Shown here: positions 1-64,000 of the stretch, one piece after another
Position numbering within the stretch: the stretch's first letter is position 1
Layout of the letters: each line of letters opens with the position of its first letter
IMG/VR virus record: IMGVR_UViG_3300041402_000314
Span: 62,001-126,000 of that record
Length of the DNA stretch: 64,000 nucleotides
Reading direction: 5' to 3' (one strand)
Translations under genes and position numbers: made by a program
The notes under the pieces: model-generated
Seen by the model: the letters and a program-made list of their open reading frames with translations, nothing else
Databases searched by the model: none
What the model was told of the DNA's origin: nothing

Positions 1-62
1 GGCTATAAAAGATATCGTTCTAATCGAGGTAAAAAGGCTAGTAAATAAGGAGAAAAAATATT

Positions 63-326
63 ATGGAAGATGCTAAAGTATGTGCAGTAAAAGAAGATAA
101 ACATAGAGATTTAGATAATGCTATTGGGTCTATGGATGATGTTATTCATCGAGCGTATAGTATACTTAGACGTATTCAAGATGCTAGTGATGGTGATAGT
201 GAAGGTACGGCTGAATGTAAAACACCTAGTCTTAAAGAAGTCTTGGATTTTGGAGCGGATAGAATACGAGAAAAAAATGGGGAACTCCATAAAATATTAG
301 ATGAGATAACAGATAACCTCTTTTAG
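63..326 (+). CDS. Hypothetical helical protein, tandem paralog 1
   Basis: AAGGAG RBS upstream; aligns by eye with the next ORF (H.xLxxAIxx.xx.xHR ... PSLxxVLxxGAxR). Confidence 0.75.
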   Translation: MEDAKVCAVKEDKHRDLDNAIGSMDDVIHRAYSILRRIQDASDGDSEGTAECKTPSLKEVLDFGADRIREKNGELHKILDEITDNLF

Positions 327-337
327 GAGAATATATT

Positions 338-598
338 ATGAATAAACCTGAAATTTTAGAGAATAAAGAAAATAAACATGTTGGCTTGAACGATGCTATT
401 GATAATGTTGAGAGCATATTACATAGAGTTGAACGATTATATGAAAAAATTATGGAAATTTTACCAGAAGATAAGCCTTGCTCCGAAAAATTAAAACCTT
501 CTCTTCATAATGTTCTTGAAGGCGGTGCTAAAAGACTTTATACTACAACGGATGAGATACATATGACGATCAATAAAATAGAAGATGTAATATTTTAA
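338..598 (+). CDS. Hypothetical helical protein, tandem paralog 2
   Basis: AGGAG RBS; paralog of 63..326. Confidence 0.75.
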   Translation: MNKPEILENKENKHVGLNDAIDNVESILHRVERLYEKIMEILPEDKPCSEKLKPSLHNVLEGGAKRLYTTTDEIHMTINKIEDVIF

Positions 599-617
599 AA
601 ATAAAAATTAAATAAGC

Positions 618-668
618 TTGACAAATCCTCCTAGAGTTGGTATAATACTATCAATTATAGGAGGATTT
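618..668 (+). promoter_or_regulatory. Sigma70-type promoter overlapping an RBS-sequestering hairpin
   Basis: TTGACA 618-623, 17-nt spacer, TATAAT 641-646; inverted repeat AAATCCTCCTAGAGTTGGTA / TATCAATTATAGGAGGATTT covers the sigma-gene RBS. Confidence 0.8.
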
Positions 669-676
669 TTTAATTT

Positions 677-1591
677 ATGGGAAGTTTTTATACTACTGAG
701 ATAAGTAAATATTCGCCTCTTTCGAGAGAAGAGGAGAAAGAAATAGCAATAAGATACAAAAAAGAAGGACATGATGTTGATGCCAATAAACTCATTACTA
801 GCAATCTTAGATATGTGGTAAGAGTAGCTAATAAACTTTCTGTACGTTATAGAGATGTTGATATATCGGAGTTGATTCAGGAAGGAAATATAGGTTTAAT
901 GAAAGCATTGGAAAAGTTCGAGCCTGAGAAAGGATTTAAACTCATTACATATGCTAATCAATGGATATTAACGTATATGAAAAGATTTATAGCTAAGAAT
1001 AATAATATTTGTTCCGCTACATTTGAGAATAACTATGAGCGGTTGTTTATGAAATCTCAAGGCAAAACAAAAGCTATTCACGATATTGATATTGGTACTT
1101 ATGAAGAGACGAATTTCAATGCTCTATATACTAATTGTACTGCTGAAGATAGATTAGCTGAAAAGAACTGGTTAAGATCAGTTCACGAAATAACAGATGA
1201 TGTCAATGAAAAATATAGTTTCGTTATTAAAAATCGATTGATAAGCGATGTTCCTTTGAAATTGGATGATATAGCGGAACATTTTAACATCAGTCGATCG
1301 GGCGCACATGATCTTGAGAAAAGAATAAAAGATAATCTGAAGAAGAGATTTATGGAGAGTCCAGACATAATGGAGTTTTTGGGTGAAGATACGATAAAAG
1401 TAAATGTTGAAATGGAAACGGTCAGAAGAAAGAAGAAAAAAATAGGCCATATTATTGACGAATTTGATTTTGACTTAGCAAAAGAACTACTCAAGAAAGA
1501 AACTTATAAAACGGTAGCTGAAAAAATGGGTATATCTAGGGGTTATCTACACACAATCATAAATCGTAAAGGTAAGGGAGCTGTGAAATGA
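677..1591 (+). CDS. Sigma-70 family sigma factor (RpoH/RpoD-like) with an extra C-terminal HTH
   Basis: Region 2 motifs LITSNLRYVV, ELIQEGNIGLMKALEKFEPEKGFKLITYAxxWI; region 4 LDDIAEHFNISR; second HTH YKTVAEKMGISRGYL. Confidence 0.9.
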   Translation: MGSFYTTEISKYSPLSREEEKEIAIRYKKEGHDVDANKLITSNLRYVVRVANKLSVRYRDVDISELIQEGNIGLMKALEKFEPEKGFKLITYANQWILTYMKRFIAKNNNICSATFENNYERLFMKSQGKTKAIHDIDIGTYEETNFNALYTNCTAEDRLAEKNWLRSVHEITDDVNEKYSFVIKNRLISDVPLKLDDIAEHFNISRSGAHDLEKRIKDNLKKRFMESPDIMEFLGEDTIKVNVEMETVRRKKKKIGHIIDEFDFDLAKELLKKETYKTVAEKMGISRGYLHTIINRKGKGAVK

Positions 1592-2414
1592 AGAATGATG
1601 AGTGGACAACAGAATTTCCTAAAGAAAAAGGGGAATATTGGTTTTATGGGTATAGATATGGTAAGATTAGTGTAGGTAGAGAATGTGAACCTGAATTAAT
1701 GTTTGTTGAAGTTATAAAATCCTCTAATGGGTTTCTTTATAATGCTGCTGGACAAATGATGTGGGAGAGTGAAGTCGAGGAGCCTCATTTTAAAAAGGCT
1801 GATCTGCCCGAACTACCAGAAATGGAGAAATAAGATGAGATGTTATTGTGATACTTTACCAAAAGGTGAAATTTGTTGGAAATGTATAGATAATATAATC
1901 ACCTCGGATGACGTTGATACGGAGTTAGACTTGATTAGAAAAGACTTGGTTCATCAATTGAACATACCTGATGAACTTGATTGGGATTATTTTTTAGAGA
2001 CAGCGATCAAAGCAAAAAGAGCTGCTGATGATGAGGGCAGAAACATGGTAAATAAATAACACATTTTTATGTTGACAATCACATTTTATTGTGATAGTCT
2101 GTAAAAATAATGATTTAAAGGAGAGTTGAGAATGAAAGATAGTAGAGATCAAACGGTTCATTTTGATGAAAATGGAAATGAATATTGTTTAGATGAGAGT
2201 GGTGTAAAAATACCGCCTTTACAGACTACAAAAAAGTTATCAAATTCATCTGGGTTTACTTCTTATGATACCTCTACTGGTCATTGTGGTCTATGTGGTA
2301 GTTTAACATGCAATGGCTCATGTTTTAAATAATGATTTAAAAAGGAGAGTTTAGGCACTCTTGGGGGCGGAAATTTCCAAATGTATAAATAATTAAAAAC
2401 ATTTGGAGAGAGTA

Positions 2415-3290
2415 ATGGAACATGAATGTCTAATCTGCTATAAAAAATTCACTACTAAAAAAAGTTTATCTGGTCATGTTAGAAATCACGATATGACTAT
2501 ATCTGAATATAAAGAAAAATTTGGATTATATAAACGATGTAAAAAATGCAATAAGAAAGTTTCGAAGAAATGTACGGGAGAATATTGCAATCGTTGTCGA
2601 GATAGAACAGGCATAAACAATTCTTTTTTCGGTAAAAAACATTCTACACAAACTATCGAAGTCATAAAAGAGAAAGTAAGTCTCGCCTCTAAAAAATTAT
2701 GGGAAGATGAGGAATATAGAAAAAAAGTAATAAAGGGTGTTTCTAAACCTAGAAGAAAGGGATTTGCTGAAGAACAGAGCAAACGTGTTACCAAATGGTA
2801 CGAGGAGAATCCTTCTCAGCGAGATTTGAGAAGCGAAATAATGAAACAAAGCTGGAAAGATGGTAAGATTACCAGTAATAATTTTTCTTGTAATTCGAGT
2901 AAAATAGAAAATGATTTTTTTAATGAAATAGAGAAAATTTACCCTAATATTAGGAAAAAAGTAACACTTCGAGATTCCAACAACAGAGTAATATATCCTG
3001 ACATATTAGTAGATGATCATCTTATAATTGAATTCTTTGGAGATTTTTGGCACGCAAATCCGAAATTTTACAGTCCTGATGATATTATCATCAAAAACAT
3101 AACAGCTAAAGAGATTTGGGAACATGATAAAGAAAGAATAGATAGGCTATCTCATGTTATACAAGAAGACAGTGATTTTGCTACTGAATATAGAGTAGAG
3201 ATAGTTTGGGAAGATGATTATAAAAATGATAAGGATAATGTTCTAAAATATTTTGATATGATATTGAATTGGGAGAGTTGTACGTTTTAA
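2415..3290 (+). CDS. Putative homing endonuclease (C2H2 finger + NUMOD3-like + C-terminal PD-(D/E)xK/Vsr-like nuclease)
   Basis: CLICYK...HVRNH; NSFFGKKHS; YPDILVD..IIEFFGDFWHANP; IVWE; late promoter TATAAATA at 2384. Confidence 0.8.
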   Translation: MEHECLICYKKFTTKKSLSGHVRNHDMTISEYKEKFGLYKRCKKCNKKVSKKCTGEYCNRCRDRTGINNSFFGKKHSTQTIEVIKEKVSLASKKLWEDEEYRKKVIKGVSKPRRKGFAEEQSKRVTKWYEENPSQRDLRSEIMKQSWKDGKITSNNFSCNSSKIENDFFNEIEKIYPNIRKKVTLRDSNNRVIYPDILVDDHLIIEFFGDFWHANPKFYSPDDIIIKNITAKEIWEHDKERIDRLSHVIQEDSDFATEYRVEIVWEDDYKNDKDNVLKYFDMILNWESCTF

Positions 3291-3299
3291 ATTATTTAC

Positions 3300-3328
3300 T
3301 TGACATTTAAAAATTAACTTGATATGAT
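3300..3328 (+). promoter_or_regulatory. Sigma70-type promoter for rtcB
   Basis: TTGACA-N17-TATGAT. Confidence 0.7.
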
Positions 3329-3356
3329 TACCACCATAAACCAAAGGAGAAATAAA

Positions 3357-4499
3357 GTGAAAAATTATAAGTTGTTTATACCTGAAGAAAATATAGACCC
3401 GAAGGCATTACATCAGTTTCATGAGGCTATGGAGCAAGAGTGTATAGTTCAAGGAGCATTAATGCCAGATGTTCATGCTGGTTACTCTCTTCCTATTGGT
3501 GGAGTTGTAGCTTCTAAAGGCTTTATATTTCCTTGTTTTGTGGGATATGATATTGGTTGTGGAGTTGCTGGTGTCAAATTACCTATTAAGAAGGGCGATG
3601 TTGAAGCTCTCGGACAAGCGATATACGATGAGATACTTGATACAATCCCAATTGGATTTAAGCATAATGAGAAATGGTCTAAATGGGACTATTCTAATAT
3701 TCCAATAACTGAAGTTATGACTAATATTTTCCATGAGAAAGGAGGTTTGAAGCAACTTTGTTCTATGGGCGGAAATAACCATTTCATCGAACTAGGATAT
3801 GATGAAAATGATGATGTGTGGGCTACTACTCATACTGGAAGTCGTGGTGTTGGTCATGCTCTCGCTACTCATTACATGAGAATAGCTGGTGGTGGTAAAG
3901 CTAGAGAAGGTTGTTTTTCATTGGATGTCGAGTCTCAGGATGGTAAGGACTATATTACAGACTTGAATTTCTGTCTGGAATTTGCTTTGGAGAATAGAAA
4001 GCAGATAATTCAGAGAGTAATAAATGCTGTTGAAAAGGTACTTTCTACTAAGTTTAAGCCCTTCAATTTGAACGATGAGAAGGTGTTTATAAACAGAAAC
4101 CATAACCATGCGGAACTCAAGGATGGTCTATGGATTCATAGAAAGGGTGCTACCCATGCTGAAAAGGGAATGAGAGGTATCATTCCGGGTAATAGAAGAG
4201 ACGGTCTATTTGTAGTTGAAGGACTCGGTAATCCTGATAGCCTATATTCTAGCTCTCATGGAGCTGGTAGAATCAAAGGCAGAAAACAGGCTAGACAGGA
4301 CTTGAATCTCGATGATTATATTTCAACTATGAAAGGTATTGTAGGTGAGGTATCGGATGCTACCCTAGAGGAAGCTCCTGAAGCGTATAAGAATATCTTT
4401 GAGGTCATGGAGATGCAGAAGGAATTAGTAACAGTGAAGCATCATGTGAAGCCTCTCATTAACGTGAAAGCTTGTAAACCTATAAAGAATAAGAAATAA
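3357..4499 (+). CDS. rtcB: RtcB-family RNA ligase
   Basis: MPDVHAGY..PIG, VGYDIGCG, GGNNHFIE, HTGSRG, HNHA, HRKGAT, SHGAGR, EAPEAYK; GTG start after AAGGAG. Confidence 0.95.
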   Translation: MKNYKLFIPEENIDPKALHQFHEAMEQECIVQGALMPDVHAGYSLPIGGVVASKGFIFPCFVGYDIGCGVAGVKLPIKKGDVEALGQAIYDEILDTIPIGFKHNEKWSKWDYSNIPITEVMTNIFHEKGGLKQLCSMGGNNHFIELGYDENDDVWATTHTGSRGVGHALATHYMRIAGGGKAREGCFSLDVESQDGKDYITDLNFCLEFALENRKQIIQRVINAVEKVLSTKFKPFNLNDEKVFINRNHNHAELKDGLWIHRKGATHAEKGMRGIIPGNRRDGLFVVEGLGNPDSLYSSSHGAGRIKGRKQARQDLNLDDYISTMKGIVGEVSDATLEEAPEAYKNIFEVMEMQKELVTVKHHVKPLINVKACKPIKNKK

Positions 4500-4527
4500 G
4501 AGACTAATTTTAAAGAACAATCTATCG

Positions 4528-4556
4528 AAAGGGTGGTCTTCGGACTGCCCTTTTTT
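4528..4556 (+). terminator. Intrinsic terminator
   Basis: AAAGGGTGGTC-TTCG-GACTGCCC followed by a T run. Confidence 0.85.
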
Positions 4557-4622
4557 AGTTGGCGATTTGACAAATGACCTCCGTTTATAGTATAATGTGT
4601 AGATAAAATTTTGGAGGTATAA

Positions 4623-5030
4623 ATGTATAAAGTAACGCAATATTTATATAGAAAACAGTTTCATGATCGAATGTCTATCGGTAAAATGGTATCGTCAATT
4701 GGTATTATAGTAGGATTTATATCACAGCATTATAACACAACTATTTTACTGGTTGTGGTGTTAGGATTATTGGTCGATTTACTATTGAATAGGAGTGTAG
4801 ATTGGGATGGATACCCTGAAGATACCACATGTCCTATCTGTAGGGATGGTGAGTTGAATGAAAATAGAGACAAAAAAATGTTCCATTATAAAGGACATGA
4901 ATTGAGACTTCCTGATTATGAAAGATTGATGTGTGATAATTGTGGCGGTGGCCTGATGAAAATAGAGTATCAGGAAGAGGTAAATGAGAAGATAGAAGAA
5001 TTTAAACAGAAAGTTGATGATGGAGAATAG
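4623..5030 (+). CDS. Membrane-anchored YgiT/MqsA-type zinc-finger protein
   Basis: Hydrophobic N-terminal segments, then CPIC-x-G...YKGH.L.L....CDNCG. Confidence 0.65.
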   Translation: MYKVTQYLYRKQFHDRMSIGKMVSSIGIIVGFISQHYNTTILLVVVLGLLVDLLLNRSVDWDGYPEDTTCPICRDGELNENRDKKMFHYKGHELRLPDYERLMCDNCGGGLMKIEYQEEVNEKIEEFKQKVDDGE

Positions 5031-5035
5031 CGTAT

Positions 5036-6568
5036 ATGATAAATGAAACAACACCTAACCATGAAGAAGTCAAAGAACTTACCGAAGAACTTATTATATC
5101 CCAGATTATCAGAAATGCCTTATATAGGGATAACGTACTTACCGAATTAAAACCTAGCTACTTTGAAGATGTTGAAAACGCTGAATTATTTAAGGTCATG
5201 CAATCACTGGTCTTAAAGGATAAAATTCAGAAAATAGATAAGAAAACCCTTAGATTCAAGTATAACAATACTGAGAAATTAGATGCCATTTTTGCAGAAG
5301 AAGAATATCCTGTTACTAACATAGATTTTCTTATGAGACAGACAGAGGTATGGGGTAAAGAAAATGCGATGGTAGAGGCCGTCATGGAATCTGCTGATAT
5401 AATAGAAGAGAAAAAAGATACTGGTTGTATAGGAAAATTGATCGAGGATGCGATGTCATTTTCGTTTGATCGGAATCTAGGACTCGACTATATAAATGAT
5501 TTACAGAGAAGAATAGATTTCTATACTCAACCTAATAATAAACTGAGTACATGCTTCTTTCAGTTGGATGAACACACGAATGGCGGTCTGCCTAAAAAGA
5601 CCCTTACTATAACCGCTGGTTCGAGTGGTCTGGGTAAAACCCTTTTCGGAACCAATTTAGCTTCTAACTTCATGAAACAGGGCTTCAATGGAGTCTATGT
5701 TACCCTAGAATTGGCTGAAGAGCTTATAGGTAGACGTGTAGACAGTATAACAACTGGAATGGATTATGGCGGACTCTCCAAGGAAAAAAATACTGATAAA
5801 TTAGTCACTAAACTTAAAAAGGCATTTGCGACAGGTCTTGGTCGGTTATTCATTAAAGAATATCCACCATCTAAAGCATGTTGTTTGAATCTGAAGACTT
5901 ATCTTAAGGAATTGGAGCTTATAGAGAAAATAAAACCAGATTTTCTCATCGTAGACTATATCCAGCTCATGAAACCTAATAATGAAAGAAGTGGGCAAAA
6001 TTCTTATGATAAGTATAAAGAGATTGCAGAAGAGCTAAGAGAATTAGCTATGGAACTCGATATACCAGTCATCACATTTTCTCAGGTTAGAAGAGACGGT
6101 TATAACACTTCTTCTGCTGAAATGACTCAAATATCAGATTCTATGGGTATAGTTAATACCGCCGATCTAGTTGTTATCATGTCTCATTATGAGCCTGAAG
6201 AAAAGACTGCGGATTGTAAACCTCAGTTGTGGAAGATAGTTAAAAATAGATTGGGTATGGTCGGTAATTATTTCGTAATGTTATTGAATACTGTTACACT
6301 GAAAATTACGGATGACCCAGATGAAACCGAAAAAGTTTTGAAGGCTGCTGGCGAAGTCATGACTGCTACTAACAAAGAAGCTAATGAGGAAGAGAGTGAA
6401 ACAGAGAACGTTGAAAAAGTCTTAGATACCGAAGCATATTCAGAAGAAGATATAGATAACTTAGAAAAGGAAAGTGCAAAGGAAGAAAAGAAAATTAAAG
6501 ACGAAATAGTAGGTGCGGTTAAAAAGAAGAAACGTGGTATAGACAATAATGACACAGGGAGTAAATGA
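5036..6568 (+). CDS. T4 gp41-like replicative DNA helicase (DnaB family)
   Basis: Walker A AGSSGLGKT, YVTLEL, IKEYP, IVDYIQLM, IAEELRELA, SQVRR, SDS, KNR. Confidence 0.95.
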   Translation: MINETTPNHEEVKELTEELIISQIIRNALYRDNVLTELKPSYFEDVENAELFKVMQSLVLKDKIQKIDKKTLRFKYNNTEKLDAIFAEEEYPVTNIDFLMRQTEVWGKENAMVEAVMESADIIEEKKDTGCIGKLIEDAMSFSFDRNLGLDYINDLQRRIDFYTQPNNKLSTCFFQLDEHTNGGLPKKTLTITAGSSGLGKTLFGTNLASNFMKQGFNGVYVTLELAEELIGRRVDSITTGMDYGGLSKEKNTDKLVTKLKKAFATGLGRLFIKEYPPSKACCLNLKTYLKELELIEKIKPDFLIVDYIQLMKPNNERSGQNSYDKYKEIAEELRELAMELDIPVITFSQVRRDGYNTSSAEMTQISDSMGIVNTADLVVIMSHYEPEEKTADCKPQLWKIVKNRLGMVGNYFVMLLNTVTLKITDDPDETEKVLKAAGEVMTATNKEANEEESETENVEKVLDTEAYSEEDIDNLEKESAKEEKKIKDEIVGAVKKKKRGIDNNDTGSK

Positions 6569-6569
6569 T

Positions 6570-6920
6570 ATGTTATGTATGGCAATTAATAGAACTACAC
6601 AAGAAATTTATATGGGTAAGACGGATGATGATACTTATGATGACGTGATAATGACTGATGTTTTTTATGTTAATTTTGTAGAAGTAGAGAGGAAGGGAAA
6701 TTTTGTACCAGTTCCTACCGATTTTATGCCTCCAGCGGAAAGTCTGTTAACTAAAACGGCATTGGATAAGTGGATGGATAACCTAGTCTTTTCGAGAAAG
6801 GACTACTGGTTGTTTTCGGAGAATGAAATTAAAGCTGAAATGATAAATTGGTATGCTCGTGCTATGGCTCAAAAATCTGGTATTGCAATCGTTGGAGCCG
6901 ACAGTAAAATAATACATTAA
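6570..6920 (+). CDS. Hypothetical protein downstream of the helicase
   Basis: GGGAG RBS; ORF immediately follows the helicase. Confidence 0.6.
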   Translation: MLCMAINRTTQEIYMGKTDDDTYDDVIMTDVFYVNFVEVERKGNFVPVPTDFMPPAESLLTKTALDKWMDNLVFSRKDYWLFSENEIKAEMINWYARAMAQKSGIAIVGADSKIIH

Positions 6921-7280
6921 GGAGCGAATTCGTGACTGGAAAGAAATTAATCGAAAGATATAAAAGTTTAGTTAAAGGATTCGAAGCAGATGATGATTCT
7001 ACAGACATATTAGAGGAGATGATCGACAATGCTTTTGAGGAAATAAGGAATGAATTCGTATCTGATGTTGTTCGAGTAGGTATAGAGGAGAAATGGCTTG
7101 TAAAAGCGTTAGATCATCTACATGATGTCCAATGTCCTAAAGTACAATATACTGGAATGCAAGAAGGAATGGCGGATGAAGCCATATCAAACATGAAGCT
7201 TTCTGTTTATGCTGCAATAGAAGCTTTAGAGAAGGGTAACAAACACTATTTTAAGCCTTTAGAAATGATCGTTAATTAAC

Positions 7281-7309
7281 TTGACAAACACCTTATACTT
7301 TGATACCAT
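7281..7309 (+). promoter_or_regulatory. Sigma70-type promoter for cca
   Basis: TTGACA-N17-TACCAT. Confidence 0.65.
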
Positions 7310-7331
7310 GTGTCTATAAGGAGAGAAAGAG

Positions 7332-8651
7332 ATGGAAAGAGTAAAGAAAATATGTGAAGAAGTTAAGAGAGCTGGCGGAAGAGCTTTTCTGGTTGGTGGA
7401 ATAGTTCGGGATAAATTCCTCGGTCTGGAATCCAAGGATATCGATCTTGAAGTTTTTGGTATAGAGCCTGAAGCACTTAAGACTATAATAGAGAAGTTCG
7501 GTAAGGTTAAAGAATGCGGAAAATCTTTTGGTGTTCTTAAGCTGGATGATCTCGATATATCACTACCTAGAAGAGAGAGAAAGACTGGTGTAGGTCATAA
7601 AGGATTCGAGACAGAATGCGACCCTCATATGAGCATAGAGGAAGCATGTAGTCGAAGAGATTTGACTATAAATGCTATGCTTTTTGACCCTCTGACAGAT
7701 GAGCTACTAGACCCTTTTAATGGTCTTAATGATATAGAGGATAGAGTTTTGAGGCACGTAGATGATATACGGTTCGCTGAAGACCCTCTTAGAGTTCTCA
7801 GGGTAGCTCAGTTTCATGCCAGATTCGATTTTAGAGTACATGACGATACTAATGAGCTTTGCCGTGTTCTTCTCGATGAGCTAAAACATCTTTCTAAGGA
7901 AAGGTTTTTCATAGAGTTCGAGAAGATGCTTATGAAAGCTAATATGCCGTCTAAAGCATTCGAATGGATGCTTGAGTTTGGTGTTCTCGATGAGCTGTTC
8001 CCAGAACTAGCGGTTCTCGAAACTATAGAGCAGGGCAGGAAATGGCATCCTGAAGGTAATGTATTTACACATACCATGCTTGCTCTTGATTCGGTTTCTA
8101 AAGAGGAAAGAACCATGACCTTGATGCTTGCTATACTTTGTCATGATCTTGGTAAGGCGGTCACTGGCGGAGTTCCTAAAGAAGATGACCCTGAGAGTAT
8201 AAGTTTTCATGGTCATGCTGAAGAGGGCGTTGCTGTTACCGATAAGTTTCTCAGGAAGCTAACTGATAACAATAAGCTGATAGAAGATGTCTGTACGCTC
8301 GTAGAATTCCATATGAGGCCACTTGAGTTGAAGGCTAACCCTAAGAAGAGGCTTGTAAGAAGACTGGCTCTCAAGGTCGATATACCGCTTCTAATGAAGC
8401 TGAATGAGGCTGATATGAGGGGTGGTCTTAGAACTCCAGAAGGTATAGATGAGATATTGGCTATATTCGAAGAGATAAAGAACGAAATACATCCTCTTGT
8501 AGAAGGTAGACATCTTATAGAATTGGGCTTGACACCTTCGCGTGAATTTGGTATAATATTGTCTGAGATATTCGAAGCACAATTGGATGGTGAATTCTCA
8601 ACTCTTGAAGATGGTCTGGAATTTACTAAAACTTTTATAGCGAAGAGATGA
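7332..8651 (+). CDS. cca: tRNA nucleotidyltransferase (CCA-adding/poly(A) polymerase family) with HD domain
   Basis: LVGGIVRD, KDIDLE, RRDLTINA, EDPLRVLR, HPEG.VFTH, CHDLGK, HGHAEEG. Confidence 0.92.
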   Translation: MERVKKICEEVKRAGGRAFLVGGIVRDKFLGLESKDIDLEVFGIEPEALKTIIEKFGKVKECGKSFGVLKLDDLDISLPRRERKTGVGHKGFETECDPHMSIEEACSRRDLTINAMLFDPLTDELLDPFNGLNDIEDRVLRHVDDIRFAEDPLRVLRVAQFHARFDFRVHDDTNELCRVLLDELKHLSKERFFIEFEKMLMKANMPSKAFEWMLEFGVLDELFPELAVLETIEQGRKWHPEGNVFTHTMLALDSVSKEERTMTLMLAILCHDLGKAVTGGVPKEDDPESISFHGHAEEGVAVTDKFLRKLTDNNKLIEDVCTLVEFHMRPLELKANPKKRLVRRLALKVDIPLLMKLNEADMRGGLRTPEGIDEILAIFEEIKNEIHPLVEGRHLIELGLTPSREFGIILSEIFEAQLDGEFSTLEDGLEFTKTFIAKR

Positions 8652-8877
8652 GAATGGCAGGGACAAGACAGTTTAAATTGAGATGTTCTAAATGCTTTAA
8701 TCGTGATTGGAGGCAATGCGATATGGCGGGAAGAACATGGGAGAATATTGAAATTATCCGAAGGACTGACGGAGGTGGGGCGATAGCAAAATGCAAAACC
8801 TGTGGGCATGAATATCGGACATATGCAAAAGCCGCGAGTATATACTAGCGACCCAACCAATTGATAAGGAGAAACAA

Positions 8878-9210
8878 ATGATTTTACCACAAAAACCTAA
8901 AGAATATGATTATCTTTTCATTAAAAATTTGATGAAAGTTACGGATAATAAAGAGCTTAAAGAGATATTGGACTTGGTGAGTAGAGAAGATCAAGACATA
9001 ACACTTCCCGAAAGAGAGAAAATAGAACTTTTCATGTTGAAGGTCAAGAATAAGATCGGGACTTGGAAAGATTCTGTCTATGGTCTATATCAAAATTATG
9101 ATATGGATGTCTATAATCTAATGGTAGCTTCTAAAATTATGCGTGAGAAACTAGGCGTAGACTATATACCTCGTAAAACAGACGATCTAACTCAATCGGG
9201 CATGTTCTAA
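8878..9210 (+). CDS. Hypothetical protein, possibly gp33-like by size and position
   Basis: About 110 aa, upstream of the gp59-like gene; no decisive motif. Confidence 0.3.
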   Translation: MILPQKPKEYDYLFIKNLMKVTDNKELKEILDLVSREDQDITLPEREKIELFMLKVKNKIGTWKDSVYGLYQNYDMDVYNLMVASKIMREKLGVDYIPRKTDDLTQSGMF

Positions 9211-9509
9211 TGGGTAGCTGTAAGAATAAAGACTGTGATAGTTGTGAAAATGATAGGGGTGATATATGCCCTATCTGTGGGTTCTGTTCACGATGTCATA
9301 CGGATTCTGGGATAGAAGGTAGTTGCGCCTCTTTTTTAGGTACTCAAAAAATGGAACATTTTAAATTTCCAATATCGGAACCAGTAGCTACCTATGAATG
9401 TAAGCAGTGCGGTGGATATAAGTTTATAGTAGGTAAAATGGATAGTTATGAGACCTCTATAAAATGTCCGAGATGTGGATTTGAAAGAATAGTCCATGAC
9501 GGTTAAATA

Positions 9510-10103
9510 ATGCAAAATTTGAGAAAGAAAGTACCCAATCCATTAAGAATATATAATCTGTTCAACCAGATATACTATAGATATTTTTCCGATATCAATA
9601 TCAGAAGCGGGAAGCAGATCAAGAGCATAACCACTAAGGAATATTTAACTTTCTTTGTCGAGAATCATTATAAGAAGTTAAAGTCAATCGATAATATTAA
9701 ACATTATATTCTTTGGGCGTTTAAAGAAAAAGGTAAGTTTCCCATTAATCATCTTCATATCTATATTGATGAATGGTTGAAACATGAGTCTGATGATATC
9801 ATATATTTTGCTGATGCTATATCAGCATATCTCAGGAACAATGATCTTACTATCAAGGAGTATTTAGCACCTGTACCTAGATATTATCCACATATCATAC
9901 AGCATTATATAGGCCAGAAGAATATTCCGTTTGAATTTATTCTATATACTAAGGTCATTGATAGGATACCTAAGAAACAATTGACTTTATTAAAGGTGTT
10001 GTTGGGTGATGAGTTCTATGAGCTGGATATGTATAGGGAACGAATGAAGAAGAGAAAAGGATATTTAAGTGCCGAAGTAGAAAGACTTAAGAAATTGATT
10101 TAG
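9510..10103 (+). CDS. Probable gp59-like helicase loader
   Basis: About 200 aa, basic and aromatic; YPHIIQHY...IPFEFI resembles the gp59 C-domain; lies among replication genes. Confidence 0.5.
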   Translation: MQNLRKKVPNPLRIYNLFNQIYYRYFSDINIRSGKQIKSITTKEYLTFFVENHYKKLKSIDNIKHYILWAFKEKGKFPINHLHIYIDEWLKHESDDIIYFADAISAYLRNNDLTIKEYLAPVPRYYPHIIQHYIGQKNIPFEFILYTKVIDRIPKKQLTLLKVLLGDEFYELDMYRERMKKRKGYLSAEVERLKKLI

Positions 10104-10165
10104 TTCTTGACTTTACGGATATGATATGTTAGAATGTTATCATAATCCAAATAAAGGAGACTGTC

Positions 10166-10294
10166 ATGAAGAAGATTGGTGCTATAGAAATTTGTGAAGG
10201 ACTTACGGTAAAGGAAGTGGTTGCTACGGCTGGTGGCGGAATGTTTATAGCCATAATGTTCTATGTAGGTATGGTAGGTGCTTTCGTATATTAA
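10166..10294 (+). CDS. Small membrane protein (42 aa, absent from the ORF track)
   Basis: TTGACT-N17-TAGAAT promoter and AAAGGAG RBS; MKKIGAIE...GMFIAIMFYVGMVGAFVY. Confidence 0.65.
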   Translation: MKKIGAIEICEGLTVKEVVATAGGGMFIAIMFYVGMVGAFVY

Positions 10295-10838
10295 TATGGA
10301 GGATGGAAAGATGGAATTGCCTGAAAGAGGAGATTGTATTCATTGTGTAGTATGTAAATTTGACGATCAAGTTTGTCCGATGGAGTGTGGTTATTTTGAA
10401 GAAGCTGGACTTAAAGCCCAAAAAGAACCCGTGTTAGATGTTCATGCTCTCAAAGAGCAATTAGATCGCCTTCTTAGTGTGGTCAATGCTGTGACCTGTC
10501 CGCATAGACACGGACAACCTATAAGGCCGAAAGATTTGACGAGATTATGTAACAGGCAGCTTGACGTTGAAGAAGCCCTAAGAGAGATGGGTTATGATAG
10601 TTAAAGTAAAGAGGTAGGAGGAATAGTATGGACAAGCCAAAACTTTTTAAGGTGGCACAGGACAGTACAAAGGCAGAGTTATTCGACCTTTACTGTGAGC
10701 AAATGAATCTAGTTGAAAAATTACAAGAAGGATTAAATGAAGCCTTGGATTGGAATTGGCTAGACGAAGATCACCCAAAAGATGTAATGGAAAGACTATT
10801 AAACTTGGTAAGTATTTAAGCTAAACAGCAAGGAGTCA

Positions 10839-11867
10839 ATGGATAGATCATTAGTTAAATCAATATTACAACGAATTGTTACTGATGGAAGTATAAAGGA
10901 AACCAGTAAAGGGTTAAATTTCAGATGTTGTAAATGTGGCGATTCTGAGAAATCTAAGAGACTTCGTAGGGGTTGGATATTATTTAAAAATGATATGATA
11001 ACCTATTTCTGTCATAATTGTGGCTTTTCTCAGTCCTTTAAGAATTTCGTAAGAGAATATAGCCCAGAACTATATAAAGAATATTTCAAAAATAAGGATA
11101 TTAAGAACATCTTTAAGAAGAATTATGATGTTGGTGCTGTTCTTGTATCTGATAGAAAGAAGATCGATAATATTGATGATCTATCGAAAGAAATCCTTCC
11201 TTATTCGTTTCCTCTTCTTGAGAGAAGTATATCTGGAATCTATAAGAAAGAACTCCAGAAGAAAGCAGTTCAATTCGTGAGAGATAGGAAAATCCCTAAG
11301 AAATTCTATAAGGATTTTCTGGTCTGTTATGGCTATGATGACCCTGAAATGATACACTTCAAAGATCGGCTTATCATACCTTACTATGATGAGAATAGGA
11401 AGATGTATTGTTTTTCTGCCAGAGCTTTATATGGCGAAACTCCAAAATATCTTACATGGAATAGAGATAATATCAAGATATTTAACTTCTATAATGTTGA
11501 TAAATCTCAACCTACATTTATATTCGAGGGTGCTATAGATAGTATGTTTGTGCCTAATAGTACGGCATTGACGGGTGTAACGAATCCTGATAGCGATCAG
11601 TTTAAGATGATAAAGAAGAGATTCCCGTTGAGAATTTGGGTTACTGATAATCAATGGTGTGATGAAACAGGGATGAAAGTAGCGAAACAGATGGCAGGAG
11701 TAGGTGAGAATATTTTTGTCTATCCTAAGATTTGGAGACAATGGAAAGACCTGAATGAAATTATTTTGTCCGCAAACTTGACATCTGAGGCTGCATATAG
11801 TATAATACTTGATAATGTTTATAAAGGCAAGACCGCCTTATTAAAACTGAAACTTTTAAAATCGTGA
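10839..11867 (+). CDS. T4 gp61-like DNA primase
   Basis: NFRCCKCGDS...RGW...YFCHNCG zinc ribbon; RLIIPY, ARAL, TOPRIM FEGAIDSMF, DN, KDLNE. Confidence 0.93.
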   Translation: MDRSLVKSILQRIVTDGSIKETSKGLNFRCCKCGDSEKSKRLRRGWILFKNDMITYFCHNCGFSQSFKNFVREYSPELYKEYFKNKDIKNIFKKNYDVGAVLVSDRKKIDNIDDLSKEILPYSFPLLERSISGIYKKELQKKAVQFVRDRKIPKKFYKDFLVCYGYDDPEMIHFKDRLIIPYYDENRKMYCFSARALYGETPKYLTWNRDNIKIFNFYNVDKSQPTFIFEGAIDSMFVPNSTALTGVTNPDSDQFKMIKKRFPLRIWVTDNQWCDETGMKVAKQMAGVGENIFVYPKIWRQWKDLNEIILSANLTSEAAYSIILDNVYKGKTALLKLKLLKS

Positions 11868-11881
11868 AAAGGAGTTTGTGT

Positions 11882-12625
11882 ATGGAAAAAATAGAAGTAT
11901 CGAAGTTGAAAAATTTTACATTACCATTAAAGGCCATTAGGAATAATATACCATCGGTTATATTTTCTAAGAATGGAGACACATTTCATGTCAATGCAAA
12001 GACAGAAGATGGGTCAAAGCTAGTAAATCTCAGGTTTAATAATGATACTGTTAAACTCAAGAAGACAGGCGACATTAAAAAGCTTGGAATATACAATCTT
12101 GATGAGTTTATCAATATCCTTTCTATGTTTGATCAGGATGTGTTAGAAGTGACCAAAGACGATAACAGACTTCTGATCAAATTCAATGATAAATCAGAGG
12201 TTAGTTATGTACTCTCTGATATCAAGATCATAGAAGATAAGGAAGGACCTTCCGAGCCAAAGGCTAAGATTGACTTCTTCATCACATTTGAAATCAATAA
12301 AAATTTCTTCAAGAAAATCAAAAATATATCAAACACTGTTGATGGTAAGAACCTAAATCTTATCATGGAAGACGGTACATTATCCTATTCAATAGGTGAA
12401 GACTGTAAGCATACACATCACTATATAGAAGAGCTTCTAACTGATTGTGATAGCGAAGACTTTATTGTATCTCTACCTATCAAGACGGACGGTAAGGATA
12501 ATTTCGCATTTATATGTGACCAATTTCCTTACAAGGTGAGCGTACATTCTAAGATTGTACAGTTAGTAGCACAGACAGATGACTATGAATTATTGAGATA
12601 TTTCATAGCTCCGATAAAGAAATAA
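11882..12625 (+). CDS. T4 gp45-like sliding clamp
   Basis: GIYNLDEFINILSMF motif, C-terminal YFIA, position after the primase. Confidence 0.8.
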   Translation: MEKIEVSKLKNFTLPLKAIRNNIPSVIFSKNGDTFHVNAKTEDGSKLVNLRFNNDTVKLKKTGDIKKLGIYNLDEFINILSMFDQDVLEVTKDDNRLLIKFNDKSEVSYVLSDIKIIEDKEGPSEPKAKIDFFITFEINKNFFKKIKNISNTVDGKNLNLIMEDGTLSYSIGEDCKHTHHYIEELLTDCDSEDFIVSLPIKTDGKDNFAFICDQFPYKVSVHSKIVQLVAQTDDYELLRYFIAPIKK

Positions 12626-12638
12626 TCGAGGAGAAAAC

Positions 12639-13154
12639 ATGAATGATTATAAACACATATTAGTAACACCACATAATAAGGCAGTGCTGGAACAGTTAAA
12701 ATTTGAAATTGAACAAGACCCTGTAATAAGATTTGCTTTAAATGGTAGCTGGACAAACTTTGATCTTGATATTACAAGTACATGGAATCGAGAGTATCAT
12801 TTACTTATGAAAAGTGGTCATGTTATCGGCTACTGTAAATTATATTTCGATAGAGGTTCTGGTTTAAATGATATATCTTGGACGTTAGCAATTAAAGAAG
12901 AGTATCGAAATGATATTCATGGTATTGCTGTCGGTCAAATGATGGCAGATTATACCTTCGAAAAACTCGGTGCTGATATTTTAAGAGCAACAGTATTTTC
13001 TAATAATGTAATAAGTTTAAAAATACATGAAAGTTTTTTCACTTCTACTGGATACGTATTTAGAGAATTTAAAGTAGGCAATAATTTTATTGATAAACAT
13101 TTTTTCCATTGCACTAGAGAAAGATGGGAAGAAGGTAAACGAAAAAGATCGTAA
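12639..13154 (+). CDS. GNAT (RimL/RimJ-like) acetyltransferase
   Basis: IGY, AIKEEYR..G, FEKLG, ATVFSNN..SLKIHE. Confidence 0.7.
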   Translation: MNDYKHILVTPHNKAVLEQLKFEIEQDPVIRFALNGSWTNFDLDITSTWNREYHLLMKSGHVIGYCKLYFDRGSGLNDISWTLAIKEEYRNDIHGIAVGQMMADYTFEKLGADILRATVFSNNVISLKIHESFFTSTGYVFREFKVGNNFIDKHFFHCTRERWEEGKRKRS

Positions 13155-13197
13155 TCATATATGAGATTGGGTGGTTAATTCGTTTGACATGGTACGG

Positions 13198-13303
13198 CTC
13201 CTTATATAAGTATTAGTGGAAGGACAGCAAGCAGATGGCTCCGCTTGTTGCTAACTTATTGGTAGTAGGTTAGCTTACTTCCTATAACTATTTATATAAG
13301 GAG
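13198..13303 (-). repeat. Structured cassette, copy 1 (between an 11-aa remnant ORF and ruvC)
   Basis: Terminal IR CTCCTTATATAA/TTATATAAGGAG; internal stems GGAAG/CTTCC, CAGCAAGC/GCTTGTTG, GCTAACTTATT/AGTAGGTTAGC; homologous to 20722 and 50116. Confidence 0.85.
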
Positions 13304-13309
13304 AAATAA

Positions 13310-13855
13310 ATGATAGCTTCAATTGATGCTTCAATGAGAAGTACAGGGGTATGTGTCGTAAATGAGAAAGGAGATTTGGTAGATTTTTGTATTGTGTCTA
13401 ATAAAGACGCTACTGATTTAGAACTGTTGGAATATAATATAGAAGGGGTGATGGATTTTCTTTTGAAACATAAAGGAGATTTAACTGATATTATTATTGA
13501 GGGTCTAGCCTTTGGTGCTAAATGTAAAAGGGCTGATATATTATTTTCTAACTATTGGTTTATGCGTTATTTCATATCTAAAGAATTTGGAGATAGTGTG
13601 AATTATAATGTTTATCCAGTTACTACATGGAGAAAAACCTTTATTTCTAAAGAGAGAGCGAAAGAAGTCAAGGACAGAGGGGAAAATAAAAAAGGTTGGC
13701 AGAAAAAAGAGTGTGTGGGTCTTCTGGATGAAGAGGTTAAAGTGGCTTTTGAATTATATGTTAAGGAAAATAAATTCAAAAAAGATGCTATTTTCGATCT
13801 AACGGATTCTTTTTTACAGGGAAAACATCACGTCCTAGAAAAAACTTCTGGGTAA
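13310..13855 (+). CDS. RuvC-like Holliday junction resolvase
   Basis: IASIDASMRSTG, IIIEGLAFG, PVTTWRK, DLTDSF. Confidence 0.85.
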   Translation: MIASIDASMRSTGVCVVNEKGDLVDFCIVSNKDATDLELLEYNIEGVMDFLLKHKGDLTDIIIEGLAFGAKCKRADILFSNYWFMRYFISKEFGDSVNYNVYPVTTWRKTFISKERAKEVKDRGENKKGWQKKECVGLLDEEVKVAFELYVKENKFKKDAIFDLTDSFLQGKHHVLEKTSG

Positions 13856-14497
13856 ATTTGACATCAGAGAAACCGTTGTGTTATAATTAGAGCTTAAAAA
13901 TTGGAGGAATAAATTTATGTTGAAAGAAAGTTATGAAAAAATTATTTACGACTCTGGCATAAAGAAGATTGTATATTCTATAGGAAAAGAAGTATCTGAA
14001 GATACCGTCAGTAGATCAGTAAGAGATGATGGTGGGTTAGGTTCGCATCTCGTTATAAGATGTAATTATCTTCCAAATGATGTTTTAGAAATTATAAATA
14101 TTAATCAAACACTAGTTAAAACAGTAGAAGAAAGTACATTTGATAAGAAAGAATAATTGGAGGAATAAATTATGTTGAAAGAATTGAAAAGAGCTAAAGT
14201 AGGTGAGTTCTACGGAACGGAAATGACCACTTTAGATTCTACCTATAGTGAAGCTAAAAATGAGAGAATACAGGAAATTCTACTCGAAGGTATTGTAGGT
14301 ACTGTGATATCGGTTTTACCGCCTGATGCCACAGACCCTATTAATGTAGTTGTTGAAGATTTTGACTTCAGCGAGAAGCCTAAAAGATTCATATTCAGCT
14401 TCTATAATGAAGAGACTGGAACTGATGAAATGGTCGATACGCTCTTTGAAAAAGATTGGAAAATAGTACAGATATAAGCTAAACGTTGGAGGTTTGA

Positions 14498-15451
14498 ATG
14501 AGTGAAGAAAAGGAATTATCAATACCGTGGGTTGAGCGACATAGACCTGATGAGATAGACAATATTGTACTACCAGAAAAAACAAAGAAGGTCTTTAAAA
14601 CCCTGTTGAAAAGAGGTGGTGATAAGCTACCTAACTTTCTCTTCAGTGGGTTATCTGGTGTAGGTAAAACCACTTTAGCCAAGGCCATAATTAAAGAGTT
14701 GGGTATAACCAGCTCTCTTTATATCAATGCTTCAGATGAAAATGGTATCGATACTATCAGAACGAAAGTAAGTACATTTTGTTCCACTATGTCGGTAGAT
14801 AATGAAATAAAGATACTGATATTGGATGAGGCCGATGGTATATCCTTTCAAGGACAGAAGGCACTCAATAATATCATAGAAAGCTCTACAACTACAAGGT
14901 TTATCTTTACCTGTAACTATCCTGAGAAGATATTACCAGCGTTGAGGTCAAGGCTTAAGGAAGTAGTTTTCAGACAGTCAGATGTCAAAGATATCAGAAG
15001 ATTAATGGGTAGTATCCTGAAAGCTGAAGGAATCGATTTCTCTGATGTCGAGCAAAAAACCACATTACTCAAGATGATAGATAAATTTTATCCTGATATG
15101 AGAAAGACCATAAACCATCTTCAATATTTCTGCTCTTCTGGAGAGTTAGATATTGATCTTGATGAGGTTGTTGCTGATGATACCTACGATATCGTAATAG
15201 ATCAAATTTGTCAAGGAAAAATTATGTCGTTATGGGAAACCATGCGAAATAATAAGCTAGACTATGACGGTATCATCAAACGTATATTCCACGACTTGTT
15301 AAATAAGAAAGAACTTTTCGGAGAGGTAGAGAATACTATGCTTTCCCAAATGATACTTCTTTGTTGTGAATTCAAGGCAAAATCTAATGAAGTGGTCGAT
15401 AAAGAGATGAACTTCATGCAGTTTGCTATAGAAATAATGGAAGTGGAATAA
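14498..15451 (+). CDS. gp44-like clamp loader AAA+ subunit
   Basis: WVERHRP, GLSGVGKTT, INASDENGIDTIR, LDEAD, FIFTCNY, LRSR. Confidence 0.95.
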   Translation: MSEEKELSIPWVERHRPDEIDNIVLPEKTKKVFKTLLKRGGDKLPNFLFSGLSGVGKTTLAKAIIKELGITSSLYINASDENGIDTIRTKVSTFCSTMSVDNEIKILILDEADGISFQGQKALNNIIESSTTTRFIFTCNYPEKILPALRSRLKEVVFRQSDVKDIRRLMGSILKAEGIDFSDVEQKTTLLKMIDKFYPDMRKTINHLQYFCSSGELDIDLDEVVADDTYDIVIDQICQGKIMSLWETMRNNKLDYDGIIKRIFHDLLNKKELFGEVENTMLSQMILLCCEFKAKSNEVVDKEMNFMQFAIEIMEVE

Positions 15452-15918
15452 TGTTAGAGCTGTTCGGTATAAAGGAAAAGGAAGTAAAGGAAGAAACCTA
15501 CGTCCAACCAAAGCCTTTATCTATCTTTGATTATATAACAGATATTTGCGTGACTAAAAAGGGTAATATTCATGTTACTAGAGACCCAAATCTCAGTAAA
15601 TTTGACCCCTTTATGGTCATGCGGTTCCTGAGTTTGGATAAAGGAAACATTGTTTTCACTGGTATATTCAATCATTTTTCTTCTAGTCTAACCAAAGAAG
15701 AGCTATATAAGAGCTTGGTCATTATAATTCCTAGAGGTAAAAAGTTCTTAAAATACCCTAAACTGGTAAAGAGCATCCTTAAGGAGGAGGATGTCAAGCT
15801 ACTGAAAGACTACTTTAAGTGTTCCAGTTATGATGCCAGAGAATACCTGAATATGGGTCTAATTAAAGAAGATGATATAGAGGCTATAAAGGAAAAGTAT
15901 GGCGGAAGAGAAGGGTAA
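15451..15918 (+). CDS. gp62-like clamp loader small subunit
   Basis: FDYI..I, F.PFMV.RFLS, KFLKY, YFKCS...AREY; follows gp44. Confidence 0.85.
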   Translation: MLELFGIKEKEVKEETYVQPKPLSIFDYITDICVTKKGNIHVTRDPNLSKFDPFMVMRFLSLDKGNIVFTGIFNHFSSSLTKEELYKSLVIIIPRGKKFLKYPKLVKSILKEEDVKLLKDYFKCSSYDAREYLNMGLIKEDDIEAIKEKYGGREG

Positions 15919-16135
15919 ATGGTACACGGAATGGAAAGAATATAAAGTAGTTACATGCGCTTCATGTGGGTTTTTATATAAGAATGGTGAAAAATATTGT
16001 CATGACTGTGGTGATGATGGAGTAGATATTAGTATGGAAATATATGTCACTCCGATTAAACCAGTAAGATTCATAGAGTTAAATTTTGTAATAGATAAGG
16101 AGAATGGTGAATGTACATTTCATTCGAAGGAATAG
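15899..16135 (+). CDS. Small zinc-ribbon protein ending in a tail-sheath-like C-terminal strand
   Basis: CASC..CHDC followed by IYVTPIKPVRFIELNFVI. Confidence 0.55.
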   Translation: MAEEKGKWYTEWKEYKVVTCASCGFLYKNGEKYCHDCGDDGVDISMEIYVTPIKPVRFIELNFVIDKENGECTFHSKE

Positions 16136-16761
16136 ATGGGGCAGGTAAAAGCACTATCATGAAAAGGGTTGCGGATAGGTTAAGTTTAGATGAAAGATTA
16201 AAGGAATATGGCTATGATAAGATAGTGACATCTAGTGAGCCTAAAGGAATTTTTCGAGATATTATTCTCGATGCTGATAACAAATATGAGATTACTGAAT
16301 TGGCAAGATTCTTTCTATATCAGGCCGATAGGAGTATCCACACTGAAACCGTTATCAAACCTAACAGAGATAAGATATTGTTGGTCGATAGAGGTCCAAT
16401 AAGTACGTTGGTCTATCAGGAAGTTGCTACAGGTTTAAAGCCTCATACGATGAGGAATATAATAGAGATAGCCAATCGAGGTATTTGGCCTGATGTATAT
16501 ATCTATTTTGATATAGATTATGAGACTTCTGTTAAAAGACTTGGTGCTGAAAAAGATCACTTTGAGAAGAAAGGAAAAGACTTCTTCGATAAGCTCCTCA
16601 ATGGTTATGTGAATAGGTTGGCGGAAATGGATGACTATGGTACTAAAAAGGTTATAAAAATAGATGCTAAACGTGATGAAAATGAGGTATTTGAAGACGT
16701 TTATAAGCAAGTATTCAGATATATAATAGCATATGATCTGATAAAACAATCCGAGTTCTGA
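16111..16761 (+). CDS. tmk: Thymidylate kinase
   Basis: ISFEGIDGAGKST, EP, ADR..H, DRG..ST..YQ, PD. Confidence 0.92.
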   Translation: MYISFEGIDGAGKSTIMKRVADRLSLDERLKEYGYDKIVTSSEPKGIFRDIILDADNKYEITELARFFLYQADRSIHTETVIKPNRDKILLVDRGPISTLVYQEVATGLKPHTMRNIIEIANRGIWPDVYIYFDIDYETSVKRLGAEKDHFEKKGKDFFDKLLNGYVNRLAEMDDYGTKKVIKIDAKRDENEVFEDVYKQVFRYIIAYDLIKQSEF

Positions 16762-16771
16762 AAAGTAGCTC

Positions 16772-16815
16772 CCAACTCCTTATATAAATAGTTAAAACTA
16801 TGAATAAGGAGTTGG
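16772..16815 (+). promoter_or_regulatory. Late promoter within an RBS-sequestering hairpin (regA)
   Basis: CCAACTCCTTAT...ATAAGGAGTTGG inverted repeat with TATAAATA at 16783-16790. Confidence 0.8.
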
Positions 16816-16819
16816 TAAA

Positions 16820-17221
16820 ATGATCGAAAAAGGAATAAAAGTAGACCTTAATAAACCCTTTCCTATTGTGAGGGAAACATTAAGTCGTATAGGTATAGCT
16901 AATAGAGAAGAGAAGAAATTGTTCCCTAGCTGTTATATCTACCAAAAAGGAGAGGATTATTTTATCTCTCACTTCAAAGAACTTCTCAAAAATCCTGATA
17001 TGGATGAAGTTGATTACCAGAGACGAGATACCATTATATGGCTTCTCGAAAATTGGGAATTAATAAGTATATGTTGTGATAGTGAAGCTGAAGAGATTAA
17101 AAATAATATTCTCAAGAAAAAACTTTTCGTCTTATCGAAAGATCAGATGGAAAGAGAAGATTGGTTAATATGCCATAAATTGCACCAATATGGCATAACT
17201 CAATATAGTTCGATTGATTAA
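16820..17221 (+). CDS. regA: RegA-like translational repressor
   Basis: VRETLSRIGIAN..EKKLFPSC..., YFISHFKEL, RRDTI..LLENWELI. Confidence 0.92.
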   Translation: MIEKGIKVDLNKPFPIVRETLSRIGIANREEKKLFPSCYIYQKGEDYFISHFKELLKNPDMDEVDYQRRDTIIWLLENWELISICCDSEAEEIKNNILKKKLFVLSKDQMEREDWLICHKLHQYGITQYSSID

Positions 17222-17250
17222 TAAATCTACTAAACAACAGGAGGAAATAT

Positions 17251-18153
17251 ATGAAAGTAGATAGAAGTAAGTTAAGAAAGGCTTTGAAAAAAAGTAAGGA
17301 GGAAGATGATAAGAAAAAAGGCGGTTTCGTAGATGAAAGAATCTGGAAGCCTGAAATTCCTAAAAAAGATAAGAATATCTTTAGGGTTAGAGTTCTGCCT
17401 TTCGGTAATGAAGTGCCTTGGGTAAATCTCCGTCAGCATCAAATCAAGACCAAAACTGGTTTCTGGTATGAGAATTGCCCAACCACAATTGGTAAGGATT
17501 GTCCTATCTGTGAAAGAGCTGTTGAGCTTTACGCTACTGAGGATGAGACAGATGCTAAAGAGGCTAGTAAGATATACAGAAAGCAGCAATATTTCTCTAA
17601 CATCTTAGTAGTAAAAGACAGTAGAAATGATGGTGAAAATGAAGGTAAGGTTTTCCTTTATAAGTACGGTAAAAAAATATTCGATAAGTTCTATTCTGCA
17701 CTTCATCCTAATGTAGAAGAAGGCGAGGAAGAATGCTGGTTTATTGGTTGTGATGAAGAAGAACAGGGAAGTGATTTTCTTCTAGTAGCAAAGACTGTAT
17801 CTGGTTTCGCTAACTATGATGAGTCTAAATTTGCCCAGAAAACTACGGCTATTGCTAAAACCGATGAAAAGATCAATGCTATCCTCGATAGTGGATATAA
17901 GCTCACGGATGAAATATCTCCCGATAAATTCAAGTCTTATGATGAGCTAGTGAAGCTTTTCGAGCAAAAAGTTCTCGGCGTGGAAGTTGCTAAAACTGAA
18001 GAAAAGGCCACTACTAAGAAAAAGGTAGAGAAAGAAGAGACTGATGATCTCGATAATGAGTTTGATGACGATGATACATCTACCGATGTTGATACATCTG
18101 ATGCTGGTGATGGTGATGATGATCTTCTGGACGGACTTGATGACTTCGATTAA
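17251..18153 (+). CDS. gp32-like single-stranded DNA-binding protein
   Basis: DERIWKP, RVLP, ENCPTTIGKDCPICE, NILVVKD, NEGKVFLYKYGKKIFDK, NYDESKF, acidic tail. Confidence 0.95.
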   Translation: MKVDRSKLRKALKKSKEEDDKKKGGFVDERIWKPEIPKKDKNIFRVRVLPFGNEVPWVNLRQHQIKTKTGFWYENCPTTIGKDCPICERAVELYATEDETDAKEASKIYRKQQYFSNILVVKDSRNDGENEGKVFLYKYGKKIFDKFYSALHPNVEEGEEECWFIGCDEEEQGSDFLLVAKTVSGFANYDESKFAQKTTAIAKTDEKINAILDSGYKLTDEISPDKFKSYDELVKLFEQKVLGVEVAKTEEKATTKKKVEKEETDDLDNEFDDDDTSTDVDTSDAGDGDDDLLDGLDDFD

Positions 18154-18191
18154 GTTAAATAATACATTATCGTCCTCATAACTATAATGTA

Positions 18192-18225
18192 AGTAGAGGG
18201 AACTATATCAATAGTTCCCTCTACT
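18192..18225 (+). terminator. Hairpin/terminator after gp32
   Basis: AGTAGAGGGAACTAT-ATCA-ATAGTTCCCTCTACT perfect stem; weak U tract. Confidence 0.65.
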
Positions 18226-18243
18226 ATTATCTGAAGAAATAAC

Positions 18244-18272
18244 TTGACAATAGAGAAAGAATTTAGTATAAT
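18244..18272 (+). promoter_or_regulatory. Sigma70-type promoter
   Basis: TTGACA-N17-TATAAT. Confidence 0.8.
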
Positions 18273-18559
18273 AGGGGTTTGAAAATTAGAGGAGAAATAT
18301 ATTGAAAGTAACCGAGATAAGTTTAACTAGAGAGGCGGTAGAGGAAAGAGATTATCGTGATATATTTGCGATTGAAATAGACGATGTGAAAGTTTTCAGG
18401 GTAAGTGACGGAGAACCAGAGGACAGTAATTTAAGCAGAGATTTTAGTGATGTCTATAGTATCCCAGAATTAATGCAAAAAGCTTATGATGCTGGAAAGA
18501 GAGGTGAAGAAATTACCTTTGAGCAGAACGAAGTTGATGAATATTAATAGGGGTTAATT

Positions 18560-18778
18560 ATGAGAGATATAAAGTTAGTTAAAGCCATAATGATAGATGG
18601 TGAATTAGTACATGTAACATGGGAAAGCAACATCCCTACTGATTTAAAAGCTATGCATGGTATAACTGCCATAGATCAGATGGCATTAATGGTTGCTGAT
18701 GCGTTGACTGAATATAACTTAACTGATGAAGAAAAGGAACATCTAGTTAAGTTGATACAAGAGGAACTACAATTATGA
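18560..18778 (+). CDS. Small protein with a major-capsid-like segment
   Basis: DLKAMHGITAIDQM resembles QDLRNVHGLNVEAEM in the MCP of this window. Confidence 0.5.
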   Translation: MRDIKLVKAIMIDGELVHVTWESNIPTDLKAMHGITAIDQMALMVADALTEYNLTDEEKEHLVKLIQEELQL

Positions 18779-19410
18779 GCATAATACTTAAATCTGGTGT
18801 AGAACTATTAGCGATTACCCCAGACTGTGAAAGATTAATAGAATCATGTGGTAGAACCTGTTATGAGTCGTATGATAAAGTAACAGAAGATTCACATATA
18901 AAAATTATAAGACATCTGCTGAAAAATGGTCATACATCCGTGTTTGAACATGCATCTGCCACATTCAGGTTCACTAACGTATCGAGGAGCCTTACCCATC
19001 AATTGGTGAGGCATAGAATAGCTTCTTATTCTCAGAAGTCTCAAAGATACGTTAAAGAAAACGATTTTGATTTTATTACTCCTGATGCTATTATTGATAA
19101 TGGTGATGCATTAGCAAAATATCATGATTGTATGAAATTCATTGAAGAAATTTACAATGATTTAGTTGCATTGGGTATCAGGAAAGAAGATGCTAGATAT
19201 GTTCTGCCAAATGCGTGTACGACTACTATAGATACGACACTTAACTTTAGAAGTCTCTTTAATTTATTCGATCTAAGAGGCGACATTCACGCACAATGGG
19301 AAATAAGGCGTAAGGTAATGGCAATGCTAGTCCTTGTTAAAGAACATGCTCCTACGGTCTTTGAGGGATACGAAAACGATTACGAAAAAGAAATTATTCG
19401 GAGAGTGTGA
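18775..19410 (+). CDS. thyX: Flavin-dependent thymidylate synthase
   Basis: GHTSVFEH, SRSLTHQLVRHRIASYSQKSQRYV, EDARYVLP, AQWEIR. Confidence 0.97.
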   Translation: MSIILKSGVELLAITPDCERLIESCGRTCYESYDKVTEDSHIKIIRHLLKNGHTSVFEHASATFRFTNVSRSLTHQLVRHRIASYSQKSQRYVKENDFDFITPDAIIDNGDALAKYHDCMKFIEEIYNDLVALGIRKEDARYVLPNACTTTIDTTLNFRSLFNLFDLRGDIHAQWEIRRKVMAMLVLVKEHAPTVFEGYENDYEKEIIRRV

Positions 19411-19856
19411 TGTTTAAAAAATTATTTGGGAAAAAAGAACAAAAAACTCCTGACACTGACCCTTATAAAGAGATATATTGTGCGTATGAATTTAACGGCA
19501 AATCTAAAGTTATAGTTTTTAGAGCAAGGCGAAATTATGATAAAGATAATATGATTTGCCGAAATTGTAAAGCTTGTGAATAAATAAAATTGTTTAAGGA
19601 GTTTGAAAATGATTCCACTATTAAAATGGAAGGGGTTGAAGTTCAAGGACATCAGTGAGTCCGTATTCGAACTGACTCATAAGACTGGAAAATTATTTAC
19701 GGTAAAAATTCATAAATTTCCTGAAAACGAAGGAAGTTTAACGATTGCTAATCCTAAATATAAACTTTCGAATGCCGAATTTGTAATGACAGAAAAAGGA
19801 TTTTTGGAAAATTTAAAAAGGGAATATATAACCATTTTATAACAAATAAAATAGTT

Positions 19857-20714
19857 TTAAGAAGTTAATATATCTTTAACGTCTTCTAATATGCATTCGT
19901 CAAACCATTCCGTTCTTCCACCACCCGAAGGCTGAATTTTACAATGATCTTTGAAATAATCATGGAGATAAGATTCTAATTCATCTATTTTCTTGTAAGT
20001 ATCTTTTACTAAGAAAATAGGTTTACAATCACCGAAATCTCTCGAAAGATCATGTATTCTTCTCTGTAAATTCTTTTCATTGGTGAGACCTATTTTGATG
20101 ATAGGTTTAGTTTGGTGCTGCATTAGATAAAGATAATGAGATTCTATAGAATTGTTTTCGGATAAAGATTTGAAATATTTTCTACGAGATATACTAATAT
20201 TATCTCTTCTTCTCGTCTCTAATTCGGGATTATTTTTCATAGTTTGGGTAGTTTTTTCAATTCTCTGTTTCTCTACAGTTGGATTATCCAAATAAAATTT
20301 TTTACGTTTTTCTATACGGCTGTGTATTTTTTCAGGATTATCTCAAAAAATTTGTTTAATTTTCTCTGTCCTATTTTTGACTTTTTCGAGATTATCTTTA
20401 CACCATAGTTTATATTTTTCTACTTTCTTTTGTGTAATGGAAGGATTATCTTCGAGAGTTTTTCTATAAGATTTTATTTGCTTATCTTTCACTATTCTAT
20501 TATTATTTGAACATTTACTAGAACAATGATTGGCATAACCATATGTTAAGTTGAAAAATTTTGTCTCTTTACCACAAGAACAAATTCCCTCTCGTTCGGC
20601 TTTAAAGAATATATCATAATAGTCTTTTGGTATTAGATTATGTTTTCTCTTAATATGATGGCCTAAAATTTTAAATTGTTGATTACAGATTTGACAGGTG
20701 AGAATTTTTGACAT
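19857..20714 (-). pseudogene. Homing-endonuclease-like gene (Zn fingers + DNP repeats + T5orf172/GIY-YIG-type domain) interrupted by one in-frame TGA
   Basis: ORFs 20343..20792 and 19857..20291 share a frame, separated only by TGA at 20343-20345; C-terminal YLYLM..IKIGLT..RR...LESYLH..GRTEWF. Confidence 0.8.
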
Positions 20715-20721
20715 GATATAG

Positions 20722-20819
20722 CTCCTTATAAATAGTTGTGGAAGGACAGCAAGTAGATAGCTCCACTTGTTTTGGATTGAGGTGAGAGTCAATCCAATTA
20801 CTTCCTATAATTATTTATA
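20722..20819 (-). repeat. Structured cassette, copy 2 (leader of the T5orf172-type gene)
   Basis: Same architecture as 13198; TATAAATA inward-facing at both ends; hairpins AGCAAGT/ACTTGTT and TTGGATTGA/TCAATCCAA. Confidence 0.85.
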
Positions 20820-20834
20820 CATTCTAAAAAGAAC

Positions 20835-20863
20835 TTGACAAGTAAAATAAAATTTGATATAAT
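20835..20863 (+). promoter_or_regulatory. Sigma70-type promoter for the ligase
   Basis: TTGACA-N17-TATAAT. Confidence 0.8.
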
Positions 20864-20893
20864 ATGTTAATTAAAAAGTTGAGGAGAACAACT

Positions 20894-22735
20894 ATGAATA
20901 CTGAAAGGATCGAAGAACTAGAAAGAGAAATAGAAAAACACAATCATTTATATTGGGAGAAAAATGAACCTATCATAAATGATGAAAGTTATGATGTATT
21001 ACTCCAAGAGCTACTGACAATATACCCAGATAGTCATATCTTCACTACCTTAGAGGAACAGAAATCTATCGAACCCCAAAATAAGTATGTACATTCAGAC
21101 CCTATGCTGTCCCTTGAGAAATTCTATAGCGTAAAAGAAGTCATTACATGGATGAAGAAGATAGGTAGATCACCCCACGAACTCTTCAAAATGGAACTCA
21201 AACTCGATGGTATTTCTGGTCGCCTAGAGAATGGTAATCTTGCGACTAGGGGAGATGGTCGAGTCGGTGAGAATCATACATCTAAAATTCCTTTCATAGA
21301 ATTCAAGGTAGCTTCAGATAAAACAATCTGTGAAACTGTTGATTGTACTATCAATGGTGAGATCATTATAACGGATAAGTTCTTTGAAGATAATCTTAAG
21401 GGAGAATTCAAGAATTCGAGAAATGCTGTTGCTGGTCTGATGGGTAGAAAGCGTCCTGAAGAGATCGAAGGAATGGGAGTTACTTTCGTTGATTTTGATT
21501 ATGATAAAATCCAACATACAGGAAATGTCGATGCCTTTGAAATCGGATGGGATGATCTGGTAAAAAATCTTACTTCAAAGGGATTTCCTTTTGATGGTAT
21601 CGTAATCAAATTGGCTGATACTGACTACTACAAGCTGTTGGGCAATAAAACCAAAAGTCCTAGAGGTGCTATAGCGTTTAAGTTCGCTAATAAGAAGGGA
21701 ATTACCCCTGCTACAGAGATTACAGCCCAAGTAAGTAGGAAGGGTAAGCTTACTCCTGTTGCCGAACTAGAGCCTATTGAGTTGGCTGGTGTTACGATAT
21801 CCAGAGCTACGTGTCATAATTTTAAGTTCGTTAAGGACATGGGCATAGGAAAAGGTTCTGTTGTTGTAATTGAAAGAGCAGGAGATGTGATACCAAAAAT
21901 CACGAGCGTTGTCAAAGGTAAAATTGATGATGTTATATTCCCAACAAATTGTCCCTGTTGTGACACACCAACTGAATTTAATGGTGTAGACCTATGTTGC
22001 CCTAACACTACATGCCCAGACCGTCTGATAGAGCATCTGGCTTTCATGGCTAAAACCATTGGTATCGATGAGCTTGGCAGACCGACTGCCGAGAAAATAT
22101 ATAATTATTATGTGGAATCCACTCATAATAAAACAAATATTTTTAGATTAAATTCCATATCATATGAAGATATTCTTTCTTTAGAAGGGTATGGTGAGAA
22201 GAGTGCTAAGACACTTTATGGTAATATCCAGAACGCATTGAAAAATATCAATGAAATAGATTTTTTGGCTTCTTTTGGTATATCTGGATGGGGTAAGACT
22301 ATGGCAGACAAAGCCCTTACCAAAGCTGGTAGCCTAGATAATCTTCTCAAAATGAATAAAGAAGAATTGACTTCTATTGAAGGAATCGGAGAAATAATGG
22401 CCGAAAATCTAATAAATGGCGTTAAAGAACAATGTATACGATTAGTTCATGCTGATTATACTACCTTCATTGTCGAACCTACCAAAGAACACAATAACAT
22501 AGTAGATGGACAACACGAAAACATAGTAAAGTATACAATCTGTTTCACTGGTAAATTAGAAAATCCGAGGAAATTCTATGAAAATATTGCTAAAGAAAGA
22601 GGGATGAAACCTACTTCTTCTGTAAATAAAGACTTGAACATATTGATTACTGCTGATAAGAACAGCGTATCCAGTAAAATGAAAAAAGCTGAAAAATTAG
22701 GTATAGAGATTTTATCTTTAGAGGAATGGCTATAA
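20894..22735 (+). CDS. ligA: NAD-dependent DNA ligase
   Basis: HNHLY...D..YD, PMLSLEK, KLDG, TRGDGRVGE, RNAVAG, DGIVIK, AIAFKF, RAGDVIP, Zn finger, HhH, BRCT. Confidence 0.96.
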   Translation: MNTERIEELEREIEKHNHLYWEKNEPIINDESYDVLLQELLTIYPDSHIFTTLEEQKSIEPQNKYVHSDPMLSLEKFYSVKEVITWMKKIGRSPHELFKMELKLDGISGRLENGNLATRGDGRVGENHTSKIPFIEFKVASDKTICETVDCTINGEIIITDKFFEDNLKGEFKNSRNAVAGLMGRKRPEEIEGMGVTFVDFDYDKIQHTGNVDAFEIGWDDLVKNLTSKGFPFDGIVIKLADTDYYKLLGNKTKSPRGAIAFKFANKKGITPATEITAQVSRKGKLTPVAELEPIELAGVTISRATCHNFKFVKDMGIGKGSVVVIERAGDVIPKITSVVKGKIDDVIFPTNCPCCDTPTEFNGVDLCCPNTTCPDRLIEHLAFMAKTIGIDELGRPTAEKIYNYYVESTHNKTNIFRLNSISYEDILSLEGYGEKSAKTLYGNIQNALKNINEIDFLASFGISGWGKTMADKALTKAGSLDNLLKMNKEELTSIEGIGEIMAENLINGVKEQCIRLVHADYTTFIVEPTKEHNNIVDGQHENIVKYTICFTGKLENPRKFYENIAKERGMKPTSSVNKDLNILITADKNSVSSKMKKAEKLGIEILSLEEWL

Positions 22736-23164
22736 TGAACCCATTTTTAGTTGGTTATATCGGTATGATTGGTTTCTTCTTGTCTCATGCAGTGGCTAGA
22801 GCTGCTTATGATTGTGGAAAAGAACAGCAATATGAAATGCCTTTTATTCCACAATACCACCAGAATCCATCTGGGATGATTGAATCTGAAATGAGAATGG
22901 AAACATACGTAGCAGAACAACATATTCCAATGAATATGGTAATGATGGCATCTTCTGAAGATATGAGAAATCAAATGATAGATGCTGTTAAAAGAGATTT
23001 GGAATATACTATTTTTGATGGTTTAAAATCATATATTAAAATCGAAGAAATGTATTATCGTGATAAAGAAGACCCACCTTTCCCTTGTAAAACATTTCGA
23101 GCAAGTATAAGGGTAGCTAAAGATGAATATTAATAAAAAAACTAAAAGAGGAGATAAAAAAAGT

Positions 23165-23416
23165 ATGATTGATAAGGAAAAGTTTCAACAGTTGGCGGAT
23201 GCGATAGAACAGTTAGAAAGTGAGAAGAAGGAGCTGGCGGAAGAAGTAAAAGATAAGATCGCTATGGCAGCTCAAGAGGGTAATGCTGATAAGAAAGCTC
23301 TCGCCAAGGCGGTAAAAGAGTATCTTCGTTATAAAAAGGACACTCAGACTTACATCGCGGAGGACCTTGAAGTCTCGAATATCCTCGTATCGGTCATCAA
23401 GGAATTCCAAGACTAA
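23165..23416 (+). CDS. DsbA/GapR (DUF2312)-like dsDNA-binding protein
   Basis: IEQLESEKKELAEEVKD...A...G.DKKAL...VK. Confidence 0.7.
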   Translation: MIDKEKFQQLADAIEQLESEKKELAEEVKDKIAMAAQEGNADKKALAKAVKEYLRYKKDTQTYIAEDLEVSNILVSVIKEFQD

Positions 23417-23440
23417 AATACAATTGAATAGATCGAATAG

Positions 23441-23466
23441 AGAGGGAGCCGTTTGGCTCCTTTTTT
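23441..23466 (+). terminator. Intrinsic terminator
   Basis: GGAGCC-GTTT-GGCTCC followed by a T run. Confidence 0.8.
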
Positions 23467-24079
23467 ATTGTCGTTTTTCCTTGACATTCATATTTACCTG
23501 TGATAAGCTGTACTCATAATCAATTGAAACACTAAAAGGAGACTGAAAATGAAAGTTATTTTTGACCCAAAAGATATGGAAAATGTAAGAGACCTCATTA
23601 GTGATAGGGCAAGGGTTAAGCTTAATGATGAACAGCTCAAAGAATTCATATTCAATAAGCTTTCTAGTCATACGATAGGTGATATAGTAGCTTGCGATGG
23701 ATATTGTGGCGATACGGTAACTCGTGAATATGTTATGGACGACTTCGTAAAATCTCTTCTCGGTAAATCCGAAACGTGGCCTATAAATGGTGATGGAGAA
23801 GAGATTTTCCAAATCTTTGTTAAGAAGTTAGATGAAGCGATGAAGAAGAAAGGATATGAGCCAAAAGAATAGGGAGATCGTCATGAAAAGGAAAGTAGTA
23901 TTACAGCCAATAACTGTTCCTGCTGGTGATTATTGTTGGGAATTTAAAGTTATGGGTAGTTGTCAATATTTCAATAATGAAGGCGGACATTCAAAATGTG
24001 AATTAGGATTTTACCCATTAAAAGATAGTGGGGTTGGGGTCATAAAAGCTAATGAATGTTTTCATTTAAAAGAAAGTTC

Positions 24080-24108
24080 TTGACAAACGAATCGAAATTT
24101 AGTATAAT
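24080..24108 (+). promoter_or_regulatory. Sigma70-type promoter
   Basis: TTGACA-N17-TATAAT. Confidence 0.8.
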
Positions 24109-24678
24109 GTTGATATTAAATAATAAAGGAGAGTTTATTATGTACGCTGAAAATGAAGAATGTATCGAAGCGTTGGATAAGCTATTAGAAGAAGAAAAGT
24201 TAGCCGTACTATTTGATGAAGCGGTTAATCTCGATTTAAGAAATAAGATAGCGAATATTCTTTTTAATGCTGGAGTTAAACCAACGTATTCTCATGGTAT
24301 CTGCGGAAGCTCAACATGCGGATATGGTATGTTGGATGAGTATGGATATTGGCAATTTCCAGTATCAAAACAATTATTTGAGGAGAAATAAAAATGAAAT
24401 TTACGACAGAATTGAACGATAATAAAGCGAAAAGCAGTGAAGGTCGCTGGCGGAAATGTTGCGGAACTCATGCTAAAGGTCTCAATACAATAGAAAATGA
24501 TAATGCGCCAACGACATATCAGATTTATTGTAAGGAGTGTAATACTACTACCGCACCATATGAGACAACCCAAGAAGCGAGTTATGCTTGGAATAATAAA
24601 ATTCTGATGTAACGAATATGCTTGACAAATAAAATCAGTTTTGATACAATGTATTTGTAAGTGAGAAAAGGAGATGGA

Positions 24679-25245
24679 ATGAGAAACAACGAAATTATTA
24701 AAAAGGCTATTGAGTTTGCTAGGAAATTCCATGAAGGTCAACCATATTCGGATGTTTATGGCTATATAAGGCATCTTGAAATGGTCTATGATGTTCTGGT
24801 TAGGTTTGGCTTCAGGGAAGTAGTTATACTGGCCTCTTCTTGGTTACATGATATTATAGAAGATACTATAGTTTCTTATCAGACTGTTAAAATAGAATTT
24901 GGATTTGATATTGCTGAAGCGGTCTATGGTGTTACTGATGAACTTGGTAGGAACAGGAAAGAGAGGAAAGCTAAGACCTATCCTAAGATAAGGGCGAATA
25001 TAAACTCTCTTATACTCAAGTTGGCTGATCGGATAGCTAATGTAGAGTTCGGTGCTAGTGGTGTATTCGGAGACCCATCTAAAACAAAGATGTATCGGAA
25101 GGAGCAAGCTGAGTTCGAGGAAGCATTAGGATTTAATGAACTATCTGAGAAATTCAGTAAAGGTGCTTATGATAGTGAGGAAGAAAAAGAAGTGGATAAA
25201 AAGATTTTAGCAATGTGGTTACATTTGAGAGAACTACTAAAATAA
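24679..25245 (+). CDS. Stand-alone RelA/SpoT-type HD hydrolase (small alarmone hydrolase-like)
   Basis: FA..FHEGQ.Y...YIRHL..V, WLHDIIEDT, VTD, KLADRIAN; promoter TTGACA 24622 / TACAAT 24645. Confidence 0.85.
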   Translation: MRNNEIIKKAIEFARKFHEGQPYSDVYGYIRHLEMVYDVLVRFGFREVVILASSWLHDIIEDTIVSYQTVKIEFGFDIAEAVYGVTDELGRNRKERKAKTYPKIRANINSLILKLADRIANVEFGASGVFGDPSKTKMYRKEQAEFEEALGFNELSEKFSKGAYDSEEEKEVDKKILAMWLHLRELLK

Positions 25246-25529
25246 TAAAGGAGAGGAGAATAAAATGAAATTGATTGAAAAGGCTGGTATGAGTTTTGGT
25301 ATATTGGGTGTGTTGGTAGTGGTAGGTTTAATACTATCACTGGCAGGGTTGTCTTTTTACGGTATATACCTAGCATTTAGCGCAAGTATCATTCTTGGTA
25401 TTATTGCGCTGTTCGTTCAACCATCACCATTTGTATTTGGTGTATGTATGGTTTTCGGAAAGAACATACCTGAAATAATTCAGGCATGGGCTGACTTTCC
25501 TATCTAAAAGTTAAAACTGGAGGTGTACT

Positions 25530-25814
25530 ATGAGTCAACAAAGAAAGTGTAACCATTGTGGTGTAAGGTTTAGAAAGAGTCATAGATGTAGTGTAGTAAA
25601 TAGGACTATTGATGACAGTTGTATCGAGGATTTCATTTTGGTTGCTGTTGTACTAGATTCTCTCATGTCTGAGGATTCTTGCGAAAGCTCATCTTATGAC
25701 AGCGGTGGAAGCTCATCTTATGACAGCGGAAGCTCATCATATGATGGTGGAAGTAGCTCATCTTATGACAGCGGAAGCAGCGATTCTGGCGGTGGCGATT
25801 GCGGTGGCGATTAA
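25530..25814 (+). CDS. Small Zn-finger protein with Ser/Gly/Asp low-complexity tail
   Basis: CNHC...HRC; tail encoded by four AGCTCATC(T/A)TATGA repeats (SSSYD). Confidence 0.7.
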   Translation: MSQQRKCNHCGVRFRKSHRCSVVNRTIDDSCIEDFILVAVVLDSLMSEDSCESSSYDSGGSSSYDSGSSSYDGGSSSSYDSGSSDSGGGDCGGD

Positions 25815-25857
25815 TACCCTTAGACTGAAAGAAAACAATTAAAACTGGAGGTGTATT

Positions 25858-26655
25858 ATGAATAGAAGAGTTGAACTACTACTGATCGACCCACAGAATG
25901 ATTTCTGTGATAAAAATGGGAGTCTGTTTGTACCCGGAGCTGATGAAGATTCTCTCCGACTGGCAACCATGATCGAGAGGATAAAGAATAAAATTTATAA
26001 TATCCATGTTACCCTCGATACCCACCACTATCTGGATATAGCTCATCCGATGTTCTGGACGAACTCAGAGGGCAGTCATCCACAACCATTTACGCTAATA
26101 TCCAAGCAGGATATCGCTGATGGGACATGGAGAACTACCAATCCTGCGGAACAGGATTACGGTAAGCAGTATATCGAAACTCTTGAAGCAAACAATCGTT
26201 ATCTGCTTTGTATCTGGCCTCCGCACTGCCTAATCGGTACATGGGGTCATAATGTGGTAGAACCTGTTGCAAATGCCGTTATGGAATGGGAAAAACGCTA
26301 TAGGTTCGTAGATTACGTTACAAAGGGTAGTAACTATAAGACTGAACATTATAGTGCTGTTCAGGCCGAAGTACCTGACCCTGAAGACCCATCTACACTG
26401 ATCAATACACCGTTTATCGAGACGCTTGAAGAAGCAGATATAATCGGTATATCTGGACAAGCTCTTAGCCATTGTGTAGCGAATACGGTAACGGATATCG
26501 CTGATCAATTCGGTGACGATAATATCAAGAAGCTTGTGCTGCTTGAGGATACCACATCTCCAGTACCTACTTTCGAGGGTCTTGGAGAAGATTTCCTCAA
26601 GGATATGAAGGCGAGAGGTATGCAGGTAGCGAGGTCAACAGACTTTTTAGCATAA
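25858..26655 (+). CDS. pncA: Nicotinamidase/isochorismatase-family hydrolase
   Basis: IDPQNDFC, L.VPGA, DTH, H, WPPHC, KG, SHCV. Confidence 0.85.
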   Translation: MNRRVELLLIDPQNDFCDKNGSLFVPGADEDSLRLATMIERIKNKIYNIHVTLDTHHYLDIAHPMFWTNSEGSHPQPFTLISKQDIADGTWRTTNPAEQDYGKQYIETLEANNRYLLCIWPPHCLIGTWGHNVVEPVANAVMEWEKRYRFVDYVTKGSNYKTEHYSAVQAEVPDPEDPSTLINTPFIETLEEADIIGISGQALSHCVANTVTDIADQFGDDNIKKLVLLEDTTSPVPTFEGLGEDFLKDMKARGMQVARSTDFLA

Positions 26656-26664
26656 ACAGTTTAT

Positions 26665-26781
26665 GGGAGAGTGGCGAAATTGGTAAACGCATCCTTATTA
26701 GGTCTGATACTCTTGCTGATAAGTTAGGACTGAACAGGATGGTGAGCAAGCACTTTGTAGGTTCGATTCCTACCTCTCCCA
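26665..26781 (+). tRNA. tRNA-Leu(UAG)-like gene with ~31-nt insertion in the anticodon loop; CCA not encoded
   Basis: Acceptor GGGAGAG/CTCTCCC + A73; Leu-type D arm GGCGAAATTGGTAAACGC; long variable arm; T arm GTAGG-TTCGATT-CCTAC; ATCCT/AGGAT encloses 40 nt. Confidence 0.7.
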
Positions 26782-26796
26782 ACATAATTTAAGTTT

Positions 26797-26902
26797 GGTA
26801 GGTAGGGCGATAATCGGAGAAAACTCTTTAATGATATTCGCCCCTGATTGAAGGTTTGAGAGTGAGCGGTTTAAATGACCTATCCGATTGCCCTACACTA
26901 TC
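26797..26902 (+). ncRNA. Putative ~105-nt structured RNA downstream of the tRNA
   Basis: Closing stem GGTAG-GTAGGGC-AATCGGA / TCCGATT-GCCCTAC-CTATC; GC-richer than surroundings; no ORF. Confidence 0.5.
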
Positions 26903-26943
26903 GATTAAAAAGAATAAAATAAAAGAATAGAGGAGGTAATAAA

Positions 26944-27321
26944 GTGAAAAGATTAATTAGTATAGTAATATTGTTGTTTTTATGTGTAGGATGTACCGAT
27001 GCTGACGTTGCATCAAGGAATTTGGCTAAGTCTGCTGACATGTTTGAGTTAGAGCGTAGGATAGTTTTTTATGATGCCATCCAAGGTGTCTATCTGCTGT
27101 CAATAGAGGGAAGATGTTCAATAGAAGTTAGGACAGCAAAGCTATCAGTGACATGTAAAACAAGTGAGACTGGTTATAAGAAGCACCATCTTGGATTATC
27201 GGATAATGTCACCTTCTTTTCGGAGCAGTTAAAATCGGCAAATGTTGGCGTTTACAATTATCGAGTAATTTTTAAGCCTGAAGTTTTAATCCCGAATATA
27301 GACTTAGAAACAAGCAGATAA
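26944..27321 (+). CDS. Conserved phage lipoprotein
   Basis: Lipobox CVGC after a signal peptide; ADVASRNL..SADMFE.RRIVFY...EGRCS...YKKH.LGLSDNVT. Confidence 0.8.
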   Translation: MKRLISIVILLFLCVGCTDADVASRNLAKSADMFELERRIVFYDAIQGVYLLSIEGRCSIEVRTAKLSVTCKTSETGYKKHHLGLSDNVTFFSEQLKSANVGVYNYRVIFKPEVLIPNIDLETSR

Positions 27322-27363
27322 CTTACGACCCTTAATAAAATAAAAGAATAATGGAGGTGTATC

Positions 27364-28092
27364 ATGAATGAAGACATGGATTTTAACATACCAATAGTCG
27401 GTGGTGGAGCATTTAATTTCTCTGCTACTAAGCCTGAGGTTTTAGGTGCGACAGAATATACGATTGTAACTCTTGTTGTGGACATATCAGGAAGTGTAAT
27501 ACCGTTTTCGAATGAACTGCTTGAGACAGTAAAGAGTGTAGTCACCGCCTGTCAAAAGAGTCCGAGAGCAGAAAATTTACTTTTCAGATTAATATCGTTT
27601 AATGATACTGTGATGGAGGTTCATGGATTTGTTCAATTGAATGGAATCAAAGCGGATGATTATCAAGCCCTCCAGTGTGGCGGAAGAACTGCTTTGTTTG
27701 ATGCGGTTCATGAGGCCATAGGCGCAACAATTTCGTATGGTCAAAGATTGATCGATCAAGATTTTGACGCGAACGCAATTGTATTCGTAGTTACTGACGG
27801 GCTAGATTGGGGTTCTACTATGACACCAAGAACTATCAAAGACCTTGTTGATAAGGCGGTGATCGGGGAACAATTGGAAAGTCTGACCACAATTCTTGTT
27901 GGTGTAAACGCAGATGATTGTGAGGATGCATTGGAGAGGTTTGTGAAGGAAGCTAACCTTTCACAATTCATAAACATAGGAGATGTGACACCACAGAAAT
28001 TGGCTAAATTGGCTCAGTTTGTTTCGAAGTCAATTTCATCAACATCACAGTCTCTCGGCACTGGCGGAGCAAGTCAGCAACTAATCTTTTAA
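27364..28092 (+). CDS. vWA (TerY-like) domain protein
   Basis: MIDAS DISGS, GGRTALFDA, VVTDG, ILVGV. Confidence 0.88.
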   Translation: MNEDMDFNIPIVGGGAFNFSATKPEVLGATEYTIVTLVVDISGSVIPFSNELLETVKSVVTACQKSPRAENLLFRLISFNDTVMEVHGFVQLNGIKADDYQALQCGGRTALFDAVHEAIGATISYGQRLIDQDFDANAIVFVVTDGLDWGSTMTPRTIKDLVDKAVIGEQLESLTTILVGVNADDCEDALERFVKEANLSQFINIGDVTPQKLAKLAQFVSKSISSTSQSLGTGGASQQLIF

Positions 28093-28102
28093 TCTTCCAT
28101 TC

Positions 28103-28135
28103 AAAAATGGGAGGGCTTCGGCTCTCCCATTTTTT
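28103..28135 (+). terminator. Intrinsic (possibly bidirectional) terminator
   Basis: AAAAATGGGAGGGC-TTCG-GCTCTCCCATTTTT. Confidence 0.85.
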
Positions 28136-28137
28136 CC

Positions 28138-28166
28138 TTGACTTCCTATCTTCCTTTTGTTATAAT
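28138..28166 (+). promoter_or_regulatory. Sigma70-type promoter for the pncB-like operon
   Basis: TTGACT-N17-TATAAT. Confidence 0.75.
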
Positions 28167-28197
28167 GTGTTCATAATCTAATAAAGGAGATAAACCA

Positions 28198-29604
28198 ATG
28201 AAAGAATTTTTACTTTTAAAAAATGACTATTATCAGTTAAGCATGTGTGTGGCCTATATTTTATTAGACCAAGCAAATCAAAAAGCAGGGTTCGAGGGTT
28301 TTGTCCGTAGAATCAATTCCAAAATCAATCCAGACCAAGATTTATATTACTTCGGTGGTAATAAAGAGGCTAACGAGCTTCTGGAAACTGCTAAAACCGA
28401 GATTCAAGACCCTGAATTTCTGGAGACCTTTATATCATTAGTCGAGACTAAACTTCCTGAAGATAAGAGAGACCTCTATATACGTCTCATAAGAGATAAA
28501 TGGGAATATCTGGATAAGGATTTTCATTATACTGTCTATCCTGAGAACGCCAAATTGTTTCCATATGTTCCTGCTGTACAATTCTATGGCGCAAAATGGA
28601 TAGGTCAACTTCTGGAAACTCCATTAATAAATACAATCAATGGTAAAACTGGTTTCAATACTTTAGATCGTCTGGATGGTTTTGATAGTGAAGAAGAGAA
28701 AGATTATTTAAAAACTATCATGGGCGGAAATTTCCAGAATAATAATTCATACTTCAATACGTATAGACAAGAATTATCTATACGAGCTAAAGAATATAGA
28801 GATTCTACCAGCAAGATGTTATTTGAAGCTGGTTATAGACGAGCATGTGGATTTGATGCTTCTTGGTTAGCTACTCAAATAGCTTTAACTGAAGGATGGG
28901 ATGGTACTAGCAATACCTCCATCATGTTCGACAATCGTACATGGACAGATTATACTACTGAAGAAAAGCGACTCGTTAAGATAGGTGGAACCATAGCACA
29001 TAGTTTTATAATGAGCCATCCGACTCAATTAGAAGCCCTCTTCAATTGGAATTTAATATATCCAAATAGCACCATATTATCATGTACTTATGATGTCATG
29101 GAATGTTTGGAACTGATGATAAAATATAACATCAAACCAGCAATGGTTCGTATTGATGTGAATCCATTGGCTGATTTAGCTAGACAGGTTAGGGATAGGT
29201 TAGATTCTGTCGGGTGGTCTGATGTTAAAATATTCCTATCTGGTGACTTAACTCCAGAGAAATTGAGAAAATTTGAAGAAGATGGAGTACCCTTCGATGC
29301 ATGTATGGCGGGAACCTCTTATGTTAACGTAGGCGGAACTGATAAGGTCAATGCTGAATTTGTCTATAAGCTGGTTGAATTCGAGAAGGATGGGAAGACT
29401 TTTTATCCTGAGAAGAAAGCCAATGGGAAGGATAGTAAGGCTGGATTGAAATATGTAGAATATAGTAAATATAGAAAGACTTTAGATGTGACCTCCCATA
29501 AAACAGAAAATGTTATGGATTTTGAAATAAAAAAGACATGGATGGGTTTTTGGGGTCTTACTGAAAATAACGAAATAGAAGAAGTGAGGTTTATAAATGA
29601 TTAA
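28198..29604 (+). CDS. pncB: Nicotinate phosphoribosyltransferase-like (divergent PncB)
   Basis: LLKNDYYQLSM, QLLET..IN, FEAGYRRA, GTSN, GTIAHSFI, TYD, VRID, SGDL, VYKLVE. Confidence 0.8.
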   Translation: MKEFLLLKNDYYQLSMCVAYILLDQANQKAGFEGFVRRINSKINPDQDLYYFGGNKEANELLETAKTEIQDPEFLETFISLVETKLPEDKRDLYIRLIRDKWEYLDKDFHYTVYPENAKLFPYVPAVQFYGAKWIGQLLETPLINTINGKTGFNTLDRLDGFDSEEEKDYLKTIMGGNFQNNNSYFNTYRQELSIRAKEYRDSTSKMLFEAGYRRACGFDASWLATQIALTEGWDGTSNTSIMFDNRTWTDYTTEEKRLVKIGGTIAHSFIMSHPTQLEALFNWNLIYPNSTILSCTYDVMECLELMIKYNIKPAMVRIDVNPLADLARQVRDRLDSVGWSDVKIFLSGDLTPEKLRKFEEDGVPFDACMAGTSYVNVGGTDKVNAEFVYKLVEFEKDGKTFYPEKKANGKDSKAGLKYVEYSKYRKTLDVTSHKTENVMDFEIKKTWMGFWGLTENNEIEEVRFIND

Positions 29605-30445
29605 AAATATCGATAGTTTTATGACCATAGGCAATTCCCATGAGGTATGTGAAGATTATATCTATTCCTCTTTCGGAGTAGACCCTTATATTATTCTGTC
29701 AGATGGTTGTTCCAGTTCCAATAATACTGATGTGGGAGCAAGGGTTCTAGTTCACTCAGCAAGGAACATATTGAATCGGTTCATATATAAAACTGGTATG
29801 CCTATTAATGCCGATACAATGGGTGATATGATAGCAAATGAAGCAGATGAGACAATCAAGAAAATGGGATTGAATACTTCGGCTCTGGATGCTACTCTAA
29901 TCATAGCATATCGACTCAAAAATAAGATCGTAATCAATGTCTTCGGTGATGGTAATGTCATATTAAAGAAGAAAGACGGAACCACGAAAATATATAATTA
30001 CCAGTATGCCAATAATATGCCTTATTATCTATCTTACTATGTCGATGCTGGAAGGCAGAACCAATATTGTAGGGAGATGTTCGATGTTGATGAAGGCGGT
30101 AAGACCATGACCACAAATCTTCTTCGTCTTAATAATGACCCTGCCTTGAGGGATTATCATGAATATTCTCATGAAGATTTTGTTAAGATACCCACTTTCG
30201 TTCTTCCTATCGAAGAATATGCAATGATAGGTATAGCATCTGATGGAATAGAGTCTTTCGGTAATCCTGTTAGTGGCCTTAGAAAAGACCATTATGTTGT
30301 ATTGGAGGAGCTAACAGCCTTTAAAGGGACTGTTGGAGAGTTCCTTAAGAGAAGGTGCAAGAGAGCTATCAAGAACTATAAGAAAGAAGGGATAGAGCAT
30401 TATGATGATGTGTCTATCGGAGTAATGTTGATAGGAGATGAATGA
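29597..30445 (+). CDS. PP2C-like protein phosphatase
   Basis: GNSHEVCEDY, SDGCSS, ATL, GDG, SDGI, DDVS. Confidence 0.85.
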   Translation: MIKNIDSFMTIGNSHEVCEDYIYSSFGVDPYIILSDGCSSSNNTDVGARVLVHSARNILNRFIYKTGMPINADTMGDMIANEADETIKKMGLNTSALDATLIIAYRLKNKIVINVFGDGNVILKKKDGTTKIYNYQYANNMPYYLSYYVDAGRQNQYCREMFDVDEGGKTMTTNLLRLNNDPALRDYHEYSHEDFVKIPTFVLPIEEYAMIGIASDGIESFGNPVSGLRKDHYVVLEELTAFKGTVGEFLKRRCKRAIKNYKKEGIEHYDDVSIGVMLIGDE

Positions 30446-30614
30446 TGGATATACCAATAACTGATATATTTAAAAAGATTAGTTCTAAAGACAAACGTTT
30501 AGAAATATATTATGATATAGCATCTGAGAGAGTTATAATTAGACATGATAATGCTGCATGGAACTATCCTACCTTTGAAGAGGCTATTGCTGGATTAATA
30601 GGGAGTTATATTAA

Positions 30615-31136
30615 ATGAAAATAATATTTCTTGATATAGACGGTGTTCTGAACCACCAACGATTTTACAAAGAGAGGTTTGAAGCCAGAAAGCAAGATAA
30701 ATTGGATGGTAATCTCGTCAAAAAGTCTCAGATTGATCGTGAAGCAGAAGAGATAGACCCTGAATCTGTCGAAAATTTGAATGAACTTATTGAGAATACT
30801 GGAGCTAAAGTTGTTATTAGTTCTACATGGAGATTGGGTACAGAGATCGAAACACTTCAAGCCATTCTCGAAAAACGAGGATTTGTTGGAGAGGTTATAG
30901 GTAAAACCCCTGTAGGTTGTGGTTGTTGTCAAAGAGGAAATGAAATTCATAAATGGTTAGGTGATAATCGCGATATCATAGATGAAGAAGGTAATAATTA
31001 TATAATTCTCGATGATGATAGTGATATGCTCTACTGGCAACGAAATAATTTTATAAACGTAGATCAATATGTTGGATTAACACCTAAACAGGTTTATAAA
31101 GCTACGAGATTTTTAACAGGTATAGGTCAATTGTGA
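30615..31136 (+). CDS. HAD phosphatase (Swiss-army-knife RNA-repair type)
   Basis: IFLDIDGVLN, VISSTWR, RGNEI..WL, YIILDDDSDM, GLT. Confidence 0.85.
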   Translation: MKIIFLDIDGVLNHQRFYKERFEARKQDKLDGNLVKKSQIDREAEEIDPESVENLNELIENTGAKVVISSTWRLGTEIETLQAILEKRGFVGEVIGKTPVGCGCCQRGNEIHKWLGDNRDIIDEEGNNYIILDDDSDMLYWQRNNFINVDQYVGLTPKQVYKATRFLTGIGQL

Positions 31137-31558
31137 AAGAGAATAAATTTAGGGTATGGGATACTTTTACTAAAAAGATGGTCTTTGAAGGATTTAATGT
31201 CATAGGAGAAGTAACATGCTTTAATGGTATTGAACAATATGGAGATGAACATCCTAATCCTGCATATGAATCATCATTGATGCGACTTAATGATTTCATT
31301 CTCATGCAATTTACTGGTCTTGCGGATAAAAACGGTAAAGACTTATATGAAAATGACTTGGTAATACACAAACATGATTTATCCGTATATCAGGTGATCT
31401 GGGTAGATGAAGAAGCTAAATTCATACTCAATTTAGTAAAGGGAAATGGTAATGATAGTATTGATGAAGATTTAAGTCCGTTGAATCTATCGCTATTTAC
31501 GATTATAGGAAATATATATGAGAAACCTGAATGGTTGGAGATAGAAAATGAAAGGTAG
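31133..31558 (+). CDS. YopX-family protein
   Basis: KFRVWD, MQFTGLADKNGKDLYENDLV, IIGNIYE.PE. Confidence 0.9.
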   Translation: MKENKFRVWDTFTKKMVFEGFNVIGEVTCFNGIEQYGDEHPNPAYESSLMRLNDFILMQFTGLADKNGKDLYENDLVIHKHDLSVYQVIWVDEEAKFILNLVKGNGNDSIDEDLSPLNLSLFTIIGNIYEKPEWLEIENER

Positions 31559-32177
31559 AATTTATAAAATACCACTATTGGAAAGGTTCACCTCTGTTAA
31601 TAGAGCATGTTTTACTTTTAGTCGTTGTAGGCCGATGACCGTAGATTCAATAGGTCTTTATGTGTATTATGATGATGAAAAGGATATTACAGTTAGTAAT
31701 GTTCGTCAGTCGCTAATAGGCGTTAAAGATACTCGTGTTATAGTAGTGGCGAAAAATGTAAATGAAGCTCTCGATAAATTTTATGATGAGTGGGATGGTG
31801 CTAAAGTAGGCGGTGATTTCATAGATTCTAAGGCACTATGGGTCAATCCTAATAGAAATATAGTTGAATATCCTAGCTGTAGTCTGTTAAACATAAACAG
31901 TAAAGATGAGCGTATTTGTGGGAAAGAAATAACGATGGGTGAAGACGAATATGCTCATAATTGTGGCGAATTTGGTTGGTGTACTTTAGATGGATATGAT
32001 AGCGATATGGATTGTCCTGTAGAAGCATGTAGTGGGTTTAATTATGAACTTAAACCCACGATAAAGACATGTAATCATAAAACAGGTATTTTTAAATATG
32101 AGTCATGTGATATGTTTTTAGATTGGAGTAAGAAATTTTTTAGCTCTACAGAAAACGTAAATTTAGAGGACTGAAAA

Positions 32178-33860
32178 ATGGCTAAATATACAGTAAGAGG
32201 AAAGGGAGAAACGACCTTAACCGATAGAAATTTCATCACTGAAGGCGGTGAGGGGAAAGTCTATGGGAAAGGCTCTACTATATACAAAATATATAGCGAT
32301 ATCAATAAGATGATACCAGAAGCCAAGATAAAGGAACTCGAAGTATTGACTTCGCCCAATATAATGAATCCTCAGAATGTCATACTAGATCAGAAATCTC
32401 GTATGGTTGGATTCACTATGGATAGGATAGACAACTCTCTGCCTATATGTAAACTGTTTACTACTGACTTCAGGAATAGAAATAATATAACGCCTGAGAT
32501 CATAGTCGATCTTGTAGATAATATACAAGAGACATTGAATTCCATACACGAAAAGAAAATAATATGCGTGGATTTAAACGAATTAAATTATCTGGTCAAG
32601 GAAAACGACTTTAAGACACCTTATTTTATAGATGTCGATTCGTACCAGACACCTAATTTTCCTGCTACTGCGATAATGCCTAACATAAGGGATTATAATA
32701 CGAATGGATTTAATCGCTTGACAGACTGGTATAGTTTCGCTATAATAGCTTTTCAGTTGTTCATTGGCATACATCCTTTTAAAGGTAAGAATCCTAATTT
32801 CAAGAAGAATAGCCTCATAGAGCGCATGAAACAGAATGTTAGTGTCTTTGATAAGGATACGAGGGTTCCTGCCTCTACAAGGGATTTTAGCCACATTCCT
32901 AGCCATTATATGGCGTGGTTCGAAAGGCTATTCCAGAAAGGTGAGAGATTAGAGCCACCTTCTATAGCTGGACTGCTTAATGTAATGCAGGTTCAAACAG
33001 AAATAATAGATAGTACGGATAACTTTATAATAAAATTTCTCCGAGACTATAAGAATCCTGTTACCAGTTATTTCAATTTTAGTGGTACTGATGGAACCAC
33101 CACTACGAAGGAAGGTTATATAGGCAAGGTAGGATATGATATCGATAACGCCAATTCGGTTCTGGTATTCGGTGAAAAATTCCTTACACCAATAATAGCG
33201 ACTGTAACGGATGAAAAATTAGTCTTGACAAACCTGAAGACAAATGTTATAATCCCTAATGTATTCATAAACGCTAAGAAAATAACTAAGGTAGGGAATA
33301 AGTTATTTGTATATCAGGGCGAGAAGTTCTTGGAAGTAGGTATAGTTGAAATGAATGGTAAGGTACTGGCGAACGTAGCTAAGACCTACAATGTTATGCC
33401 TAACTCCACTCAGGTATTTGATGGGTTCCTTTATAGCACTATGTTGGAGAAACCATATCTGATGATACCTCAGAATGGTAATTTCGTTCCTGTTCCAGTA
33501 AAAGAGCTGGAGAAATACAAGATCATAGACGGTAAATTTGAGAACGGTGTCTGTGTGATAACAGCATATAAAGATGGTGGCTATGATCGGTTTACCTTTG
33601 TCTTCGAGGGAGTTAATTATACCTTCAGGAAAGATGAGGATGTAGCTGGAAAATCGGTTAACTTCACTGTTCTAAGCAATGGAATAGTCGTTAGTATAAC
33701 TGATGATGGAACTATGGAGATATTTAAGAATGATAGTAGCCATAATAAGATGAAGGTTATACATGACCCTGCTATCAGTTCCGATATGAAACTCTGTAAT
33801 AACGGCCTCGAAGTATTATTCTATCGAGGCAATGAAATGTACTCTTTAAAGATGAAGTGA
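32178..33860 (+). CDS. Ser/Thr protein kinase-like protein with a beta-rich C-terminal domain
   Basis: GGEGKVY, IYKIY, DLNELNYLV, IDVDSYQ, TDWYSFA...GIHPFKG. Confidence 0.88.
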   Translation: MAKYTVRGKGETTLTDRNFITEGGEGKVYGKGSTIYKIYSDINKMIPEAKIKELEVLTSPNIMNPQNVILDQKSRMVGFTMDRIDNSLPICKLFTTDFRNRNNITPEIIVDLVDNIQETLNSIHEKKIICVDLNELNYLVKENDFKTPYFIDVDSYQTPNFPATAIMPNIRDYNTNGFNRLTDWYSFAIIAFQLFIGIHPFKGKNPNFKKNSLIERMKQNVSVFDKDTRVPASTRDFSHIPSHYMAWFERLFQKGERLEPPSIAGLLNVMQVQTEIIDSTDNFIIKFLRDYKNPVTSYFNFSGTDGTTTTKEGYIGKVGYDIDNANSVLVFGEKFLTPIIATVTDEKLVLTNLKTNVIIPNVFINAKKITKVGNKLFVYQGEKFLEVGIVEMNGKVLANVAKTYNVMPNSTQVFDGFLYSTMLEKPYLMIPQNGNFVPVPVKELEKYKIIDGKFENGVCVITAYKDGGYDRFTFVFEGVNYTFRKDEDVAGKSVNFTVLSNGIVVSITDDGTMEIFKNDSSHNKMKVIHDPAISSDMKLCNNGLEVLFYRGNEMYSLKMK

Positions 33861-35188
33861 GGTATTGAAAATGGAAAAGCCATATATTGAAGAAAAAGTT
33901 ATAACCACACTTAGAAAGTATAATCCAGATTATGGTGATGATAGAATATGTATGTGCGGTCATCCCTACTATCGACATTTTGATAGCTATGAAGATATGT
34001 ATCCTCGCGGTTGTAAGTATTGTGGTTGTTTTACTTTTAAAGAAGAAAATCCGAATGAATGGCGAAAATCTTCTATTCGTCCTACAAAAGCTGGATATTA
34101 CGAAACGAAATGTATATACGATTCAAAAGATCACATATATGAAAGATTCTACAATAGAAAAACAGATAGGTGGGGAACTAGAAATTTTCCCTACCAGCCT
34201 ACTTACTGGAGACCAATCGCGTGACACCATATTTAATAATTTTTACAACAGCATTTATCCAGATATTTTTTGTATCTTTACAGACAATACAGATTGCTAG
34301 GGTTGATACTATGGAGTATGCAGCAACTAGAATATTCGTGGTAAGTATTTGTATTGCACTAGCATGGCTTTATAATATAAATAAAGGCGTAAAGGATTGC
34401 CGTCTAACAAAATTTATTTATATTATGGGTACATCAACTGGTGCTGTTTGTGGAGCTAAAGTAAACGCTATAATTGGAGCGATAATATGAAAAAGGAAAA
34501 TATTCAAACCCCTGCTGATTTCGAAGAATATTATGGTAGTCTGCCGAGTGTGGAAACAAAATGGAAGAAGGTGGATATCGTAAAGGAAGAATTTGATATC
34601 ATGGATTTGATGGGCGCAACGGTGGTCTATCACGGAAATACCAGTGAGGATAAATCTATAGGTATGGTGGGAACTCACGAGAGAGAAATGGTCATAGTTT
34701 GGAAAGATAATTGTGAGGATACCATTATAGATTCCGATCATGGTAGACAAGTTCTTAAGGAAAGTAGAATATTTCCGATATAAGGGGAGAAAATGGATAA
34801 TAGAATTTTTAACGTAAACGGCAAGGGTTGTGAAGATTTACAGGCTACATTAGAGCTTGTATTCAAACAATCGCGCATGACTTGTGATGGTTGGTCATTT
34901 AGTAGAAAGCATGGACTGATATTACATTGGTGTGATGGAGATGCCGTAAATAAACTCCCTTCATCTATAAAGTCCGAAGACGCTACAAAACTCGTGTGGT
35001 CGTGGCTACAGACTGATGAAGCTGGAACTGTTGAACAGGAGCATTGGGATAGTAATTATCAACATGATGGACATAATGGGACAGGATGGAGAGTCTACTG
35101 TGAAGATTGGGGTCATGCGAATAATGATTGGGGTGCTATTTGCGCTATAAAACCAGTCTATCTATGGTATGGTAAATAAGGAGAAGTC

Positions 35189-35647
35189 ATGGAGCAGAAA
35201 TACGAAAGTCCTGATGTTAATATTAGGGAAAAAAGTGTTACGTATAAAGAATACAAGAATCCGTCTGTAGCTGTAGACATAATCATAATAAATGAAGATG
35301 GGAGAATAGTTCTGATCGAAAGAAAGAATCCGCCTTATGGTTGGGCATTACCCGGAGGATTTGTTGATTGTGGTGAAACACTTATGAATGCTGCTATCAG
35401 GGAAGCTAAAGAGGAAACATGTGTCGATGTTAAAATATTGGAAAGTTTGGGTGTATACGATGACCCTAAAAGAGACCCTAGACAACATGTAATTTCTGCT
35501 GTTTTCATAGCAACCGCTTTTAATCAGACACCAAAAGCTGCGGATGACGCAAAGAATCTTAAGATATATTCTTTAGATGATTTACCAGAATTGGCTTTCG
35601 ATCATACTAAAATTTTAGATGACTTTATGGGATGGGCTAAAAACTAA
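35189..35647 (+). CDS. Nudix hydrolase (ADP-ribose pyrophosphatase-like)
   Basis: [26 protein letters not shown] Nudix box; RDPR; LAFDH. Confidence 0.92.
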
Positions 35648-35879
35648 TGGATAAAGAAATTTATGGTAGATGGTTTTCAGTTTACCGATGTTCTGCCTGT
35701 AAGGAAAGATTGAGACGGAATGTAATGATGTATTCACATGGCTGCTGTCCTCATTGTGGTGTTAAATCAGGAGCCACCATAGTAGATTGTGATGAAGGCT
35801 CGGCAAGAAACATATATACAAAAAGGTCTTTTTGGTTTAAGAAATACAAAAGACATGAATGTAAATGGAGTGAGAAATA

Positions 35880-36302
35880 ATGAATTTGACGATACTTTTT
35901 ATAACACATTTTCTCTTTGACTTTATATTCCAGTCGAGGGAAATGGGTAAAAAGAAATCTGAAGATATCAATTTTCTTCTAAAGCATGGCGGTATCCTCT
36001 TCATGGGTTATATGTGGGCTGCATATGCCATATGTGATAACATAGCTGATATGTTTGCTATGAGTGCCGTAATCGTTCTCATTCATTGTATCCAAGATTG
36101 GTATATCTGGAGAGGTTATAAATGGCTGGCTAAGAGGCAAATAGCTAGAGAGAATTTTGATGGTGATATGAACAATACATGGATGGATGAAGAGCTGAAG
36201 ATATTCAAATATTGGGAAGACCATAAATTTTATGCTACTATAGGTCTCGACCAGACTCTTCATTTCATAACAATAGTTTTAATTTATAATTGGGTGATGT
36301 AA
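35880..36302 (+). CDS. DUF3307-like membrane protein
   Basis: HFLFDFIFQ..M...K, H, H..QD, GLDQTLH. Confidence 0.7.
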   Translation: MNLTILFITHFLFDFIFQSREMGKKKSEDINFLLKHGGILFMGYMWAAYAICDNIADMFAMSAVIVLIHCIQDWYIWRGYKWLAKRQIARENFDGDMNNTWMDEELKIFKYWEDHKFYATIGLDQTLHFITIVLIYNWVM

Positions 36303-36511
36303 AATGATACGAAAATATAATAAAGATTGTAAATGTTTTAAATGTGGTCATAATGATATATCAGATACTTTTCTAGTAAAAGGTAAATATTACTTCTTGT
36401 TAGATGGAAATTCGCGTAAATGGATTCCAGCCGAAGAAGAAATGATAGAACGCACCTGTCGTAATTGCGGATATCAATTTTATGAATTACCCTTAAATGA
36501 AGGTGGCTTAA

Positions 36512-37135
36512 ATGCTTAGAATAGGCTTGACTGGAAATATGGGTTCTGGGAAGGATACGGTAGCCCAAATACTCTCTAAAAAGAAAGGATTCATAGAATC
36601 CAATTCTGATGATATCTGTAGATGGTTATGGGAGAATGATGAGGATATTCAAATAGCGGTCTCTGCTCTTTTCTGTGGTGCTACTGATAGAGCAACCATA
36701 GCTAAATTGGCTTTCGATAATGAAAAAAAGAGAAAGAAATTAGAACAGATTTTTCATCCCAGAGTCGATGGATTACATGCTTGTGATTTTTACATGCATT
36801 ATGATACCGAAGATTTCTTGATCGTCAATTCTCCTCTTCTTATAGAGACTGGTTATTATGAGAAGATGGATTTTGTAGTGGTTGTTGGTGCTGATAGAGA
36901 GACCTGTATCGAGCGAGTTCTGGAACGAAATAAGAATCTAAGTCGAGAAGACATAGAGAAAAGATTGGATATCCAGATGCCTTTAGAAAATATGTTTCCA
37001 TATGCTGATTATGTTGTGGAAAATTGCGGAACTAAAAAAGAGCTTGACAATGAAGTTGAAAAGTTGTATAATAGGCTTCTTGAACTTAAATCTTATGAGG
37101 TGACTAGCAGTGAAAGTAGCAATATATCCGGGTAG
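36512..37135 (+). CDS. coaE: Dephospho-CoA kinase
   Basis: IGLTGNMGSGKDT, DRA.IA...F, LEQIFHP, PLLIE, RL..QMP, AD.V.EN. Confidence 0.88.
   Translation: MLRIGLTGNMGSGKDTVAQILSKKKGFIESNSDDICRWLWENDEDIQIAVSALFCGATDRATIAKLAFDNEKKRKKLEQIFHPRVDGLHACDFYMHYDTEDFLIVNSPLLIETGYYEKMDFVVVVGADRETCIERVLERNKNLSREDIEKRLDIQMPLENMFPYADYVVENCGTKKELDNEVEKLYNRLLELKSYEVTSSESSNISG
37044..37072 (+). promoter_or_regulatory. Consensus sigma70 promoter inside the coaE 3' end
   Basis: TTGACA-N17-TATAAT with extended TG, ~40 nt before the coaD start. Confidence 0.7.
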
Positions 37136-37595
37136 TTTTAATCCCTTTCATAGAGGACATGTCGATGTAGTTAGACAAGCCTTAAAGCTATTCGATAAAG
37201 TGATCATAGCTAAAGGCTGTAATCCAGATAAGAATGAATACGTATTGCCTATATTAACCTTCTCCGATGAATTTGTTGGAAAAGAATTACATGGAATTAA
37301 AGATTTCTATGGAAAGGACTCTATGGAAGTGGATAAGTTTACTGGATTATTTACTGACTACATCGAGGAATTCAAAGACGGTATAAAATCTGAGGAATTA
37401 GATGTCCAATTAGCCGTCATCAAAGGTCTCAGGAACGGTCAAGACCTTGAATATGAGAAGAATCAACAATATTGGAATGAAGATTTGGGTATAGAGATTC
37501 CTTTCTTCTATATAATATCTGATAGAAAATATTGTCATATATCCAGTTCTGCTATAAGAGGATTGGAGAAATTTAAGGAGAATAAAGATGGGTGA
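37110..37595 (+). CDS. coaD: Phosphopantetheine adenylyltransferase
   Basis: AIYPGSFNPFHRGH, NPDK, KGLR...D.EYE, ISSSAIR. Confidence 0.88.
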   Translation: MKVAIYPGSFNPFHRGHVDVVRQALKLFDKVIIAKGCNPDKNEYVLPILTFSDEFVGKELHGIKDFYGKDSMEVDKFTGLFTDYIEEFKDGIKSEELDVQLAVIKGLRNGQDLEYEKNQQYWNEDLGIEIPFFYIISDRKYCHISSSAIRGLEKFKENKDG

Positions 37596-37713
37596 TAATT
37601 TATCAGTTACTATAGTAATATCTGTTGTTGCGATTTGTATCACAATATATAGTGTAATAGAATTATTACAAAATTGTAATTAAAATTTAAAACTAAAAAC
37701 GGAGGAAAGTAAT

Positions 37714-38163
37714 ATGTTTGGAAAAAATGATAAGAAGTTGATGGAAGAAAATGAAGGACTGGTAACGGCTAATGAGAAGCTTGCAAAGGACATCGATAAG
37801 ATCAAGAAGGAACTGAGTAAGGAAAAGGTTTCCCTAACTGATACTATCGACAGCCTGAGTAATGAGAAGAGGAGACTTAAGGAAGAAGTTGCAGACCTTA
37901 AGCTCCAGAAGAAGATTGAAAATGAAGACCTCAAGCACATGATCAAGATCAAGGAAGAGAAAGCTGAGATCGTTATGGAGAAGAAACAGCTTGAGATGCA
38001 GAGGGAGAGTGATAAAGCTATCCAGACGATCAGAGATGAGTACCAGAAGAAGACTGAATTGAGCCTTGAAGATCAAATCAAAAAGATGGGCGAGACTACC
38101 GATAAGATTATGGCTCTTGTACCTAACATCGGTGTTAAGCTTAAGGGCGACATCACCAAGTAA
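37714..38163 (+). CDS. Coiled-coil protein
   Basis: K/E-rich heptads; GGAGG RBS. Confidence 0.7.
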   Translation: MFGKNDKKLMEENEGLVTANEKLAKDIDKIKKELSKEKVSLTDTIDSLSNEKRRLKEEVADLKLQKKIENEDLKHMIKIKEEKAEIVMEKKQLEMQRESDKAIQTIRDEYQKKTELSLEDQIKKMGETTDKIMALVPNIGVKLKGDITK

Positions 38164-38369
38164 TGGGATTGCCTTTTTATCCTCAAATTATATGGCCTAA
38201 TCCAAGCGGATTGTCACCTATATCTTCTGGCGGATGTTATACTATGGAAACTAACGAAACTGGTTCTGGTTTTGGATGTGGAAGTACGTCTATCAAAGTT
38301 AGAGAAGAGCTGACAATCCGCGAGGAGCTACAAATGGATGTTGATATTTGGCTCGGAGATGTGGTATAA
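38163..38369 (+). CDS. Hypothetical protein with C-terminal LQxxxDxWL motif
   Basis: ...ELTIREELQMDVDIWLGDVV. Confidence 0.65.
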   Translation: MGLPFYPQIIWPNPSGLSPISSGGCYTMETNETGSGFGCGSTSIKVREELTIREELQMDVDIWLGDVV

Positions 38370-38875
38370 TGGGTGAAATTTTTCATGGTGGTTGTCTTGG
38401 TTGTACCAATCAGGAGTTTTATGACTTAGTGGAATGTGTTGATTGTATGTATTATAAATTCGATGCATTCAGCACTAAACCTAATAATTATAAATCTGAA
38501 AAGCTAACAAAAGAGTATGACCCTGTTACTGATAGTTATTATGCTCTGAAACCTGATGAGAAGATCGTCCATTATCAAGAGAACTATGAACTTGATGAAA
38601 ATGGTAGAGCATTTCAACCAATGCATACTAGGATAGTCAAAAAAAATAATGCGCTTAATACTGTTTGGGATTCTAGGGATGAAAAGTTACCATCATATGA
38701 GGTCGATCATATGGATATAACCCATATGGGTCAAAAATTTCGCATTGCTGGTCATAGAACGGAAGTCCCTGATTATAGCGGTTCTGTTGCTGAATGGGTA
38801 GAACCGCCCAAGGAATTTGGGCTAGTGGATGAACTACAGAAAGAGACCGATGAATGGTTGGTAGGAGTGGTATAG
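38369..38875 (+). CDS. Hypothetical protein with C-terminal LQxExDxWL motif
   Basis: ...EFGLVDELQKETDEWLVGVV; N-terminal CxxC pairs. Confidence 0.7.
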   Translation: MGEIFHGGCLGCTNQEFYDLVECVDCMYYKFDAFSTKPNNYKSEKLTKEYDPVTDSYYALKPDEKIVHYQENYELDENGRAFQPMHTRIVKKNNALNTVWDSRDEKLPSYEVDHMDITHMGQKFRIAGHRTEVPDYSGSVAEWVEPPKEFGLVDELQKETDEWLVGVV

Positions 38876-39217
38876 ATGAGAAATAGTTTAGATCATTTGC
38901 CTAAATATAACCCCAAGGGTACTGTCTTTGATATCGAGTCTAAAGATTTTAGAGATTCCGCTAGTGATTATGAGAAAATGGCCAGGGATGATATTAATCG
39001 AGGTATGGGTTTGCCTGTTGATATGGTAGATATGAGAGAAAAAATTCTCTCTAGTCTTAGCATTTCAGATAGGATAGCACTTATGCATGGTGATAGTATA
39101 GCAGGAACCTTATTAGGGGTTCCTGTTAATCTCCATAATTATCCTAATATCGGATTTACTAAAGAGCTGACTCTAAGGGAAACCTTACAGGAGGAAATAG
39201 ATAAATGGCTATGTTAA
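38876..39217 (+). CDS. Hypothetical protein with C-terminal LQxExDxWL motif
   Basis: ...ELTLRETLQEEIDKWLC. Confidence 0.7.
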   Translation: MRNSLDHLPKYNPKGTVFDIESKDFRDSASDYEKMARDDINRGMGLPVDMVDMREKILSSLSISDRIALMHGDSIAGTLLGVPVNLHNYPNIGFTKELTLRETLQEEIDKWLC

Positions 39218-39645
39218 GTTGTGTCAAGTCTGATGTATTATTAAATGCTATTGGTCAAGAACTTGATGTTAGATATGGGAAAGGAGAAACATATAAAGAT
39301 TTTGACCCTATTAATTATAGAGAGACATATACTCACATAACGGAAGATCATATTAAGAGAACTTTCGAGTTAGATAGATTTGTTATGGAGAGAAATTTAC
39401 GTGGGAATGAATGGTCGAATTCGTTGCGTTTAATTGAGGAAGATCATAGCCATCATTGTCCTGAGATGAGTCCTAAGAAGCAACCAAGGCATGTAATTAA
39501 ACAAGGATTTGAACCCATATATGATTGGGAGTTACCGAAATCAACTAAACCAAAGAAGAAAAGTAAGCTGATAGGTAATATCAGAGAACGTTTACAAAAA
39601 GAAACCGATAACTGGTTAAAATCAGTCCAGAAAGAAGAGGACTAA
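39205..39645 (+). CDS. Hypothetical protein with C-terminal LQxExDxWL motif
   Basis: ...NIRERLQKETDNWLKSV. Confidence 0.7.
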   Translation: MAMLSCVKSDVLLNAIGQELDVRYGKGETYKDFDPINYRETYTHITEDHIKRTFELDRFVMERNLRGNEWSNSLRLIEEDHSHHCPEMSPKKQPRHVIKQGFEPIYDWELPKSTKPKKKSKLIGNIRERLQKETDNWLKSVQKEED

Positions 39646-39854
39646 ATACTTGGGAGGAATAACAGCATATGAGATTCATTAAAATTTTAGAAAGAACTCC
39701 TAGATGTGATGAAAGAGTAGATGATAGAATTAACCAATTGCGTGATATTAGTATGTTGGCTGATAAGGTAGGATGTTCGAAAGCTGCTGAGTTCATTAGG
39801 AAAATATCGGCAGGTAAATCGCATTATAAAATTAAAGAAAAGTAAAGAGGATAT

Positions 39855-40586
39855 ATGTTAGGAGAAATTAGGTTAAAATATTTCTTGGATGGTATTGGAA
39901 ATTATAGGGATTGTAGTGATCTTCTTTACACTATTGATTCTAGTACAGATACCCGATATTTTAAAGAAGGGCAGGTAATAGAGATAGACCATGCTTTTTT
40001 TAAAGTAAGGGCTATTGAATTAGCTTATATTCCTCTGCCTTGGGAAGGGAAAGGCGAGAAACCTAATAGGGATAAGCCTATAAAAATAATTTACGTCACA
40101 TCCTGTAAAGTAGTTATGATGGGTGATAAGCGTAAGAAAGAAATTGTCGCCATTAATACGATTCCTAAACTGAAGGATTTACCTGAATTCGATATCTCAG
40201 AGATAGTGGATGATACCGATTACACTCAGGAAGACTTCAAGGATGATTTCGCGTATCTTGAATCAGAAGAAGCTAAAAAGAAGAAAAAGAAAGAAGCGAA
40301 GATAATAGCTAAAGCTGATCTAGCTAAACTGAAAAGTCTCAAGAAGAGAAAGAAGTTATCTACTCCTAAAGAGGAGAAACCTGTTAAAAATCTCAGACGT
40401 AAGATCAGGACTACTGATGTGATGGATATGTTTGGTGGAAATGATACTGAGAAGCCTGAGAATGCTCCTGAGTCCACAAAGAAGGCAAAGGATAAGCCAG
40501 TGTCTAAGAATACTAGAAAGAAGCGTTGTAAGGGCTGTGGTGATCTTTTCAATGACTTAGATAAACATATATGTAAGGGGAAATAA
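39855..40586 (+). CDS. Hypothetical protein with Lys-rich linker and C-terminal zinc knuckle
   Basis: CKGC...HIC at the C-terminus. Confidence 0.6.
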   Translation: MLGEIRLKYFLDGIGNYRDCSDLLYTIDSSTDTRYFKEGQVIEIDHAFFKVRAIELAYIPLPWEGKGEKPNRDKPIKIIYVTSCKVVMMGDKRKKEIVAINTIPKLKDLPEFDISEIVDDTDYTQEDFKDDFAYLESEEAKKKKKKEAKIIAKADLAKLKSLKKRKKLSTPKEEKPVKNLRRKIRTTDVMDMFGGNDTEKPENAPESTKKAKDKPVSKNTRKKRCKGCGDLFNDLDKHICKGK

Positions 40587-42013
40587 TTATGGATGCCATA
40601 TATGAATTATATACAGGAGATTATATCGATCTTTCAAATCTAGTTCTTGTCAGTAAAATATATTTTTATGATAGTAGTTTAGGCCGTGAACCAGAGAAAG
40701 AATCGTGGGGGCGTGTAGTTTTTAGATGCAAGTTTAGACTTTTAAAAGATACTGTTGATATCGGTGATAATAAGAATGTCACTGGTGAAAAAGAGATCGA
40801 AGAGAAAAAGAAATTTGTTGAACGCGAACGACAAGAGTTAATCAGCGCATGGAATTTATATAGAAAGTCGGAGAGAGAATAAATGAAAAAGGATGAACTA
40901 GGAAAAAGAATACTTGAAATCCCAGAAGATGGTGAATTTTGGAATAGTGGCTGCGGTGACTCTTTCTATGATGTCGGTAAGATACTTTTGGAAAAGGGAT
41001 TCAGTATGGATGAGACTATAGATATGCTCGAAACTCTTTATTTTGCTACTGCCTCTGAATTTGGGTCTTAATATGACAGACGCTATTTGTGATGTTAAAA
41101 AATGCCAGAAAGAATTGGACGAGAAAGGAGCATTATTATTCAGTCCTCCAGCTAAATCTATTAATCGGGTATTCGGTCTGGGTGGTGAAATAGACGTGAC
41201 TCGAAAATTCCATATCTGTAAAGAATGCTATTACGATATAATTCATAATTATATGGAGGATTAACTTGAAAATAAAAGAAGGTGTGGAAGTTTCAACCAG
41301 TGAATTTTGGTATGATATGAGTGAAGGATATTTATCGCCTCAAGAAATATTAGAAGACAAAAACGATATTGAAAAGGTATATCGGGCGATTAATACCCTC
41401 AAGGTTTTTAAGCAGTCATGTGAGGAACAAATAGAAGGTTTTATTCAATAGGAGAAGTAATGGATATAACAATTGATGCCGATAACGTTGAAGTTAATAG
41501 TGGTTACTTTGGTGGGAAAAATCTCAGAGTAGATTTACGCGAGGTCGTTGCTAGTGATATATTAGAAAGTTTATTTGAGGACTTTCATGATTATGATATA
41601 GTGGGTCTAATTCTTGAACAAATATCTTTAAATGACTTTACTGATGCCTTGGAGGAGAATGACCGAGAAGAATTATATAGAAAATTGAAGGGGGAAATCG
41701 AATAATATTACCGTTCGGGAAATATTCGATATAAATACTTATAAAAAGGAAATGAGTATCTTATATGGAATTAAACCCAACAACAGATTTAATAAACGCC
41801 CTTGAGGGTGAGCTAGTCCACATAAAGACTTTCGATGAATATGAAATGATTGACCGTTATAACATCAAAGAAGCTGGTACACTATATATGCTGAATAATA
41901 GATGTTCGGTGGAAGCAACTAATATATCATCTATTCAATGGATTAATGATCATAAAGACCCTGATAAAGATAAGACTTATTATGGCCTGAAAGAATCGAC
42001 TAAGGAACATTAA

Positions 42014-42517
42014 ATGAAAAGCAGTTTACAGAAAGAAATAGATGAGTGGTTAGGGCAAGAGGATAGTACCATACCAGAACCAACGAGTCCAGCATTACAA
42101 TCATCATTCTTTGATATGGTGGATAATATGATAAAGCTTAACAGGCAACATAGGATGAATTTACCTATGAATGTACCTACTTCAATTAGTCCTGTTCAAT
42201 TTGCTATGGAATTTTGTACTGTTAAATGTGATATAGGTAGACGAACAGGAAAGACGGGATATGTTAAATATAAAGCAGATGAAAATTCCTTTATAATTGT
42301 TCCAGAACATCAATTAGTGAGATCATATCCTAAAAATCTTATAGTTAAATGCGTCCGAGATATAATCCATTTTCCTAATATATTTCATGGTAAGAAAGCT
42401 CAAACCATCTATATAGATGAACCACAAATGGTTTTTAGATCAATTCCGCAACCTGATTTATATTATAGATTAGTGGATGAAATGTATGACCAAACCTTTA
42501 TATTGTTGGGAGCTTGA
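42014..42517 (+). CDS. Small P-loop (terminase-ATPase-like) protein with N-terminal LQxExDxWL motif
   Basis: MKSSLQKEIDEWL; GRRTGKT; IYIDEP. Confidence 0.6.
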   Translation: MKSSLQKEIDEWLGQEDSTIPEPTSPALQSSFFDMVDNMIKLNRQHRMNLPMNVPTSISPVQFAMEFCTVKCDIGRRTGKTGYVKYKADENSFIIVPEHQLVRSYPKNLIVKCVRDIIHFPNIFHGKKAQTIYIDEPQMVFRSIPQPDLYYRLVDEMYDQTFILLGA

Positions 42518-43423
42518 AAATGAAAGTAGTTGGAGATTGTACAGACGAAGATGTTAAGAGAATGATGGATGAAAAACTCACCTTTATATATTCTCAATGC
42601 GATTGTGAAGGCTGGAAGAAATATATACCGATTTTGGATAGCCATAGTGCAATGTCCGCTATTCGAGGAGCAACACATATCCCTTATCCTGAAGAAGGCG
42701 TATTCAAATTCTGTCCTTGGTGCGGAAAGCAGAGGCATACGTTATGAACAAATTTATCAAATGTTTATATAAGAAGTTAACTACTCCTAAATGTAAGCAT
42801 ATTTGGAAGACAGAAGACATAGAATTTCTTTATAGTAAGGAACATATGGGACATGCTTGTGGGTATATAGATATAGATTACTATGATGTTTATGCCCACC
42901 ACCAAAGATGTCTTAACTGTGATGAGAATAGAATCGTAACTAACAGCGAACTTGTTTCATCGCCAAAAGCCAAAACATTATGATCGTATATGATGAGCCA
43001 GATGAGAATGGTAAAAATCGAGAGATAAGTGTCACCGAAGAAATAGCCATTAAATCACAGAAAGAAGTAGCATTAAAGGCTAATGGATATGTCTATAAAA
43101 ATGATGAGGACGCATTAGCAGACTTCATGACTATACATTGGGCATGGAAAGAGGATTAATATGAAAGTAAAAGATTTTGAAATGGTAGAAAGTATCAAGA
43201 AATTATCTATGGGTAAAAATGATATTTTGGTTTTACAGCTCAAAAATATAATGTCTAAAAAGCAGTATAGTTTATATGCGAAAGAAACAATAGCAATGAT
43301 CAGAGACTCGTATGAACAAATACCTCATGTAATGATATTACCTGCTGATATGGATTTAAGTGTATTAACTATAGAAGATGAGAAACCTGATAAAACTGTA
43401 AAAATCCCTGAACCAGTAGAGGA

Positions 43424-43894
43424 TTGAAAATGGCACGACAAACAGCACTAATAAAGATATCGGGTGATTTGGTAAACTCACAAGAAGTTATTCAATGGAT
43501 TAAAGAAATATCCCAAGAATTCTTTACAGTTATATGTATAGGTGGCGGTACTCAAATAAATGAAGCCTTTATTAATAGTGGCATAGCTATTGGTACACAT
43601 GGCCCATTAGGTAGAGAAACAAATACTTTTCTTGAACGTCAATTAGCAAGGGATATTTTAGAAAGTAATCAGAGTGATCTTCAAGATGCCTTATCCGAAC
43701 AAAATATATCTGCCTCCGTAATAATACCTACCCTTGATATTGGTACTGTCTTATGTCACGTCAATGGGGATATATTTATATTATCGGCTTATCATGGCTA
43801 TAATAAACTATATATTGTGACCACTAAGGAAAGAGTAGATACTAAGGAACTTGAATTTGCTAAGTATCCCAAGATATCTATTAAAGGATTTTAA
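43424..43894 (+). CDS. Amino-acid-kinase-fold protein (shortened, ArgB-like)
   Basis: LIKISGDL, CIGGGTQIN, G.R.T, HVNGD. Confidence 0.6.
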   Translation: MKMARQTALIKISGDLVNSQEVIQWIKEISQEFFTVICIGGGTQINEAFINSGIAIGTHGPLGRETNTFLERQLARDILESNQSDLQDALSEQNISASVIIPTLDIGTVLCHVNGDIFILSAYHGYNKLYIVTTKERVDTKELEFAKYPKISIKGF

Positions 43895-43898
43895 GGGA

Positions 43899-44396
43899 TT
43901 AACGCCTCGGTTTCTTCTTCTTATTATATATCTCGATCTCAGTCAAAATTTTCCATTCCCATCCTCTTTTAACACAATAAGCTTTAGCCGCCTCCCATTT
44001 TGCAGAGTTAACAGCATACGTATAAGTCTCCCTTAATAACGTTTGAGTCCTCTTACCCCTTCTTCTAACAGGTGGTAAGGACTGAGCATATGGTTTCACC
44101 TCGATCAAATATTTCGACAATCTCCCCTGAGTATCCCTTATAATAGCGAAAAAATCTGGAAAATATCTAGCTGGTTTAGTCTGAACCACCTTGTCCTTAT
44201 TGAATTTTATCGGCTTATGATAGCCTATAATAATGGATTCTGAATTCCATTCCACCACATTTGGATTAGCATCAAAATACCTCATCACTTTTAATTCCCA
44301 CGAACTACGATACACAATAGGCCACGCACCTTTATATTTTGAAGGGTGTTTCGGTATATACGTTCCCTGACTATATTTAGATTTTCCTCTAGGCAT
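43899..44396 (-). CDS. gp4-like head completion nuclease (TnsA-like)
   Basis: YIPKHPSKYKG, YRSSWE, WNSE, RYFPDF, LIEVKP, VNSAKWEAA. Confidence 0.93.
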   Translation of the reverse strand: MPRGKSKYSQGTYIPKHPSKYKGAWPIVYRSSWELKVMRYFDANPNVVEWNSESIIIGYHKPIKFNKDKVVQTKPARYFPDFFAIIRDTQGRLSKYLIEVKPYAQSLPPVRRRGKRTQTLLRETYTYAVNSAKWEAAKAYCVKRGWEWKILTEIEIYNKKKKPRR

Positions 44397-44423
44397 AAGT
44401 AACCATCCATTTTTTTATAGTAG

Positions 44424-44443
44424 TATAAATATTTATATAAATA
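44424..44443. promoter_or_regulatory. Overlapping divergent T4-type late promoters
   Basis: TATAAATA 44424, TATTTATA 44430, TATAAATA 44436 between the divergent gp4 and gp2 genes. Confidence 0.8.
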
Positions 44444-44455
44444 ATTATAAAGAGG

Positions 44456-45010
44456 ATGAGTACGTATATGCCTTTCACAAGAAAATATAAGAAATTTGCT
44501 ACTGGCGGCTTCGCCCAATTTAGTTATAGCCCTAAGTGGCTCTCAAAATTATCCTTCTATGACAGAAGACCCCTTATCATTTTTATGGCTTACGATAACC
44601 AACGTAAATTGATACATGGAATAAATCTTCATTGGCTTACTAAAGAACAAAGAAGAAGAACCATCGCTTTAGTTAAAAGTGCTATGCGTATAACGAAAGA
44701 TAAGGGCTGGCCTTTTTCTAAGCCTATGCCTCTTGATATCTATCGTCTACTCAAAAGTAAATATCCTATTGCGACCATAGCATATAGAACATACTTCCCT
44801 AACCGTATAAGAAACGTATCCTTTCCTGCATGGGAGTGGGGAAACGAGGATGTGGAAGAGAAGATCATCAATACAGATACCGAGAAGATTATTGGTGTTT
44901 CTCCAGAACAAATTCAAGCACTCGCAAAAAAAGCATTGGGAGCTAGAGGACAGACCCAGACGAGAAAGGCTAAGAGAAGATCAAAAAGGTATAAATCAAA
45001 AAGTAGATAG
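44456..45010 (+). CDS. gp2-like DNA end protector
   Basis: FSYSPK...L.FYDRRPLI, GINLHWL...R, YRTY. Confidence 0.8.
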   Translation: MSTYMPFTRKYKKFATGGFAQFSYSPKWLSKLSFYDRRPLIIFMAYDNQRKLIHGINLHWLTKEQRRRTIALVKSAMRITKDKGWPFSKPMPLDIYRLLKSKYPIATIAYRTYFPNRIRNVSFPAWEWGNEDVEEKIINTDTEKIIGVSPEQIQALAKKALGARGQTQTRKAKRRSKRYKSKSR

Positions 45011-45054
45011 ATAAATAGATATAAATACTTAAAACTATTACGAGGAAATATAAT

Positions 45055-46713
45055 ATGAGTTGGTTAGATAAATTAAGAGGTAAGGATGTCTTAGAAGAAA
45101 ATCCTAAGATCATTAAGTCCTTTGAACAGACTAAGGATAAGCAAGAAGAGAAAGAAGAAAATGACATCGAGAAAATGGGAGCTACTGAATTTGAAATGTT
45201 CGGTAGTATGGAGTATTACTATAATTCTATTTATGGTACGACTTCCGATAAAGTAAGGCTTGCCAAAGAATATAGAGAAATGGCTATGTTCCCAGAAGTT
45301 GCGGATGCATTAGATGAAATCTGTGATGAGGCTATTGTCCCTGATGATGAAGGTGAAATCCTTAGTCTGCGTTTCGATGATGAAACCTTACAGAAAAATA
45401 AAAACAAAGTTAAAAATCTCCAGAAGGAATTTGACTTTGTAATCAACAAACTACTCAGTTTCAATGATGATGGATTTAATCTCTTCAGAAAATTCTATGT
45501 AGAGGGTGAGCTTTATGGTGAGATGGTTATTAATCCGAAGTCTCCTAAACAGGGTATTAAGAAGATCGTATTTCTGCCTCCCGAAACAATAACTCCAGAA
45601 TATGATGAATATAATAACATCAAAGGATTTATTCAGAAAGTGGAGGGCGGTCACAAAAATGGTAATGATGCGCTTATTAAATTTAGTTCTGAGCAGATTT
45701 CTTATGTGAATTCAGGTATTTTCAGTACCGATAAAAGAGTTCCGTTAAGCTTTATTGAAAGAGCTAAAGTAGCTTATCGACAATTGAAGTGGATGGAAGA
45801 CGCTCTTATTATATATAGAATAGTTCGTGCGCCAGAAAGAAGAGTCTTCACTGTTGATGTTGGTAATCTTCCAAAGAAGAAAGCTGAAGAATACATGAAC
45901 AATATCATTAAACGATATAAGCAGAAGAAAATCTATAATCCTCAGACAGGTGAAATCGATGTAGGTAAGCAAGTTTTGTCTATGATCGAAGACTTCTGGT
46001 TGCCTAAAAGAGCCGATGGTTCTGGTCCGTCCGTAGAAACCTTAGATGGAGGTTCAAATCTTGGAGAGATAGATGACGTTATCTATTTCGTTAAGAAGCT
46101 CTATAAGGCTCTTAAAATCCCTACAAAGCGTATGGATGAAGAGAGTAGTGGTGGTGTTTATCAGCCAAACGGAAAATCTGGTGAAATCGATAGGGATGAG
46201 ATCAAATTTGCTAAGTATGTCGTAAGGGTAAGACAAAGGTTTATTAAGTTCCTGACTCAGATTTTCGTAAAGCATCTTCAACTTACTGGCCTATGGAAGC
46301 AATATAAGCTCGATGAAGACATGTTCTCTTTCATATTCAATGAAGAAAATGAATGGAGAGAAACCAAGAAGCTTGAGAACTTTAGGGAAAGACTTGATAT
46401 CTTCCGTGAAGCTAAAGATCATTCATCTGACCCTGAGAAAGCTATTTACGCTATTGAATGGTTACAGAAAGAAATTCTCAAGATGTCTGATGAAGATATT
46501 GAAGAAAATAGAAAACTAATTGAGAAGGATAGAAAGGAAAAGGAAGAAACTGAAGATAAATGGGGTGCTGGTGATGAGCCAGAAGAAACTGACGGAGATG
46601 CGGATGGTGGCGGTAAGCCTCCAAAGAAGGAGCCTGAAGTAGAGCCAGAAGCGGAGCCTGAAGATGGAGATGAGGAAGAACCAGAAGAAGAAAGTACGGT
46701 TTTAAATACGTAA
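45055..46713 (+). CDS. gp20-like portal protein
   Basis: YREMA..PEV..A..EI..EAI, MEDALIIYRIVRAPERRVFTVDVGNLPKKKAEEY, EDFWLP.R, RDEIKF.K. Confidence 0.97.
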   Translation: MSWLDKLRGKDVLEENPKIIKSFEQTKDKQEEKEENDIEKMGATEFEMFGSMEYYYNSIYGTTSDKVRLAKEYREMAMFPEVADALDEICDEAIVPDDEGEILSLRFDDETLQKNKNKVKNLQKEFDFVINKLLSFNDDGFNLFRKFYVEGELYGEMVINPKSPKQGIKKIVFLPPETITPEYDEYNNIKGFIQKVEGGHKNGNDALIKFSSEQISYVNSGIFSTDKRVPLSFIERAKVAYRQLKWMEDALIIYRIVRAPERRVFTVDVGNLPKKKAEEYMNNIIKRYKQKKIYNPQTGEIDVGKQVLSMIEDFWLPKRADGSGPSVETLDGGSNLGEIDDVIYFVKKLYKALKIPTKRMDEESSGGVYQPNGKSGEIDRDEIKFAKYVVRVRQRFIKFLTQIFVKHLQLTGLWKQYKLDEDMFSFIFNEENEWRETKKLENFRERLDIFREAKDHSSDPEKAIYAIEWLQKEILKMSDEDIEENRKLIEKDRKEKEETEDKWGAGDEPEETDGDADGGGKPPKKEPEVEPEAEPEDGDEEEPEEESTVLNT

Positions 46714-46759
46714 GATATAAATAATTAAAATATTAATAAGATTTAAGGAGAAATATATT

Positions 46760-46930
46760 ATGGGTATGAAAGAATTGATAGACGGAATTAATGACGATAA
46801 CTTTTCAGATGCTAGAGACGAACTTAAGACATATGTTCAAGATAACATCACAAGTAGAGTTAGTGTTAAACAAGAAGAGCTTGGTTTAGTTATCCCTGTT
46901 GAAGAAGGCGATGCTGGCGAGGAAGACTAA
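46760..46930 (+). CDS. Probable gp67-like prohead core protein (56 aa, absent from the ORF track)
   Basis: Late promoter and AAGGAG RBS; MGMKELIDGINDDNFSDARDELK...acidic tail; lies directly after the portal. Confidence 0.65.
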   Translation: MGMKELIDGINDDNFSDARDELKTYVQDNITSRVSVKQEELGLVIPVEEGDAGEED

Positions 46931-47239
46931 ATGAGTGTTATCGATAAGATAGATAACCTTCTGAATGAAGCCTCTTCTAAGAAGCCTAAAGACATTAAAA
47001 GCATTTGGGATGCTGGTGAAGATGAAACGGATAGGTATACCATTGTCTTCGACCCTAAACAAGGTTATGAAGCTAATCCGGGTCTTTATATGATATTAGG
47101 ATTTGCTGCTGGTAGAGGCGGTGGTTCTATTTCTCAATGGGGAGAAGCCAAAGAAGGTAAACATTTAGGTAAAAAGCTTAAATGGGAAGATTTACCAAAA
47201 GAATCTCAAGAGCATGTTTTACAAAGGATTAAGGAATAA
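46931..47239 (+). CDS. Putative internal head protein (leader + conserved phage domain)
   Basis: Leader MSVIDKIDNLLNE; DRYTIVF...QWGE...HLGKK...DLP...Q. Confidence 0.6.
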   Translation: MSVIDKIDNLLNEASSKKPKDIKSIWDAGEDETDRYTIVFDPKQGYEANPGLYMILGFAAGRGGGSISQWGEAKEGKHLGKKLKWEDLPKESQEHVLQRIKE

Positions 47240-47250
47240 GGGAGACTAAG

Positions 47251-47928
47251 ATGAATCAACATCCATTAGTATTTTTAAGGGAAGAATTTGATTTTCAAAA
47301 CTTCGATAATATTATTGAAGAAGGTAAAGACGGTAAGGAAAAGACATATTGGGTTGTCGGTCCTACTATTGTATCTGAAGCAGAAAACAAGAATGGTAGA
47401 AAATACCAGAAGAGTGTCTGTGAAAGAGAAGTAGAAAGGTTCCAAAAAACAATAGATGAGAATAGGTCTGCTGGTGAACTTGGACATCCGAGTACACCAG
47501 AAATTAATCTCGAAAGAATATCTCATTACATCAAAGAGTTAAAGCAAGATGGAAATATTTGGATAGGTAAGCATCAAGTAGCTTCTACTCCAATGGGAAA
47601 CATCGCTAAAGCTCTCATTAATGATGGATATAAAATGGGTATTTCTACAAGAGGTCTTGGAACAGTTAAGGACGGAGTAGTAGGCGAGGATTTTAGATTG
47701 ATTACTGCCGACCTAGTTTCTGAGCCTTCTGGTCCCGGATGTTTTGTTGAATCTATTGTAGAAAATAAGCAATGGATTATAGACGAGTCTGGGAAAATCA
47801 AAGAAGTAGCGATGGAAGAAGCTTATGATGATCTTGAAGAAAAACTATGCGATTTGCCTAAACATGATATTGAAAAATTCATGATGGAAGCTATCTCATC
47901 ATTTGTTTCTAAAATTCAAAAAGCGTAA
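47251..47928 (+). CDS. gp21-like prohead protease
   Basis: NKNGRKY, GELGHP, INLERISH, TPMGNI, GISTRGLG, DLVSEPS. Confidence 0.95.
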   Translation: MNQHPLVFLREEFDFQNFDNIIEEGKDGKEKTYWVVGPTIVSEAENKNGRKYQKSVCEREVERFQKTIDENRSAGELGHPSTPEINLERISHYIKELKQDGNIWIGKHQVASTPMGNIAKALINDGYKMGISTRGLGTVKDGVVGEDFRLITADLVSEPSGPGCFVESIVENKQWIIDESGKIKEVAMEEAYDDLEEKLCDLPKHDIEKFMMEAISSFVSKIQKA

Positions 47929-47953
47929 AAAAATCACGATATATAAATAATTA
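47927..47953 (+). promoter_or_regulatory. Late promoter, 27-bp copy A
   Basis: AAAAAAATCACGATATATAAATAATTA, identical to 48784-48810. Confidence 0.85.
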
Positions 47954-47996
47954 AAATAACATAGTAAAATAGTCACAAGGAGATTAAGGAGATAAT

Positions 47997-48782
47997 ATGA
48001 ATCCACTAGAAAAATTAATCGAGTTTATTGAAAAAGAAGGAAAGGTTGAACTTTCTGAAGGTTTCAAATCTAAGCTTGAGGACGCTATCAAGGTAGCAAC
48101 TGTAGACAAGGAAACTGAGATTGAAGGTCTTAAGGAAATAATGAAGGAAGCTAAAGCTGAGATCGAATCTGGTAGAAGCGAACTTCAAGCTCTTAAGGAA
48201 GGCACTCTGGAAGATGCGAAGAAGGCTATAGAAGAGTATAAGGAATCTCTTACTGAGAAGATTTCTAGTTATCTTGAGTCTGAACTACAAAATCTCATTC
48301 CTGAGAATCTTGTAGAAGCTCAAGCTAAAGTAGAAGCTTATGAGCCTATCGTAGAAAAAGTTAAGGGCATATTCAAAGGTTATGGAGTTGAAATCGATTC
48401 TGAAGCTCATGATGTTCTTAAGGAAGCTAAAGAAGAAATTCTTGGACTCCAGAAAAGCTATGACACTATCGTAGCTGACAAACTTAAGCTTGAAGAGAAG
48501 ACTGCCGAGCTTCTTGCTAAGTATGTATTGAAGGAAAAGTGTGACGGTCTTACTGAAGCACAAGTCACTAAAATCAATGTTATCTTCAAAGGAAGTGATG
48601 TTGAAGAAATCGAAGAGAAATTTGAGTCTGTAGCTGATCTTATTATCTCTGATGGTTCTTCTGCTAGTGATGGTGATAGTGTTGATGGTGCTGGTTCTGG
48701 TTCTGATTTTATTGACGAATCTGCTGGTTCTGCTGCTATAATCGAAGAGGATGTTAACTCCCTCGGACAAGACCTTCTTTAA
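47997..48782 (+). CDS. gp22-like prohead scaffolding protein
   Basis: Acidic coiled coil, LSEGFK, KISSYL, GLTEAQ; between gp21 and gp23. Confidence 0.85.
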   Translation: MNPLEKLIEFIEKEGKVELSEGFKSKLEDAIKVATVDKETEIEGLKEIMKEAKAEIESGRSELQALKEGTLEDAKKAIEEYKESLTEKISSYLESELQNLIPENLVEAQAKVEAYEPIVEKVKGIFKGYGVEIDSEAHDVLKEAKEEILGLQKSYDTIVADKLKLEEKTAELLAKYVLKEKCDGLTEAQVTKINVIFKGSDVEEIEEKFESVADLIISDGSSASDGDSVDGAGSGSDFIDESAGSAAIIEEDVNSLGQDLL

Positions 48783-48783
48783 G

Positions 48784-48810
48784 AAAAAAATCACGATATA
48801 TAAATAATTA
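48784..48810 (+). promoter_or_regulatory. Late promoter, 27-bp copy B
   Basis: Identical to 47927-47953; upstream of the MCP. Confidence 0.85.
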
Positions 48811-48859
48811 CAAAAGATATAATAAACAATTACAAAAGGAGCTTTAAGGAGATAATAAT

Positions 48860-50002
48860 ATGATAACTGAAAATGTAGATCAATTAATTGAAAAATGGGA
48901 TGGAAAGGGTTTCAAGGTAAGCGAAATCTCTGACCAGCTAGTTAGAGAGAACACTGCAAAGATTCTCGAAAATGAGCATAGATATATACTAGAAGCGAGT
49001 TCTACTTTGTCAACAGACATAGCGGACTTCAAGAAGATCATCATGCCTCTTACGAGAAGAATCTTCCCGAATCTTATCGCTAATGATCTTGTAGGTGTAC
49101 AGCCTATGAGCGGTCCTGTTGGACTTGCATACGCACTTAGGTTCAAAGCTGGTAACGCTGAGACTAACTATAACAGTGGTACGCAACAGGAAGTAGGTTA
49201 TAACACTGTTGATAAAGACTACTCTGGTTCTGTTCTTACGTCTGCTGGTGAAAGATGGGGTTCTACTGACCCAACTAAGACCAAGGAAATTCCAGAAGCA
49301 CAAATGAGCATCGAGCAGGTTTCTATCGAAGCAAAGACCAGAAAGTTGAGAGCAAGGTACTCTCTCGAATCTGCACAAGACCTTAGAAACGTTCATGGTC
49401 TTAATGTAGAAGCTGAGATGACTAACATGCTTCAATACGAAATCTCTGCTGAAATTGATAGAGAGCTTGTAGACAGAATTAACACTCTTGCTGATACTAA
49501 CTCTTCCGACTATGTTGTTAGTGCTGGTGACGGTCAGTGGGAAGCTGAGAAGTTCAGAAATCTTTACACAAGAATCGTTAAAGAAGCATCCGCAATCGCT
49601 ACTAGAACTAGAAGAGGTGCTGGTAACTTCATCATATGTTCTTCTAACGTAGTAACTGCGCTTGACTCTCTTAACAACTTCTTGATTCAGCCAACAAGTT
49701 CTGGCCCAATGAATCTTTCTCCGGGTGTTGCAAAAGTAGGTAGCATCGAGAACAGATTCACCGTATACAGAGATACTTTCGCTACAAGCGACTATATCAC
49801 TGTAGGTTACAAAGGTCCGGGTGCTGCTAACAGCGGTGTTGTTTACTGTCCTTACGTACCGATCATGATCAGCAAAGCAACTGAAGAAGGTTCTTTCTAT
49901 CCGATCATCGGTGTTATGACGCGATATGGCGTAGTAGATCATCTTTTTGGCGGAAGCGATTTTTACAGCAAAATTAACGTTGATTTTACAAACGTTTTTT
50001 AA
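48860..50002 (+). CDS. gp23-like major capsid protein (compact, 380 aa)
   Basis: RRIFPNLIANDLVGVQPMSGPVGL, AKTRKLRA.YS.E.AQDL..VHG, EIDRE, TRRGAGNF, YCPYVP, MTRYG. Confidence 0.97.
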   Translation: MITENVDQLIEKWDGKGFKVSEISDQLVRENTAKILENEHRYILEASSTLSTDIADFKKIIMPLTRRIFPNLIANDLVGVQPMSGPVGLAYALRFKAGNAETNYNSGTQQEVGYNTVDKDYSGSVLTSAGERWGSTDPTKTKEIPEAQMSIEQVSIEAKTRKLRARYSLESAQDLRNVHGLNVEAEMTNMLQYEISAEIDRELVDRINTLADTNSSDYVVSAGDGQWEAEKFRNLYTRIVKEASAIATRTRRGAGNFIICSSNVVTALDSLNNFLIQPTSSGPMNLSPGVAKVGSIENRFTVYRDTFATSDYITVGYKGPGAANSGVVYCPYVPIMISKATEEGSFYPIIGVMTRYGVVDHLFGGSDFYSKINVDFTNVF

Positions 50003-50026
50003 GATAACCTAAAGTAACACATTAAC

Positions 50027-50060
50027 AAAAAGGGCTACTCGATTTGAGTAGCCCTTTTTT
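50027..50060 (+). terminator. Intrinsic terminator after the MCP
   Basis: AAAAAGGGCTACTC-GATTT-GAGTAGCCCTTTTTT. Confidence 0.9.
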
Positions 50061-50115
50061 ATTGTCCAAAATTTGACTTTTATCTATAGTCTGTGTTATA
50101 CTATAAAATCTTAAA

Positions 50116-50218
50116 TATATAAATAATTAAAAGAGAGTTAGCTAACTTACGGGAATAGGTTAGCAACAGGTGGAGTAAGTTACCTGATGTCCTCTCTCAC
50201 ATCTATTTATATAAGGAG
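50116..50218 (+). repeat. Structured cassette, copy 3 (leader of the GIY-YIG gene)
   Basis: TATAAATA..AGAGAG, GCTAAC/GTTAGC, CAGGT-GGAG-/ACCTG, TGTC-CTCTCT..TATTTATATAAGGAG; matches the reverse complement of copies 1 and 2. Confidence 0.85.
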
Positions 50219-50225
50219 TAAGATC

Positions 50226-51266
50226 ATGCCAAACCCACCATTCTATACTTACGTTCTATTAGACCCTCGTAAAAAAGGAAACTATATTTATAATGGATTC
50301 TCATTCGATTATGAGCCGTTCTATTTCGGTAAAGGAATTAACGGTAGATGTAATGACCATATCAGCGAAGCTATCAATACCGATAAAAATAGACCTAAAT
50401 TAAATAAAATAAGAAAAATTCTCAAAGTTGGGAGGAAACCTATTATAGTTAAAGTCTTAGAAAATATTGATGAGCAAACAGCATTTGATAATGAAATAGA
50501 ATCAATAGCCGAGATAGGTCGAGCTGATTTAGGTTTAGGTCCACTAACTAACCTAACTGATGGTGGAGAAGGTGTAAGTGGTAGAATTATGTCTGATGAA
50601 GAAAAGAAATTACGAAGTCAAATATTAACTGGTATCAAAAAACCGCCTAGAACAGATGAACATAATAAAAATTTAGGTAATGCTGTTAGTGAAGCATGGC
50701 AAAATAAATTAGAAGAAGGATTTGAGTGGTCTGATGAAACCATTAATAAAAGAGCTGAATCTAATAGAGGTCAAACTAGAACAGATGAACAGAAACAGAG
50801 AATGAGCGTGTCTCAAATAATTTATTGTTCGGATGAGAAAGTTCGTGAAATGAAATCAGAAATATCACTCGAATATTATTCTTCTGAGGAAGGCGAACAA
50901 ACCAAACAACAAATATCAGCTAATCTCGTTTCCTTCTATGATACTGAAGAGGGTCAAGCTCTTAAAGATCATCTTTCATCTATTAACACAGGAGAAAATA
51001 ATCCTTTATATGGAACTAAAAATTCAGTTGAAACCATAGAGAAACGTGCAGCTACTAGAAAGAAAAATGGTCATTGGCAGATAAGTGAAGAGGAATTGTT
51101 TGAATCCTTTTCTAATGGACAGAAGAAACGATTTTCTGACCCAGAAGAGAGACGAAAGCAGAGCGAACGATTAAAGGGTAGGCGTTGGTATAATAACGGT
51201 AAACAACAAGGCCAATACCATCCAGATAAACGGCCTGATGGATGGGAATTAGGTAGATTAAGATAA
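50226..51266 (+). CDS. GIY-YIG (LEM-3/ANKLE1-like) homing endonuclease with NUMOD3-like repeats
   Basis: FYTYVLLDPR, PFYFGKG..GR...H, E...I...GR, LTNLTDGGEG, NPLYG, WYNNG. Confidence 0.85.
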   Translation: MPNPPFYTYVLLDPRKKGNYIYNGFSFDYEPFYFGKGINGRCNDHISEAINTDKNRPKLNKIRKILKVGRKPIIVKVLENIDEQTAFDNEIESIAEIGRADLGLGPLTNLTDGGEGVSGRIMSDEEKKLRSQILTGIKKPPRTDEHNKNLGNAVSEAWQNKLEEGFEWSDETINKRAESNRGQTRTDEQKQRMSVSQIIYCSDEKVREMKSEISLEYYSSEEGEQTKQQISANLVSFYDTEEGQALKDHLSSINTGENNPLYGTKNSVETIEKRAATRKKNGHWQISEEELFESFSNGQKKRFSDPEERRKQSERLKGRRWYNNGKQQGQYHPDKRPDGWELGRLR

Positions 51267-51289
51267 GGGAGCCTTACGGCTCCTTTTTT
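51265..51289 (+). terminator. Intrinsic terminator
   Basis: GGAGCC-TTAC-GGCTCC followed by a T run. Confidence 0.85.
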
Positions 51290-52636
51290 ATTGTCTTTTT
51301 TCCTTGACATACTAATATGGTTATGATAAAGTATAGTCATAATCAATTAAAGGAGATTTATCATGGAACATCAAATTACGGTTGAGGATTTGAAAGGAAC
51401 TGTAGAACACCTTTTAGCAAGTTCTTATGGAGGAGGTTCTGGGAAAAAACTGGTTCTTACTTTTGAAATCGGAACAGGTAAAACAGAATATACGGTAAAG
51501 GGGAAAGATGAAACAAGAAATTTTGCCTTTATCGAACATGCTGTAGAATTTTATAATACTTTGGCCTAAATAGTTCTTGACTTATATATCCTACTATGAT
51601 ACGATGTATCTGTAAGTGGGAGTTAACCTGTAGAGGAGATTGGAATCATGAAGAAAAAGTGATTATATATTACTGGCATATGACACCATTAAAAGGTCTC
51701 GAATATAAACACAATGAAGAGATTCTGGATGCCGACCCTTTTGAGATTGCTAAAGGAATCTTCGAAGCAGGTTATCAAACAATGATAATACCTAATAAAG
51801 AAGACGAAAGTATGGTTACTATAGGTATTGATGATAAATTCTTCAGGCAAAGATAAGGTCTTACTCTATTCGATCTACAATAAATTTGCCGTCAGTTTGG
51901 CCTATCCTGTAAATGAATATAAGCTAGGTTGGTAAAGGGTTTAAGGATTTCTATAAACCTATTTTGGCCGATCATTTGGCCGATCTGAAATAAATGAATT
52001 TTTTCTTGACTTATTAGAACGATCTTGATATAGTATATCTGTAAGTGAGTGATACCCCTAATAAAGGAGAGACTAAAATGATTGGAATTGGATGTGAGTC
52101 GTTTAACCCGTATATGCTCGGACAAAACAAGCAGGTGAAAAATATCATTTTCTATTACGATGGTGAAATCAAACTCACTATCAATAGTGGATGGCTTATC
52201 GATAAAAATGGATATGGTAGGGATATTAAATATCTCGATACTGATGAGCCTAGAAGGGCTAACAAGGTCATCCTCACTAAGAATGATAATTTCTACATTA
52301 AGAGTGAAGATCAGAGTTATAGCTTCGAGAGTACATATTACGATCTTTACATCTATGCGGATGTCGAATTCATTGAAGAGTATGTTAATCATACTTCAGA
52401 CAATAAAAGTAGGTTCCATTATTATAAGAAATTTATGGTTCCTGTTGTTAGCATCATGCGTAATGGTGAAAGGCTTGAGACTACCACAGTTGAAATCTTC
52501 TCTAGGATAGAAGAGCATGAAGACCTCAGAATCAAGAATATTCAATCTGAGATTCTTAAAAAATCAGGAGCTAATATCAGTATCAAGAGTCTGGCAATGC
52601 TTCTGGAAGTATATAAGTTAGAGGAGAAAAGGTAAG

Positions 52637-52807
52637 ATGGAACGTAAAGAAAGAAAATCCAAAAAGACTGGCGCGAGGAAGGTAAGAAATATGGTAGCTG
52701 TTGATGCTCATTTCAGAAGTGGTGCTGGTGCTATGGGTGGCGGTAAGAAGACCAATAATAAGAAAGACCGTAAGCAGTCTAAACAGAATCTTAAAGAGGA
52801 ATATTGA
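52637..52807 (+). CDS. Small basic protein (56 aa, absent from the ORF track)
   Basis: MERKERKSKKTGARKVRNMVAVDAHFRSGAGAMGGGKK...; fills the gap between neighbouring genes. Confidence 0.65.
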   Translation: MERKERKSKKTGARKVRNMVAVDAHFRSGAGAMGGGKKTNNKKDRKQSKQNLKEEY

Positions 52808-52808
52808 G

Positions 52809-53117
52809 ATGGATAAGGCTAAGAGAAAGAAAATGAAGCTTGACATTATACCCACTCTTATGTTAGACTTTACAGGAGTATCTTTAGGTGAGGGTAAAAT
52901 TCGTGATGATGGTATAGTCAGTGACTTCCTCGAATTTTGTACAGATAATGATATCAATTGTTTGCGTGGAGGTATGGTAGGTGGCGGTTGTTGTGTTCGC
53001 TATCACCGTCCAGATGATTTGGATAAGATAGTTAAATGGTTTGAAGAGCAAGGCATTACGCCTAATGTACATGACCAAAATTGGGATTGGGATGAAGGAG
53101 AAGATGATGAAAAATAG
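52809..53117 (+). CDS. Possible YggL (DUF469)-like ribosome-associated protein
   Basis: KRKKMKLD...DFLEFC..N.I...GG...DDLDKIVKWFEEQ. Confidence 0.4.
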   Translation: MDKAKRKKMKLDIIPTLMLDFTGVSLGEGKIRDDGIVSDFLEFCTDNDINCLRGGMVGGGCCVRYHRPDDLDKIVKWFEEQGITPNVHDQNWDWDEGEDDEK

Positions 53118-53518
53118 CGATACCCATATTTATTTGTATGCAAAAGGCCATTATATTGAAACGGATACTCTCGAAGACATGAAGAAAATTGTAGCAGAAC
53201 GATGTGGTTTTAATGCTGAAGATGTTAGGGTTAAAGACATACAATCAATATTGACAAGTATAGCATTTAAGATTATAATCAACTCAGGCAACCCAGAACA
53301 TTTTTTTGATGATTTTATTGAAGGTATTTCTCCTGATAATATGTGGAGAATTATGACAAAACAAAAGATGGAAGATTATGATTTCAATTTAGCAGTTATC
53401 GAGAAGTGTTTGAGCGTAATAAGATTTGTTAGTGTGAAAGACGATGATGGTAATCGTATTCTGGAACTTGATGAGCCTAATGGAAATATATTACCACTTA
53501 AAATGGATTGGGATAAAA

Positions 53519-54283
53519 ATGAAACTAAGATTTGTATCTGATTTACACCTAGAATTTAATTATGAGCCAGAAGTTGTAGATTCATTTATCCCTCATATGG
53601 ATACGGATAGTGAAACTATATTAGCTTTACTTGGTGATATTCATGTAGGTAAAGAAGTAGTTCCTTATCTCGATGAAATGTCTAAGAGGTTTAAGTATGT
53701 AATTTATATACTAGGTAATCATGAATTCTACAATAATAAATTTTATGACTTAAAGAATCAACTACTCGATAAGACTTTTCATATACCCAACCTACATATT
53801 ATAGAGGACGGAACGGTGATTCTCGATGGGCAGAAATTTGTAGGCTGTACTCTATGGTCTGATATGGAAGGCGGTAGAGAAGGGAGTATATTAAACGTAG
53901 GTAAAGGTTTGAATGATTATTTCCGTATAATGGGTACTGATGGTAGAAGGTTAACGACTAAGGAAACCATTAATGCCCATGAATATTCTATAGAGTATTT
54001 AAAGAAGTATGTGGATGAAGATACGGTAGTTTTAACGCACCATGCGCCTAGTATTGGTTTAAGTGACCCTCAGTTTAAGAATTCTCCTATTAAAGGTGGG
54101 TTTGAATCTGATTTGATGGATTTAATATTAGAAACCCGACCTAAGTATTGGTTATATGGTCATACACACTTTAATAAAGGCGAATCTATCATAGAAAATA
54201 CTACACTATTATCTAATCAATTAGGTTATATTGATATGGGCGAGAAGCTTAATTATAATCCTAAACTGATTTTAGATATTTAA
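53519..54283 (+). CDS. Calcineurin-like metallophosphoesterase
   Basis: SDLHLEF, GDI, GNHEFY, THHAP, WLYGHTH, NQLGY. Confidence 0.92.
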   Translation: MKLRFVSDLHLEFNYEPEVVDSFIPHMDTDSETILALLGDIHVGKEVVPYLDEMSKRFKYVIYILGNHEFYNNKFYDLKNQLLDKTFHIPNLHIIEDGTVILDGQKFVGCTLWSDMEGGREGSILNVGKGLNDYFRIMGTDGRRLTTKETINAHEYSIEYLKKYVDEDTVVLTHHAPSIGLSDPQFKNSPIKGGFESDLMDLILETRPKYWLYGHTHFNKGESIIENTTLLSNQLGYIDMGEKLNYNPKLILDI

Positions 54284-54293
54284 TTAATTTCTC

Positions 54294-54354
54294 TTGACAT
54301 TCCAACTCCGACATGTTATAGTATATTTGTAAGTGACCGAAACGTTCTTTAACA
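54294..54354 (+). promoter_or_regulatory. Sigma70 promoter followed by a boxA-like antitermination element
   Basis: TTGACA 54294, N17, TATAGT 54317; CGTTCTTTAACA 54343-54354 resembles rrn boxA TGCTCTTTAACA. Confidence 0.7.
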
Positions 54355-54363
54355 ATTGAATAG

Positions 54364-54691
54364 TTAAGATTTTAGGTAGAGGGTTAGGACAGAAAAATTG
54401 ATGAATCGATGACAGGAAAAGAGGACGCACACCCTAGCGATTGAACGAGTAGCGAGTAATTCGGGAATTGAGTACCGATGGTAGTGGGGAAACTCCGTAA
54501 ATCCAGTAGCAAAAGGGATATGGGATTAGGCTCTGTGAGAATTGGGATACCGAAGCGAGGCAAGTGGCACTATCACCTGAAAAGGTAACGGACTCTCATA
54601 TCTGATAGTGAATCGTATGTTACCAGTGACCGAACCTGAAACAAGTCATATGACTGAGACACTGTGATTAACCTTCTTTCTAAAAACTTAA
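54364..54691 (+). ncRNA. Large structured ncRNA of unknown class (~330 nt)
   Basis: No ORF of 60 aa or more; GC-richer; long closing stem TTTTAGGTAGAGGGTTA/TAACCTTCTTTCTAAAA; GAAA tetraloop hairpins; internal helices. Confidence 0.7.
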
Positions 54692-54889
54692 TTGGAGATA
54701 AAGAAGATGTTTAGATACATATTACTTATTATATGGTGGGTGATAGTTGATTTGATGGTCGATAATGTATTATTATGGGTTTTAGCTCTATTAATAGGTA
54801 ACATGACAATATTGATCTATATCGGCTCGTTACCATATAAGAAGGTTAAAATTTTTAATATAAGAATGAAACTTTAAGGAGAATATAAA

Positions 54890-55243
54890 ATGGATGTAAC
54901 GATTTCAGTTAAAATAGCGGAAGAAATTGTTGGCTTAATACCCAATATTACACTACTCAACGATAATGAAAGAAAGGTGTATTTTAAATTTTGTTCTGCT
55001 ATAAATAGAGTTCTATCGATACCTGAATTCAGGCCGATAGACGAGGAGTATAATACGAGAAAAATTCAGTGTATCAGAGCTTGGAGAGAGGCTTTTAGAA
55101 CTGAAGAGGGTGAATGCCCAACACTCCGAGATTCTAAAGACGCTATAGATAGCAGACGATGGATTGAGATAACGGATGAAGAAGCATATCATAAAGCTAG
55201 GAATGCGTTCATCGAATTGGATATTACGCTCGAATATAGATAA
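54890..55243 (+). CDS. Protein with a ribosomal L7/L12 C-terminal-like motif
   Basis: RKIQCIRAWRE...TLRDSKDAID. Confidence 0.55.
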   Translation: MDVTISVKIAEEIVGLIPNITLLNDNERKVYFKFCSAINRVLSIPEFRPIDEEYNTRKIQCIRAWREAFRTEEGECPTLRDSKDAIDSRRWIEITDEEAYHKARNAFIELDITLEYR

Positions 55244-55619
55244 ACTATAAAGTAGGTCATATAACCTATAAAAGAGGTGTAGAAAATGTCAACCAAAAAT
55301 TTATCTGAAGCTAAGAAAATTACAGGGGTGATGGTTATTATTGCAACTATCCTAAGTTTATATGTTTATTTCATATCGCCTTACGTTAATGACTACGTTA
55401 ATGACTACGTACAAACTAAATTCTCCACAAATACTGAGACGATAAAATATAAAGATATTTCGAAAGATGTGCAATATGTAGGGTTTCAACTTTATGAGGC
55501 AGGAGTCCAAAGAGGTGTATATGAATCACTCAACGAACTCATTAAATATGGTGCTGAAGATTTTAATACTAAACGTGTGATAGATCGAGCAATGAAATCA
55601 TTAATAAAGGAGACTGAAA

Positions 55620-55949
55620 ATGACTAAATATTCGGAGCAGTATAACAAATACTTGAAGCTTATTGAAGTGTGTAAAGTAAAGGACACCCTTATAAAGTGT
55701 GTCGGGGAGGAAGTTCAACTCGAAGCTTTATTGGGAGCAGAGAAGACAGAAAAGATTATTAACATCATTCTTGATACAGCCGTTCAAATTTATATGAAAT
55801 ATATAGAACCTAAAGAGGTGGAGGCCATTCTATCTTTCTATGAAAGCACGACAGGACAAAAATTAATTAATATACAAGCTGATATGATCATTGATATGAG
55901 AGATCAGTTACAGCCAAAATTAGAATCTTTAATCGAAGAATCAATTTAA
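55620..55949 (+). CDS. DUF2059-like protein
   Basis: Y.KY....EVEAILSFYESTTGQKL. Confidence 0.6.
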   Translation: MTKYSEQYNKYLKLIEVCKVKDTLIKCVGEEVQLEALLGAEKTEKIINIILDTAVQIYMKYIEPKEVEAILSFYESTTGQKLINIQADMIIDMRDQLQPKLESLIEESI

Positions 55950-57750
55950 AGGAGACTGAAAAATGAATGGCGAACATGATTACTATGGAGATGAAAAGGC
56001 GTTTGAGAGTCTATTCGACAGTTACGATGCAGGAGAGAAGAAAATGGTTGTAAATGAAAATTGCATCCTTTGTGGTAGAGACCTACTTCAAGAAGAGGAA
56101 GAGGTTTGTGTTGTCTGTCAAGAATCAGGCGAAGACTTTGGTGATTAAAGGAGATTGGAAATGAAAATAAAAATTGATATAGAAGGTTGTTCAGGAGAAG
56201 GTAAAAGTACCATTGCCCAATTGATTAAGCTTACTTTAGAAACATATGGATTAGAATGTTCATATGAGGATATTGATGGTATAGAATTAAGTCCTATTGG
56301 GATAGAAAGAAATTTGATGGAAATGAGTAAGCGTCCTGAAAAATATCAAGTTCATGTTGAAATTGAAACTATTCAAGAGCTTAGATCATCATAAATGCCG
56401 TTTTAAGTGGTGTTAATCGTATATCCATACCAACCAATAGACATAGTGGTTTAAGTCTCTTAAAACGGCTTGTAGGGACTGGTGTTAACAATTTAACTGA
56501 GGAGATGGAATGAAATTTTTGAAAACCTTGTTAAATGGTAGTATTATAACTGGTATGTTGTATGCTGGTCTTATTATGAAACTCGAATGGGCTACAAATC
56601 TAAGTTTATTTATGGTTTGGTTGTTGGTATGTCTTGGAGGACTCATAATTGTAATGTTTCTCGCTTTTCTTATTGTCGATGATTCTGTCTTTAATAAAAA
56701 CGGAAATGCTGAGACATATATCGACTCCAGAGGTTTCTTTGCTAAATTTGTAGGTAGATCGCTCGTAGTCTGTAATATTATAATGTTAGTAACTAATGGC
56801 TACTTCGTAGTTGGAGCATTTTATACCTTCAACTTCATTACGACCATGATTCTATATTCATGTTTGGAAACGAAAGCTAAAAGAATCCTCGGTGTTTCCG
56901 ATGCTGCAAAAGCTTGATTCTACATTATTCGATTGGTTGTCATGGAGAGCATCTTCTTTTATGGAGCTACAAGTATATTGTCGGTACGCTGATATTACTT
57001 CTCCACGAGGAAAGATGTTACTTAGAAAATACGCTATTGGGTGGTGTAGAGGAGAGAATCTTTTATGTAGACCAAAGGTAAATCATGTGGCTTTAATGTG
57101 TTTTAAGAATGGAAATCAATTTTGGTTTCATCTAAGAAATAAAGAATTTAGGGAGGTATTTGGGATATGAAAATAGATTGTTATCGTGATGGTGGAACTG
57201 TTGTTATAGAGGATAGAGGCGTTACCCTATATATTGATCATGGAATAGGTTCTAAGACAAAGGGTGTGGTGTATTATGACTATCCTAAAGATGAAAACGC
57301 AAGAAAACTTTCAAATCTAAGAAATCTTATGGAAGCGAAAGAAATTTTAGAACAGGCATACGAACAATCTGAATATTATTTACCTACAATTGCAAAAGGT
57401 ATATTGTGGGTTGAAAATAAGATTAGTGATGAATTATGCCCACCTGAAGATTTTCCTTGTCATTAAGATATCGAAGACGGAGATAAAGAAATGAGTGAGA
57501 GAACCGATCATATTTTCAAAGCTACTCTAATGGCAGTAGAGGAAGCTAAGAAGAAAGATGAACATAGAATTGAAAAGGTTCTTATATGGGTTACTCAGTA
57601 CGGTAAACGTAATAAAGTAACCAAGGATGAAGCCCTGATAGCTTTATCTTCTAACCTAAAGGATTATCTATATTCAGACTTGACAAAATAGTTATGTTCT
57701 GATACACTACAAACATAAGTAGAAACAAACTTAAATAATGGAGGAGAAAG

Positions 57751-58146
57751 ATGAGTAGACTAGAACTAAGTGATACAGGAATGGATGTAATAGTAAAAAT
57801 GGCAGATGGGAATCCGGGTGCTATTACGGCTATGATGGATATCTTGGAAAAACATGATGAGATTGACCCTCAAGCTATTCTGGGTGGAATGGGTGCTATC
57901 ATGATACTCGATACATGGGAAATTTATGGTACTGATATCTATGTATTATGGAGTGATAAATGTAACCGAGATGTCCGCCAAATGTTGATGTTGATGAGGG
58001 CTACACAACTCGGTATATTCTCTCATATTAATCTGAAAGAGATGGCTGCTGATCAGATGCGTCAGGTAAATCTAAGCGATGAAGAAATGGCGGGTCTCGA
58101 TGAAAAGGTTTGTGAACAATTAAAGGATTTCGCTAGACCAAAATAA
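57751..58146 (+). CDS. Conserved phage hypothetical protein
   Basis: MADGNPGA...LD...IYG..IY.LW.D.C.RD; own promoter and GGAGGAG RBS. Confidence 0.7.
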   Translation: MSRLELSDTGMDVIVKMADGNPGAITAMMDILEKHDEIDPQAILGGMGAIMILDTWEIYGTDIYVLWSDKCNRDVRQMLMLMRATQLGIFSHINLKEMAADQMRQVNLSDEEMAGLDEKVCEQLKDFARPK

Positions 58147-58168
58147 ATATATTTAATATAGTCTCCTT

Positions 58169-58230
58169 AAAGCTCCTTATAATATTACAAAGTATAAATA
58201 ATTAAAACTATGTAATGTGTAAGGAGCTTT
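58169..58230 (+). promoter_or_regulatory. Late promoter in the loop of a long hairpin at the early/late boundary
   Basis: AAAGCTCCTTAT-AATATTACA / TGTAATGT-GTAAGGAGCTTT followed by a T run; TATAAATA 58193-58200. Confidence 0.75.
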
Positions 58231-58284
58231 TTTTATGTCAAGTTTCGATACTAAAAAATTAAATAAGGTAGGATAAGGAGAAAG

Positions 58285-58548
58285 ATGAATTTTAAAGAAT
58301 ATTTGGATGAAGCTAAAGAAGTTGGGTTAAAAACATTATATGCTAAAGCAGTCCCTACTAAGGATGATGTTATTCTGAAATTAGACCCTGTTGCTGCTAA
58401 GAAGAAAAGAGATATCGAAATATATTCAGACCCCGAAGGTAAAGAATTAAAAGCAACCTTTAGATGGGATAAATCTAATAAACCAAGGAAGAATACGAAG
58501 GTAATTACTCTCAATAGCTGGAAATGGAAATTAGAGTGGATTAAATAA
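58285..58548 (+). CDS. Putative internal head protein
   Basis: Leader MNFKEYLDE resembles the T4 capsid targeting sequence. Confidence 0.6.
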   Translation: MNFKEYLDEAKEVGLKTLYAKAVPTKDDVILKLDPVAAKKKRDIEIYSDPEGKELKATFRWDKSNKPRKNTKVITLNSWKWKLEWIK

Positions 58549-58563
58549 TTAAGGAATTAAACT

Positions 58564-59304
58564 ATGTCAATAAATGTAATAGACAGCAAGGCAGAGCTGA
58601 AGGATTGGATTAAACGTAAGCTAGGTTGGCCTACTATTAACCTAGAATTCCACGATGCCCAGCTAGAAGATAATATAGATGACGCTATAAAGGAATATAC
58701 TGAACATTCTGGTGATGCTACCTATAGATCAGCACTCCTTTTATGTATGTCTGCGGGTGTAACTGAATATCCATTGGATGATACCGTAGAGTCTGTATTA
58801 GGATTAGAAACGCAATCCGCTATTGGTGGTGGTATCAATACTCTATTCACTATCGAGAACCAATTATACCAAGCTGGTTATATCGACATATTTAGTGGTT
58901 CTATGAATCTAACAAGCTATCAGATAGCTATGGAATATCTCGATATGACTAACAGTATGTTAGCAGCTCAGTATTTCACCGAATTCAATAAATATACAAA
59001 TACTCTCACGATAACACCAACACCCGATGATGATTATACGGCTGTTTTGGAGATATATAGTAAGAGAGATTTCACTGGAGCCACTTCTACTGTCTATGAT
59101 GTCAAATGGGTTAAAGACTACTCTCTTGCTCTTTCTATGATTGTATTAGGGCGTATATGGGGTAAGTATGATGGTATGCCATTACCCGGTGGTGGTACTC
59201 TGAATGCTTCTGATATGAAAGCAGATGGCAGAGAAGATAAATTAGCTCTCGAAGAAAAACTTCAGGCAGATCACGGTGAACCATTAGAGCCATCATTCGG
59301 TTAA
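58564..59304 (+). CDS. gp13-like neck protein
   Basis: LKDWIKRKLGWPTINLE...QLEDNIDDA, WVKDY.LAL, G..WGKYDG..LPGG.TLN. Confidence 0.92.
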   Translation: MSINVIDSKAELKDWIKRKLGWPTINLEFHDAQLEDNIDDAIKEYTEHSGDATYRSALLLCMSAGVTEYPLDDTVESVLGLETQSAIGGGINTLFTIENQLYQAGYIDIFSGSMNLTSYQIAMEYLDMTNSMLAAQYFTEFNKYTNTLTITPTPDDDYTAVLEIYSKRDFTGATSTVYDVKWVKDYSLALSMIVLGRIWGKYDGMPLPGGGTLNASDMKADGREDKLALEEKLQADHGEPLEPSFG

Positions 59305-59363
59305 AGCTTGACAATAATATAAATATTTGATATGGTATTACCATAACTTAAAGGAGCATATAA

Positions 59364-59663
59364 ATGAAAGATTTACTAACGCAAGGAAATGACGTAGCTG
59401 ATTTCCTAATGAATCAGATCGATGAGGCCAGAGACGGTGTTACCTCTTCTCAAGCCAAAAGATTGAAAAGCGATTGGGAAAAAATAGCAAAAGAGGGTAT
59501 TGAAGTCGAAGAAATTAAAGGTACATTTTATGGATTCGGCTCTGAATTAGCTACTTTACGCCTATTAAAAAAATATACTGCTAACGGTCAAACTGCTAAT
59601 AAGAAAATCAAGGCAGATTATAGTAATGGAAGAAATTCACACTTCTTCAGATTAGAAACATAA
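59364..59663 (+). CDS. Putative internal head protein
   Basis: Leader MKDLLTQGNDVADFLMNQIDE. Confidence 0.55.
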   Translation: MKDLLTQGNDVADFLMNQIDEARDGVTSSQAKRLKSDWEKIAKEGIEVEEIKGTFYGFGSELATLRLLKKYTANGQTANKKIKADYSNGRNSHFFRLET

Positions 59664-59687
59664 TAAGAAAATTTAAGGAGAAACAAG

Positions 59688-59993
59688 ATGACAAAAAATG
59701 TATTAACACAAGGAAATGATGTAGAAAGGGAACTGATGAGTCAGATCAATGAAGAGGCAAACGGTCTGAGTTCAAAAGAGAAGAAAGAGATAATGGATAA
59801 TATCAGGAAAAATATGAATTTCTATCTTCAGAAACTCGAAAACAATTTAGATAAGTTCCCTACTAGTTGGGGCGAGAATGAAGCATATGCTCTTTTCGGC
59901 AATACGATAAGAAGTATTATGGAGACTGGTGTTCTTAAGAAAGCTTTAAAGGACATGAAGAAAAATAATAAATGGTATTCATTGAGCATATAA
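59688..59993 (+). CDS. Putative internal head protein
   Basis: Leader MTKNVLTQGNDVERELMSQINEE. Confidence 0.55.
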   Translation: MTKNVLTQGNDVERELMSQINEEANGLSSKEKKEIMDNIRKNMNFYLQKLENNLDKFPTSWGENEAYALFGNTIRSIMETGVLKKALKDMKKNNKWYSLSI

Positions 59994-60004
59994 GGGAGCA
60001 GAAA

Positions 60005-60409
60005 ATGAAAAAATTAATGGAACAACTAGACCTCGTATTAGAGGGTATATCCAAGAATGTTCTCAGACAATATCTAGCAACCGCTCTATGGTCTTCTAAT
60101 GATGATGAGGGCGACCCATTGGATAGTGAATATGATGTAAGAGATATAGCTAAGTCTTCTATCAATCAAGCTAAAAAGGATTTGGCTAAATTCTGGAAGC
60201 AAGCAGGTGATCTTCTGAAAGGCGAAGATGAGACTCAGGCAGCACATGATTTATGGTTGACTAGAAATCATCATGGAGCTGGTTTCTGGGATAGAAAATA
60301 TAATAATGACGAGGATGGTACTAAAGGCGATAAGCTAACTAAGATAGCAGAAAAATTTGGTGAAATAAATCCTGTTGTCGGTGATGACGGTAAAATATAT
60401 TTCGAATAA
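60005..60409 (+). CDS. Putative internal head protein (leader + conserved phage domain)
   Basis: Leader MKKLMEQLDLVLE; YLATALWSS...HDLWLTRNHHGAGFWDR. Confidence 0.6.
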   Translation: MKKLMEQLDLVLEGISKNVLRQYLATALWSSNDDEGDPLDSEYDVRDIAKSSINQAKKDLAKFWKQAGDLLKGEDETQAAHDLWLTRNHHGAGFWDRKYNNDEDGTKGDKLTKIAEKFGEINPVVGDDGKIYFE

Positions 60410-60418
60410 GGAGATAAG

Positions 60419-61003
60419 ATGTCCAAAAGATTATTAGAACAATTAGATAGCGTACTGATCACAGAAGATCAGATCGTAGAGAAGTTCGAGCTATCCAATG
60501 ACGCAATAGCACTTCTTGAAATAGCAACATTCATGGAGACCAAGACCTTAGATGAAGCTCTTAATTTCGGGAAGCTTTTAGGTAAGTTCGGATTGAAAGC
60601 CCATAAAGGAACTGGACTTCTGGATGTACTAAAGAAGGCAGGTAAGAACATCGCTAAAATGATGTGGCTTGCTTTCCAAGCTCAGAGAGGAGATGATTCT
60701 GCTAAACTGGAATTGAAAGACCTTCTTAATACTAAGATCAAGAAAGAAGAAGTTATTAACTTCCTTTATATGCTCGATCAGGCAACCCTACATCTAGTTA
60801 CTGGTCCTCTTCACACGATTGAAGCTCTAACTGGTTGGCATATAAGCGCAGACCTTCATAAAGCTACTTCAGCAACCCAAGCTATTAAGACTGCTATAAA
60901 GGAACTTGAGGATGCTGGTAAGAAATTGGTTGGTAGCGTTAAGACTAAAGTTCTTTCTTATGTCGGAAACATTAAATCTGTTATGGGTTTGGCTAACGGA
61001 TAA
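60419..61003 (+). CDS. Putative internal head protein
   Basis: Leader MSKRLLEQLDSVLITE; further L/IxE sites. Confidence 0.55.
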   Translation: MSKRLLEQLDSVLITEDQIVEKFELSNDAIALLEIATFMETKTLDEALNFGKLLGKFGLKAHKGTGLLDVLKKAGKNIAKMMWLAFQAQRGDDSAKLELKDLLNTKIKKEEVINFLYMLDQATLHLVTGPLHTIEALTGWHISADLHKATSATQAIKTAIKELEDAGKKLVGSVKTKVLSYVGNIKSVMGLANG

Positions 61004-61014
61004 AGGGTAATTAA

Positions 61015-61529
61015 ATGAGTAAGACATTTAGCGAGTATATCAAAGAAGGAAAGATTAGCGCATGGCAAAAACTTTATAGACAGGCCATAGTAGATTTTTT
61101 CTTTAGAAAATATGGGCTAAAGGCAACTATAAAATATAAGCCCATAAAAAGTAAAAAATTCTTTGGAGATGTTGTTTTGAATAACGATTCTCTCAAGAAA
61201 CATATTTTTACTCTTCGATATAATCCTGATTCTGGTTTCGAATATATGGCTTCGTCTATATTACATGAATTGACACATGTAAAACAAATCATTAAAAAAC
61301 ATCTTTCGGCAAATGATAAAGGAACTATAATTTTGTGGAAAGGAAAGAAACCATTCTAGTCAATGATTATAAAAATATAAAATATGATGCATACAAACAA
61401 TTACCTTGGGAAGTAGAAGCCATAAAGTTAAGTAAATCTTTACCCGAAGAATTCTATAAAAGTCCAGAATATTTAGCATTACAGGGAAAGGATAAATCAT
61501 TAGATTATATCATAGATTTATATAAATAA
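61015..61529 (+). pseudogene. HExxH metallopeptidase-like internal protein split by a -1 frameshift
   Basis: Leader MSKTFSEYIKE and LHELTHVKQ in the first frame; Y..LPWEVEA in the -1 frame; junction GGAAAGAAA at ~61345. Confidence 0.65.
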
Positions 61530-61602
61530 TTGAAAGATTAAGATTGACAACAAGAATTAGATATGATAAGCTATTATCATAATCTAAATAAGGGAGAGAA
61601 CG

Positions 61603-62100
61603 ATGAATAAAACATTTAAAGAATATCTGAAAGAAGGTAAGGCTAGTTTCGATAGCCCTGAAGATATGGCAACCCAGATCGAGAAGATGATTAAAGGTTA
61701 TTTCCCTAAGTCATGGGCAAATGTAAAAGCCGTATCGAATCTGGGTAAATCAATCAACATTACATTTACACTAGGGTCTGATAAAAGTGAATGGGCAAAT
61801 GGGATATTCCAAAATGACCCTGCCATTACGTCTATTATGATTCATCGTCCTAGTAATGCTGAAAATTTTATGGATGAAAAAATGCAAGCTGAAGGTCTTC
61901 AAACTTCACTTACTATCAGTCCTACTAAACAATATATGGCTTATGGTAGTTTAAAGACAGGATGGAGAAAAAAGACTGGAAATCCAGAAGTTATTTTTAA
62001 GCATGTCGAAAACCATTTCAAAAAATTGAAATCAACTATAAAAGACAATCTGGATATCATGACACCAGAACATAGAAAAATAGCGGAGAAGAAGGTATGA
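61603..62100 (+). CDS. Putative internal head protein
   Basis: Leader MNKTFKEYLKE. Confidence 0.6.
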   Translation: MNKTFKEYLKEGKASFDSPEDMATQIEKMIKGYFPKSWANVKAVSNLGKSINITFTLGSDKSEWANGIFQNDPAITSIMIHRPSNAENFMDEKMQAEGLQTSLTISPTKQYMAYGSLKTGWRKKTGNPEVIFKHVENHFKKLKSTIKDNLDIMTPEHRKIAEKKV

Positions 62101-62297
62101 GTAACGAAATATTAAATAAAATAGCTGGTGTCTTAGAAGAAGGCAAAGTAGTAAAATTGAGTAGTGATGGTGATATCAGTGTTAAAAAGGCTATAGCGAA
62201 TCATATCACTATCAGAGATGATAGTGTCGGAGCCATAATTTCTATCAATAAAAAATATCTAAAAGATTTGGTAGATTTCATTCAAAAGGAATTTTAA
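62097..62297 (+). CDS. Putative internal head protein
   Basis: Leader MSNEILNKIAGVLEE. Confidence 0.5.
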   Translation: MSNEILNKIAGVLEEGKVVKLSSDGDISVKKAIANHITIRDDSVGAIISINKKYLKDLVDFIQKEF

Positions 62298-62504
62298 AGG
62301 AGATTGAAAAGGTGTATGATACCAAAGTAACATTGAAGAAAGTCGAAGAAGGTTATTATCATGGTTACTATGAAGGAAAGCAGATTCTAGGCGGTAAAAA
62401 GAGTGAACTAGTTAGAATGATGAAACTGATGGTTCAGGGTATAATGGAATCCGAGAGAAAGAAGCTGACTTGACAAACCATATCAATATGTAGTATAATA
62501 GAGA

Positions 62505-62605
62505 CAACTTGGACAGAAAAAACTGTTATGACACACTAAAATATAGATAATCTTGATCTGAAATATGGTTGGTAAGCCTAGACGCTGTTAAGTCTAGGCT
62601 TTTTT
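62505..62605 (+). ncRNA. Putative ~100-nt small RNA
   Basis: TTGACA 62470 / TATAAT 62494 promoter, no credible ORF, terminator AAGCCTAGAC/GTCTAGGCTT followed by a T run. Confidence 0.5.
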
Positions 62606-62657
62606 ATTTTCAGGATATATAAATAATTATAATAAACCTGTAATAAAGGAAACCACT

Positions 62658-62903
62658 ATGAGCTTTAAGGATAAGATTATTAAGTATATCTGGAATAATC
62701 TATTAGCATTTGATAGACAAGTTAATGCTCTTCTATGCGGAGACCCAGAGGAAACTATCAGTTCTCGTATGGGTAAATTAGTTGAGCAAGATAGATGTCC
62801 TTTCTGTTATTTTATCTGTACACATTTTCTACACAAATTAGACCCAGATCATTGCCAGAAGTCAATTGACAGAGACGAAGGCGATGATGAAATAAAATTT
62901 TAG
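62658..62903 (+). CDS. Conserved small phage protein (late)
   Basis: L.AFDRQVNALL.GDPEETISSRMG...DPDHC; TATAAATA upstream. Confidence 0.75.
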   Translation: MSFKDKIIKYIWNNLLAFDRQVNALLCGDPEETISSRMGKLVEQDRCPFCYFICTHFLHKLDPDHCQKSIDRDEGDDEIKF

Positions 62904-62913
62904 GAGAATAAAT

Positions 62914-63519
62914 ATGTCAAGTTTCAAAGATTACATGACCAAAGAAAAGAATAATGATATCATCAATGATGGACATTTCCATGTAGAAAAGATGGGAGGT
63001 AGAACAGGTCCACCTATTAGAGTTAAGACCGATGATGGCAGAACAACCCATATCCATAATCAAAGTGATGGTAAGGATACAGTCGAAGCTAAAGATGTAG
63101 GTGGTTTCGTTAATAGGGATGATATAGAAGACAATGTAACTTCTCTTCCAAAAAGCCCAAATCATACCCATATGCAAACTGATGGACAGCATACCTCACC
63201 AGCTATATATCCTGAAGTAGAAGAAGATCAGAAGGGTATTAGTATCGGTGGTATCTCTGAGAAGATAGAACAAGTTCTTGAGGGTAAGGGTAAATTCGAT
63301 AAGAAAAATCTAAAAGGTAAAAATACCAAGATAATAGACCCTCATAACAAAGATAAGATTTGGTATTTTGATGATATACAGGATAATAAGATTAGAGTGA
63401 CACAAGTAGTTTTAGGTAGCATTACAGGTCAAAGTGTTATGTCACTTAAAGATGTGAATGAATTACTTAAAGGATTAGGCAAACAAAGTTTCGGTACTTT
63501 AGGATTTAGGGAGAATTAA
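62914..63519 (+). CDS. Putative internal head protein with His-rich region and a second internal leader
   Basis: MSSFKDYM; DGHFH, THIH, NHTH; internal ISEKIEQVLEGK. Confidence 0.55.
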   Translation: MSSFKDYMTKEKNNDIINDGHFHVEKMGGRTGPPIRVKTDDGRTTHIHNQSDGKDTVEAKDVGGFVNRDDIEDNVTSLPKSPNHTHMQTDGQHTSPAIYPEVEEDQKGISIGGISEKIEQVLEGKGKFDKKNLKGKNTKIIDPHNKDKIWYFDDIQDNKIRVTQVVLGSITGQSVMSLKDVNELLKGLGKQSFGTLGFREN

Positions 63520-63522
63520 ATA

Positions 63523-63857
63523 ATGGATTTAATAGAGAAGATAGAACAAGTATTAATTGAAGGTAAGATCAAAAAGTTTAAGGGTGATAATCCTTTTTCA
63601 AAATCAAATCTATATATGGTTGGAGCTGGTATGGATACGAATGGAAATCATGTGGTATCGATAAAATTTCCTAATTCCAGCGCATTTACAATTCAAACCG
63701 CTGGTAATTTGAACACCGCTCATGATGCATTGAGAGGGGTGAAAGATTATGAGACCGAAATAGATGATTCCACAAAAAGAAGATAGAAAAAGAGATTGTT
63801 GAATATGTCAAGGATTATGGGTCTAAGGCACAACAATCAAAACTAAAAACATATTAA
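63523..63857 (+). CDS. Putative internal head protein, apparent -1 frameshift near 63777
   Basis: Leader MDLIEKIEQVLIE; the -1 frame continues KKIEKEIVEYVKDYG...TY to a stop just before the next RBS. Confidence 0.5.
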
Positions 63858-63868
63858 AGGGGAATCAA

Positions 63869-64000
63869 ATGAAAATCATAGACAGGATAGACAATATTTT
63901 AAATGAAGCATCTAAAGAAATAGATGAGACTTCTGGTACTGAATTGGAAATGTATATAGAGAATGATAGCCAATTATATAGTCAACAATTTATTCCTATA
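63869..64000 (+). CDS. Putative internal head protein (truncated by the window edge)
   Basis: MKIIDRIDNILNEASK...ELEMYIENDSQLY. Confidence 0.6.
   Translation, partial: MKIIDRIDNILNEASKEIDETSGTELEMYIENDSQLYSQQFIPI

What the first reader, a model, noticed from the sequence alone, without database searches (positions are those of the whole stretch)
13198..50218. Three-copy covarying ~100-nt structured cassette with convergent late promoters, always next to a nuclease gene
Seen: copies at 13198-13303 (-), 20722-20819 (-) and 50116-50218 (+) share one layout. In order: TATAAATA, purine arm, hairpin A, AACA(A/G)G(C/T)-GGAG-loop hairpin B, TGTC, pyrimidine arm, TA(T/C)TTATA, AAGGAG, ATG. Stems differ in sequence but keep pairing: outer GGAAG/CTTCC vs AGAGAG/CTCTCT; B CAAGC/GCTTG vs CAAGT/ACTTG vs CAGGT/ACCTG; A GCTAAC/GTTAGC vs TTGGATTGA/TCAATCCAA. 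This is covariation of a three-way junction. Each end is a late-promoter-like octamer facing inward. Copy 2 leads a T5orf172-type nuclease and copy 3 a different, LEM-3-like GIY-YIG nuclease. Copy 1 leads an 11-aa remnant (13190-13155, MSNELTTQSHI) and, in the other direction, supplies the RBS of the RuvC-like resolvase. Known: T4 I-TevI and gene 49 use simple RBS-occluding hairpins. Inference: this is a more elaborate, portable RNA module that controls toxic nucleases (protein-binding leader, sense/antisense pair or nuclease-associated RNA). The conserved loop GGAG could be a CsrA-type site.
Basis: partly seen in the sequence, partly recalled or inferred. Interest (0 to 1): 0.88.

Follow-up and report, generated by a model that had tools for sequence, protein, structure and literature searches.

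The report
Structured control cassette of phage homing endonucleases
A roughly 110-base folded RNA module with inward-facing late-promoter boxes at both ends sits in front of selfish nuclease (homing endonuclease) genes in a group of uncultured T4-like phages. One of its hairpins copies each gene's own ribosome-binding site, which points to a built-in, probably antisense, brake on nuclease production.

Summary
The three copies align (83% column identity) and fold alike, and they belong to a family of at least 33 distinct sequences in viral and metagenome contigs. The window's own 204-kb phage has at least six copies. The three-way junction (P1, hairpin A, hairpin B) has strong compensatory covariation: 95.5% of cells are paired, 26 of 30 pairs changed on both sides, and the score is 0.57 against at most 0.09 for slid controls.

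Nothing in Rfam 15 matches. Neither do 50,697 cultured-phage records or 185,579 species genomes.

Thirty of the 31 downstream ORFs that could be assessed are homing-endonuclease-like, from at least five nuclease families. Copy 1 is a relic that lost its nuclease, so its RuvC neighbour is incidental.

Both ends carry T4-type late-promoter boxes 5-7 nt from the base of P1, facing inward. The box is perfect on the sense side in 14 of 33 and on the antisense side in 17 of 33.

New here: the bases after the invariant GGAG of hairpin B equal those after the GGAG of the nuclease's Shine-Dalgarno (SD) in the same cassette. Two bases match in 33 of 33 and four or more in 21 of 33.

General SD occlusion by the outer stem is not supported, and a CsrA site is untested.

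The kind is known (late-promoter hairpins of T4-type endonuclease genes), but this family and its SD mimic are new.

The parts
13186..13300 (-). Copy 1 of the module, a relic. Sense box TATAAATA 13289-13296; P1 13278-13282 / 13218-13222; hairpin A 13250-13274; hairpin B 13228-13247 with GGAG at 13239-13242; SD AAGGAG 13198-13203; ATG 13188-13190.
   Evidence: Read; fold (z -5.3); model hit of 130.5 bits.
13155..13190 (-). 11-codon remnant ORF (MSNELTTQSHI) where the endonuclease gene should be. It runs straight into the 3' end of the GNAT gene (12639-13154, +).
   Evidence: Only here and in one other member (L006:6934-7050) is the SD-spacer match with hairpin B broken at the third base after GGAG by an A-to-G difference (CCAU vs CCGU).
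13205..13212 (+). Imperfect inward-facing box TATAAGTA of copy 1 (7 of 8 matches).
13298..13855 (+). RuvC-like resolvase gene (ATG at 13310) with its SD AAGGAG at 13298-13303. The SD abuts the complement of the sense box, so its translation start mirrors the 3' end of the module (TATTTATAT-AAGGAG-N6-ATG). It is a divergent neighbour, not a controlled nuclease.
   Evidence: phrog_159; antisense echo of 34.8 bits.
20710..20823 (-). Copy 2 of the module. Sense box 20812-20819; P1 20801-20805 / 20740-20744; hairpin A 20772-20797; hairpin B 20750-20769 with GGAG at 20761-20764; SD 20722-20727; ATG 20712-20714.
   Evidence: 124.3 bits.
20727..20734 (+). Perfect inward-facing TATAAATA of copy 2. It points through the module towards the NAD-dependent ligase gene (20864-22735, +).
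   Evidence: The predicted antisense RNA folds as a mirror three-way junction.
19857..20714 (-). Homing-endonuclease-like gene of copy 2. Zn-finger N-terminal part (20343-20714) and T5orf172 C-terminal part (19857-20291) lie in one frame, broken by a single TGA at 20343-20345.
50027..50059 (.). Hairpin terminator after the major capsid gene, with T-runs on both strands. It would also end an antisense RNA started in copy 3.
   Evidence: -21.7 and -22.3 kcal/mol, z about -6.6 on both strands. The consensus scan did not list it.
50073..50102 (+). Sigma-70-like promoter (TTGACT, 18 nt, TG-n-TATACT) just upstream of copy 3. Its transcripts would include the 5' arm of the outer stem. It is not conserved in other members.
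50114..50230 (+). Copy 3 of the module. Sense box 50118-50125; P1 50132-50137 / 50192-50197; hairpin A 50141-50164; hairpin B 50167-50186 with GGAG at 50172-50175; SD 50213-50218; ATG 50226-50228.
   Evidence: 112.9 bits.
50204..50211 (-). Perfect inward-facing TATAAATA of copy 3.
   Evidence: In the predicted antisense RNA, hairpin B' has a 10-nt open loop that contains CUUACUCC, the complement of the SD plus spacer GGAGUAAG.
50226..51266 (+). GIY-YIG (LEM-3-like) plus NUMOD3 homing endonuclease gene, directly after the major capsid gene. It is followed by its own terminator at 51265-51286.

Best explanation
What it is (high confidence, about 0.9). The module is the conserved 5' control region of free-standing homing endonuclease gene cassettes in a clade of uncultured, deeply branching T4-like phages. 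It travels with, and is swapped among, unrelated endonuclease genes: GIY-YIG, an endo VII/HNH-like Zn-ribbon type, DUF7487, a T5orf172/CapR type and HNH.

The layout is: late-promoter box; 5-7 nt; P1; hairpin A; AA; hairpin B (invariant CA..GGAG with a G.U pair and a GNNA-like loop); NUGUC; P1'; 5-7 nt; complement of a late-promoter box; AAGGAG; about 7 nt; start codon.

How it most likely works (inferred, about 0.4).
- Both boxes are T4-type late promoters that fire towards each other.
- The sense transcript starts at the foot of P1. The endonuclease mRNA therefore begins with the folded three-way junction, followed by an unstructured A/U-rich ribosome-binding site.
- The antisense transcript starts at the other foot of P1 and folds into the mirror-image junction.
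- In that mirror, hairpin B' exposes AU-N'N'-CUCC. This is an anti-SD loop that matches the SD plus spacer of its own cassette.
- That loop pairs with the endonuclease mRNA and keeps translation of the nuclease low. It may also create an RNase III substrate.
- Most cassettes sit head-to-head with a phage gene. There the antisense promoter and mirror leader would also restart late expression of the gene that the insertion cut off from its own promoter.

Shown: the family, the structure, the exclusive endonuclease association, the box symmetry, the SD mimic and the orientation bias. Inferred: promoter activity on both strands, the transcription start sites, the existence of the antisense RNA and its pairing with the SD.
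For: - Family and structure: 33 distinct members; 95.5% of cells paired; 26 of 30 pairs changed on both sides; covariation 0.573 against 0.044-0.091 when partners are slid; 0 of 500 shuffles reach the observed value. A model-independent alignment recovers P1, A and B.
- Specificity: 38 chance matches to the search pattern in bacterial and archaeal genomes give no model hit.
- Endonuclease association.
- Late-promoter identity of TATAAATA in this phage: it is enriched and lies upstream of the portal, scaffold, capsid, gp2-like and adaptor genes.
- Symmetry: a perfect box in 14 of 33 on the sense side and 17 of 33 on the antisense side. Both lie 5-7 nt from P1, in 19 and 24 of 33 members.
- SD mimic: the two bases after GGAG are identical at hairpin B and at the SD in 33 of 33 members. 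Three or more match in 28 of 33 and four or more in 21 of 33, across 9 dinucleotide types and about 17 four-mers. Permutation gives 0 of 20,000. One member has GAGGCAAAU at both sites.
- No complement of the 8-mer exists on the sense strand within 400 nt either side. The antisense strand of hairpin B is therefore the only matching partner encoded in cis.
- The invariant G.U of hairpin B becomes an A.C mismatch in the mirror hairpin, which opens its loop.
- Outside that site, A.C cells (17) outnumber G.U cells (8) on the sense strand.
- The upstream neighbour is divergent in 19 of 27 cases.
- Precedent: an antisense RNA over a homing endonuclease gene in the T4-like cyanophage S-PM2 (Millard et al. 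2010, seen only as an entry in the reference list of PMC10690425; the paper itself was not read).
Against: - No transcript data exist. Promoter activity, start sites and the antisense RNA are all inferred from sequence.
- Two inward-facing identical boxes are complementary by construction. The outer stem and the convergent promoters therefore cannot be told apart. One member (L023) carries the same deviant box, TAAGTA, on both arms, which favours a stem.
- The sense-strand core is predicted to be more stable than the mirror in 23 of 33 members.
- The wobble asymmetry (17 against 8) is weak, and the counts are not independent.
- An antisense RNA is in any case fully complementary to the sense leader, so the need for a separate anti-SD loop rests on a kinetic argument only.
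- Where hairpin B and the SD spacer differ, only 3-4 of about 13 differences would be wobble-compatible. I tallied this by eye from the output.
- In members whose boxes are reduced to NNTAAATA, promoter strength is unknown.
Confidence: 0.45

Rival explanations
1. Sense-only leader working by the classical T4 logic. Longer, earlier transcripts include the 5' arm, so the outer stem forms next to the ribosome-binding site and translation is poor. Late transcripts start inside the stem at the foot of P1 and are translated. The three-way junction acts as a 5'-terminal stabiliser, and hairpin B acts as an SD-like standby or decoy site for the 30S subunit.
For: - The late box lies in the 5' arm, 5-7 nt from P1.
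- Copies 1 and 2 do show SD occlusion in the long form: 0.00 and 0.05 unpaired, against 0.52 and 0.45 in the late form.
- Copy 3 has a sigma-70-like promoter just upstream of the outer stem.
- The sense core is the more stable strand in 23 of 33 members.
- Precedents are I-TevI, segB and mobE. A hairpin that abuts but does not cover the RBS is known for seg43(25) (PMC2988022).
Against: - Across the first 21 members (A4) the SD is no less accessible in the long form (0.40 against 0.41).
- The upstream neighbour is divergent in 19 of 27 cases, so read-through from upstream genes is not available. No upstream promoter is conserved.
- A ribosome or protein decoy does not read the two variable bases, so the covarying SD mimic is left unexplained.
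- G.U pairs are rarer than expected for a structure selected on one strand only.
Confidence: 0.3
2. Operator for a trans-acting RNA-binding protein that binds hairpin B and the SD region together. Candidates are host CsrA (GGA in a hairpin plus GGA in the SD), the phage's own RegA-like repressor, or a RegB-like GGAG-specific nuclease.
For: - Two invariant GGAG sites lie about 41 nt apart, and the junction bases AACA and UGUCC are invariant.
- The phage encodes a RegA homologue at 16820-17221 (phrog_242, E = 4e-27).
- T4 RegB cuts GGAG in translation-start regions (PMC3014915).
Against: - Cassettes in one genome carry different bases after GGAG yet always match their own SD. One protein would not demand that.
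- The GGA of hairpin B is paired in most members. CsrA, from my own knowledge, and RegB, per PMC3014915, both prefer it unpaired.
- RegA sites are unstructured, A/U-rich and overlap the AUG (PMC3014915).
- The host is unknown.
Confidence: 0.12
3. A DNA-level module. The conserved 110 bp serves mainly as a recombination handle that shuffles endonuclease genes between sites, as PeSL cassettes do, or as a branched DNA structure. The RNA fold would be incidental.
For: - The same module fronts at least five unrelated nuclease families, with several copies per genome.
- A relic copy exists without a gene.
- G.U and A.C mismatches are about equally tolerated, as expected if both strands matter.
- PeSL is a precedent (PMC2839356, PMC4122927).
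Against: - A recombination handle needs sequence identity, not pairing. Here the stems change sequence while keeping pairing (all 9 pairs of hairpin A and 4 of 5 pairs of P1 covary).
- The orientation and spacing relative to the SD and start codon are fixed.
- The SD mimic concerns translation signals.
Confidence: 0.08

Closest known systems
Late-promoter/RBS hairpins of T-even homing endonuclease genes (I-TevI, I-TevII, I-TevIII, segB; mobE of phage Aeh1), as reviewed in PMC2988022
   Same: A T4-type late promoter (TATAAATA) sits in the 5' arm of an RNA structure immediately upstream of a homing endonuclease start codon. Late transcripts would lack that arm. The purpose is tight, late expression of a nuclease.
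   Different: Those are single hairpins that cover the SD, each specific to its own gene, on endonuclease genes co-transcribed with their neighbours. This one is a conserved family: an outer stem plus a covarying three-way junction. It is shared by unrelated endonucleases, mostly inserted opposite to their neighbours, has a second inward-facing box and an SD mimic, and shows no general SD occlusion.
5' UTR hairpins of GIY-YIG and Vsr-like endonuclease genes in metagenomic 'fractured gene' loci (Dassa et al. 2009, PMC2677866)
   Same: Uncultured T4-like phage loci. Hairpins lie upstream of free-standing endonuclease genes of different families. TATAAATA lies inside 10 of them, and two conserved motifs face each other on the stem. 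One locus lost the endonuclease but kept the hairpin, as copy 1 did.
   Different: They were described as hairpins from single-sequence folds and MEME motifs. No three-way junction, covariation analysis, antisense box or SD mimic was reported. The figures and supplement are not held, so I could not check whether any of those loci belong to this family.
seg43(25) hairpin of Aeromonas phage 25 (PMC2988022)
   Same: A stable structure ends immediately upstream of the RBS without covering it.
   Different: It is a single case. No family, promoter symmetry or mimic was described.
PeSL mobile regulatory cassettes of T4-type phages (PMC2839356, PMC4122927)
   Same: Short conserved promoter-plus-stem-loop modules, repeated within T4-like genomes and linked to modular gene shuffling.
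   Different: PeSLs combine an early promoter with a terminator-like stem-loop and flank small ORFs of hyperplastic regions. This module has late-type boxes and a three-way junction, and it is tied to endonuclease translation starts.
IS10 RNA-IN/RNA-OUT and similar cis-antisense control of mobile-element nucleases (from my own knowledge). Also the antisense RNA over the endonuclease gene of cyanophage S-PM2 (Millard et al. 2010, seen only as a reference-list entry in PMC10690425; not read).
   Same: Convergent promoters at the 5' end of a mobile element's nuclease gene. A structured antisense RNA whose loop can pair with the ribosome-binding site.
   Different: In IS10 the antisense RNA overlaps the ribosome-binding site itself. 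Here the predicted antisense RNA would start downstream of the SD and could reach it only through a duplicated, covarying copy in hairpin B. No transcript has been shown.

Membership tests
Any Rfam 15 family | Covariance-model match at or near the curated gathering score | tested here: not met
   A whole-window scan finds only a tRNA. Permissive scans of copies 1 and 3 give only chance hits at E of 0.9 or more, far below the gathering scores.
T4-type late-promoter/RBS-sequestering hairpin (I-TevI, segB, mobE) | Late promoter TATAAATA inside the 5' arm of a structure just upstream of the endonuclease start | tested here: met
   NNTAAATA lies 5-7 nt before P1 in most members and is a perfect TATAAATA in 14 of 33. 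The octamer marks late genes in this phage.
T4-type late-promoter/RBS-sequestering hairpin (I-TevI, segB, mobE) | The structure sequesters the SD in transcripts that include the 5' arm | tested here: not met
   Mean predicted unpaired probability of the SD is 0.40 in the long form and 0.41 in the late form. Only copies 1 and 2 show occlusion.
T4-type late-promoter/RBS-sequestering hairpin (I-TevI, segB, mobE) | The endonuclease gene lies on read-through transcripts of co-oriented upstream genes | tested here: not met
   The upstream neighbour is divergent in 19 of 27 assessable members.
T4-type late-promoter/RBS-sequestering hairpin (I-TevI, segB, mobE) | Mapped late transcription start inside the structure | not testable with these tools
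   No transcript data are available.
Metagenomic endonuclease 5' UTR hairpins of Dassa et al. 2009 | Hairpin with TATAAATA and two facing conserved motifs upstream of free-standing GIY-YIG or Vsr-like genes | tested here: inconclusive
   The description fits the outer stem and boxes. Their sequences and figures are not held, so identity of the families could not be checked. No Vsr-like gene was seen among the downstream ORFs here.
PeSL cassette | Early (sigma-70-type) promoter followed by a terminator-like stem-loop, flanking ORF cassettes | tested here: not met
   A sigma-70-like promoter is found only upstream of copy 3 and is not conserved. The structure is a three-way junction with no T-run.
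CsrA-type binding site pair | GGA exposed in a hairpin loop, plus a second GGA in the SD within bridging distance | tested here: inconclusive
   Two GGA sites lie about 41 nt apart. However, the hairpin-B GGA can pair with UCU/UYU in about two thirds of members. Whether the host has CsrA is unknown.
RegB cleavage site | GGAG with unpaired GGA and an A-rich 3' context (GGAGRAYARAA; PMC3014915) | tested here: not met
   The hairpin-B GGA is mostly paired and is followed by NNAU(C/U)U. No regB gene was looked for.
Cis-antisense control of a mobile-element nuclease (IS10-like) | Convergent promoters, and an antisense loop complementary to the ribosome-binding site | tested here: met
   The antisense box is perfect in 17 of 33 and lies 5-7 nt from P1' in 24 of 33. 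The mirror hairpin-B loop complements GGAGNN in 33 of 33 members and 8 nt in 21 of 33. This is sequence-level evidence only.
Cis-antisense control of a mobile-element nuclease (IS10-like) | The antisense transcript exists and represses translation | not testable with these tools
   This needs strand-specific RNA mapping and reporter assays.

The most novel reading that the evidence does not exclude
A self-contained, bidirectional control module that homing endonuclease genes carry with them. Two convergent late promoters share one structured leader. The antisense product displays a cassette-specific anti-SD loop, kept matched to its own SD by coevolution. That loop throttles the nuclease, while the same antisense transcript re-supplies late expression to the phage gene the insertion displaced. 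This would be a new design principle for how selfish nuclease genes make themselves harmless to their phage, and a new class of phage cis-antisense regulator.
Probability: 0.33. Interest if true: 0.82.

Novelty: new variant of a known kind. Interest (0 to 1): 0.66.

Why it matters
Homing endonuclease genes are the commonest selfish elements of large phages. How they stay harmless to the phage has been worked out only gene by gene in T4.

This module is a single conserved RNA that is reused by at least five unrelated nuclease families across an uncultured phage clade, and its covariation is strong enough to define an RNA family.

It offers three things:
- a sequence marker for endonuclease cassettes, and relics of them, in metagenomes;
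- a directly testable model of nuclease control, through the SD mimic, the convergent late promoters and mutation pairs that are easy to design;
- a compact natural part that combines promoter, leader and translational control on both strands.

It also shows that direct-repeat covariation, not only inverted-repeat covariation, can reveal regulatory RNA logic.

Tried and rejected
- **Known RNA families.** Rfam at gathering and permissive thresholds gives nothing. A hammerhead reading was rejected by eye: CUGAUGA is not conserved, since copy 1 has UGCUGUCC. No self-cleaving ribozyme family matched in the Rfam scans.
- **Cultured relatives.** Megablast of 10 kb of the window and blastn of two module copies against 50,697 phage records find no match. 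The capsid protein is only about 36% identical to its nearest cultured relatives.
- **Cellular genomes.** There are 38 pattern matches and none passes the model.
- **General SD occlusion by the outer stem.** Not supported.
- **A partner for GGAGNNNN on the sense strand.** No complement with one mismatch or fewer lies within 400 nt either side. G.U-tolerant matches were not searched.
- **A leader peptide starting 8 nt after the hairpin-B GGAG.** By eye on A6, the codon there is mostly CUG, UUG in a minority, and an AUG follows in only four members. The frames and stops differ between the copies I read through, so I rejected it as a conserved feature.
- **A gene-60-like take-off and landing pair.** Rejected, because no ORF reads into the module.
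- **Using the wobble-pair balance to choose the functional strand.** The result is weak (8 G.U against 17 A.C outside the invariant site). It also conflicts with the folding energies, where the sense strand is more stable in 23 of 33 members.
- **Matching the box variant (CTAAATA or TATAAATA) to each phage's own late promoter.** The loci are too short to decide.
- **A conserved sigma-70 promoter upstream of the module.** Found only at copy 3.
- **Dassa et al. sequences.** Not available for comparison.

Full report
**1. The observation**

The three copies are present as described: 13186-13300 (-), 20710-20823 (-) and 50114-50230 (+). They align with 83% mean column identity. Each folds alone into the same architecture: an A/U outer stem (P0), a 5-6 bp stem P1, hairpin A and hairpin B. 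The z-scores are -5.3, -2.9 and -3.4 against dinucleotide shuffles. A covariance model built from the three copies (R1), run over the whole window with filters off, finds only these three (113-130 bits). It also gives weak antisense echoes, which reflect the symmetric layout.

**2. The genome**

The window is part of a 204-kb uncultured viral contig, IMGVR_UViG_3300041402_000314. Three fetched loci reproduce the three copies with identical scores.

The phage is T4-like. It has a gp23-type major capsid protein (48860-50002), a gp20-type portal (45055-46713), a prohead protease, a scaffold, a gp2-like end protector, a head-tail adaptor and a RegA-like translational repressor. It is far from anything cultured. 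The capsid protein is about 36% identical to those of Pelagibacter phage HTVC008M and Stenotrophomonas phages, and there is no nucleotide match in 50,697 phage records.

TATAAATA occurs 26 times against 12.8 expected. It lies 20-60 nt upstream of the gp2-like, portal, scaffold, capsid, adaptor and regA-like genes. It is therefore very likely this phage's T4-type late promoter. That step rests on established T4 biology plus position; it is not shown by transcripts.

**3. A family, not three repeats**

I ran two degenerate-pattern scans of viral contigs and one of metagenome contigs. Each was filtered with the covariance models R1 and R2. Together they give 33 distinct sequences (alignment A6). 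The window's own genome has at least three further copies outside the window: L011:1380-1497, L006:6934-7050 and L006:11767-11894.

The same pattern matched 38 places in one-genome-per-species bacterial and archaeal assemblies, and none passed the model. The family therefore looks phage-restricted, and the model is specific. Rfam 15 has no matching family.

**4. Structure**

- On A6, 95.5% of pair cells are standard pairs, against 70.8% when shuffled.
- 26 of 30 pairs show changes on both sides.
- The covariation score is 0.573, against 0.044-0.091 when partners are slid by 1-3 columns, and 0 of 500 shuffles reach it (the 21-sequence set gives the same picture).
- All nine pairs of hairpin A covary, as do four of the five pairs of P1.
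- A MAFFT alignment made without the model, folded with RNAalifold, independently recovers P1, A and B. All 16 of its predicted pairs carry compensatory changes. It does not recover P0.

Invariant or nearly invariant single-stranded or sequence-fixed positions are:
- G-U-A/U-A after P1;
- AA-CA at the foot of hairpin B;
- GGAG in hairpin B, with a G.U pair in 30 of 33;
- N-UGUC-C before P1';
- U-AAGGAG, then about 7 nt, then the start codon.

**5. What follows the module**

The ORFs that start 6-9 nt after the AAGGAG were extracted and scanned.

| Downstream ORF type | Count |
|---|---|
| GIY-YIG, mostly with NUMOD3 | 10 |
| Zn-ribbon 'endonuclease VII'/HNH-like (phrog_1035) | 12-13 |
| DUF7487/phrog_3339 'homing endonuclease' | 3 |
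| phrog_559/681 (T5orf172/CapR type; one has an HNH C-terminus) | 3 |
| HNH (phrog_655) | 1 |
| No match (L133) | 1 |
| Relic of 11 codons (copy 1) | 1 |
| Lost at a contig edge | 1 |

Retrieval was by the RNA pattern alone, so this association is not built in.

The RuvC-like resolvase beside copy 1 is the divergent upstream neighbour, and other members have ligase or unrelated genes in that position. Copy 1 is best read as a cassette that lost its endonuclease. Dassa et al. saw the same thing in one of their loci (PMC2677866).

Copy 2's endonuclease is one 285-codon frame with a single in-frame TGA.

**6. Promoter boxes and orientation**

The 5' arm of P0 carries NNTAAATA. It is a perfect TATAAATA in 14 of 33 members and lies 5-7 nt from P1 in 19 of 33.

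The 3' arm, read on the other strand, also carries the box. It is perfect in 17 of 33 and lies 5-7 nt from P1' in 24 of 33. With T4 spacing, both transcripts would begin at the foot of P1.

Two inward-facing identical boxes are complementary by construction, so the P0 helix and the convergent promoters cannot be separated by covariation. One member (L023) has the same deviant TAAGTA on both arms, which favours pairing.

The cassettes are mostly inserted against the flow of neighbouring genes. The upstream neighbour is divergent in 19 of 27 assessable cases, and the downstream neighbour lies on the opposite strand in 15 of 20. In copy 1 and L006:11767 the divergent gene's SD lies 1-4 nt from the box. 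Its translation start therefore mirrors the module's 3' end.

**7. SD occlusion tested**

For the 21 members of the first alignment (A4) I compared two forms. One is a long form with 30 nt upstream of the box. The other is a late form that starts 6 nt after the box. The mean predicted unpaired probability of the AAGGAG is 0.40 in the long form and 0.41 in the late form. Only copies 1 and 2 show occlusion. The classical 'hairpin covers the RBS' mechanism therefore does not generalise. The layout is closer to the seg43(25) case, where the hairpin ends just before the RBS (PMC2988022).

**8. A new feature: the SD mimic**

In every member the two bases after the hairpin-B GGAG equal the two bases after the SD GGAG of the same cassette (33 of 33, nine dinucleotide types). 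Three or more bases agree in 28 of 33 and four or more in 21 of 33.

Pairing hairpin B of one cassette with the SD of another gives far fewer matches (mean 1.8 of 4 against 3.3 of 4). Permutation gives 0 of 20,000. One divergent member has GAGGCAAAU at both sites. My search patterns left these positions free.

Direct-repeat covariation of this kind normally means that both sites pair with a common partner. No complement exists on the sense strand within 400 nt either side. Cassettes in one genome differ, which argues against a single protein or a single trans RNA.

The only matching sequence encoded in cis is the antisense strand of hairpin B. In the mirror fold the invariant G.U becomes an A.C mismatch. 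The anti-SD 8-mer then lies in an open or weakly closed loop. In copy 3 it is a 10-nt loop containing CUUACUCC, opposite the SD region GGAGUAAG.

**9. Which strand?**

For the sense strand:
- the fixed orientation relative to the endonuclease start;
- the invariant G.U pair;
- a more stable sense core in 23 of 33 members.

For a role of the antisense strand:
- the at least equally well conserved antisense box;
- the SD mimic;
- fewer G.U (8) than A.C (17) cells outside the invariant site.

The last point is weak. I conclude that both strands are probably transcribed, and I rank the antisense model first at moderate confidence.

**10. Copy 3 as a worked example**

In order along the + strand:
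- the capsid gene;
- a bidirectional terminator at 50027-50059;
- a sigma-70-like promoter at 50073-50102;
- the module;
- the GIY-YIG gene;
- its terminator at 51265-51286.

An antisense RNA started about 6 nt past the box at 50204-50211 would run some 170 nt to the bidirectional terminator. The position after gene 23 recalls T4 segD, which lies between genes 23 and 24 and is antisense to its neighbours (PMC2988022).

**11. Comparison with what is known, and novelty**

The kind is known. It covers late promoters inside regulatory hairpins upstream of T4-type homing endonuclease genes (PMC2988022), and hairpins with TATAAATA and facing conserved motifs upstream of GIY-YIG and Vsr-like genes in metagenomic phage loci (PMC2677866).

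I did not find the following described in the papers I could search or in Rfam:
- a covarying three-way-junction family shared by five nuclease families;
- the conserved inward-facing second box;
- the opposite-strand insertion bias;
- the covarying SD mimic.

I therefore rate it a new variant of a known kind.

**Limits**

- Members were found through two sequence patterns that fix AACA, GGAG, TGTCC and AAGGAG, so more divergent members are missed and the invariance of those bases is partly ascertained.
- The pair counts on A4 and A6 come from model-fitted alignments, although A7 is independent.
- Neighbour orientation comes from a crude ORF call.
- No transcript evidence exists.

Noticed in passing
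window 26665-26781 (+): Rfam tRNA match (44 bits) spanning 117 nt. The acceptor, D and T arms are good, but 46 nt replace the 13-nt anticodon-arm segment and there is a long extra stretch. ARAGORN calls no tRNA anywhere in the window. It could be an intron-bearing or otherwise interrupted phage tRNA.
   Followed up: partly
window 16820-17221 (+), box at 16783-16790: RegA-like translational repressor (phrog_242, E = 4e-27), preceded by a TATAAATA box. It shows that this distant T4-like phage keeps T4-style translational control proteins.
   Followed up: no
window 20343-20345 (-): A single in-frame TGA splits the copy 2 endonuclease ORF. It follows a run of six T's (CAA ATT TTT TGA GAT). This could be a pseudogene, read-through or a sequencing error in a homopolymer.
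   Followed up: partly
window 20864-22735 (+) and 32178-33860 (+): The phage has an NAD-dependent (bacterial-type) DNA ligase with OB, HhH and BRCT domains, where T4 uses an ATP-dependent ligase. It also has a 560-aa protein with a weak Ser/Thr protein kinase domain.
   Followed up: no
L007:686-3824 and L090:4806-6531; also L025: Several contigs carry two modules close together, fronting different endonuclease families. L007 has phrog_1035-type and DUF7487-type genes either side of a 386-aa gene. L090 has an HNH-type gene behind one copy (5401-5507). Its other copy (6422-6531) has the same model score as L025:631-740, which fronts a GIY-YIG gene, but its own downstream ORF was not scanned. This is consistent with swapping of the module between cassettes.
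   Followed up: partly
L001, L004, L005, L010, L012, L015 (one group); L028, L034, L045, L054, L059, L070 (another): Model hits with identical bit scores and lengths, which collapse to one distinct sequence per group, recur in six different viral contigs from different samples. This implies very recent spread or closely related phages.
   Followed up: no
window 50027-50059: A clear 9-bp G+C-rich hairpin with T-runs on both strands follows the capsid gene. The terminator consensus scan did not list it, although folding gives about -22 kcal/mol on either strand.
   Followed up: yes

What the first reader, a model, noticed from the sequence alone, without database searches (positions are those of the whole stretch)
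25858..35647. Deamidating NAD-salvage set (PncA + PncB-like + Nudix) in a phage that uses an NAD-dependent ligase
Seen: nicotinamidase, a PncB-type PRTase (DYYQLSM, GTIAHS motifs rather than NAMPT-type) and an ADPR-type Nudix within 10 kb, plus LigA. Known: Thoeris, DSR and SIR2-type defences cleave NAD to nicotinamide and ADPR; phage NARP1 (Adps/Namat) and NARP2 (Nampt/Nmnat) rebuild it. Inference: a different, Preiss-Handler-type reconstitution route. NadD and NadE are not visible here and would come from the host or elsewhere in the genome.
Basis: partly seen in the sequence, partly recalled or inferred. Interest (0 to 1): 0.62.

Follow-up and report, generated by a model that had tools for sequence, protein, structure and literature searches.

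The report
Phage-encoded deamidating NAD salvage pathway
This 204-kb uncultured myovirus carries all four enzymes that turn nicotinamide back into NAD+ through nicotinic acid, and its nicotinamidase belongs to a widespread vWA–phosphatase–kinase operon found in both bacteria and large phages that I found described nowhere in the paper library I searched.

Summary
The genes sit at the stated coordinates:
- 25858-26655: a nicotinamidase with its catalytic and metal residues intact.
- 28198-29604: a divergent nicotinate phosphoribosyltransferase (NAPRT), not NAMPT or Namat.
- 35189-35647: a NadM/NrtR-type Nudix.
- 20864-22735: LigA.

The phage therefore encodes the full route Nam→NA→NaMN→NaAD→NAD+. 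It has no Prs/Adps-like gene, no NAMPT, and no Macro or SIR2 domain.

The nicotinamidase is the first gene of a conserved, co-directional operon: nicotinamidase, TerY-like vWA, PP2C, then a Ser/Thr kinase with a β-propeller, often with a Nudix alongside.
- I confirmed the nicotinamidase gene at ≥565 loci in bacterial and archaeal genomes and 118 loci in viral contigs. Neighbours were scored in the best 80 and 79 of these.
- In the window, the NAPRT-like gene and several small genes are inserted into this operon.
- Of 37 large phage records with the module, 22 carry a NAPRTase-family gene and 21 carry NadE. All 10 PRTases I classified were PncB-type.

Preiss-Handler genes in jumbo phages were already reported from sequence analysis (Li et al. 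2024). I call this a new variant of a known kind. A role against NADase defences is plausible but untested.

The parts
20864..22735 (+). NAD-dependent DNA ligase LigA (623 aa), an NAD+ consumer of the phage
   Evidence: PF01653 at 1.1e-23, PF03120 at 1.8e-25, plus HHH_2 and BRCT. 71% identical in sister contig L008.
25858..26655 (+). Nicotinamidase (PncA-like, 265 aa, P0002), first gene of the conserved module. Predicted reaction: nicotinamide to nicotinate plus NH3.
   Evidence: PDB phmmer hits Pnc1 at 6e-8 with D11, K156, C206 and D54, H56, H123 aligned to the catalytic and zinc residues. These residues are invariant in the family. The Foldseek top 10 are all nicotinamidases. More than 4500 homologues of about 263 aa were found.
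27364..28092 (+). TerY-like vWA protein (242 aa) with an intact MIDAS motif (DxSxS...T...D) and a conserved Ser-rich C-terminal tail. Second gene of the module.
   Evidence: PF00092 at 2e-5. 51% identical to the gene that follows the nicotinamidase in a Desulfobacterales MAG. Directly downstream on the same strand in 44 of 54 cellular and 58 of 76 viral loci. D40, S44, T109 and D145 are invariant.
28109..28166 (+). Terminator-like hairpin (28109-28126) followed by a near-consensus sigma-70-like site (28138-28166, 11 of 12 with TG), just upstream of the NAPRT-like gene
   Evidence: Consensus scan only. Fits the NAPRT-like gene being a separately transcribed insertion. Not evidence of function.
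28198..29604 (+). Divergent nicotinate phosphoribosyltransferase (NAPRT-like, 468 aa, P0001), inserted between the vWA and PP2C genes of the module. Predicted reaction: nicotinate plus PRPP to NaMN.
   Evidence: TIGR01513 at 1.6e-40, under its cut-off. PDB 2f7f at 4.5e-10 and 4yub at 3e-4. AF2 pLDDT 93. VIA Z 26-28 to PncB-type NAPRTs against ≤16 for Namat and NAMPT. H268, R214, R215, D320 and S348-G349-D350 are invariant in about 70 family members.
29597..30445 (+). PP2C-type phosphatase (282 aa), third gene of the module
   Evidence: PF13672 at 6.5e-13. 32% identical to the third gene of the Desulfobacterales operon. Present in 69 of 79 viral loci.
30615..31136 (+). HAD-family phosphatase (HAD_SAK_2, 173 aa), an intervening gene with no assigned role
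   Evidence: PF18143 at 9e-31. The same Pfam family also lies near NAPRT-like genes in L008, L009 and L010, but in only 1 of 79 viral and 0 of 80 cellular module loci.
32178..33860 (+). Ser/Thr protein kinase (about residues 20-250) fused to a C-terminal β-propeller-like domain (560 aa). Fourth gene of the module.
   Evidence: PF00069 at 33.7 bits against a cut-off of 31.7. 38% identical over its full length to the fourth gene of the Desulfobacterales operon. Glycine loop, catalytic D/N and DxD motifs are visible in the sequence. The C-terminal part resembles Reg_prop propellers in Atlas models, TM 0.63-0.69.
35189..35647 (+). Nudix hydrolase (152 aa, P0003) of the NadM-Nudix/NrtR type. Predicted ADP-ribose pyrophosphatase (ADPR to AMP plus ribose-5-P).
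   Evidence: PF00293 at 2.6e-25. NadM-Nudix at 5.9e-15 and NtrR at 1.3e-14. PDB 2yyh at 1.5e-34, and Francisella and Synechocystis NadM-Nudix 2qjt and 2qjo. Homologues lie beside the module in 22 of 54 cellular and 19 of 76 viral loci.

Best explanation
The phage encodes a complete four-step deamidating NAD+ salvage pathway, and the window holds its first two steps.

The steps:
1. The nicotinamidase (25858-26655) converts nicotinamide, the base released when NAD+ is cleaved or used by LigA-independent NADases, into nicotinate.
2. The divergent NAPRT (28198-29604) joins nicotinate to host PRPP, giving NaMN.
3. A NadD-type adenylyltransferase (genome 23306-24283, minus strand) makes NaAD.
4. An NH3-dependent NadE (genome 20483-21394, minus strand) amidates NaAD to NAD+.

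The Nudix (35189-35647) most likely splits ADP-ribose into AMP and ribose-5-phosphate. That returns the other half of cleaved NAD+ to the nucleotide and PRPP pools.

The nicotinamidase is not free-standing. It heads an ancient operon with a TerY-like vWA protein, a PP2C phosphatase and a Ser/Thr kinase with a β-propeller. I infer that a phosphorylation switch controls when or where nicotinamide is deamidated.

Shown by computation: gene identities, conserved catalytic residues, folds, presence of all four steps, absence of NARP1 and NARP2 parts, and recurrent co-occurrence with PncB and NadE in other large phages.

Inferred: enzyme activities, substrate choice, the regulatory role of the triad, and the purpose. 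I put about 0.4 on the main benefit being survival of NADase-type defences, about 0.4 on a general NAD+ supply for LigA and replication, and the rest on something else.
For: Gene identities.

Structures:
- NAPRT-like model, pLDDT 93. PncB-type NAPRTs score Z 26-28 at rmsd 3.0-3.5 Å over about 350 residues. Namat scores 15.9 and NAMPTs ≤15.7.
- Nicotinamidase model, pLDDT 83. The top ten Foldseek hits are nicotinamidases.

Completeness of the pathway:
- NadE: TIGR00552 at 143 bits against a cut-off of 64.
- NadD: TIGR00482 at 104 bits against 112, and PF01467 at 59 bits against 21.
- No Prs, PF04095, Macro or SIR2 in the genome.

Comparative support that the NAPRT-like family works with a nicotinamidase and NadE:
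- L009 has NadE, PncA, NadD, a metallophosphatase and a Nudix 4-7 kb from the NAPRT-like gene.
- The L006 record has PncA and NadE adjacent to each other.
- L012 has an isochorismatase-family gene directly upstream.
- L004 has the 263-aa nicotinamidase directly downstream.

Module-bearing phages:
- Of 37 large records, 21 have NadE, 22 have a PF04095 gene and 19 have both (Fisher p = 2e-5).
- All 10 classified PRTases are PncB-type over curated cut-offs.
- PRTase and NadE are adjacent in at least six records.
- PncB lies within 10 kb of the nicotinamidase in 22 of 79 viral and 12 of 80 cellular loci.
- NadD or NadE sits inside the module in several phages.
Against: - No activity has been measured for any of these proteins.
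- The NAPRT-like protein fails every curated cut-off and has no PF04095 hit at all, so its substrate could have drifted.
- NadD and NadE lie about 65 kb away on the other strand, not in one operon with the window genes.
- The nicotinamidase family associates far more strongly with vWA, PP2C and kinase than with any NAD-synthesis gene. Many cellular loci have the module, or just nicotinamidase plus vWA, among housekeeping genes with no pncB nearby. Its primary role may therefore not be salvage.
- From general knowledge: nicotinamide inhibits SIR2-type NADases, so removing it could speed NAD+ loss. A route costing three ATP plus PRPP is also slow compared with NARP1 and NARP2.
- PRPP synthesis must come from the host.
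Confidence: 0.65

Rival explanations
1. The nicotinamidase-vWA-PP2C-kinase(-Nudix) module is mainly a conflict or signalling system rather than a biosynthetic one. When triggered through the kinase/phosphatase switch, it destroys the two NAD+ cleavage products, nicotinamide and ADP-ribose, or ADPR-derived signals. In bacteria this would deny invading phages the substrates of NARP1 and NARP2. In phages it would act against competitors or tune host NADases. On this view, NAD+ resynthesis through NAPRT, NadD and NadE is a secondary add-on in some phages.
For: - The core operon is conserved without any NAD-synthesis gene in most cellular loci and many viral ones.
- It has the architecture of the TerY-P triad (vWA, PP2C, kinase). 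From general knowledge, that triad has been reported as an anti-phage system.
- A Nudix is a frequent neighbour.
- One phage has three Nudix genes directly upstream of the module.
Against: - No PADLOC model, TerY-P included, hits the vWA, PP2C or nicotinamidase.
- Two cellular loci sit among housekeeping genes rather than in defence islands.
- 19 of 37 large module-bearing phages carry both PncB and NadE, often beside or inside the module. That pattern is what a salvage role predicts.
Confidence: 0.17
2. The gene at 28198-29604 is not a nicotinate PRTase. It has taken on another substrate. One possibility is nicotinamide or ADPR-PP, as in Namat. Another is a different base, which together with the nearby HAD phosphatase would yield a nucleoside-like product, as proposed for Ter-associated PRTase-HAD pairs.
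For: - It is only 22-26% identical to characterised NAPRTs, falls below all curated cut-offs and has no PF04095 hit.
- It evolves faster than its neighbours: 62% identity to the L008 copy, against 80-95% for the flanking genes.
- A HAD_SAK_2 gene recurs near family members in L008, L009 and L010.
Against: - All NAPRT signature positions are invariant in the family: the N-terminal D-Y-Q, the RR pair, the TSN motif, the His of GTxAHS and the SGD motif.
- Only NAPRT HMMs and NAPRT PDB sequences are hit.
- The global fold matches PncB and not Namat or NAMPT.
- There is no Adps/Prs-like partner in the genome.
- Family members sit next to nicotinamidases and NadE.
Confidence: 0.1
3. The three genes the reader picked are unrelated accessory genes that happen to lie within 10 kb in a gene-dense accessory region of a jumbo phage.
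For: - Unrelated genes lie between them (an RDF-like gene, YopX, HAD and several small ORFs).
- NadD and NadE are far away.
Against: - The order is conserved in related contigs.
- Genome-level co-occurrence of the nicotinamidase module with PncB and NadE is strong.
- All four pathway steps are present in one genome.
Confidence: 0.03

Closest known systems
Preiss-Handler gene clusters of 'NAD-jumbo phages' (Li et al. 2024, Microbiome, PMC11662467), for example Kuafu_71 pncB-nadD-nadE
   Same: A large phage encoding PncB-type, NadD and NadE steps so that NAD+ can be made from nicotinate. That paper also mentions phage pncA. It rests on sequence analysis only, like the present case.
   Different: - The pathway here is split between two loci about 65 kb apart.
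- It begins with a nicotinamidase, so nicotinamide is the entry point.
- The PRTase belongs to a divergent clade that standard Pfam and TIGR cut-offs miss.
- The nicotinamidase is embedded in a vWA-PP2C-kinase operon. That paper holds neither 'nicotinamidase' nor a description of such an operon in the passages I read.
NARP2 (phage Nampt + Nmnat; Osterman et al., bioRxiv 10.1101/2024.02.11.579819) and Vibrio phage KVP40 NadV/NatV
   Same: NAD+ is rebuilt from nicotinamide and PRPP by phage enzymes. KVP40 NatV and NadM-type enzymes also carry a Nudix domain related to P0003.
   Different: - NARP2 is a two-step amidated route through NMN. Here it is four steps through nicotinate, NaMN and NaAD, and it needs NadE.
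- No NAMPT is present in the genome.
NARP1 (Adps + Namat)
   Same: It uses the products of NAD+ cleavage. Namat is a type II PRTase of the same superfamily as P0001.
   Different: - No Prs-like Adps in the genome.
- P0001 matches PncB-type NAPRTs at Z 26-28 against 15.9 for Namat.
- ADP-ribose is predicted to be hydrolysed by the Nudix rather than pyrophosphorylated.
NARP3 (PnuC-like transporter + NadR-like enzyme; PMC13464706)
   Same: A phage-encoded route that restores NAD+.
   Different: NARP3 imports nicotinamide riboside. It involves no deamidation, PRTase or NadE.
Cellular PncA-PncB salvage (E. coli PncA/PncB, yeast Pnc1/Npt1) followed by NadD and NadE
   Same: The same four predicted reactions. 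The nicotinamidase catalytic and metal residues and the NAPRT signature residues are conserved.
   Different: - The nicotinamidase has an insertion of about 55 residues (about 63-117) and belongs to a distinct 263-aa family under the Pfam cut-off.
- The NAPRT is a divergent clade found so far mainly on large, phage-like metagenomic contigs.
TerY-P triad (TerY-like vWA + PP2C phosphatase + Ser/Thr kinase), as I recall it from Anantharaman et al. 2012 and Gao et al. 2020; neither paper could be read here
   Same: The same three domain types, in one co-directional operon in the order vWA, PP2C, kinase.
   Different: - A nicotinamidase always precedes the triad.
- The kinase carries a β-propeller.
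- No PADLOC model matches the vWA, the PP2C or the nicotinamidase, and the kinase has only weak hits to mad6, PD-T4-6 and MkoA kinase models, none of them TerY-P.
- I found no paper linking the triad to a nicotinamidase in the held library.

Membership tests
Nicotinamidase (PncA/Pnc1) | Isochorismatase-like α/β fold closest to solved nicotinamidases | tested here: met
   AF2 model at pLDDT 83. Foldseek ranks 1-10 are all nicotinamidases (2wta at 2.7e-12; Pnc1 at TMt 0.76).
Nicotinamidase (PncA/Pnc1) | Catalytic Asp-Lys-Cys triad and Asp/His/His metal site | tested here: met
   D11, K156 and C206 align to Pnc1 D8, K122 and C167. D54, H56 and H123 align to D51, H53 and H94. All are invariant in 22 homologues.
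Nicotinamidase (PncA/Pnc1) | Passes the curated family HMM cut-off (Pfam PF00857; NCBIfam NF008623) | tested here: not met
   PF00857 scores 20 bits against 27. NF008623 scores 25 against 174, with only the N-terminal 50 residues matched.
Nicotinamidase (PncA/Pnc1) | Hydrolyses nicotinamide to nicotinate | not testable with these tools
   Needs an enzyme assay.
Nicotinate phosphoribosyltransferase (NAPRT/PncB) | Type II PRTase fold with NAPRT domain arrangement, closer to NAPRT than to NAMPT, Namat or QAPRT | tested here: met
   VIA Z 26-28 at rmsd 3.0-3.5 Å over 340-360 residues to six PncB-type NAPRTs. Namat 15.9, NAMPT ≤15.7, QAPRT about 13. Foldseek E 8.6e-24 for NAPRT against about 1e-12 for NAMPT.
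Nicotinate phosphoribosyltransferase (NAPRT/PncB) | Conserved His of the GTxAHS motif and PRPP/phosphate-binding signature residues | tested here: met
   H268 aligns with the His of E. faecalis NAPRT and with human NAPRT H213. I recall that histidine as the phospho-histidine equivalent, from memory only. R214, R215, H268, D320 and S348-G349-D350 are invariant in 34 family members.
Nicotinate phosphoribosyltransferase (NAPRT/PncB) | Passes curated HMM cut-offs (TIGR01513/TIGR01514, PF04095) | tested here: not met
   TIGR01513 scores 139 bits against 297. There is no TIGR01514 hit and no PF04095 hit at E ≤1. Only PF17767 (the N-terminal domain) matches, at 28.5 against 32.6.
Nicotinate phosphoribosyltransferase (NAPRT/PncB) | Genomic association with nicotinamidase, NadD and NadE | tested here: met
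   Own genome, L009, L006 record, L012, L004 and L008.
Nicotinate phosphoribosyltransferase (NAPRT/PncB) | Prefers nicotinate over nicotinamide | not testable with these tools
   I did not map substrate-determining residues. Needs an assay.
NARP1 | Prs-like ADPR pyrophosphokinase (Adps) plus Nampt-like Namat | tested here: not met
   No PF13793 match in the 204-kb record. P0001 is structurally NAPRT-like and not Namat-like. The record is estimated 89% complete, so absence is not absolute.
NARP2 | NAMPT plus NMN adenylyltransferase | tested here: not met
   No PF04095 or NAMPT match in the genome. The adenylyltransferase present is NadD-type.
NAD synthetase NadE | Passes the curated model | tested here: met
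   TIGR00552 scores 143.4 bits against 63.65, and PF02540 gives 1e-41. It is a 303-aa single-domain protein with no glutaminase domain.
NaMN adenylyltransferase NadD | Passes the curated model | tested here: inconclusive
   TIGR00482 scores 104.1 bits against 112.45, with full-length domain coverage over residues 131-323. PF01467 scores 58.9 against 21.
ADP-ribose pyrophosphatase (Nudix, NadM/NrtR clade) | Intact Nudix box, and nearest characterised relatives that bind or hydrolyse ADPR | tested here: met
   The Nudix box (Gx5Ex7REx2EE) can be read at residues 56-75. Best named hits are NadM-Nudix at 5.9e-15 and NtrR at 1.3e-14, and PDB 2qjt, 2qjo and 3gz8. Substrate was not tested.
TerY-P triad | vWA with MIDAS, PP2C and Ser/Thr kinase in one operon | tested here: met
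   Pfam hits. MIDAS residues are invariant. The co-directional order is conserved in 28 of 54 cellular and 67 of 76 viral loci.
TerY-P triad | Matches the TerY-P defence-system models | tested here: not met
   No PADLOC hit for the vWA or PP2C. The kinase has only weak hits to other kinase models.

The most novel reading that the evidence does not exclude
The nicotinamidase-vWA-PP2C-kinase(-Nudix) operon is a previously undescribed, phosphorylation-gated nicotinamide and ADP-ribose processing system at the centre of the NAD+ conflict. Bacteria, archaea and large phages share it. In phages it gates a four-step deamidating NAD+ reconstitution pathway, in effect a fourth NARP, which uses either a canonical PncB or, in this lineage, a fast-evolving divergent NAPRT.
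Probability: 0.3. Interest if true: 0.8.

Novelty: new variant of a known kind. Interest (0 to 1): 0.6.

Why it matters
NAD+ depletion is one of the commonest ways bacteria abort phage infection. Three phage NAD+ reconstitution pathways have been shown experimentally, and none goes through nicotinate.

This phage would add three things:
- A complete, phage-encoded nicotinamide→nicotinate→NaMN→NaAD→NAD+ route. It would be a fourth strategy, with different vulnerabilities: it needs PRPP, ammonia and three ATP, and it removes nicotinamide, which inhibits SIR2 enzymes.
- A regulated nicotinamidase. The enzyme is hard-wired to a vWA/PP2C/kinase switch at hundreds of bacterial and phage loci. That points to regulated destruction of nicotinamide as a widespread process I found unreported in the paper library I searched. 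It can be tested by cloning one four-gene operon.
- An annotation gap. The divergent NAPRT clade and the 263-aa nicotinamidase family both fall under standard annotation cut-offs, so surveys of phage NAD metabolism probably undercount this pathway.

Tried and rejected
- Megablast of the region against GenBank phages: no match.
- tblastn of P0001 against GenBank phages: only about 25% identical NAPRT-like hits.
- P0001 as a single query against IMG/VR: nothing. The family alignment found only four loci.
- tblastn of P0002 against GenBank phages: four uncultured records, three of them 462-595 kb, and no isolate.
- PADLOC scan of nine proteins from the region: nothing for the nicotinamidase, vWA, PP2C or NAPRT-like protein.
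- Complex prediction of nicotinamidase plus vWA: score 0.00, 'no answer'. It is not evidence either way.
- The 489-aa ORF between NMNAT and Nudix in L156 was tested as a hidden PRTase and rejected: hhalign probability 0.3%, no PDB hit.
- Own-genome searches for Macro and SIR2 domains: none.
- The Namat structure paper contains nothing on NAPRT substrate determinants, so I made no residue-level claim about carboxylate versus amide recognition.
- The 2012 Ter/TerY-P paper could not be fetched by DOI.
- Literature searches linking a nicotinamidase to TerY, PP2C, Thoeris or jumbo phages returned nothing relevant.
- I built no NAPRT/NAMPT/Namat tree, because no NAMPT or Namat sequences were available by reference. 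HMM, PDB-sequence and structure rankings were used instead.
- The large representative-protein search, the read-mapping tools and the RNA tools were not needed.

Full report
**Context.** The window is bases 62001-126000 of a single 204,149-bp IMG/VR virus record. The record is linear, CheckV estimates it 89% complete, and its GC is 35%. It is a tailed phage of myovirus type. PHROG hits include tail sheath, baseplate wedge, large terminase, family-B DNA polymerase, ribonucleotide reductase and helicase. Nearly all genes in the window are on the + strand. No close relative exists among GenBank phages.

**Checking the observation.**
- ORF 25858-26655 is under the Pfam isochorismatase cut-off (20 bits against 27). 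Against PDB sequences it hits only nicotinamidases. The alignment to yeast Pnc1 puts D11, K156 and C206 on the catalytic triad and D54, H56 and H123 on the zinc ligands. These six residues are invariant across 22 homologues.
- An AF2 model of it (pLDDT 83) returns nicotinamidases as its ten best Foldseek matches. It carries an insertion of roughly 55 residues compared with canonical PncA.
- ORF 28198-29604 has the quoted motifs. It matches only NAPRT models in NCBIfam (TIGR01513 at 1.6e-40, far below cut-off) and only NAPRTs in PDB by sequence.
- Its AF2 model (pLDDT 93) superposes on six PncB-type NAPRTs at Z 26-28 and rmsd 3.0-3.5 Å over about 350 residues. Namat reaches Z 15.9 and NAMPTs ≤15.7, with only partial or badly fitting alignments. 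Foldseek E-values agree.
- By sequence it leans towards the TIGR01513 (E. faecalis/human) subfamily, and by global superposition towards the E. coli/yeast PncB type. Both are NAPRTs, and I leave the subfamily open.
- The Nudix at 35189-35647 has an intact Nudix box. Its closest named relatives are the Nudix domains of NadM and of NrtR regulators, which are ADP-ribose-binding or -hydrolysing members.
- LigA is at 20864-22735.

**The rest of the pathway.** Both are in the phage genome.
- A single-domain NAD synthetase lies at genome 20483-21394 on the minus strand (TIGR00552, 143 bits against a cut-off of 64).
- A NadD-type adenylyltransferase domain lies in a 325-aa ORF at genome 23306-24283 on the minus strand (TIGR00482 at 104 bits against 112; PF01467 well over its cut-off).
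- The second cytidylyltransferase-like gene, in the window at 37110-37595, is CoaD-like and sits beside CoaE, so it belongs to CoA synthesis and not NAD synthesis.
- The genome has no Prs/Adps-like gene, no PF04095 NAMPT or canonical NAPRT, and no Macro or SIR2 domain.
- The phage therefore has one candidate enzyme for each of the four steps nicotinamide→nicotinate→NaMN→NaAD→NAD+. It lacks the defining parts of NARP1 and NARP2. NARP3 is a PnuC/NadR system.

- P0002 belongs to a very large and unusually well conserved family: more than 4500 proteins of about 263 aa, with 60-65% identity even to copies in bacterial and archaeal MAGs.
- In a Desulfobacterales MAG, its homologue heads a four-gene operon. 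These are the vWA protein 27364-28092 (51% identity), the PP2C phosphatase 29597-30445 (32%) and the 560-aa kinase 32178-33860 (38% over its full length).
- I then fetched 80 cellular and 79 viral loci around family members.
- Among loci with at least 5 kb downstream, the vWA gene follows directly on the same strand in 44 of 54 cellular and 58 of 76 viral loci.
- All three partners are present in 28 of 54 cellular and 67 of 76 viral loci. A Nudix related to P0003 is nearby in 22 of 54 and 19 of 76.
- Some bacteria have only the nicotinamidase-vWA pair, set among housekeeping genes.
- The vWA protein keeps its MIDAS residues and a Ser-rich C-terminal tail. The kinase keeps its catalytic motifs and carries a C-terminal domain resembling Reg_prop β-propellers.
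- This is the domain set of the TerY-P triad, but no PADLOC model matches it. I found no paper in the held library tying such a triad to a nicotinamidase.
- In the window, the operon is interrupted by an RDF-like/VG64-family gene, the NAPRT-like gene, a HAD phosphatase, YopX and small ORFs. The sister contig L008 has the same layout.

**Does the module connect to NAD+ synthesis?** Yes, and repeatedly.
- I searched 37 module-bearing IMG/VR records of ≥100 kb in full. NadE is present in 21 and a PF04095 PRTase in 22. Nineteen records have both and 13 have neither (Fisher p = 2e-5).
- Among the 20 records of ≥200 kb, 15 have NadE, 16 have a PRTase and 13 have both.
- All ten PRTases I classified pass the curated PncB models TIGR01514 and NF003704. 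None is NAMPT.
- PRTase and NadE are adjacent in at least six records.
- PncB lies within 10 kb of the nicotinamidase in 22 of 79 viral and 12 of 80 cellular loci.
- NadD or NadE sits between module genes in several phages.
- A 365-kb phage has glutamine-dependent NadE, an NMNAT-like gene and three Nudix genes immediately upstream of the module. NadD-type genes are less frequent, in 9 of 37 records.
- I could not build a matched control set of module-free large phages. Li et al. report a complete NAD pathway of any kind in 174 of 668 gut jumbo phages.

**The divergent NAPRT.**
- P0001's family has about 70 members at E <1e-60, mostly on large metagenomic contigs. Canonical NAPRTs follow only at E about 1e-10. 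Signature residues are invariant.
- Its genomic partners support nicotinate as the substrate. One contig has NadE, PncA, NadD, a metallophosphatase and a Nudix 4-7 kb away (L009). The 224-kb L006 record has PncA and NadE adjacent to each other. L012 has an isochorismatase-family gene directly upstream. L004 has the 263-aa nicotinamidase directly downstream.
- Some relatives have a NADAR-domain gene next to it, or the domain fused to it.
- In sister contig L008 the flanking genes are 80-95% identical to the window's, but the NAPRT-like gene is only 62% identical and the Nudix 68%. A terminator-like hairpin and a near-consensus promoter-like site precede the gene (consensus matches only). This fits a separately acquired or fast-evolving cassette.

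**Mechanism and purpose.**
- The best-supported reading is a complete phage-encoded deamidating salvage pathway. Its entry enzyme is under a vWA/PP2C/kinase phospho-switch, and a Nudix recycles ADP-ribose.
- The biochemical steps are inferred from homology, conserved residues, folds and gene association. None has been measured.
- Whether the benefit is survival of NADase defences or a general NAD+ supply cannot be decided here.
- Two points from general knowledge count against a simple counter-defence story. Nicotinamide inhibits SIR2-type NADases, so removing it could speed depletion. The route is also ATP-expensive and depends on host PRPP.
- A serious rival is that the module is itself a conflict system that destroys nicotinamide and ADPR. 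Its strong conservation without synthesis genes in bacteria supports this. The PncB/NadE co-occurrence in phages argues that, at least there, it feeds synthesis.
- A predicted nicotinamidase-vWA complex gave no answer.

**Novelty.**
- Preiss-Handler clusters (pncB-nadD-nadE) and pncA in jumbo phages were already reported from annotation (PMC11662467). The bare claim that a phage has a deamidating NAD route is therefore not new.
- I did not find three things in the library: experimental proof of such a route as an NAD+ reconstitution pathway, the divergent NAPRT clade, and the nicotinamidase-vWA-PP2C-kinase operon with its wide distribution.
- No cultured phage in GenBank carries the nicotinamidase family, so tests must use cloned genes.
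- I rate it a new variant of a known kind, interest 0.6.

Noticed in passing
window 36512-37135 and 37110-37595: An overlapping gene pair for dephospho-CoA kinase (CoaE, TIGR00152 over its cut-off) and a CoaD-like phosphopantetheine adenylyltransferase (TIGR01510, 96.8 bits against 103.3). These are the last two steps of CoA synthesis. The pair is conserved in sister contig L008.
   Followed up: partly
window 24661-25245: An HD_4 (RelA/SpoT-type HD hydrolase) domain protein just upstream of the nicotinamidase, 89% identical in L008, which has two such genes. It may be an alarmone or nucleotide phosphohydrolase.
   Followed up: no
window 26944-27321: This gene is filed by Pfam as Phage_VG64 and by PHROGs as a recombination directionality factor. 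Its N-terminus reads like a signal peptide ending in a Cys (lipobox-like), which fits poorly with an RDF. It sits between the nicotinamidase and its vWA partner.
   Followed up: no
window 28198-29604 against L008:10001-11350: The NAPRT-like gene is only 62% identical, and the Nudix 68%, between two phages whose flanking genes are 80-95% identical. This points to cassette exchange or fast evolution.
   Followed up: partly
window 32718-32746 and 33225-33253: Two perfect 12-of-12 sigma-70 consensus promoter-like sites lie inside the kinase gene on the + strand. A third lies at 37044-37072, inside CoaE just before the CoaD-like start. These are consensus matches only.
   Followed up: no
genome 23306-24283 (minus strand; L001:1408-2385) and L001:634-1113: The NadD domain occupies only residues about 125-324 of a 325-aa ORF with a TTG start. 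The N-terminal part has a weak MazG-like hit (6e-4), so it may be a fusion or an over-extended ORF. A CYTH-domain gene lies next to it.
   Followed up: no
P0072 and the P0017 locus: A NADAR (PF08719) domain is fused to one NAPRT-like family member (650 aa) and is encoded directly downstream of another. This is a further link between this PRTase clade and NAD/ADP-ribose metabolism.
   Followed up: no
IMG/VR records G010, G012, G016, G017, G018, G022, G028, G029, G033, G035, G039; L156:664-2754: Many module-bearing jumbo phages carry long NadE ORFs of about 630-730 aa. The one I examined is a CN_hydrolase plus NAD_synthase fusion, which is a glutamine-dependent NAD synthetase. The window's phage has the short ammonia-type enzyme instead.
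   Followed up: partly
L010 (240-kb contig): Around a distant NAPRT-like gene, the contig also encodes NAD kinase, glucose-6-phosphate dehydrogenase, 6-phosphogluconate dehydrogenase, T4-type RNA ligase, NusA and FtsH. That is an unusually broad metabolic set next to the PRTase.
   Followed up: no

What the first reader, a model, noticed from the sequence alone, without database searches (positions are those of the whole stretch)
26665..26781. tRNA-Leu(UAG)-like gene with a 31-nt insert at position 37/38, in a genome encoding RtcB and a CCA-adding enzyme
Seen: acceptor, D, variable and T arms are intact and Leu-type, but the anticodon stem encloses 40 nt. Counting from the D arm gives TAG at 34-36 (26699-26701) and G37. 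Removing 26703-26733 restores a 7-nt loop, though with an atypical A32 and a T31/C39 mismatch. The insert can pair with the anticodon (TTAG/CTGA, or CTTATTAG/CTGATAAG) and mask it. No CCA is encoded. Known: 37/38 is the canonical archaeal/eukaryotic intron site, and RtcB joins such exons. Inference: either a protein-spliced phage tRNA intron, or a non-decoding tRNA mimic or decoy with a shielded anticodon. No splicing endonuclease is recognisable in this window, and I see no clean bulge-helix-bulge.
Basis: partly seen in the sequence, partly recalled or inferred. Interest (0 to 1): 0.75.

Follow-up and report, generated by a model that had tools for sequence, protein, structure and literature searches.

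The report
Leucine tRNA mimic with extended arm
A 204-kb phage from marine-sediment bacteria carries a selectively conserved leucine-tRNA look-alike whose anticodon arm is lengthened by about 31 bases; it is more likely a non-decoding tRNA mimic in a fast-changing small-RNA locus than a tRNA with a protein-spliced intron.

Summary
Window 26665-26781 (+) is a tRNA-shaped gene (Rfam tRNA, 44 bits). It has a Leu-type D arm, a long variable arm, A73, no encoded CCA, and 40 nt enclosed by the anticodon stem.

The intron reading is not supported:
- There is no bulge-helix-bulge and no splicing endonuclease in the phage, and the host is bacterial.
- The spliced product would have A32, a U31/C39 mismatch and no CCA. 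That is unlike the phage's 28 ordinary tRNAs, which already include tRNA-Leu(UAG).

It is also not decaying. An ortholog in another assembly (L212) differs at 8 of 117 positions, against 21% at fourfold-degenerate sites of the adjacent gene. All four changes in paired columns keep the pairs, one by a compensatory double change. The insert changed at 2 of 31 positions.

The gene sits in a hypervariable slot between a nicotinamidase-like gene and a conserved structured leader RNA. Close relatives have an empty slot or 140-211-nt tRNA-shelled RNAs there. Intact Leu-type tRNA shells with non-anticodon middles were also found in other uncultured-phage contigs.

Best reading: a functional, unspliced tRNA mimic, processed like a tRNA. 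Its role is unknown; a decoy role is a guess.

The parts
26665..26781 (+). tRNA-Leu-derived tRNA-like gene (117 nt): acceptor, D arm, extended anticodon arm, long variable arm, T arm and A73. No CCA is encoded.
   Evidence: Rfam RF00005 at 44 bits. Ortholog L212 scores 39.7 bits. All 30 pairs hold in both orthologs.
26692..26739 (+). Extended anticodon arm. Basal stem TCCT/AGGA (26692-95 / 26736-39) encloses 40 nt that fold into an imperfect rod.
   Evidence: Folds (arm alone -14 kcal/mol, z = -2.1). The register G38-C66..Y41-G63 is kept in L212.
26699..26702 (+). UAG at tRNA positions 34-36, followed by G37. This is the relic of a Leu(UAG) anticodon loop.
   Evidence: Counted from the D arm. 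Homologs at the same locus keep G-U-AAG-G-U (L194) or C-G-UAG-A-A (L213) at this place.
26703..26733 (+). It has no other copy in the genome.
   Evidence: no second copy. 2 of 31 positions differ in L212, against 21% at neutral sites. It aligns in register with fragments of two other tRNA-like genes in runs X7 and X2.
26698..26707 (+). First copy of the direct repeat TTAGGnCTGA.
   Evidence: Read. The 26-nt spacing of GnCTGA recurs in the X7 fragment.
26724..26733 (+). Second copy of the direct repeat TTAGGnCTGA. Its CTGAAC end is the most conserved part across family members.
   Evidence: CTGAAC is also present in the type E element L213.
26658..26662 (+). Left copy of the AGTTT direct repeat that bounds the 134-nt presence/absence segment.
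   Evidence: Contigs in runs X2 and X5 join 26657 to 26792, with 5 letters fitting either side. Analogous repeats, up to 9 nt, flank the elements in L191 and L192.
26792..26796 (+). Right copy of the AGTTT direct repeat.
26794..26906 (+). Conserved structured leader RNA just downstream. It forms the 3' border of the variable slot and ends at the Shine-Dalgarno sequence of the next gene.
   Evidence: RNAalifold gives 34 pairs, 10 with compensatory changes in 5 sequences. 6% diverged against 21% at neutral sites. No Rfam match.
25858..26655 (+). Nicotinamidase/isochorismatase-like gene. It forms the 5' border of the slot and served as the anchor for fetching relatives and as the neutral-rate yardstick.
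3324..4499 (+). RtcB RNA ligase. It is in the same genome but 22 kb away.
   Evidence: Pfam RtcB at 257 bits.
7332..8651 (+). CCA-adding enzyme with an HD domain. It could supply the missing CCA.

Best explanation
The locus is a functional small-RNA gene derived from a tRNA-Leu(UAG).

Shown:
- It keeps a complete tRNA shell: acceptor stem, D/T elbow, long variable arm and A73.
- Its anticodon arm has been lengthened into a roughly 48-nt imperfect rod.
- Shell and rod are both kept by purifying selection.
- It belongs to a homologous set of tRNA-shelled RNAs with a hypervariable middle. These occupy one slot between a nicotinamidase-like gene and a conserved leader RNA in a clade of marine-sediment phages.

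Inferred from established enzymology:
- It lies inside a co-directional gene array with no predicted promoter just upstream (nearest about 220 nt away, inside the pncA-like gene) and no predicted terminator. It is therefore probably cut out of the polycistronic transcript by RNase P and a 3' nuclease.
- It then receives CCA from the phage or host CCA-adding enzyme.
- It could even be charged by LeuRS, which does not read the anticodon.
- With a rod in place of a 7-nt anticodon loop it cannot decode on the ribosome. It is not spliced.

Speculative: it acts in trans as a mimic, sponge or decoy for a tRNA-binding factor in the phage-host conflict over tRNA. That would explain the rapid turnover of the middle domain among close relatives. 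Its excision also splits the operon mRNA at that point.
For: Shell and chance: Rfam gives 44 bits here and 39.7 bits in ortholog L212.

Selection:
- 8 of 117 differences between the orthologs, against 23 of 109 at fourfold sites of the adjacent gene. Binomial P = 2e-5 for the whole gene, 3e-4 for the shell, 0.027 for the insert.
- The four changes in paired columns all keep pairing: C11-G25 to U-A, A6-U to G.U, and U41.G63 to C-G.
- The other four fall at D-loop 16, position 44, T-loop 59 and the apical region.

Insert is a family trait:
- Fragments of two further tRNA-like genes with different acceptor stems (runs X7 and X2) align in register with it.
- They share the 5' AgGnCUrA and 3' CUGAAC motifs.
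- They show three double compensatory changes in a 4-bp apical helix between them (read by eye).

Not decoding:
- As encoded there is no 7-nt loop.
- A canonical tRNA-Leu(UAG) with CCA sits in the 28-gene tRNA cluster on the other strand, about 62 kb away.
- The product of any excision is atypical.

Hypervariable slot:
- Empty in L190 and in contigs of runs X2 and X5.
- 117 nt here and in L212; 140 nt in L194 and L216; 211 nt in L191; 197 nt in L192; 200 nt in L213-215.
- All occupants share the GGGr..GGCG..TGG..ACGy start and the GGTTCGAwTCC T arm.

Wider precedent: 27 of 70 unique intact Leu-type shells in IMG/VR contigs are 90-309 nt long. One shell family has middles of 20-71 nt and no anticodon loop.

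Context: no predicted promoter just upstream (the nearest is about 220 nt upstream, inside the pncA-like gene) and no predicted terminator. Neighbouring genes are NAD-salvage-like, kinase and phosphatase genes.
Against: - No expression data at all; no RNA run could be listed.
- Only two full sequences of this exact type are in hand, so support for the rod rests on one informative substitution plus 30-nt fragments.
- The selection signal for the insert alone is marginal (binomial 0.027; Fisher 0.067).
- The gene is dispensable, since close relatives lack it.
- No binding partner or target is identified. The insert has no significant complementarity elsewhere in the phage genome.
- Some slot occupants look damaged: L194 has an 8-nt T loop, and the L213 acceptor has 5 of 7 pairs. 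Part of the family may therefore be decaying.
- Charging by LeuRS and processing by RNase P are inferred, not tested.
Confidence: 0.45

Rival explanations
1. Intron-containing tRNA-Leu(UAG). An unidentified endonuclease, from phage or host, cuts at 26702/26703 and 26733/26734. RtcB joins the halves and the CCA-adding enzyme finishes a decoding tRNA.
For: - The 5' half of the anticodon arm is intact through U33-UAG-G37, and a 31-nt deletion restores a 7-nt loop.
- 37/38 is the canonical archaeal/eukaryal intron site (established knowledge).
- RtcB and a CCA-adding enzyme are encoded.
- Sequence motifs at both ends of the insert are conserved across family fragments while the middle varies with covariation. 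That pattern would also suit a recognised intron.
Against: - No bulge-helix-bulge, no EndA, and a bacterial host.
- The two repeat copies would give symmetric cuts 26 nt apart, leaving a 14-nt loop rather than 7.
- The product has A32 (0 of 28 in this phage), a U31/C39 mismatch and no CCA, and duplicates an existing tRNA-Leu(UAG).
- The insert is as conserved as the exons.
- Homologs L194, L191, L192 and L213 at the same slot cannot yield a tRNA.
- No report of such splicing in bacteria or phages turned up.
Confidence: 0.13
2. Purely cis-acting 'tRNA punctuation'. Only the shell matters, as an RNase P / 3'-nuclease cleavage signal that separates the nicotinamidase-like mRNA from the leader RNA and downstream genes. 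The excised RNA has no function of its own.
For: - It sits 9 nt after a stop codon and 12 nt before a conserved 5' leader, in a co-directional array with no terminator and no promoter just upstream.
- Across slot variants the acceptor and T arm persist while the middle is free to vary.
- RNase P needs only the acceptor/T-arm stack (established knowledge).
Against: - The insert and variable arm of this type are conserved about threefold below the neutral rate.
- They are shared by fragments whose acceptor stems differ completely. That is the opposite of shell-only selection.
- Relatives with an empty slot manage without the signal.
Confidence: 0.17
3. Neutral remnant. A tRNA-Leu gene was disabled by an insertion, or by a degenerated mobile intron, and is now a pseudogene riding in a recombination hot spot.
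For: - Presence/absence polymorphism with short flanking direct repeats.
- It is redundant with a canonical tRNA-Leu(UAG), lacks CCA, and is isolated from the tRNA cluster.
- Some slot occupants have defective T loops or acceptors.
Against: - Divergence is 6.8% against 21% at neutral sites (P = 2e-5), and every change in a paired column keeps the pair, including one compensatory double change.
- All tertiary-core nucleotides are intact.
- The insert keeps its length and register in distinct family members.
- The 31 nt are far too short for a group I intron, and there is no Rfam intron match.
Confidence: 0.1
4. Small mobile tRNA-like cassette. The shell, a short A/T-rich trailer and a 5-9-nt duplicated target form a selfish insertion unit that repeatedly invades the site ..AGTTTGG.
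For: - Filled sites are bounded by AGTTT or TCAGTTTGG repeats and empty sites carry one copy.
- Five different occupants occur among phages whose flanking protein is 76-100% identical.
Against: - The occupants share 5' and 3' sequence blocks, so they look like diverged orthologs with indels in the middle rather than independent arrivals.
- There is no second copy of the element or of the motif context elsewhere in the genome.
- No transposase or integrase is adjacent.
Confidence: 0.07

Closest known systems
Phage T4 small stable RNAs, species 1 and 2 (rnaC, rnaD)
   Same: Both are phage-encoded stable RNAs of about 120-140 nt that are not decoding tRNAs. T4 rnaC ends in a canonical T arm (CCGGG/TTCGAAT/CCCGG) followed by an acceptor-like strand, as read. 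Their function is still unknown (my knowledge).
   Different: There is no sequence similarity. The T4 RNAs lie inside the tRNA cluster and carry the extra domain 5' of the tRNA-like part. Here the whole cloverleaf is kept and the extra nucleotides sit inside the anticodon arm, in an mRNA operon far from the tRNA cluster.
Archaeal/eukaryal pre-tRNAs with a 37/38 intron (EndA/TSEN plus RtcB)
   Same: The extra nucleotides follow position 37. Part of the insert can pair with the anticodon. RtcB is encoded by the genome.
   Different: No bulge-helix-bulge, no endonuclease, a bacterial host, an atypical product, and an insert as conserved as the exons.
Bacterial and phage tRNA genes with group I introns in the anticodon loop
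   Same: The interruption lies in the anticodon loop of a tRNA-Leu-type gene. A true example, L048 (tRNA-Leu(UAA) enclosing 234 nt), turned up in the same D-arm scan.
   Different: The 31 nt cannot form a group I core, and Rfam finds no intron model.
Phage anti-defence tRNAs (such as T5 tRNA-Lys against PARIS, tRNA-Tyr against retron PtuAB, and anticodon-loop variants; PMC10264068, PMC11464382, PMC11555353)
   Same: Both are phage-encoded tRNA-derived molecules thought to answer host nucleases that target the anticodon arm. This one lies in a variable accessory locus.
   Different: The described cases are decoding tRNAs with point changes in a normal 7-nt loop. This molecule has no usable anticodon loop, and no defence link has been shown for it.
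tmRNA and bacterial Y RNA (YrlA) tRNA-like domains
   Same: A tRNA-like acceptor/T-arm module is combined with a non-tRNA domain.
   Different: ARAGORN -m finds no tmRNA here or in L190-L193, and Rfam gives only a 13-bit permuted-tmRNA hit here. There is no tag reading frame. No Ro60/TROVE gene is present. YrlA has its ends in the Ro-binding stem, whereas here the ends are in the acceptor stem.

Membership tests
tRNA (Rfam RF00005) | Cloverleaf shell that scores above the family threshold | tested here: met
   44 bits against a gathering score of 29. Ortholog L212 scores 39.7 bits.
tRNA (Rfam RF00005) | 5-bp anticodon stem closing a 7-nt loop with U33 and a readable anticodon | tested here: not met
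   As encoded, the stem encloses 40 nt. Default ARAGORN rejects it.
tRNA (Rfam RF00005) | Conserved tertiary-core nucleotides (U8, A14, G18, G19, G53, T54, Psi55, C56, A58, C61) | tested here: met
   Read. None of them changed in L212.
tRNA (Rfam RF00005) | Aminoacylation and use in translation | not testable with these tools
   A73 and the Leu-type D arm suggest LeuRS could charge it, but that is inference only.
Protein-spliced (BHB) tRNA intron | Bulge-helix-bulge (3-4-3) or a relaxed form that positions both splice sites | tested here: not met
   A script search of the whole RNA found no motif in the anticodon arm that leaves a 7-nt loop. The folds show 2x2 internal loops instead.
Protein-spliced (BHB) tRNA intron | Splicing endonuclease (EndA/Sen) available in the virus or host | tested here: not met
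   PF01974 is absent from the 204-kb record at E <= 1. Host features are bacterial. The record is 89% complete, so absence from the virus is not absolute.
Protein-spliced (BHB) tRNA intron | RtcB-type ligase present | tested here: met
   Window 3324-4499, Pfam RtcB at 257 bits.
Protein-spliced (BHB) tRNA intron | Excision yields a canonical tRNA | tested here: inconclusive
   The 7-nt loop is restored, but with A32 (0 of 28 phage tRNAs), a U31/C39 mismatch and no CCA. ARAGORN gives another solution.
Protein-spliced (BHB) tRNA intron | Spliced RNA observed | not testable with these tools
   No RNA run could be listed. The DNA contigs show only the full form or complete absence of the gene.
Group I intron in tRNA | Catalytic core P1-P9, usually 200 nt or more | tested here: not met
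   The insert is 31 nt, and no Rfam intron match appears even at E <= 10.
tmRNA | tRNA-like domain plus tag reading frame and pseudoknots | tested here: not met
   The scan, which covers tmRNA as well as tRNA, found nothing in the window. The best Rfam tmRNA hit is 13 bits against 47.
Bacterial Y RNA (YrlA) | Ro60/Rsr partner gene and a Ro-binding stem formed by the RNA ends | tested here: not met
   No TROVE domain in the genome. The ends lie in the acceptor stem.
Phage tRNA-shelled non-decoding RNAs (unnamed; T4 rnaC-like in concept) | Intact acceptor plus T arm (and D arm) with a non-anticodon middle domain of variable length | tested here: met
   True of this gene, the slot homologs L191, L192, L194 and L213, and 27 of 70 unique Leu-type shells in IMG/VR. 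This grouping is descriptive and not a curated family.

The most novel reading that the evidence does not exclude
The insert is a true intron of a new kind. A bacteriophage would make a tRNA-Leu(UAG) by enzymatic, non-self-splicing excision at 37/38, using an unrecognised bacterial or phage endonuclease that reads the repeated UUAGGnCUGA motif, followed by RtcB ligation. That would be the first protein-dependent tRNA splicing pathway in the bacterial world.

A second, less radical novel reading, which I rate at about 0.3: the locus encodes a hypervariable, tRNA-scaffolded anti-defence RNA.
Probability: 0.12. Interest if true: 0.9.

Novelty: new variant of a known kind. Interest (0 to 1): 0.6.

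Why it matters
Phage tRNA genes are now seen as weapons in the conflict over host tRNA-cleaving defences, but the described cases are ordinary decoding tRNAs with point changes. This locus shows a tRNA-derived RNA that has lost its anticodon loop yet is kept by selection. It sits in a slot where close relatives carry quite different tRNA-shelled RNAs or none. In one scan of uncultured phages, about four in ten unique intact Leu-type tRNA shells had similarly non-canonical middles. If these RNAs are stable and active, they form an overlooked class of phage small RNAs. They would use the tRNA shell for processing, stability and perhaps charging, and a variable middle for something else. They would also give a modern handle on the 50-year-old puzzle of the T4 'species 1/2' RNAs. 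Practically, tRNA finders either miss such genes or report invented introns and anticodons for them.

Tried and rejected
- Close relatives in GenBank phages: none.
- Synteny through the downstream VG64-like gene (24 loci) and a 64%-identical nicotinamidase-like locus: no tRNA there.
- Pattern scans for the insert family in IMG/VR, JGI metagenomes and GTDB genomes: only chance matches.
- RNA evidence: no RNA run could be listed.
- The AGTTTGG / ATAA..AGTTT context as a general phage promoter motif: rejected, since it occurs only at this locus.
- The insert as a repeated mobile or palindromic element, or as an antisense RNA to a phage gene: rejected, with no second copy and no significant complementarity.
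- Archaeal virus with host EndA: rejected on bacterial hallmarks.
- tmRNA, Y RNA, group I intron and known ribozymes: no support.
- An anticodon loop at the apex of the rod: the apical loops of this gene and of the X7 and X2 fragments give no consistent U33/anticodon.
- TAG recoding as a reason for odd tRNAs: no signal.
- ARAGORN -i on other long Leu-type shells gives arbitrary anticodons and intron sites, so its intron calls are not evidence.
- Literature searches found no description of short protein-spliced tRNA introns or rod-armed tRNA mimics in phages.
Full report
**Setting.** The window is bases 62001-126000 of a 204,149-bp IMG/VR virus record, 89% complete by CheckV. The DNA is found in marine-sediment and cold-seep metagenomes.

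The host is a bacterium, on several counts:
- The phage encodes a sigma-70-type factor, DnaB, a DnaG-like primase and an NAD-dependent ligase.
- Its two tRNA-Tyr genes have long variable arms, and most of its tRNAs encode CCA.
- It has initiator-like tRNA-Met genes with an unpaired 1-72 and GGG/CCC in the anticodon stem.

ARAGORN finds 28 ordinary tRNA genes. Rfam finds 31 besides the odd one. All lie on the minus strand at 2.9-26.7 kb of the genome. They include a normal tRNA-Leu(UAG), a tRNA-Leu(UAA) and an amber-suppressor-type tRNA(CUA).

**Checking the observation.** Rfam's tRNA model matches window 26665-26781 (+) over its full length at 44 bits. It puts 46 nt where the anticodon region should have 13. 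Read from the sequence:
- The acceptor stem has seven Watson-Crick pairs, and position 73 is A followed by ACA.
- The D arm is the Leu type. Its exact 20-nt word occurs in dozens of canonical phage tRNA-Leu genes.
- The tertiary-core nucleotides are all present.
- The variable arm is long, and the T arm is canonical.
- TCCT/AGGA encloses 40 nt. UAG and G fall at positions 34-37.
- Deleting 26703-26733 leaves A-U-UAG-G-A with a U31/C39 mismatch.

RtcB (3324-4499) and a CCA-adding enzyme (7332-8651) are present. The sequence is not an assembly artefact. A contig from another sample covers it with four differences, and an independent ENA assembly holds an ortholog.

**Is it an intron?** Several tests argue against it.
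- A script search finds no 3-4-3 bulge-helix-bulge in the anticodon arm that would leave a 7-nt loop. The folds give two 2x2 internal loops around a 4-bp helix.
- No EndA-type domain is in the record, even at E <= 1.
- Of the ORFs around RtcB that were scanned against Pfam, the matches were a NUMOD3/zinc-finger ORF, an MqsA-like ORF, DnaB and the CCA-adding enzyme; two ORFs had no match and the small ORFs were not scanned. No RNA endonuclease was recognised.
- The sequence does not define the intron uniquely. ARAGORN -i reports Leu(AAG) with a 23-nt intron at 33/34 and a 27-nt variable region.
- The two copies of UUAGGnCUGA are 26 nt apart. Equivalent cuts in both copies would leave a 14-nt loop.
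- All 28 ordinary tRNAs of this phage have a pyrimidine at position 32 and U33, and 26 encode CCA. It would also duplicate an existing tRNA-Leu(UAG).
- The 31 nt are far too short for a group I intron, and Rfam gives no such match.

**Is it a decaying pseudogene?** No. I used the upstream nicotinamidase-like protein to fetch relatives.
- L212:2007-2123 is a 117-nt ortholog with no gaps that also scores as a tRNA, at 39.7 bits. It differs at eight positions.
- Four changes lie in paired columns and all keep the pair. C11-G25 becomes U-A, a compensatory double change in the D stem. A6-U111 becomes G.U. U41.G63 becomes C-G.
- The others are at D-loop 16, position 44, T-loop 59 and the apex of the rod.
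- All 30 pairs of the cloverleaf-plus-rod structure hold in both sequences.
- Between the same two phages, fourfold-degenerate sites of the adjacent gene differ at 23 of 109 positions, or 21%.
- Against that rate, 8 of 117 has a binomial probability of 2e-5. The shell alone (6 of 86) gives 3e-4 and the insert alone (2 of 31) gives 0.027.

The gene is therefore under purifying selection, and the insert is at least as conserved as the 'exons'. The U41C change breaks the minimum-free-energy register (U41-A62). It strengthens an alternative register (G38-C66, U39-A65, C40-G64, Y41-G63). In that register the UAG triplet lies in an internal loop rather than in a helix. So 'shielded anticodon' is not established.

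**Further family members.** In the one read-laying run, contigs from runs X7 and X2 match only 26730-26764/75. That stretch covers the end of the insert, the 3' anticodon-stem strand, the variable arm and the start of the T arm. Downstream they continue with different acceptor strands.
- The 30 nt printed upstream of each match align with our insert in register.
- The start (A-g-G-n-C-U-r-A) and the CUGAAC end are conserved.
- A 4-bp apical helix reads AGCU/AGCU in X7 and GAUU/AAUC in X2, which is three double compensatory changes.
- I read this by eye from 30-nt consensus strings, so it is suggestive only.
- It agrees with the insert being an old, maintained feature.
- Pattern scans did not recover these genes from IMG/VR, JGI metagenomes or GTDB genomes.

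**The locus is a hypervariable slot.** The gene lies between the stop codon of the nicotinamidase-like gene and a conserved structured RNA (26794-26906). Relatives whose flanking protein is 76-100% identical show these states:

| Slot state | Where seen |
|---|---|
| Empty | L190; contigs of runs X2 and X5 that join 26657 to 26792 |
| 117-nt gene | this window; L212 |
| 140-nt element with the same Leu-type D arm and G-U-AAG-G-U after the 5' anticodon-stem strand, but no 3' partner for that strand | L194; L216 (partial) |
| 211-nt element | L191 |
| 197-nt element | L192 |
| 200-nt element with a relic hairpin carrying UAG but G33, and about 125 extra nt in the variable region | L213-215 |
| 119 'other letters' (sequence not seen) | one contig of run X3 |

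All occupants begin GGGr..GGCG..(TGG)..ACGy and end with a GGTTCGAwTCC T arm and an acceptor strand. I therefore read them as diverged homologs with large indels in the middle. Independent arrivals cannot be excluded, because filled sites are bounded by AGTTT(GG) direct repeats of 5-9 nt. That motif context is not a general promoter motif of the phage. The genome holds no other hidden tRNA shell.

**A wider pattern.** The D-arm word retrieved 70 unique IMG/VR genes with an intact 7-bp acceptor and T arm.
- About 43 are canonical-sized (52-86 nt), most of them tRNA-Leu.
- The other 27 are 90-309 nt long.
- One of these (L048) is a classic group I intron tRNA-Leu(UAA).
- Most of the rest have no recognisable anticodon loop.
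- One shell (AGTCAGG/CCTGACT) occurs with middles of 20 to 71 nt, the shortest being a plain hairpin.
- ARAGORN -i assigns these arbitrary introns and anticodons.

Intact Leu-type tRNA shells with non-decoding middles therefore recur in these uncultured-phage contigs.

The closest described analogue I know is the pair of T4 small stable RNAs. T4 rnaC does end in a canonical T arm plus an acceptor-like strand. It shares no sequence with our gene, and its function is unknown.

**Mechanism.** Shown:
- a tRNA-shaped, selectively maintained RNA gene;
- an anticodon arm replaced by a conserved imperfect rod;
- a location inside a co-directional gene array, with no predicted promoter just upstream (nearest about 220 nt away) and no predicted terminator.

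Inferred from known enzymology:
- RNase P and a 3' nuclease should excise it, since they recognise the acceptor/T-arm stack.
- A CCA-adding enzyme should complete it.
- LeuRS, which ignores the anticodon and needs A73 and the Leu-type core, might charge it.
- The ribosome cannot use it.
- Excision necessarily cuts the operon transcript between the nicotinamidase-like gene and the leader.

Speculative: a trans-acting mimic, decoy or sponge for a tRNA-binding factor. This is suggested by the rapid turnover of the middle domain among near-identical phages, and by current knowledge that many defence nucleases attack the anticodon arm (PMC10264068, PMC11464382, PMC11555353, PMC13056530).

I give this overall reading 0.45. 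The rivals are cis-acting punctuation only (0.17), a spliced tRNA (0.13), a neutral remnant (0.10) and a mobile cassette (0.07). The rest is left unassigned.

**Verdict.** The new points are the evidence of selection, the hypervariable slot and the wider class of tRNA-shelled phage RNAs. Function remains untested because no RNA data could be found.

Noticed in passing
window 26794-26906 (+): A conserved structured RNA lies immediately 5' of the Shine-Dalgarno sequence and start of the next gene. RNAalifold gives 34 pairs, 10 with compensatory changes in 5 sequences. It is 6% diverged where neutral sites are 21% diverged. No Rfam family matches. It was found only in this phage clade, and the genes downstream of it differ between relatives (VG64-like here, a 143-aa ORF plus Band_7 in L212 and L213, VWA in L192). 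It is a candidate novel leader or riboswitch-like element within an NAD-salvage-like gene set.
   Followed up: partly
window 26658-26796; L190, L191, L192, L194, L212-L216: The slot between the nicotinamidase-like gene and the leader RNA is empty or holds any of at least five different tRNA-shelled RNAs (117-211 nt) in phages whose flanking protein is 76-100% identical. Filled sites are bounded by AGTTT(GG) direct repeats of 5-9 nt.
   Followed up: yes
IMG/VR loci L012, L015, L017, L019, L027, L058, L073, L090, L109, L125 (and other loci): One tRNA shell (acceptor AGTCAGG/CCTGACT, Leu-type D arm, canonical T arm) occurs with middle regions of 20-71 nt and no anticodon loop. Overall, 27 of 70 unique intact Leu-type shells are 90-309 nt long. 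This looks like an undescribed class of phage tRNA-like RNAs.
   Followed up: partly
genome 5928-6001 (-), outside the window: There is a tRNA with anticodon CUA (amber suppressor type, no encoded CCA). Reading through TAG does not improve ORF coverage more than reading through TGA, so there is no sign of TAG recoding.
   Followed up: partly
genome 14402-14486 (-) and 17693-17779 (-), outside the window; IMG/VR L038, L062, L074, L108: A tRNA with anticodon GUU (85 nt) and one with CAU (87 nt) carry long variable arms, which is unusual for Asn and Met/Ile tRNAs. Similar GUU tRNAs with a Leu-type D arm, U1-A72 and G73 recur in other phage contigs.
   Followed up: no
IMG/VR L009, L018, L020, L054, L055, L071, L094, L113, L126: These are 74-nt tRNAs with a Leu-type D arm and a UAG or AAG-type anticodon loop, but only a 5-nt variable region. 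They look like tRNA-Leu without the long arm.
   Followed up: no
window 2403-5030: RtcB (3324-4499) is flanked by an ORF with zinc-finger/NUMOD3 motifs (2403-3290) and an ORF with an MqsA-antitoxin-like domain (4623-5030).
   Followed up: no
window 20864-33860: This is a co-directional block with an NAD-dependent DNA ligase, an HD-domain protein, a nicotinamidase-like gene, a VG64-like lipoprotein, a VWA protein, a NAPRTase-like gene, a PP2C phosphatase and a Ser/Thr-kinase-like gene. It is a possible NAD-salvage and counter-defence neighbourhood.
   Followed up: no
L209 (phage T4 AF158101 70908-71046): T4 rnaC (species 1 RNA) ends in CCGGG/TTCGAAT/CCCGG plus an acceptor-like strand that can pair with CGGAACG upstream. 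Rfam gives only a 17.5-bit tRNA-Sec hit, so this classic tRNA-like RNA has no family model.
   Followed up: partly
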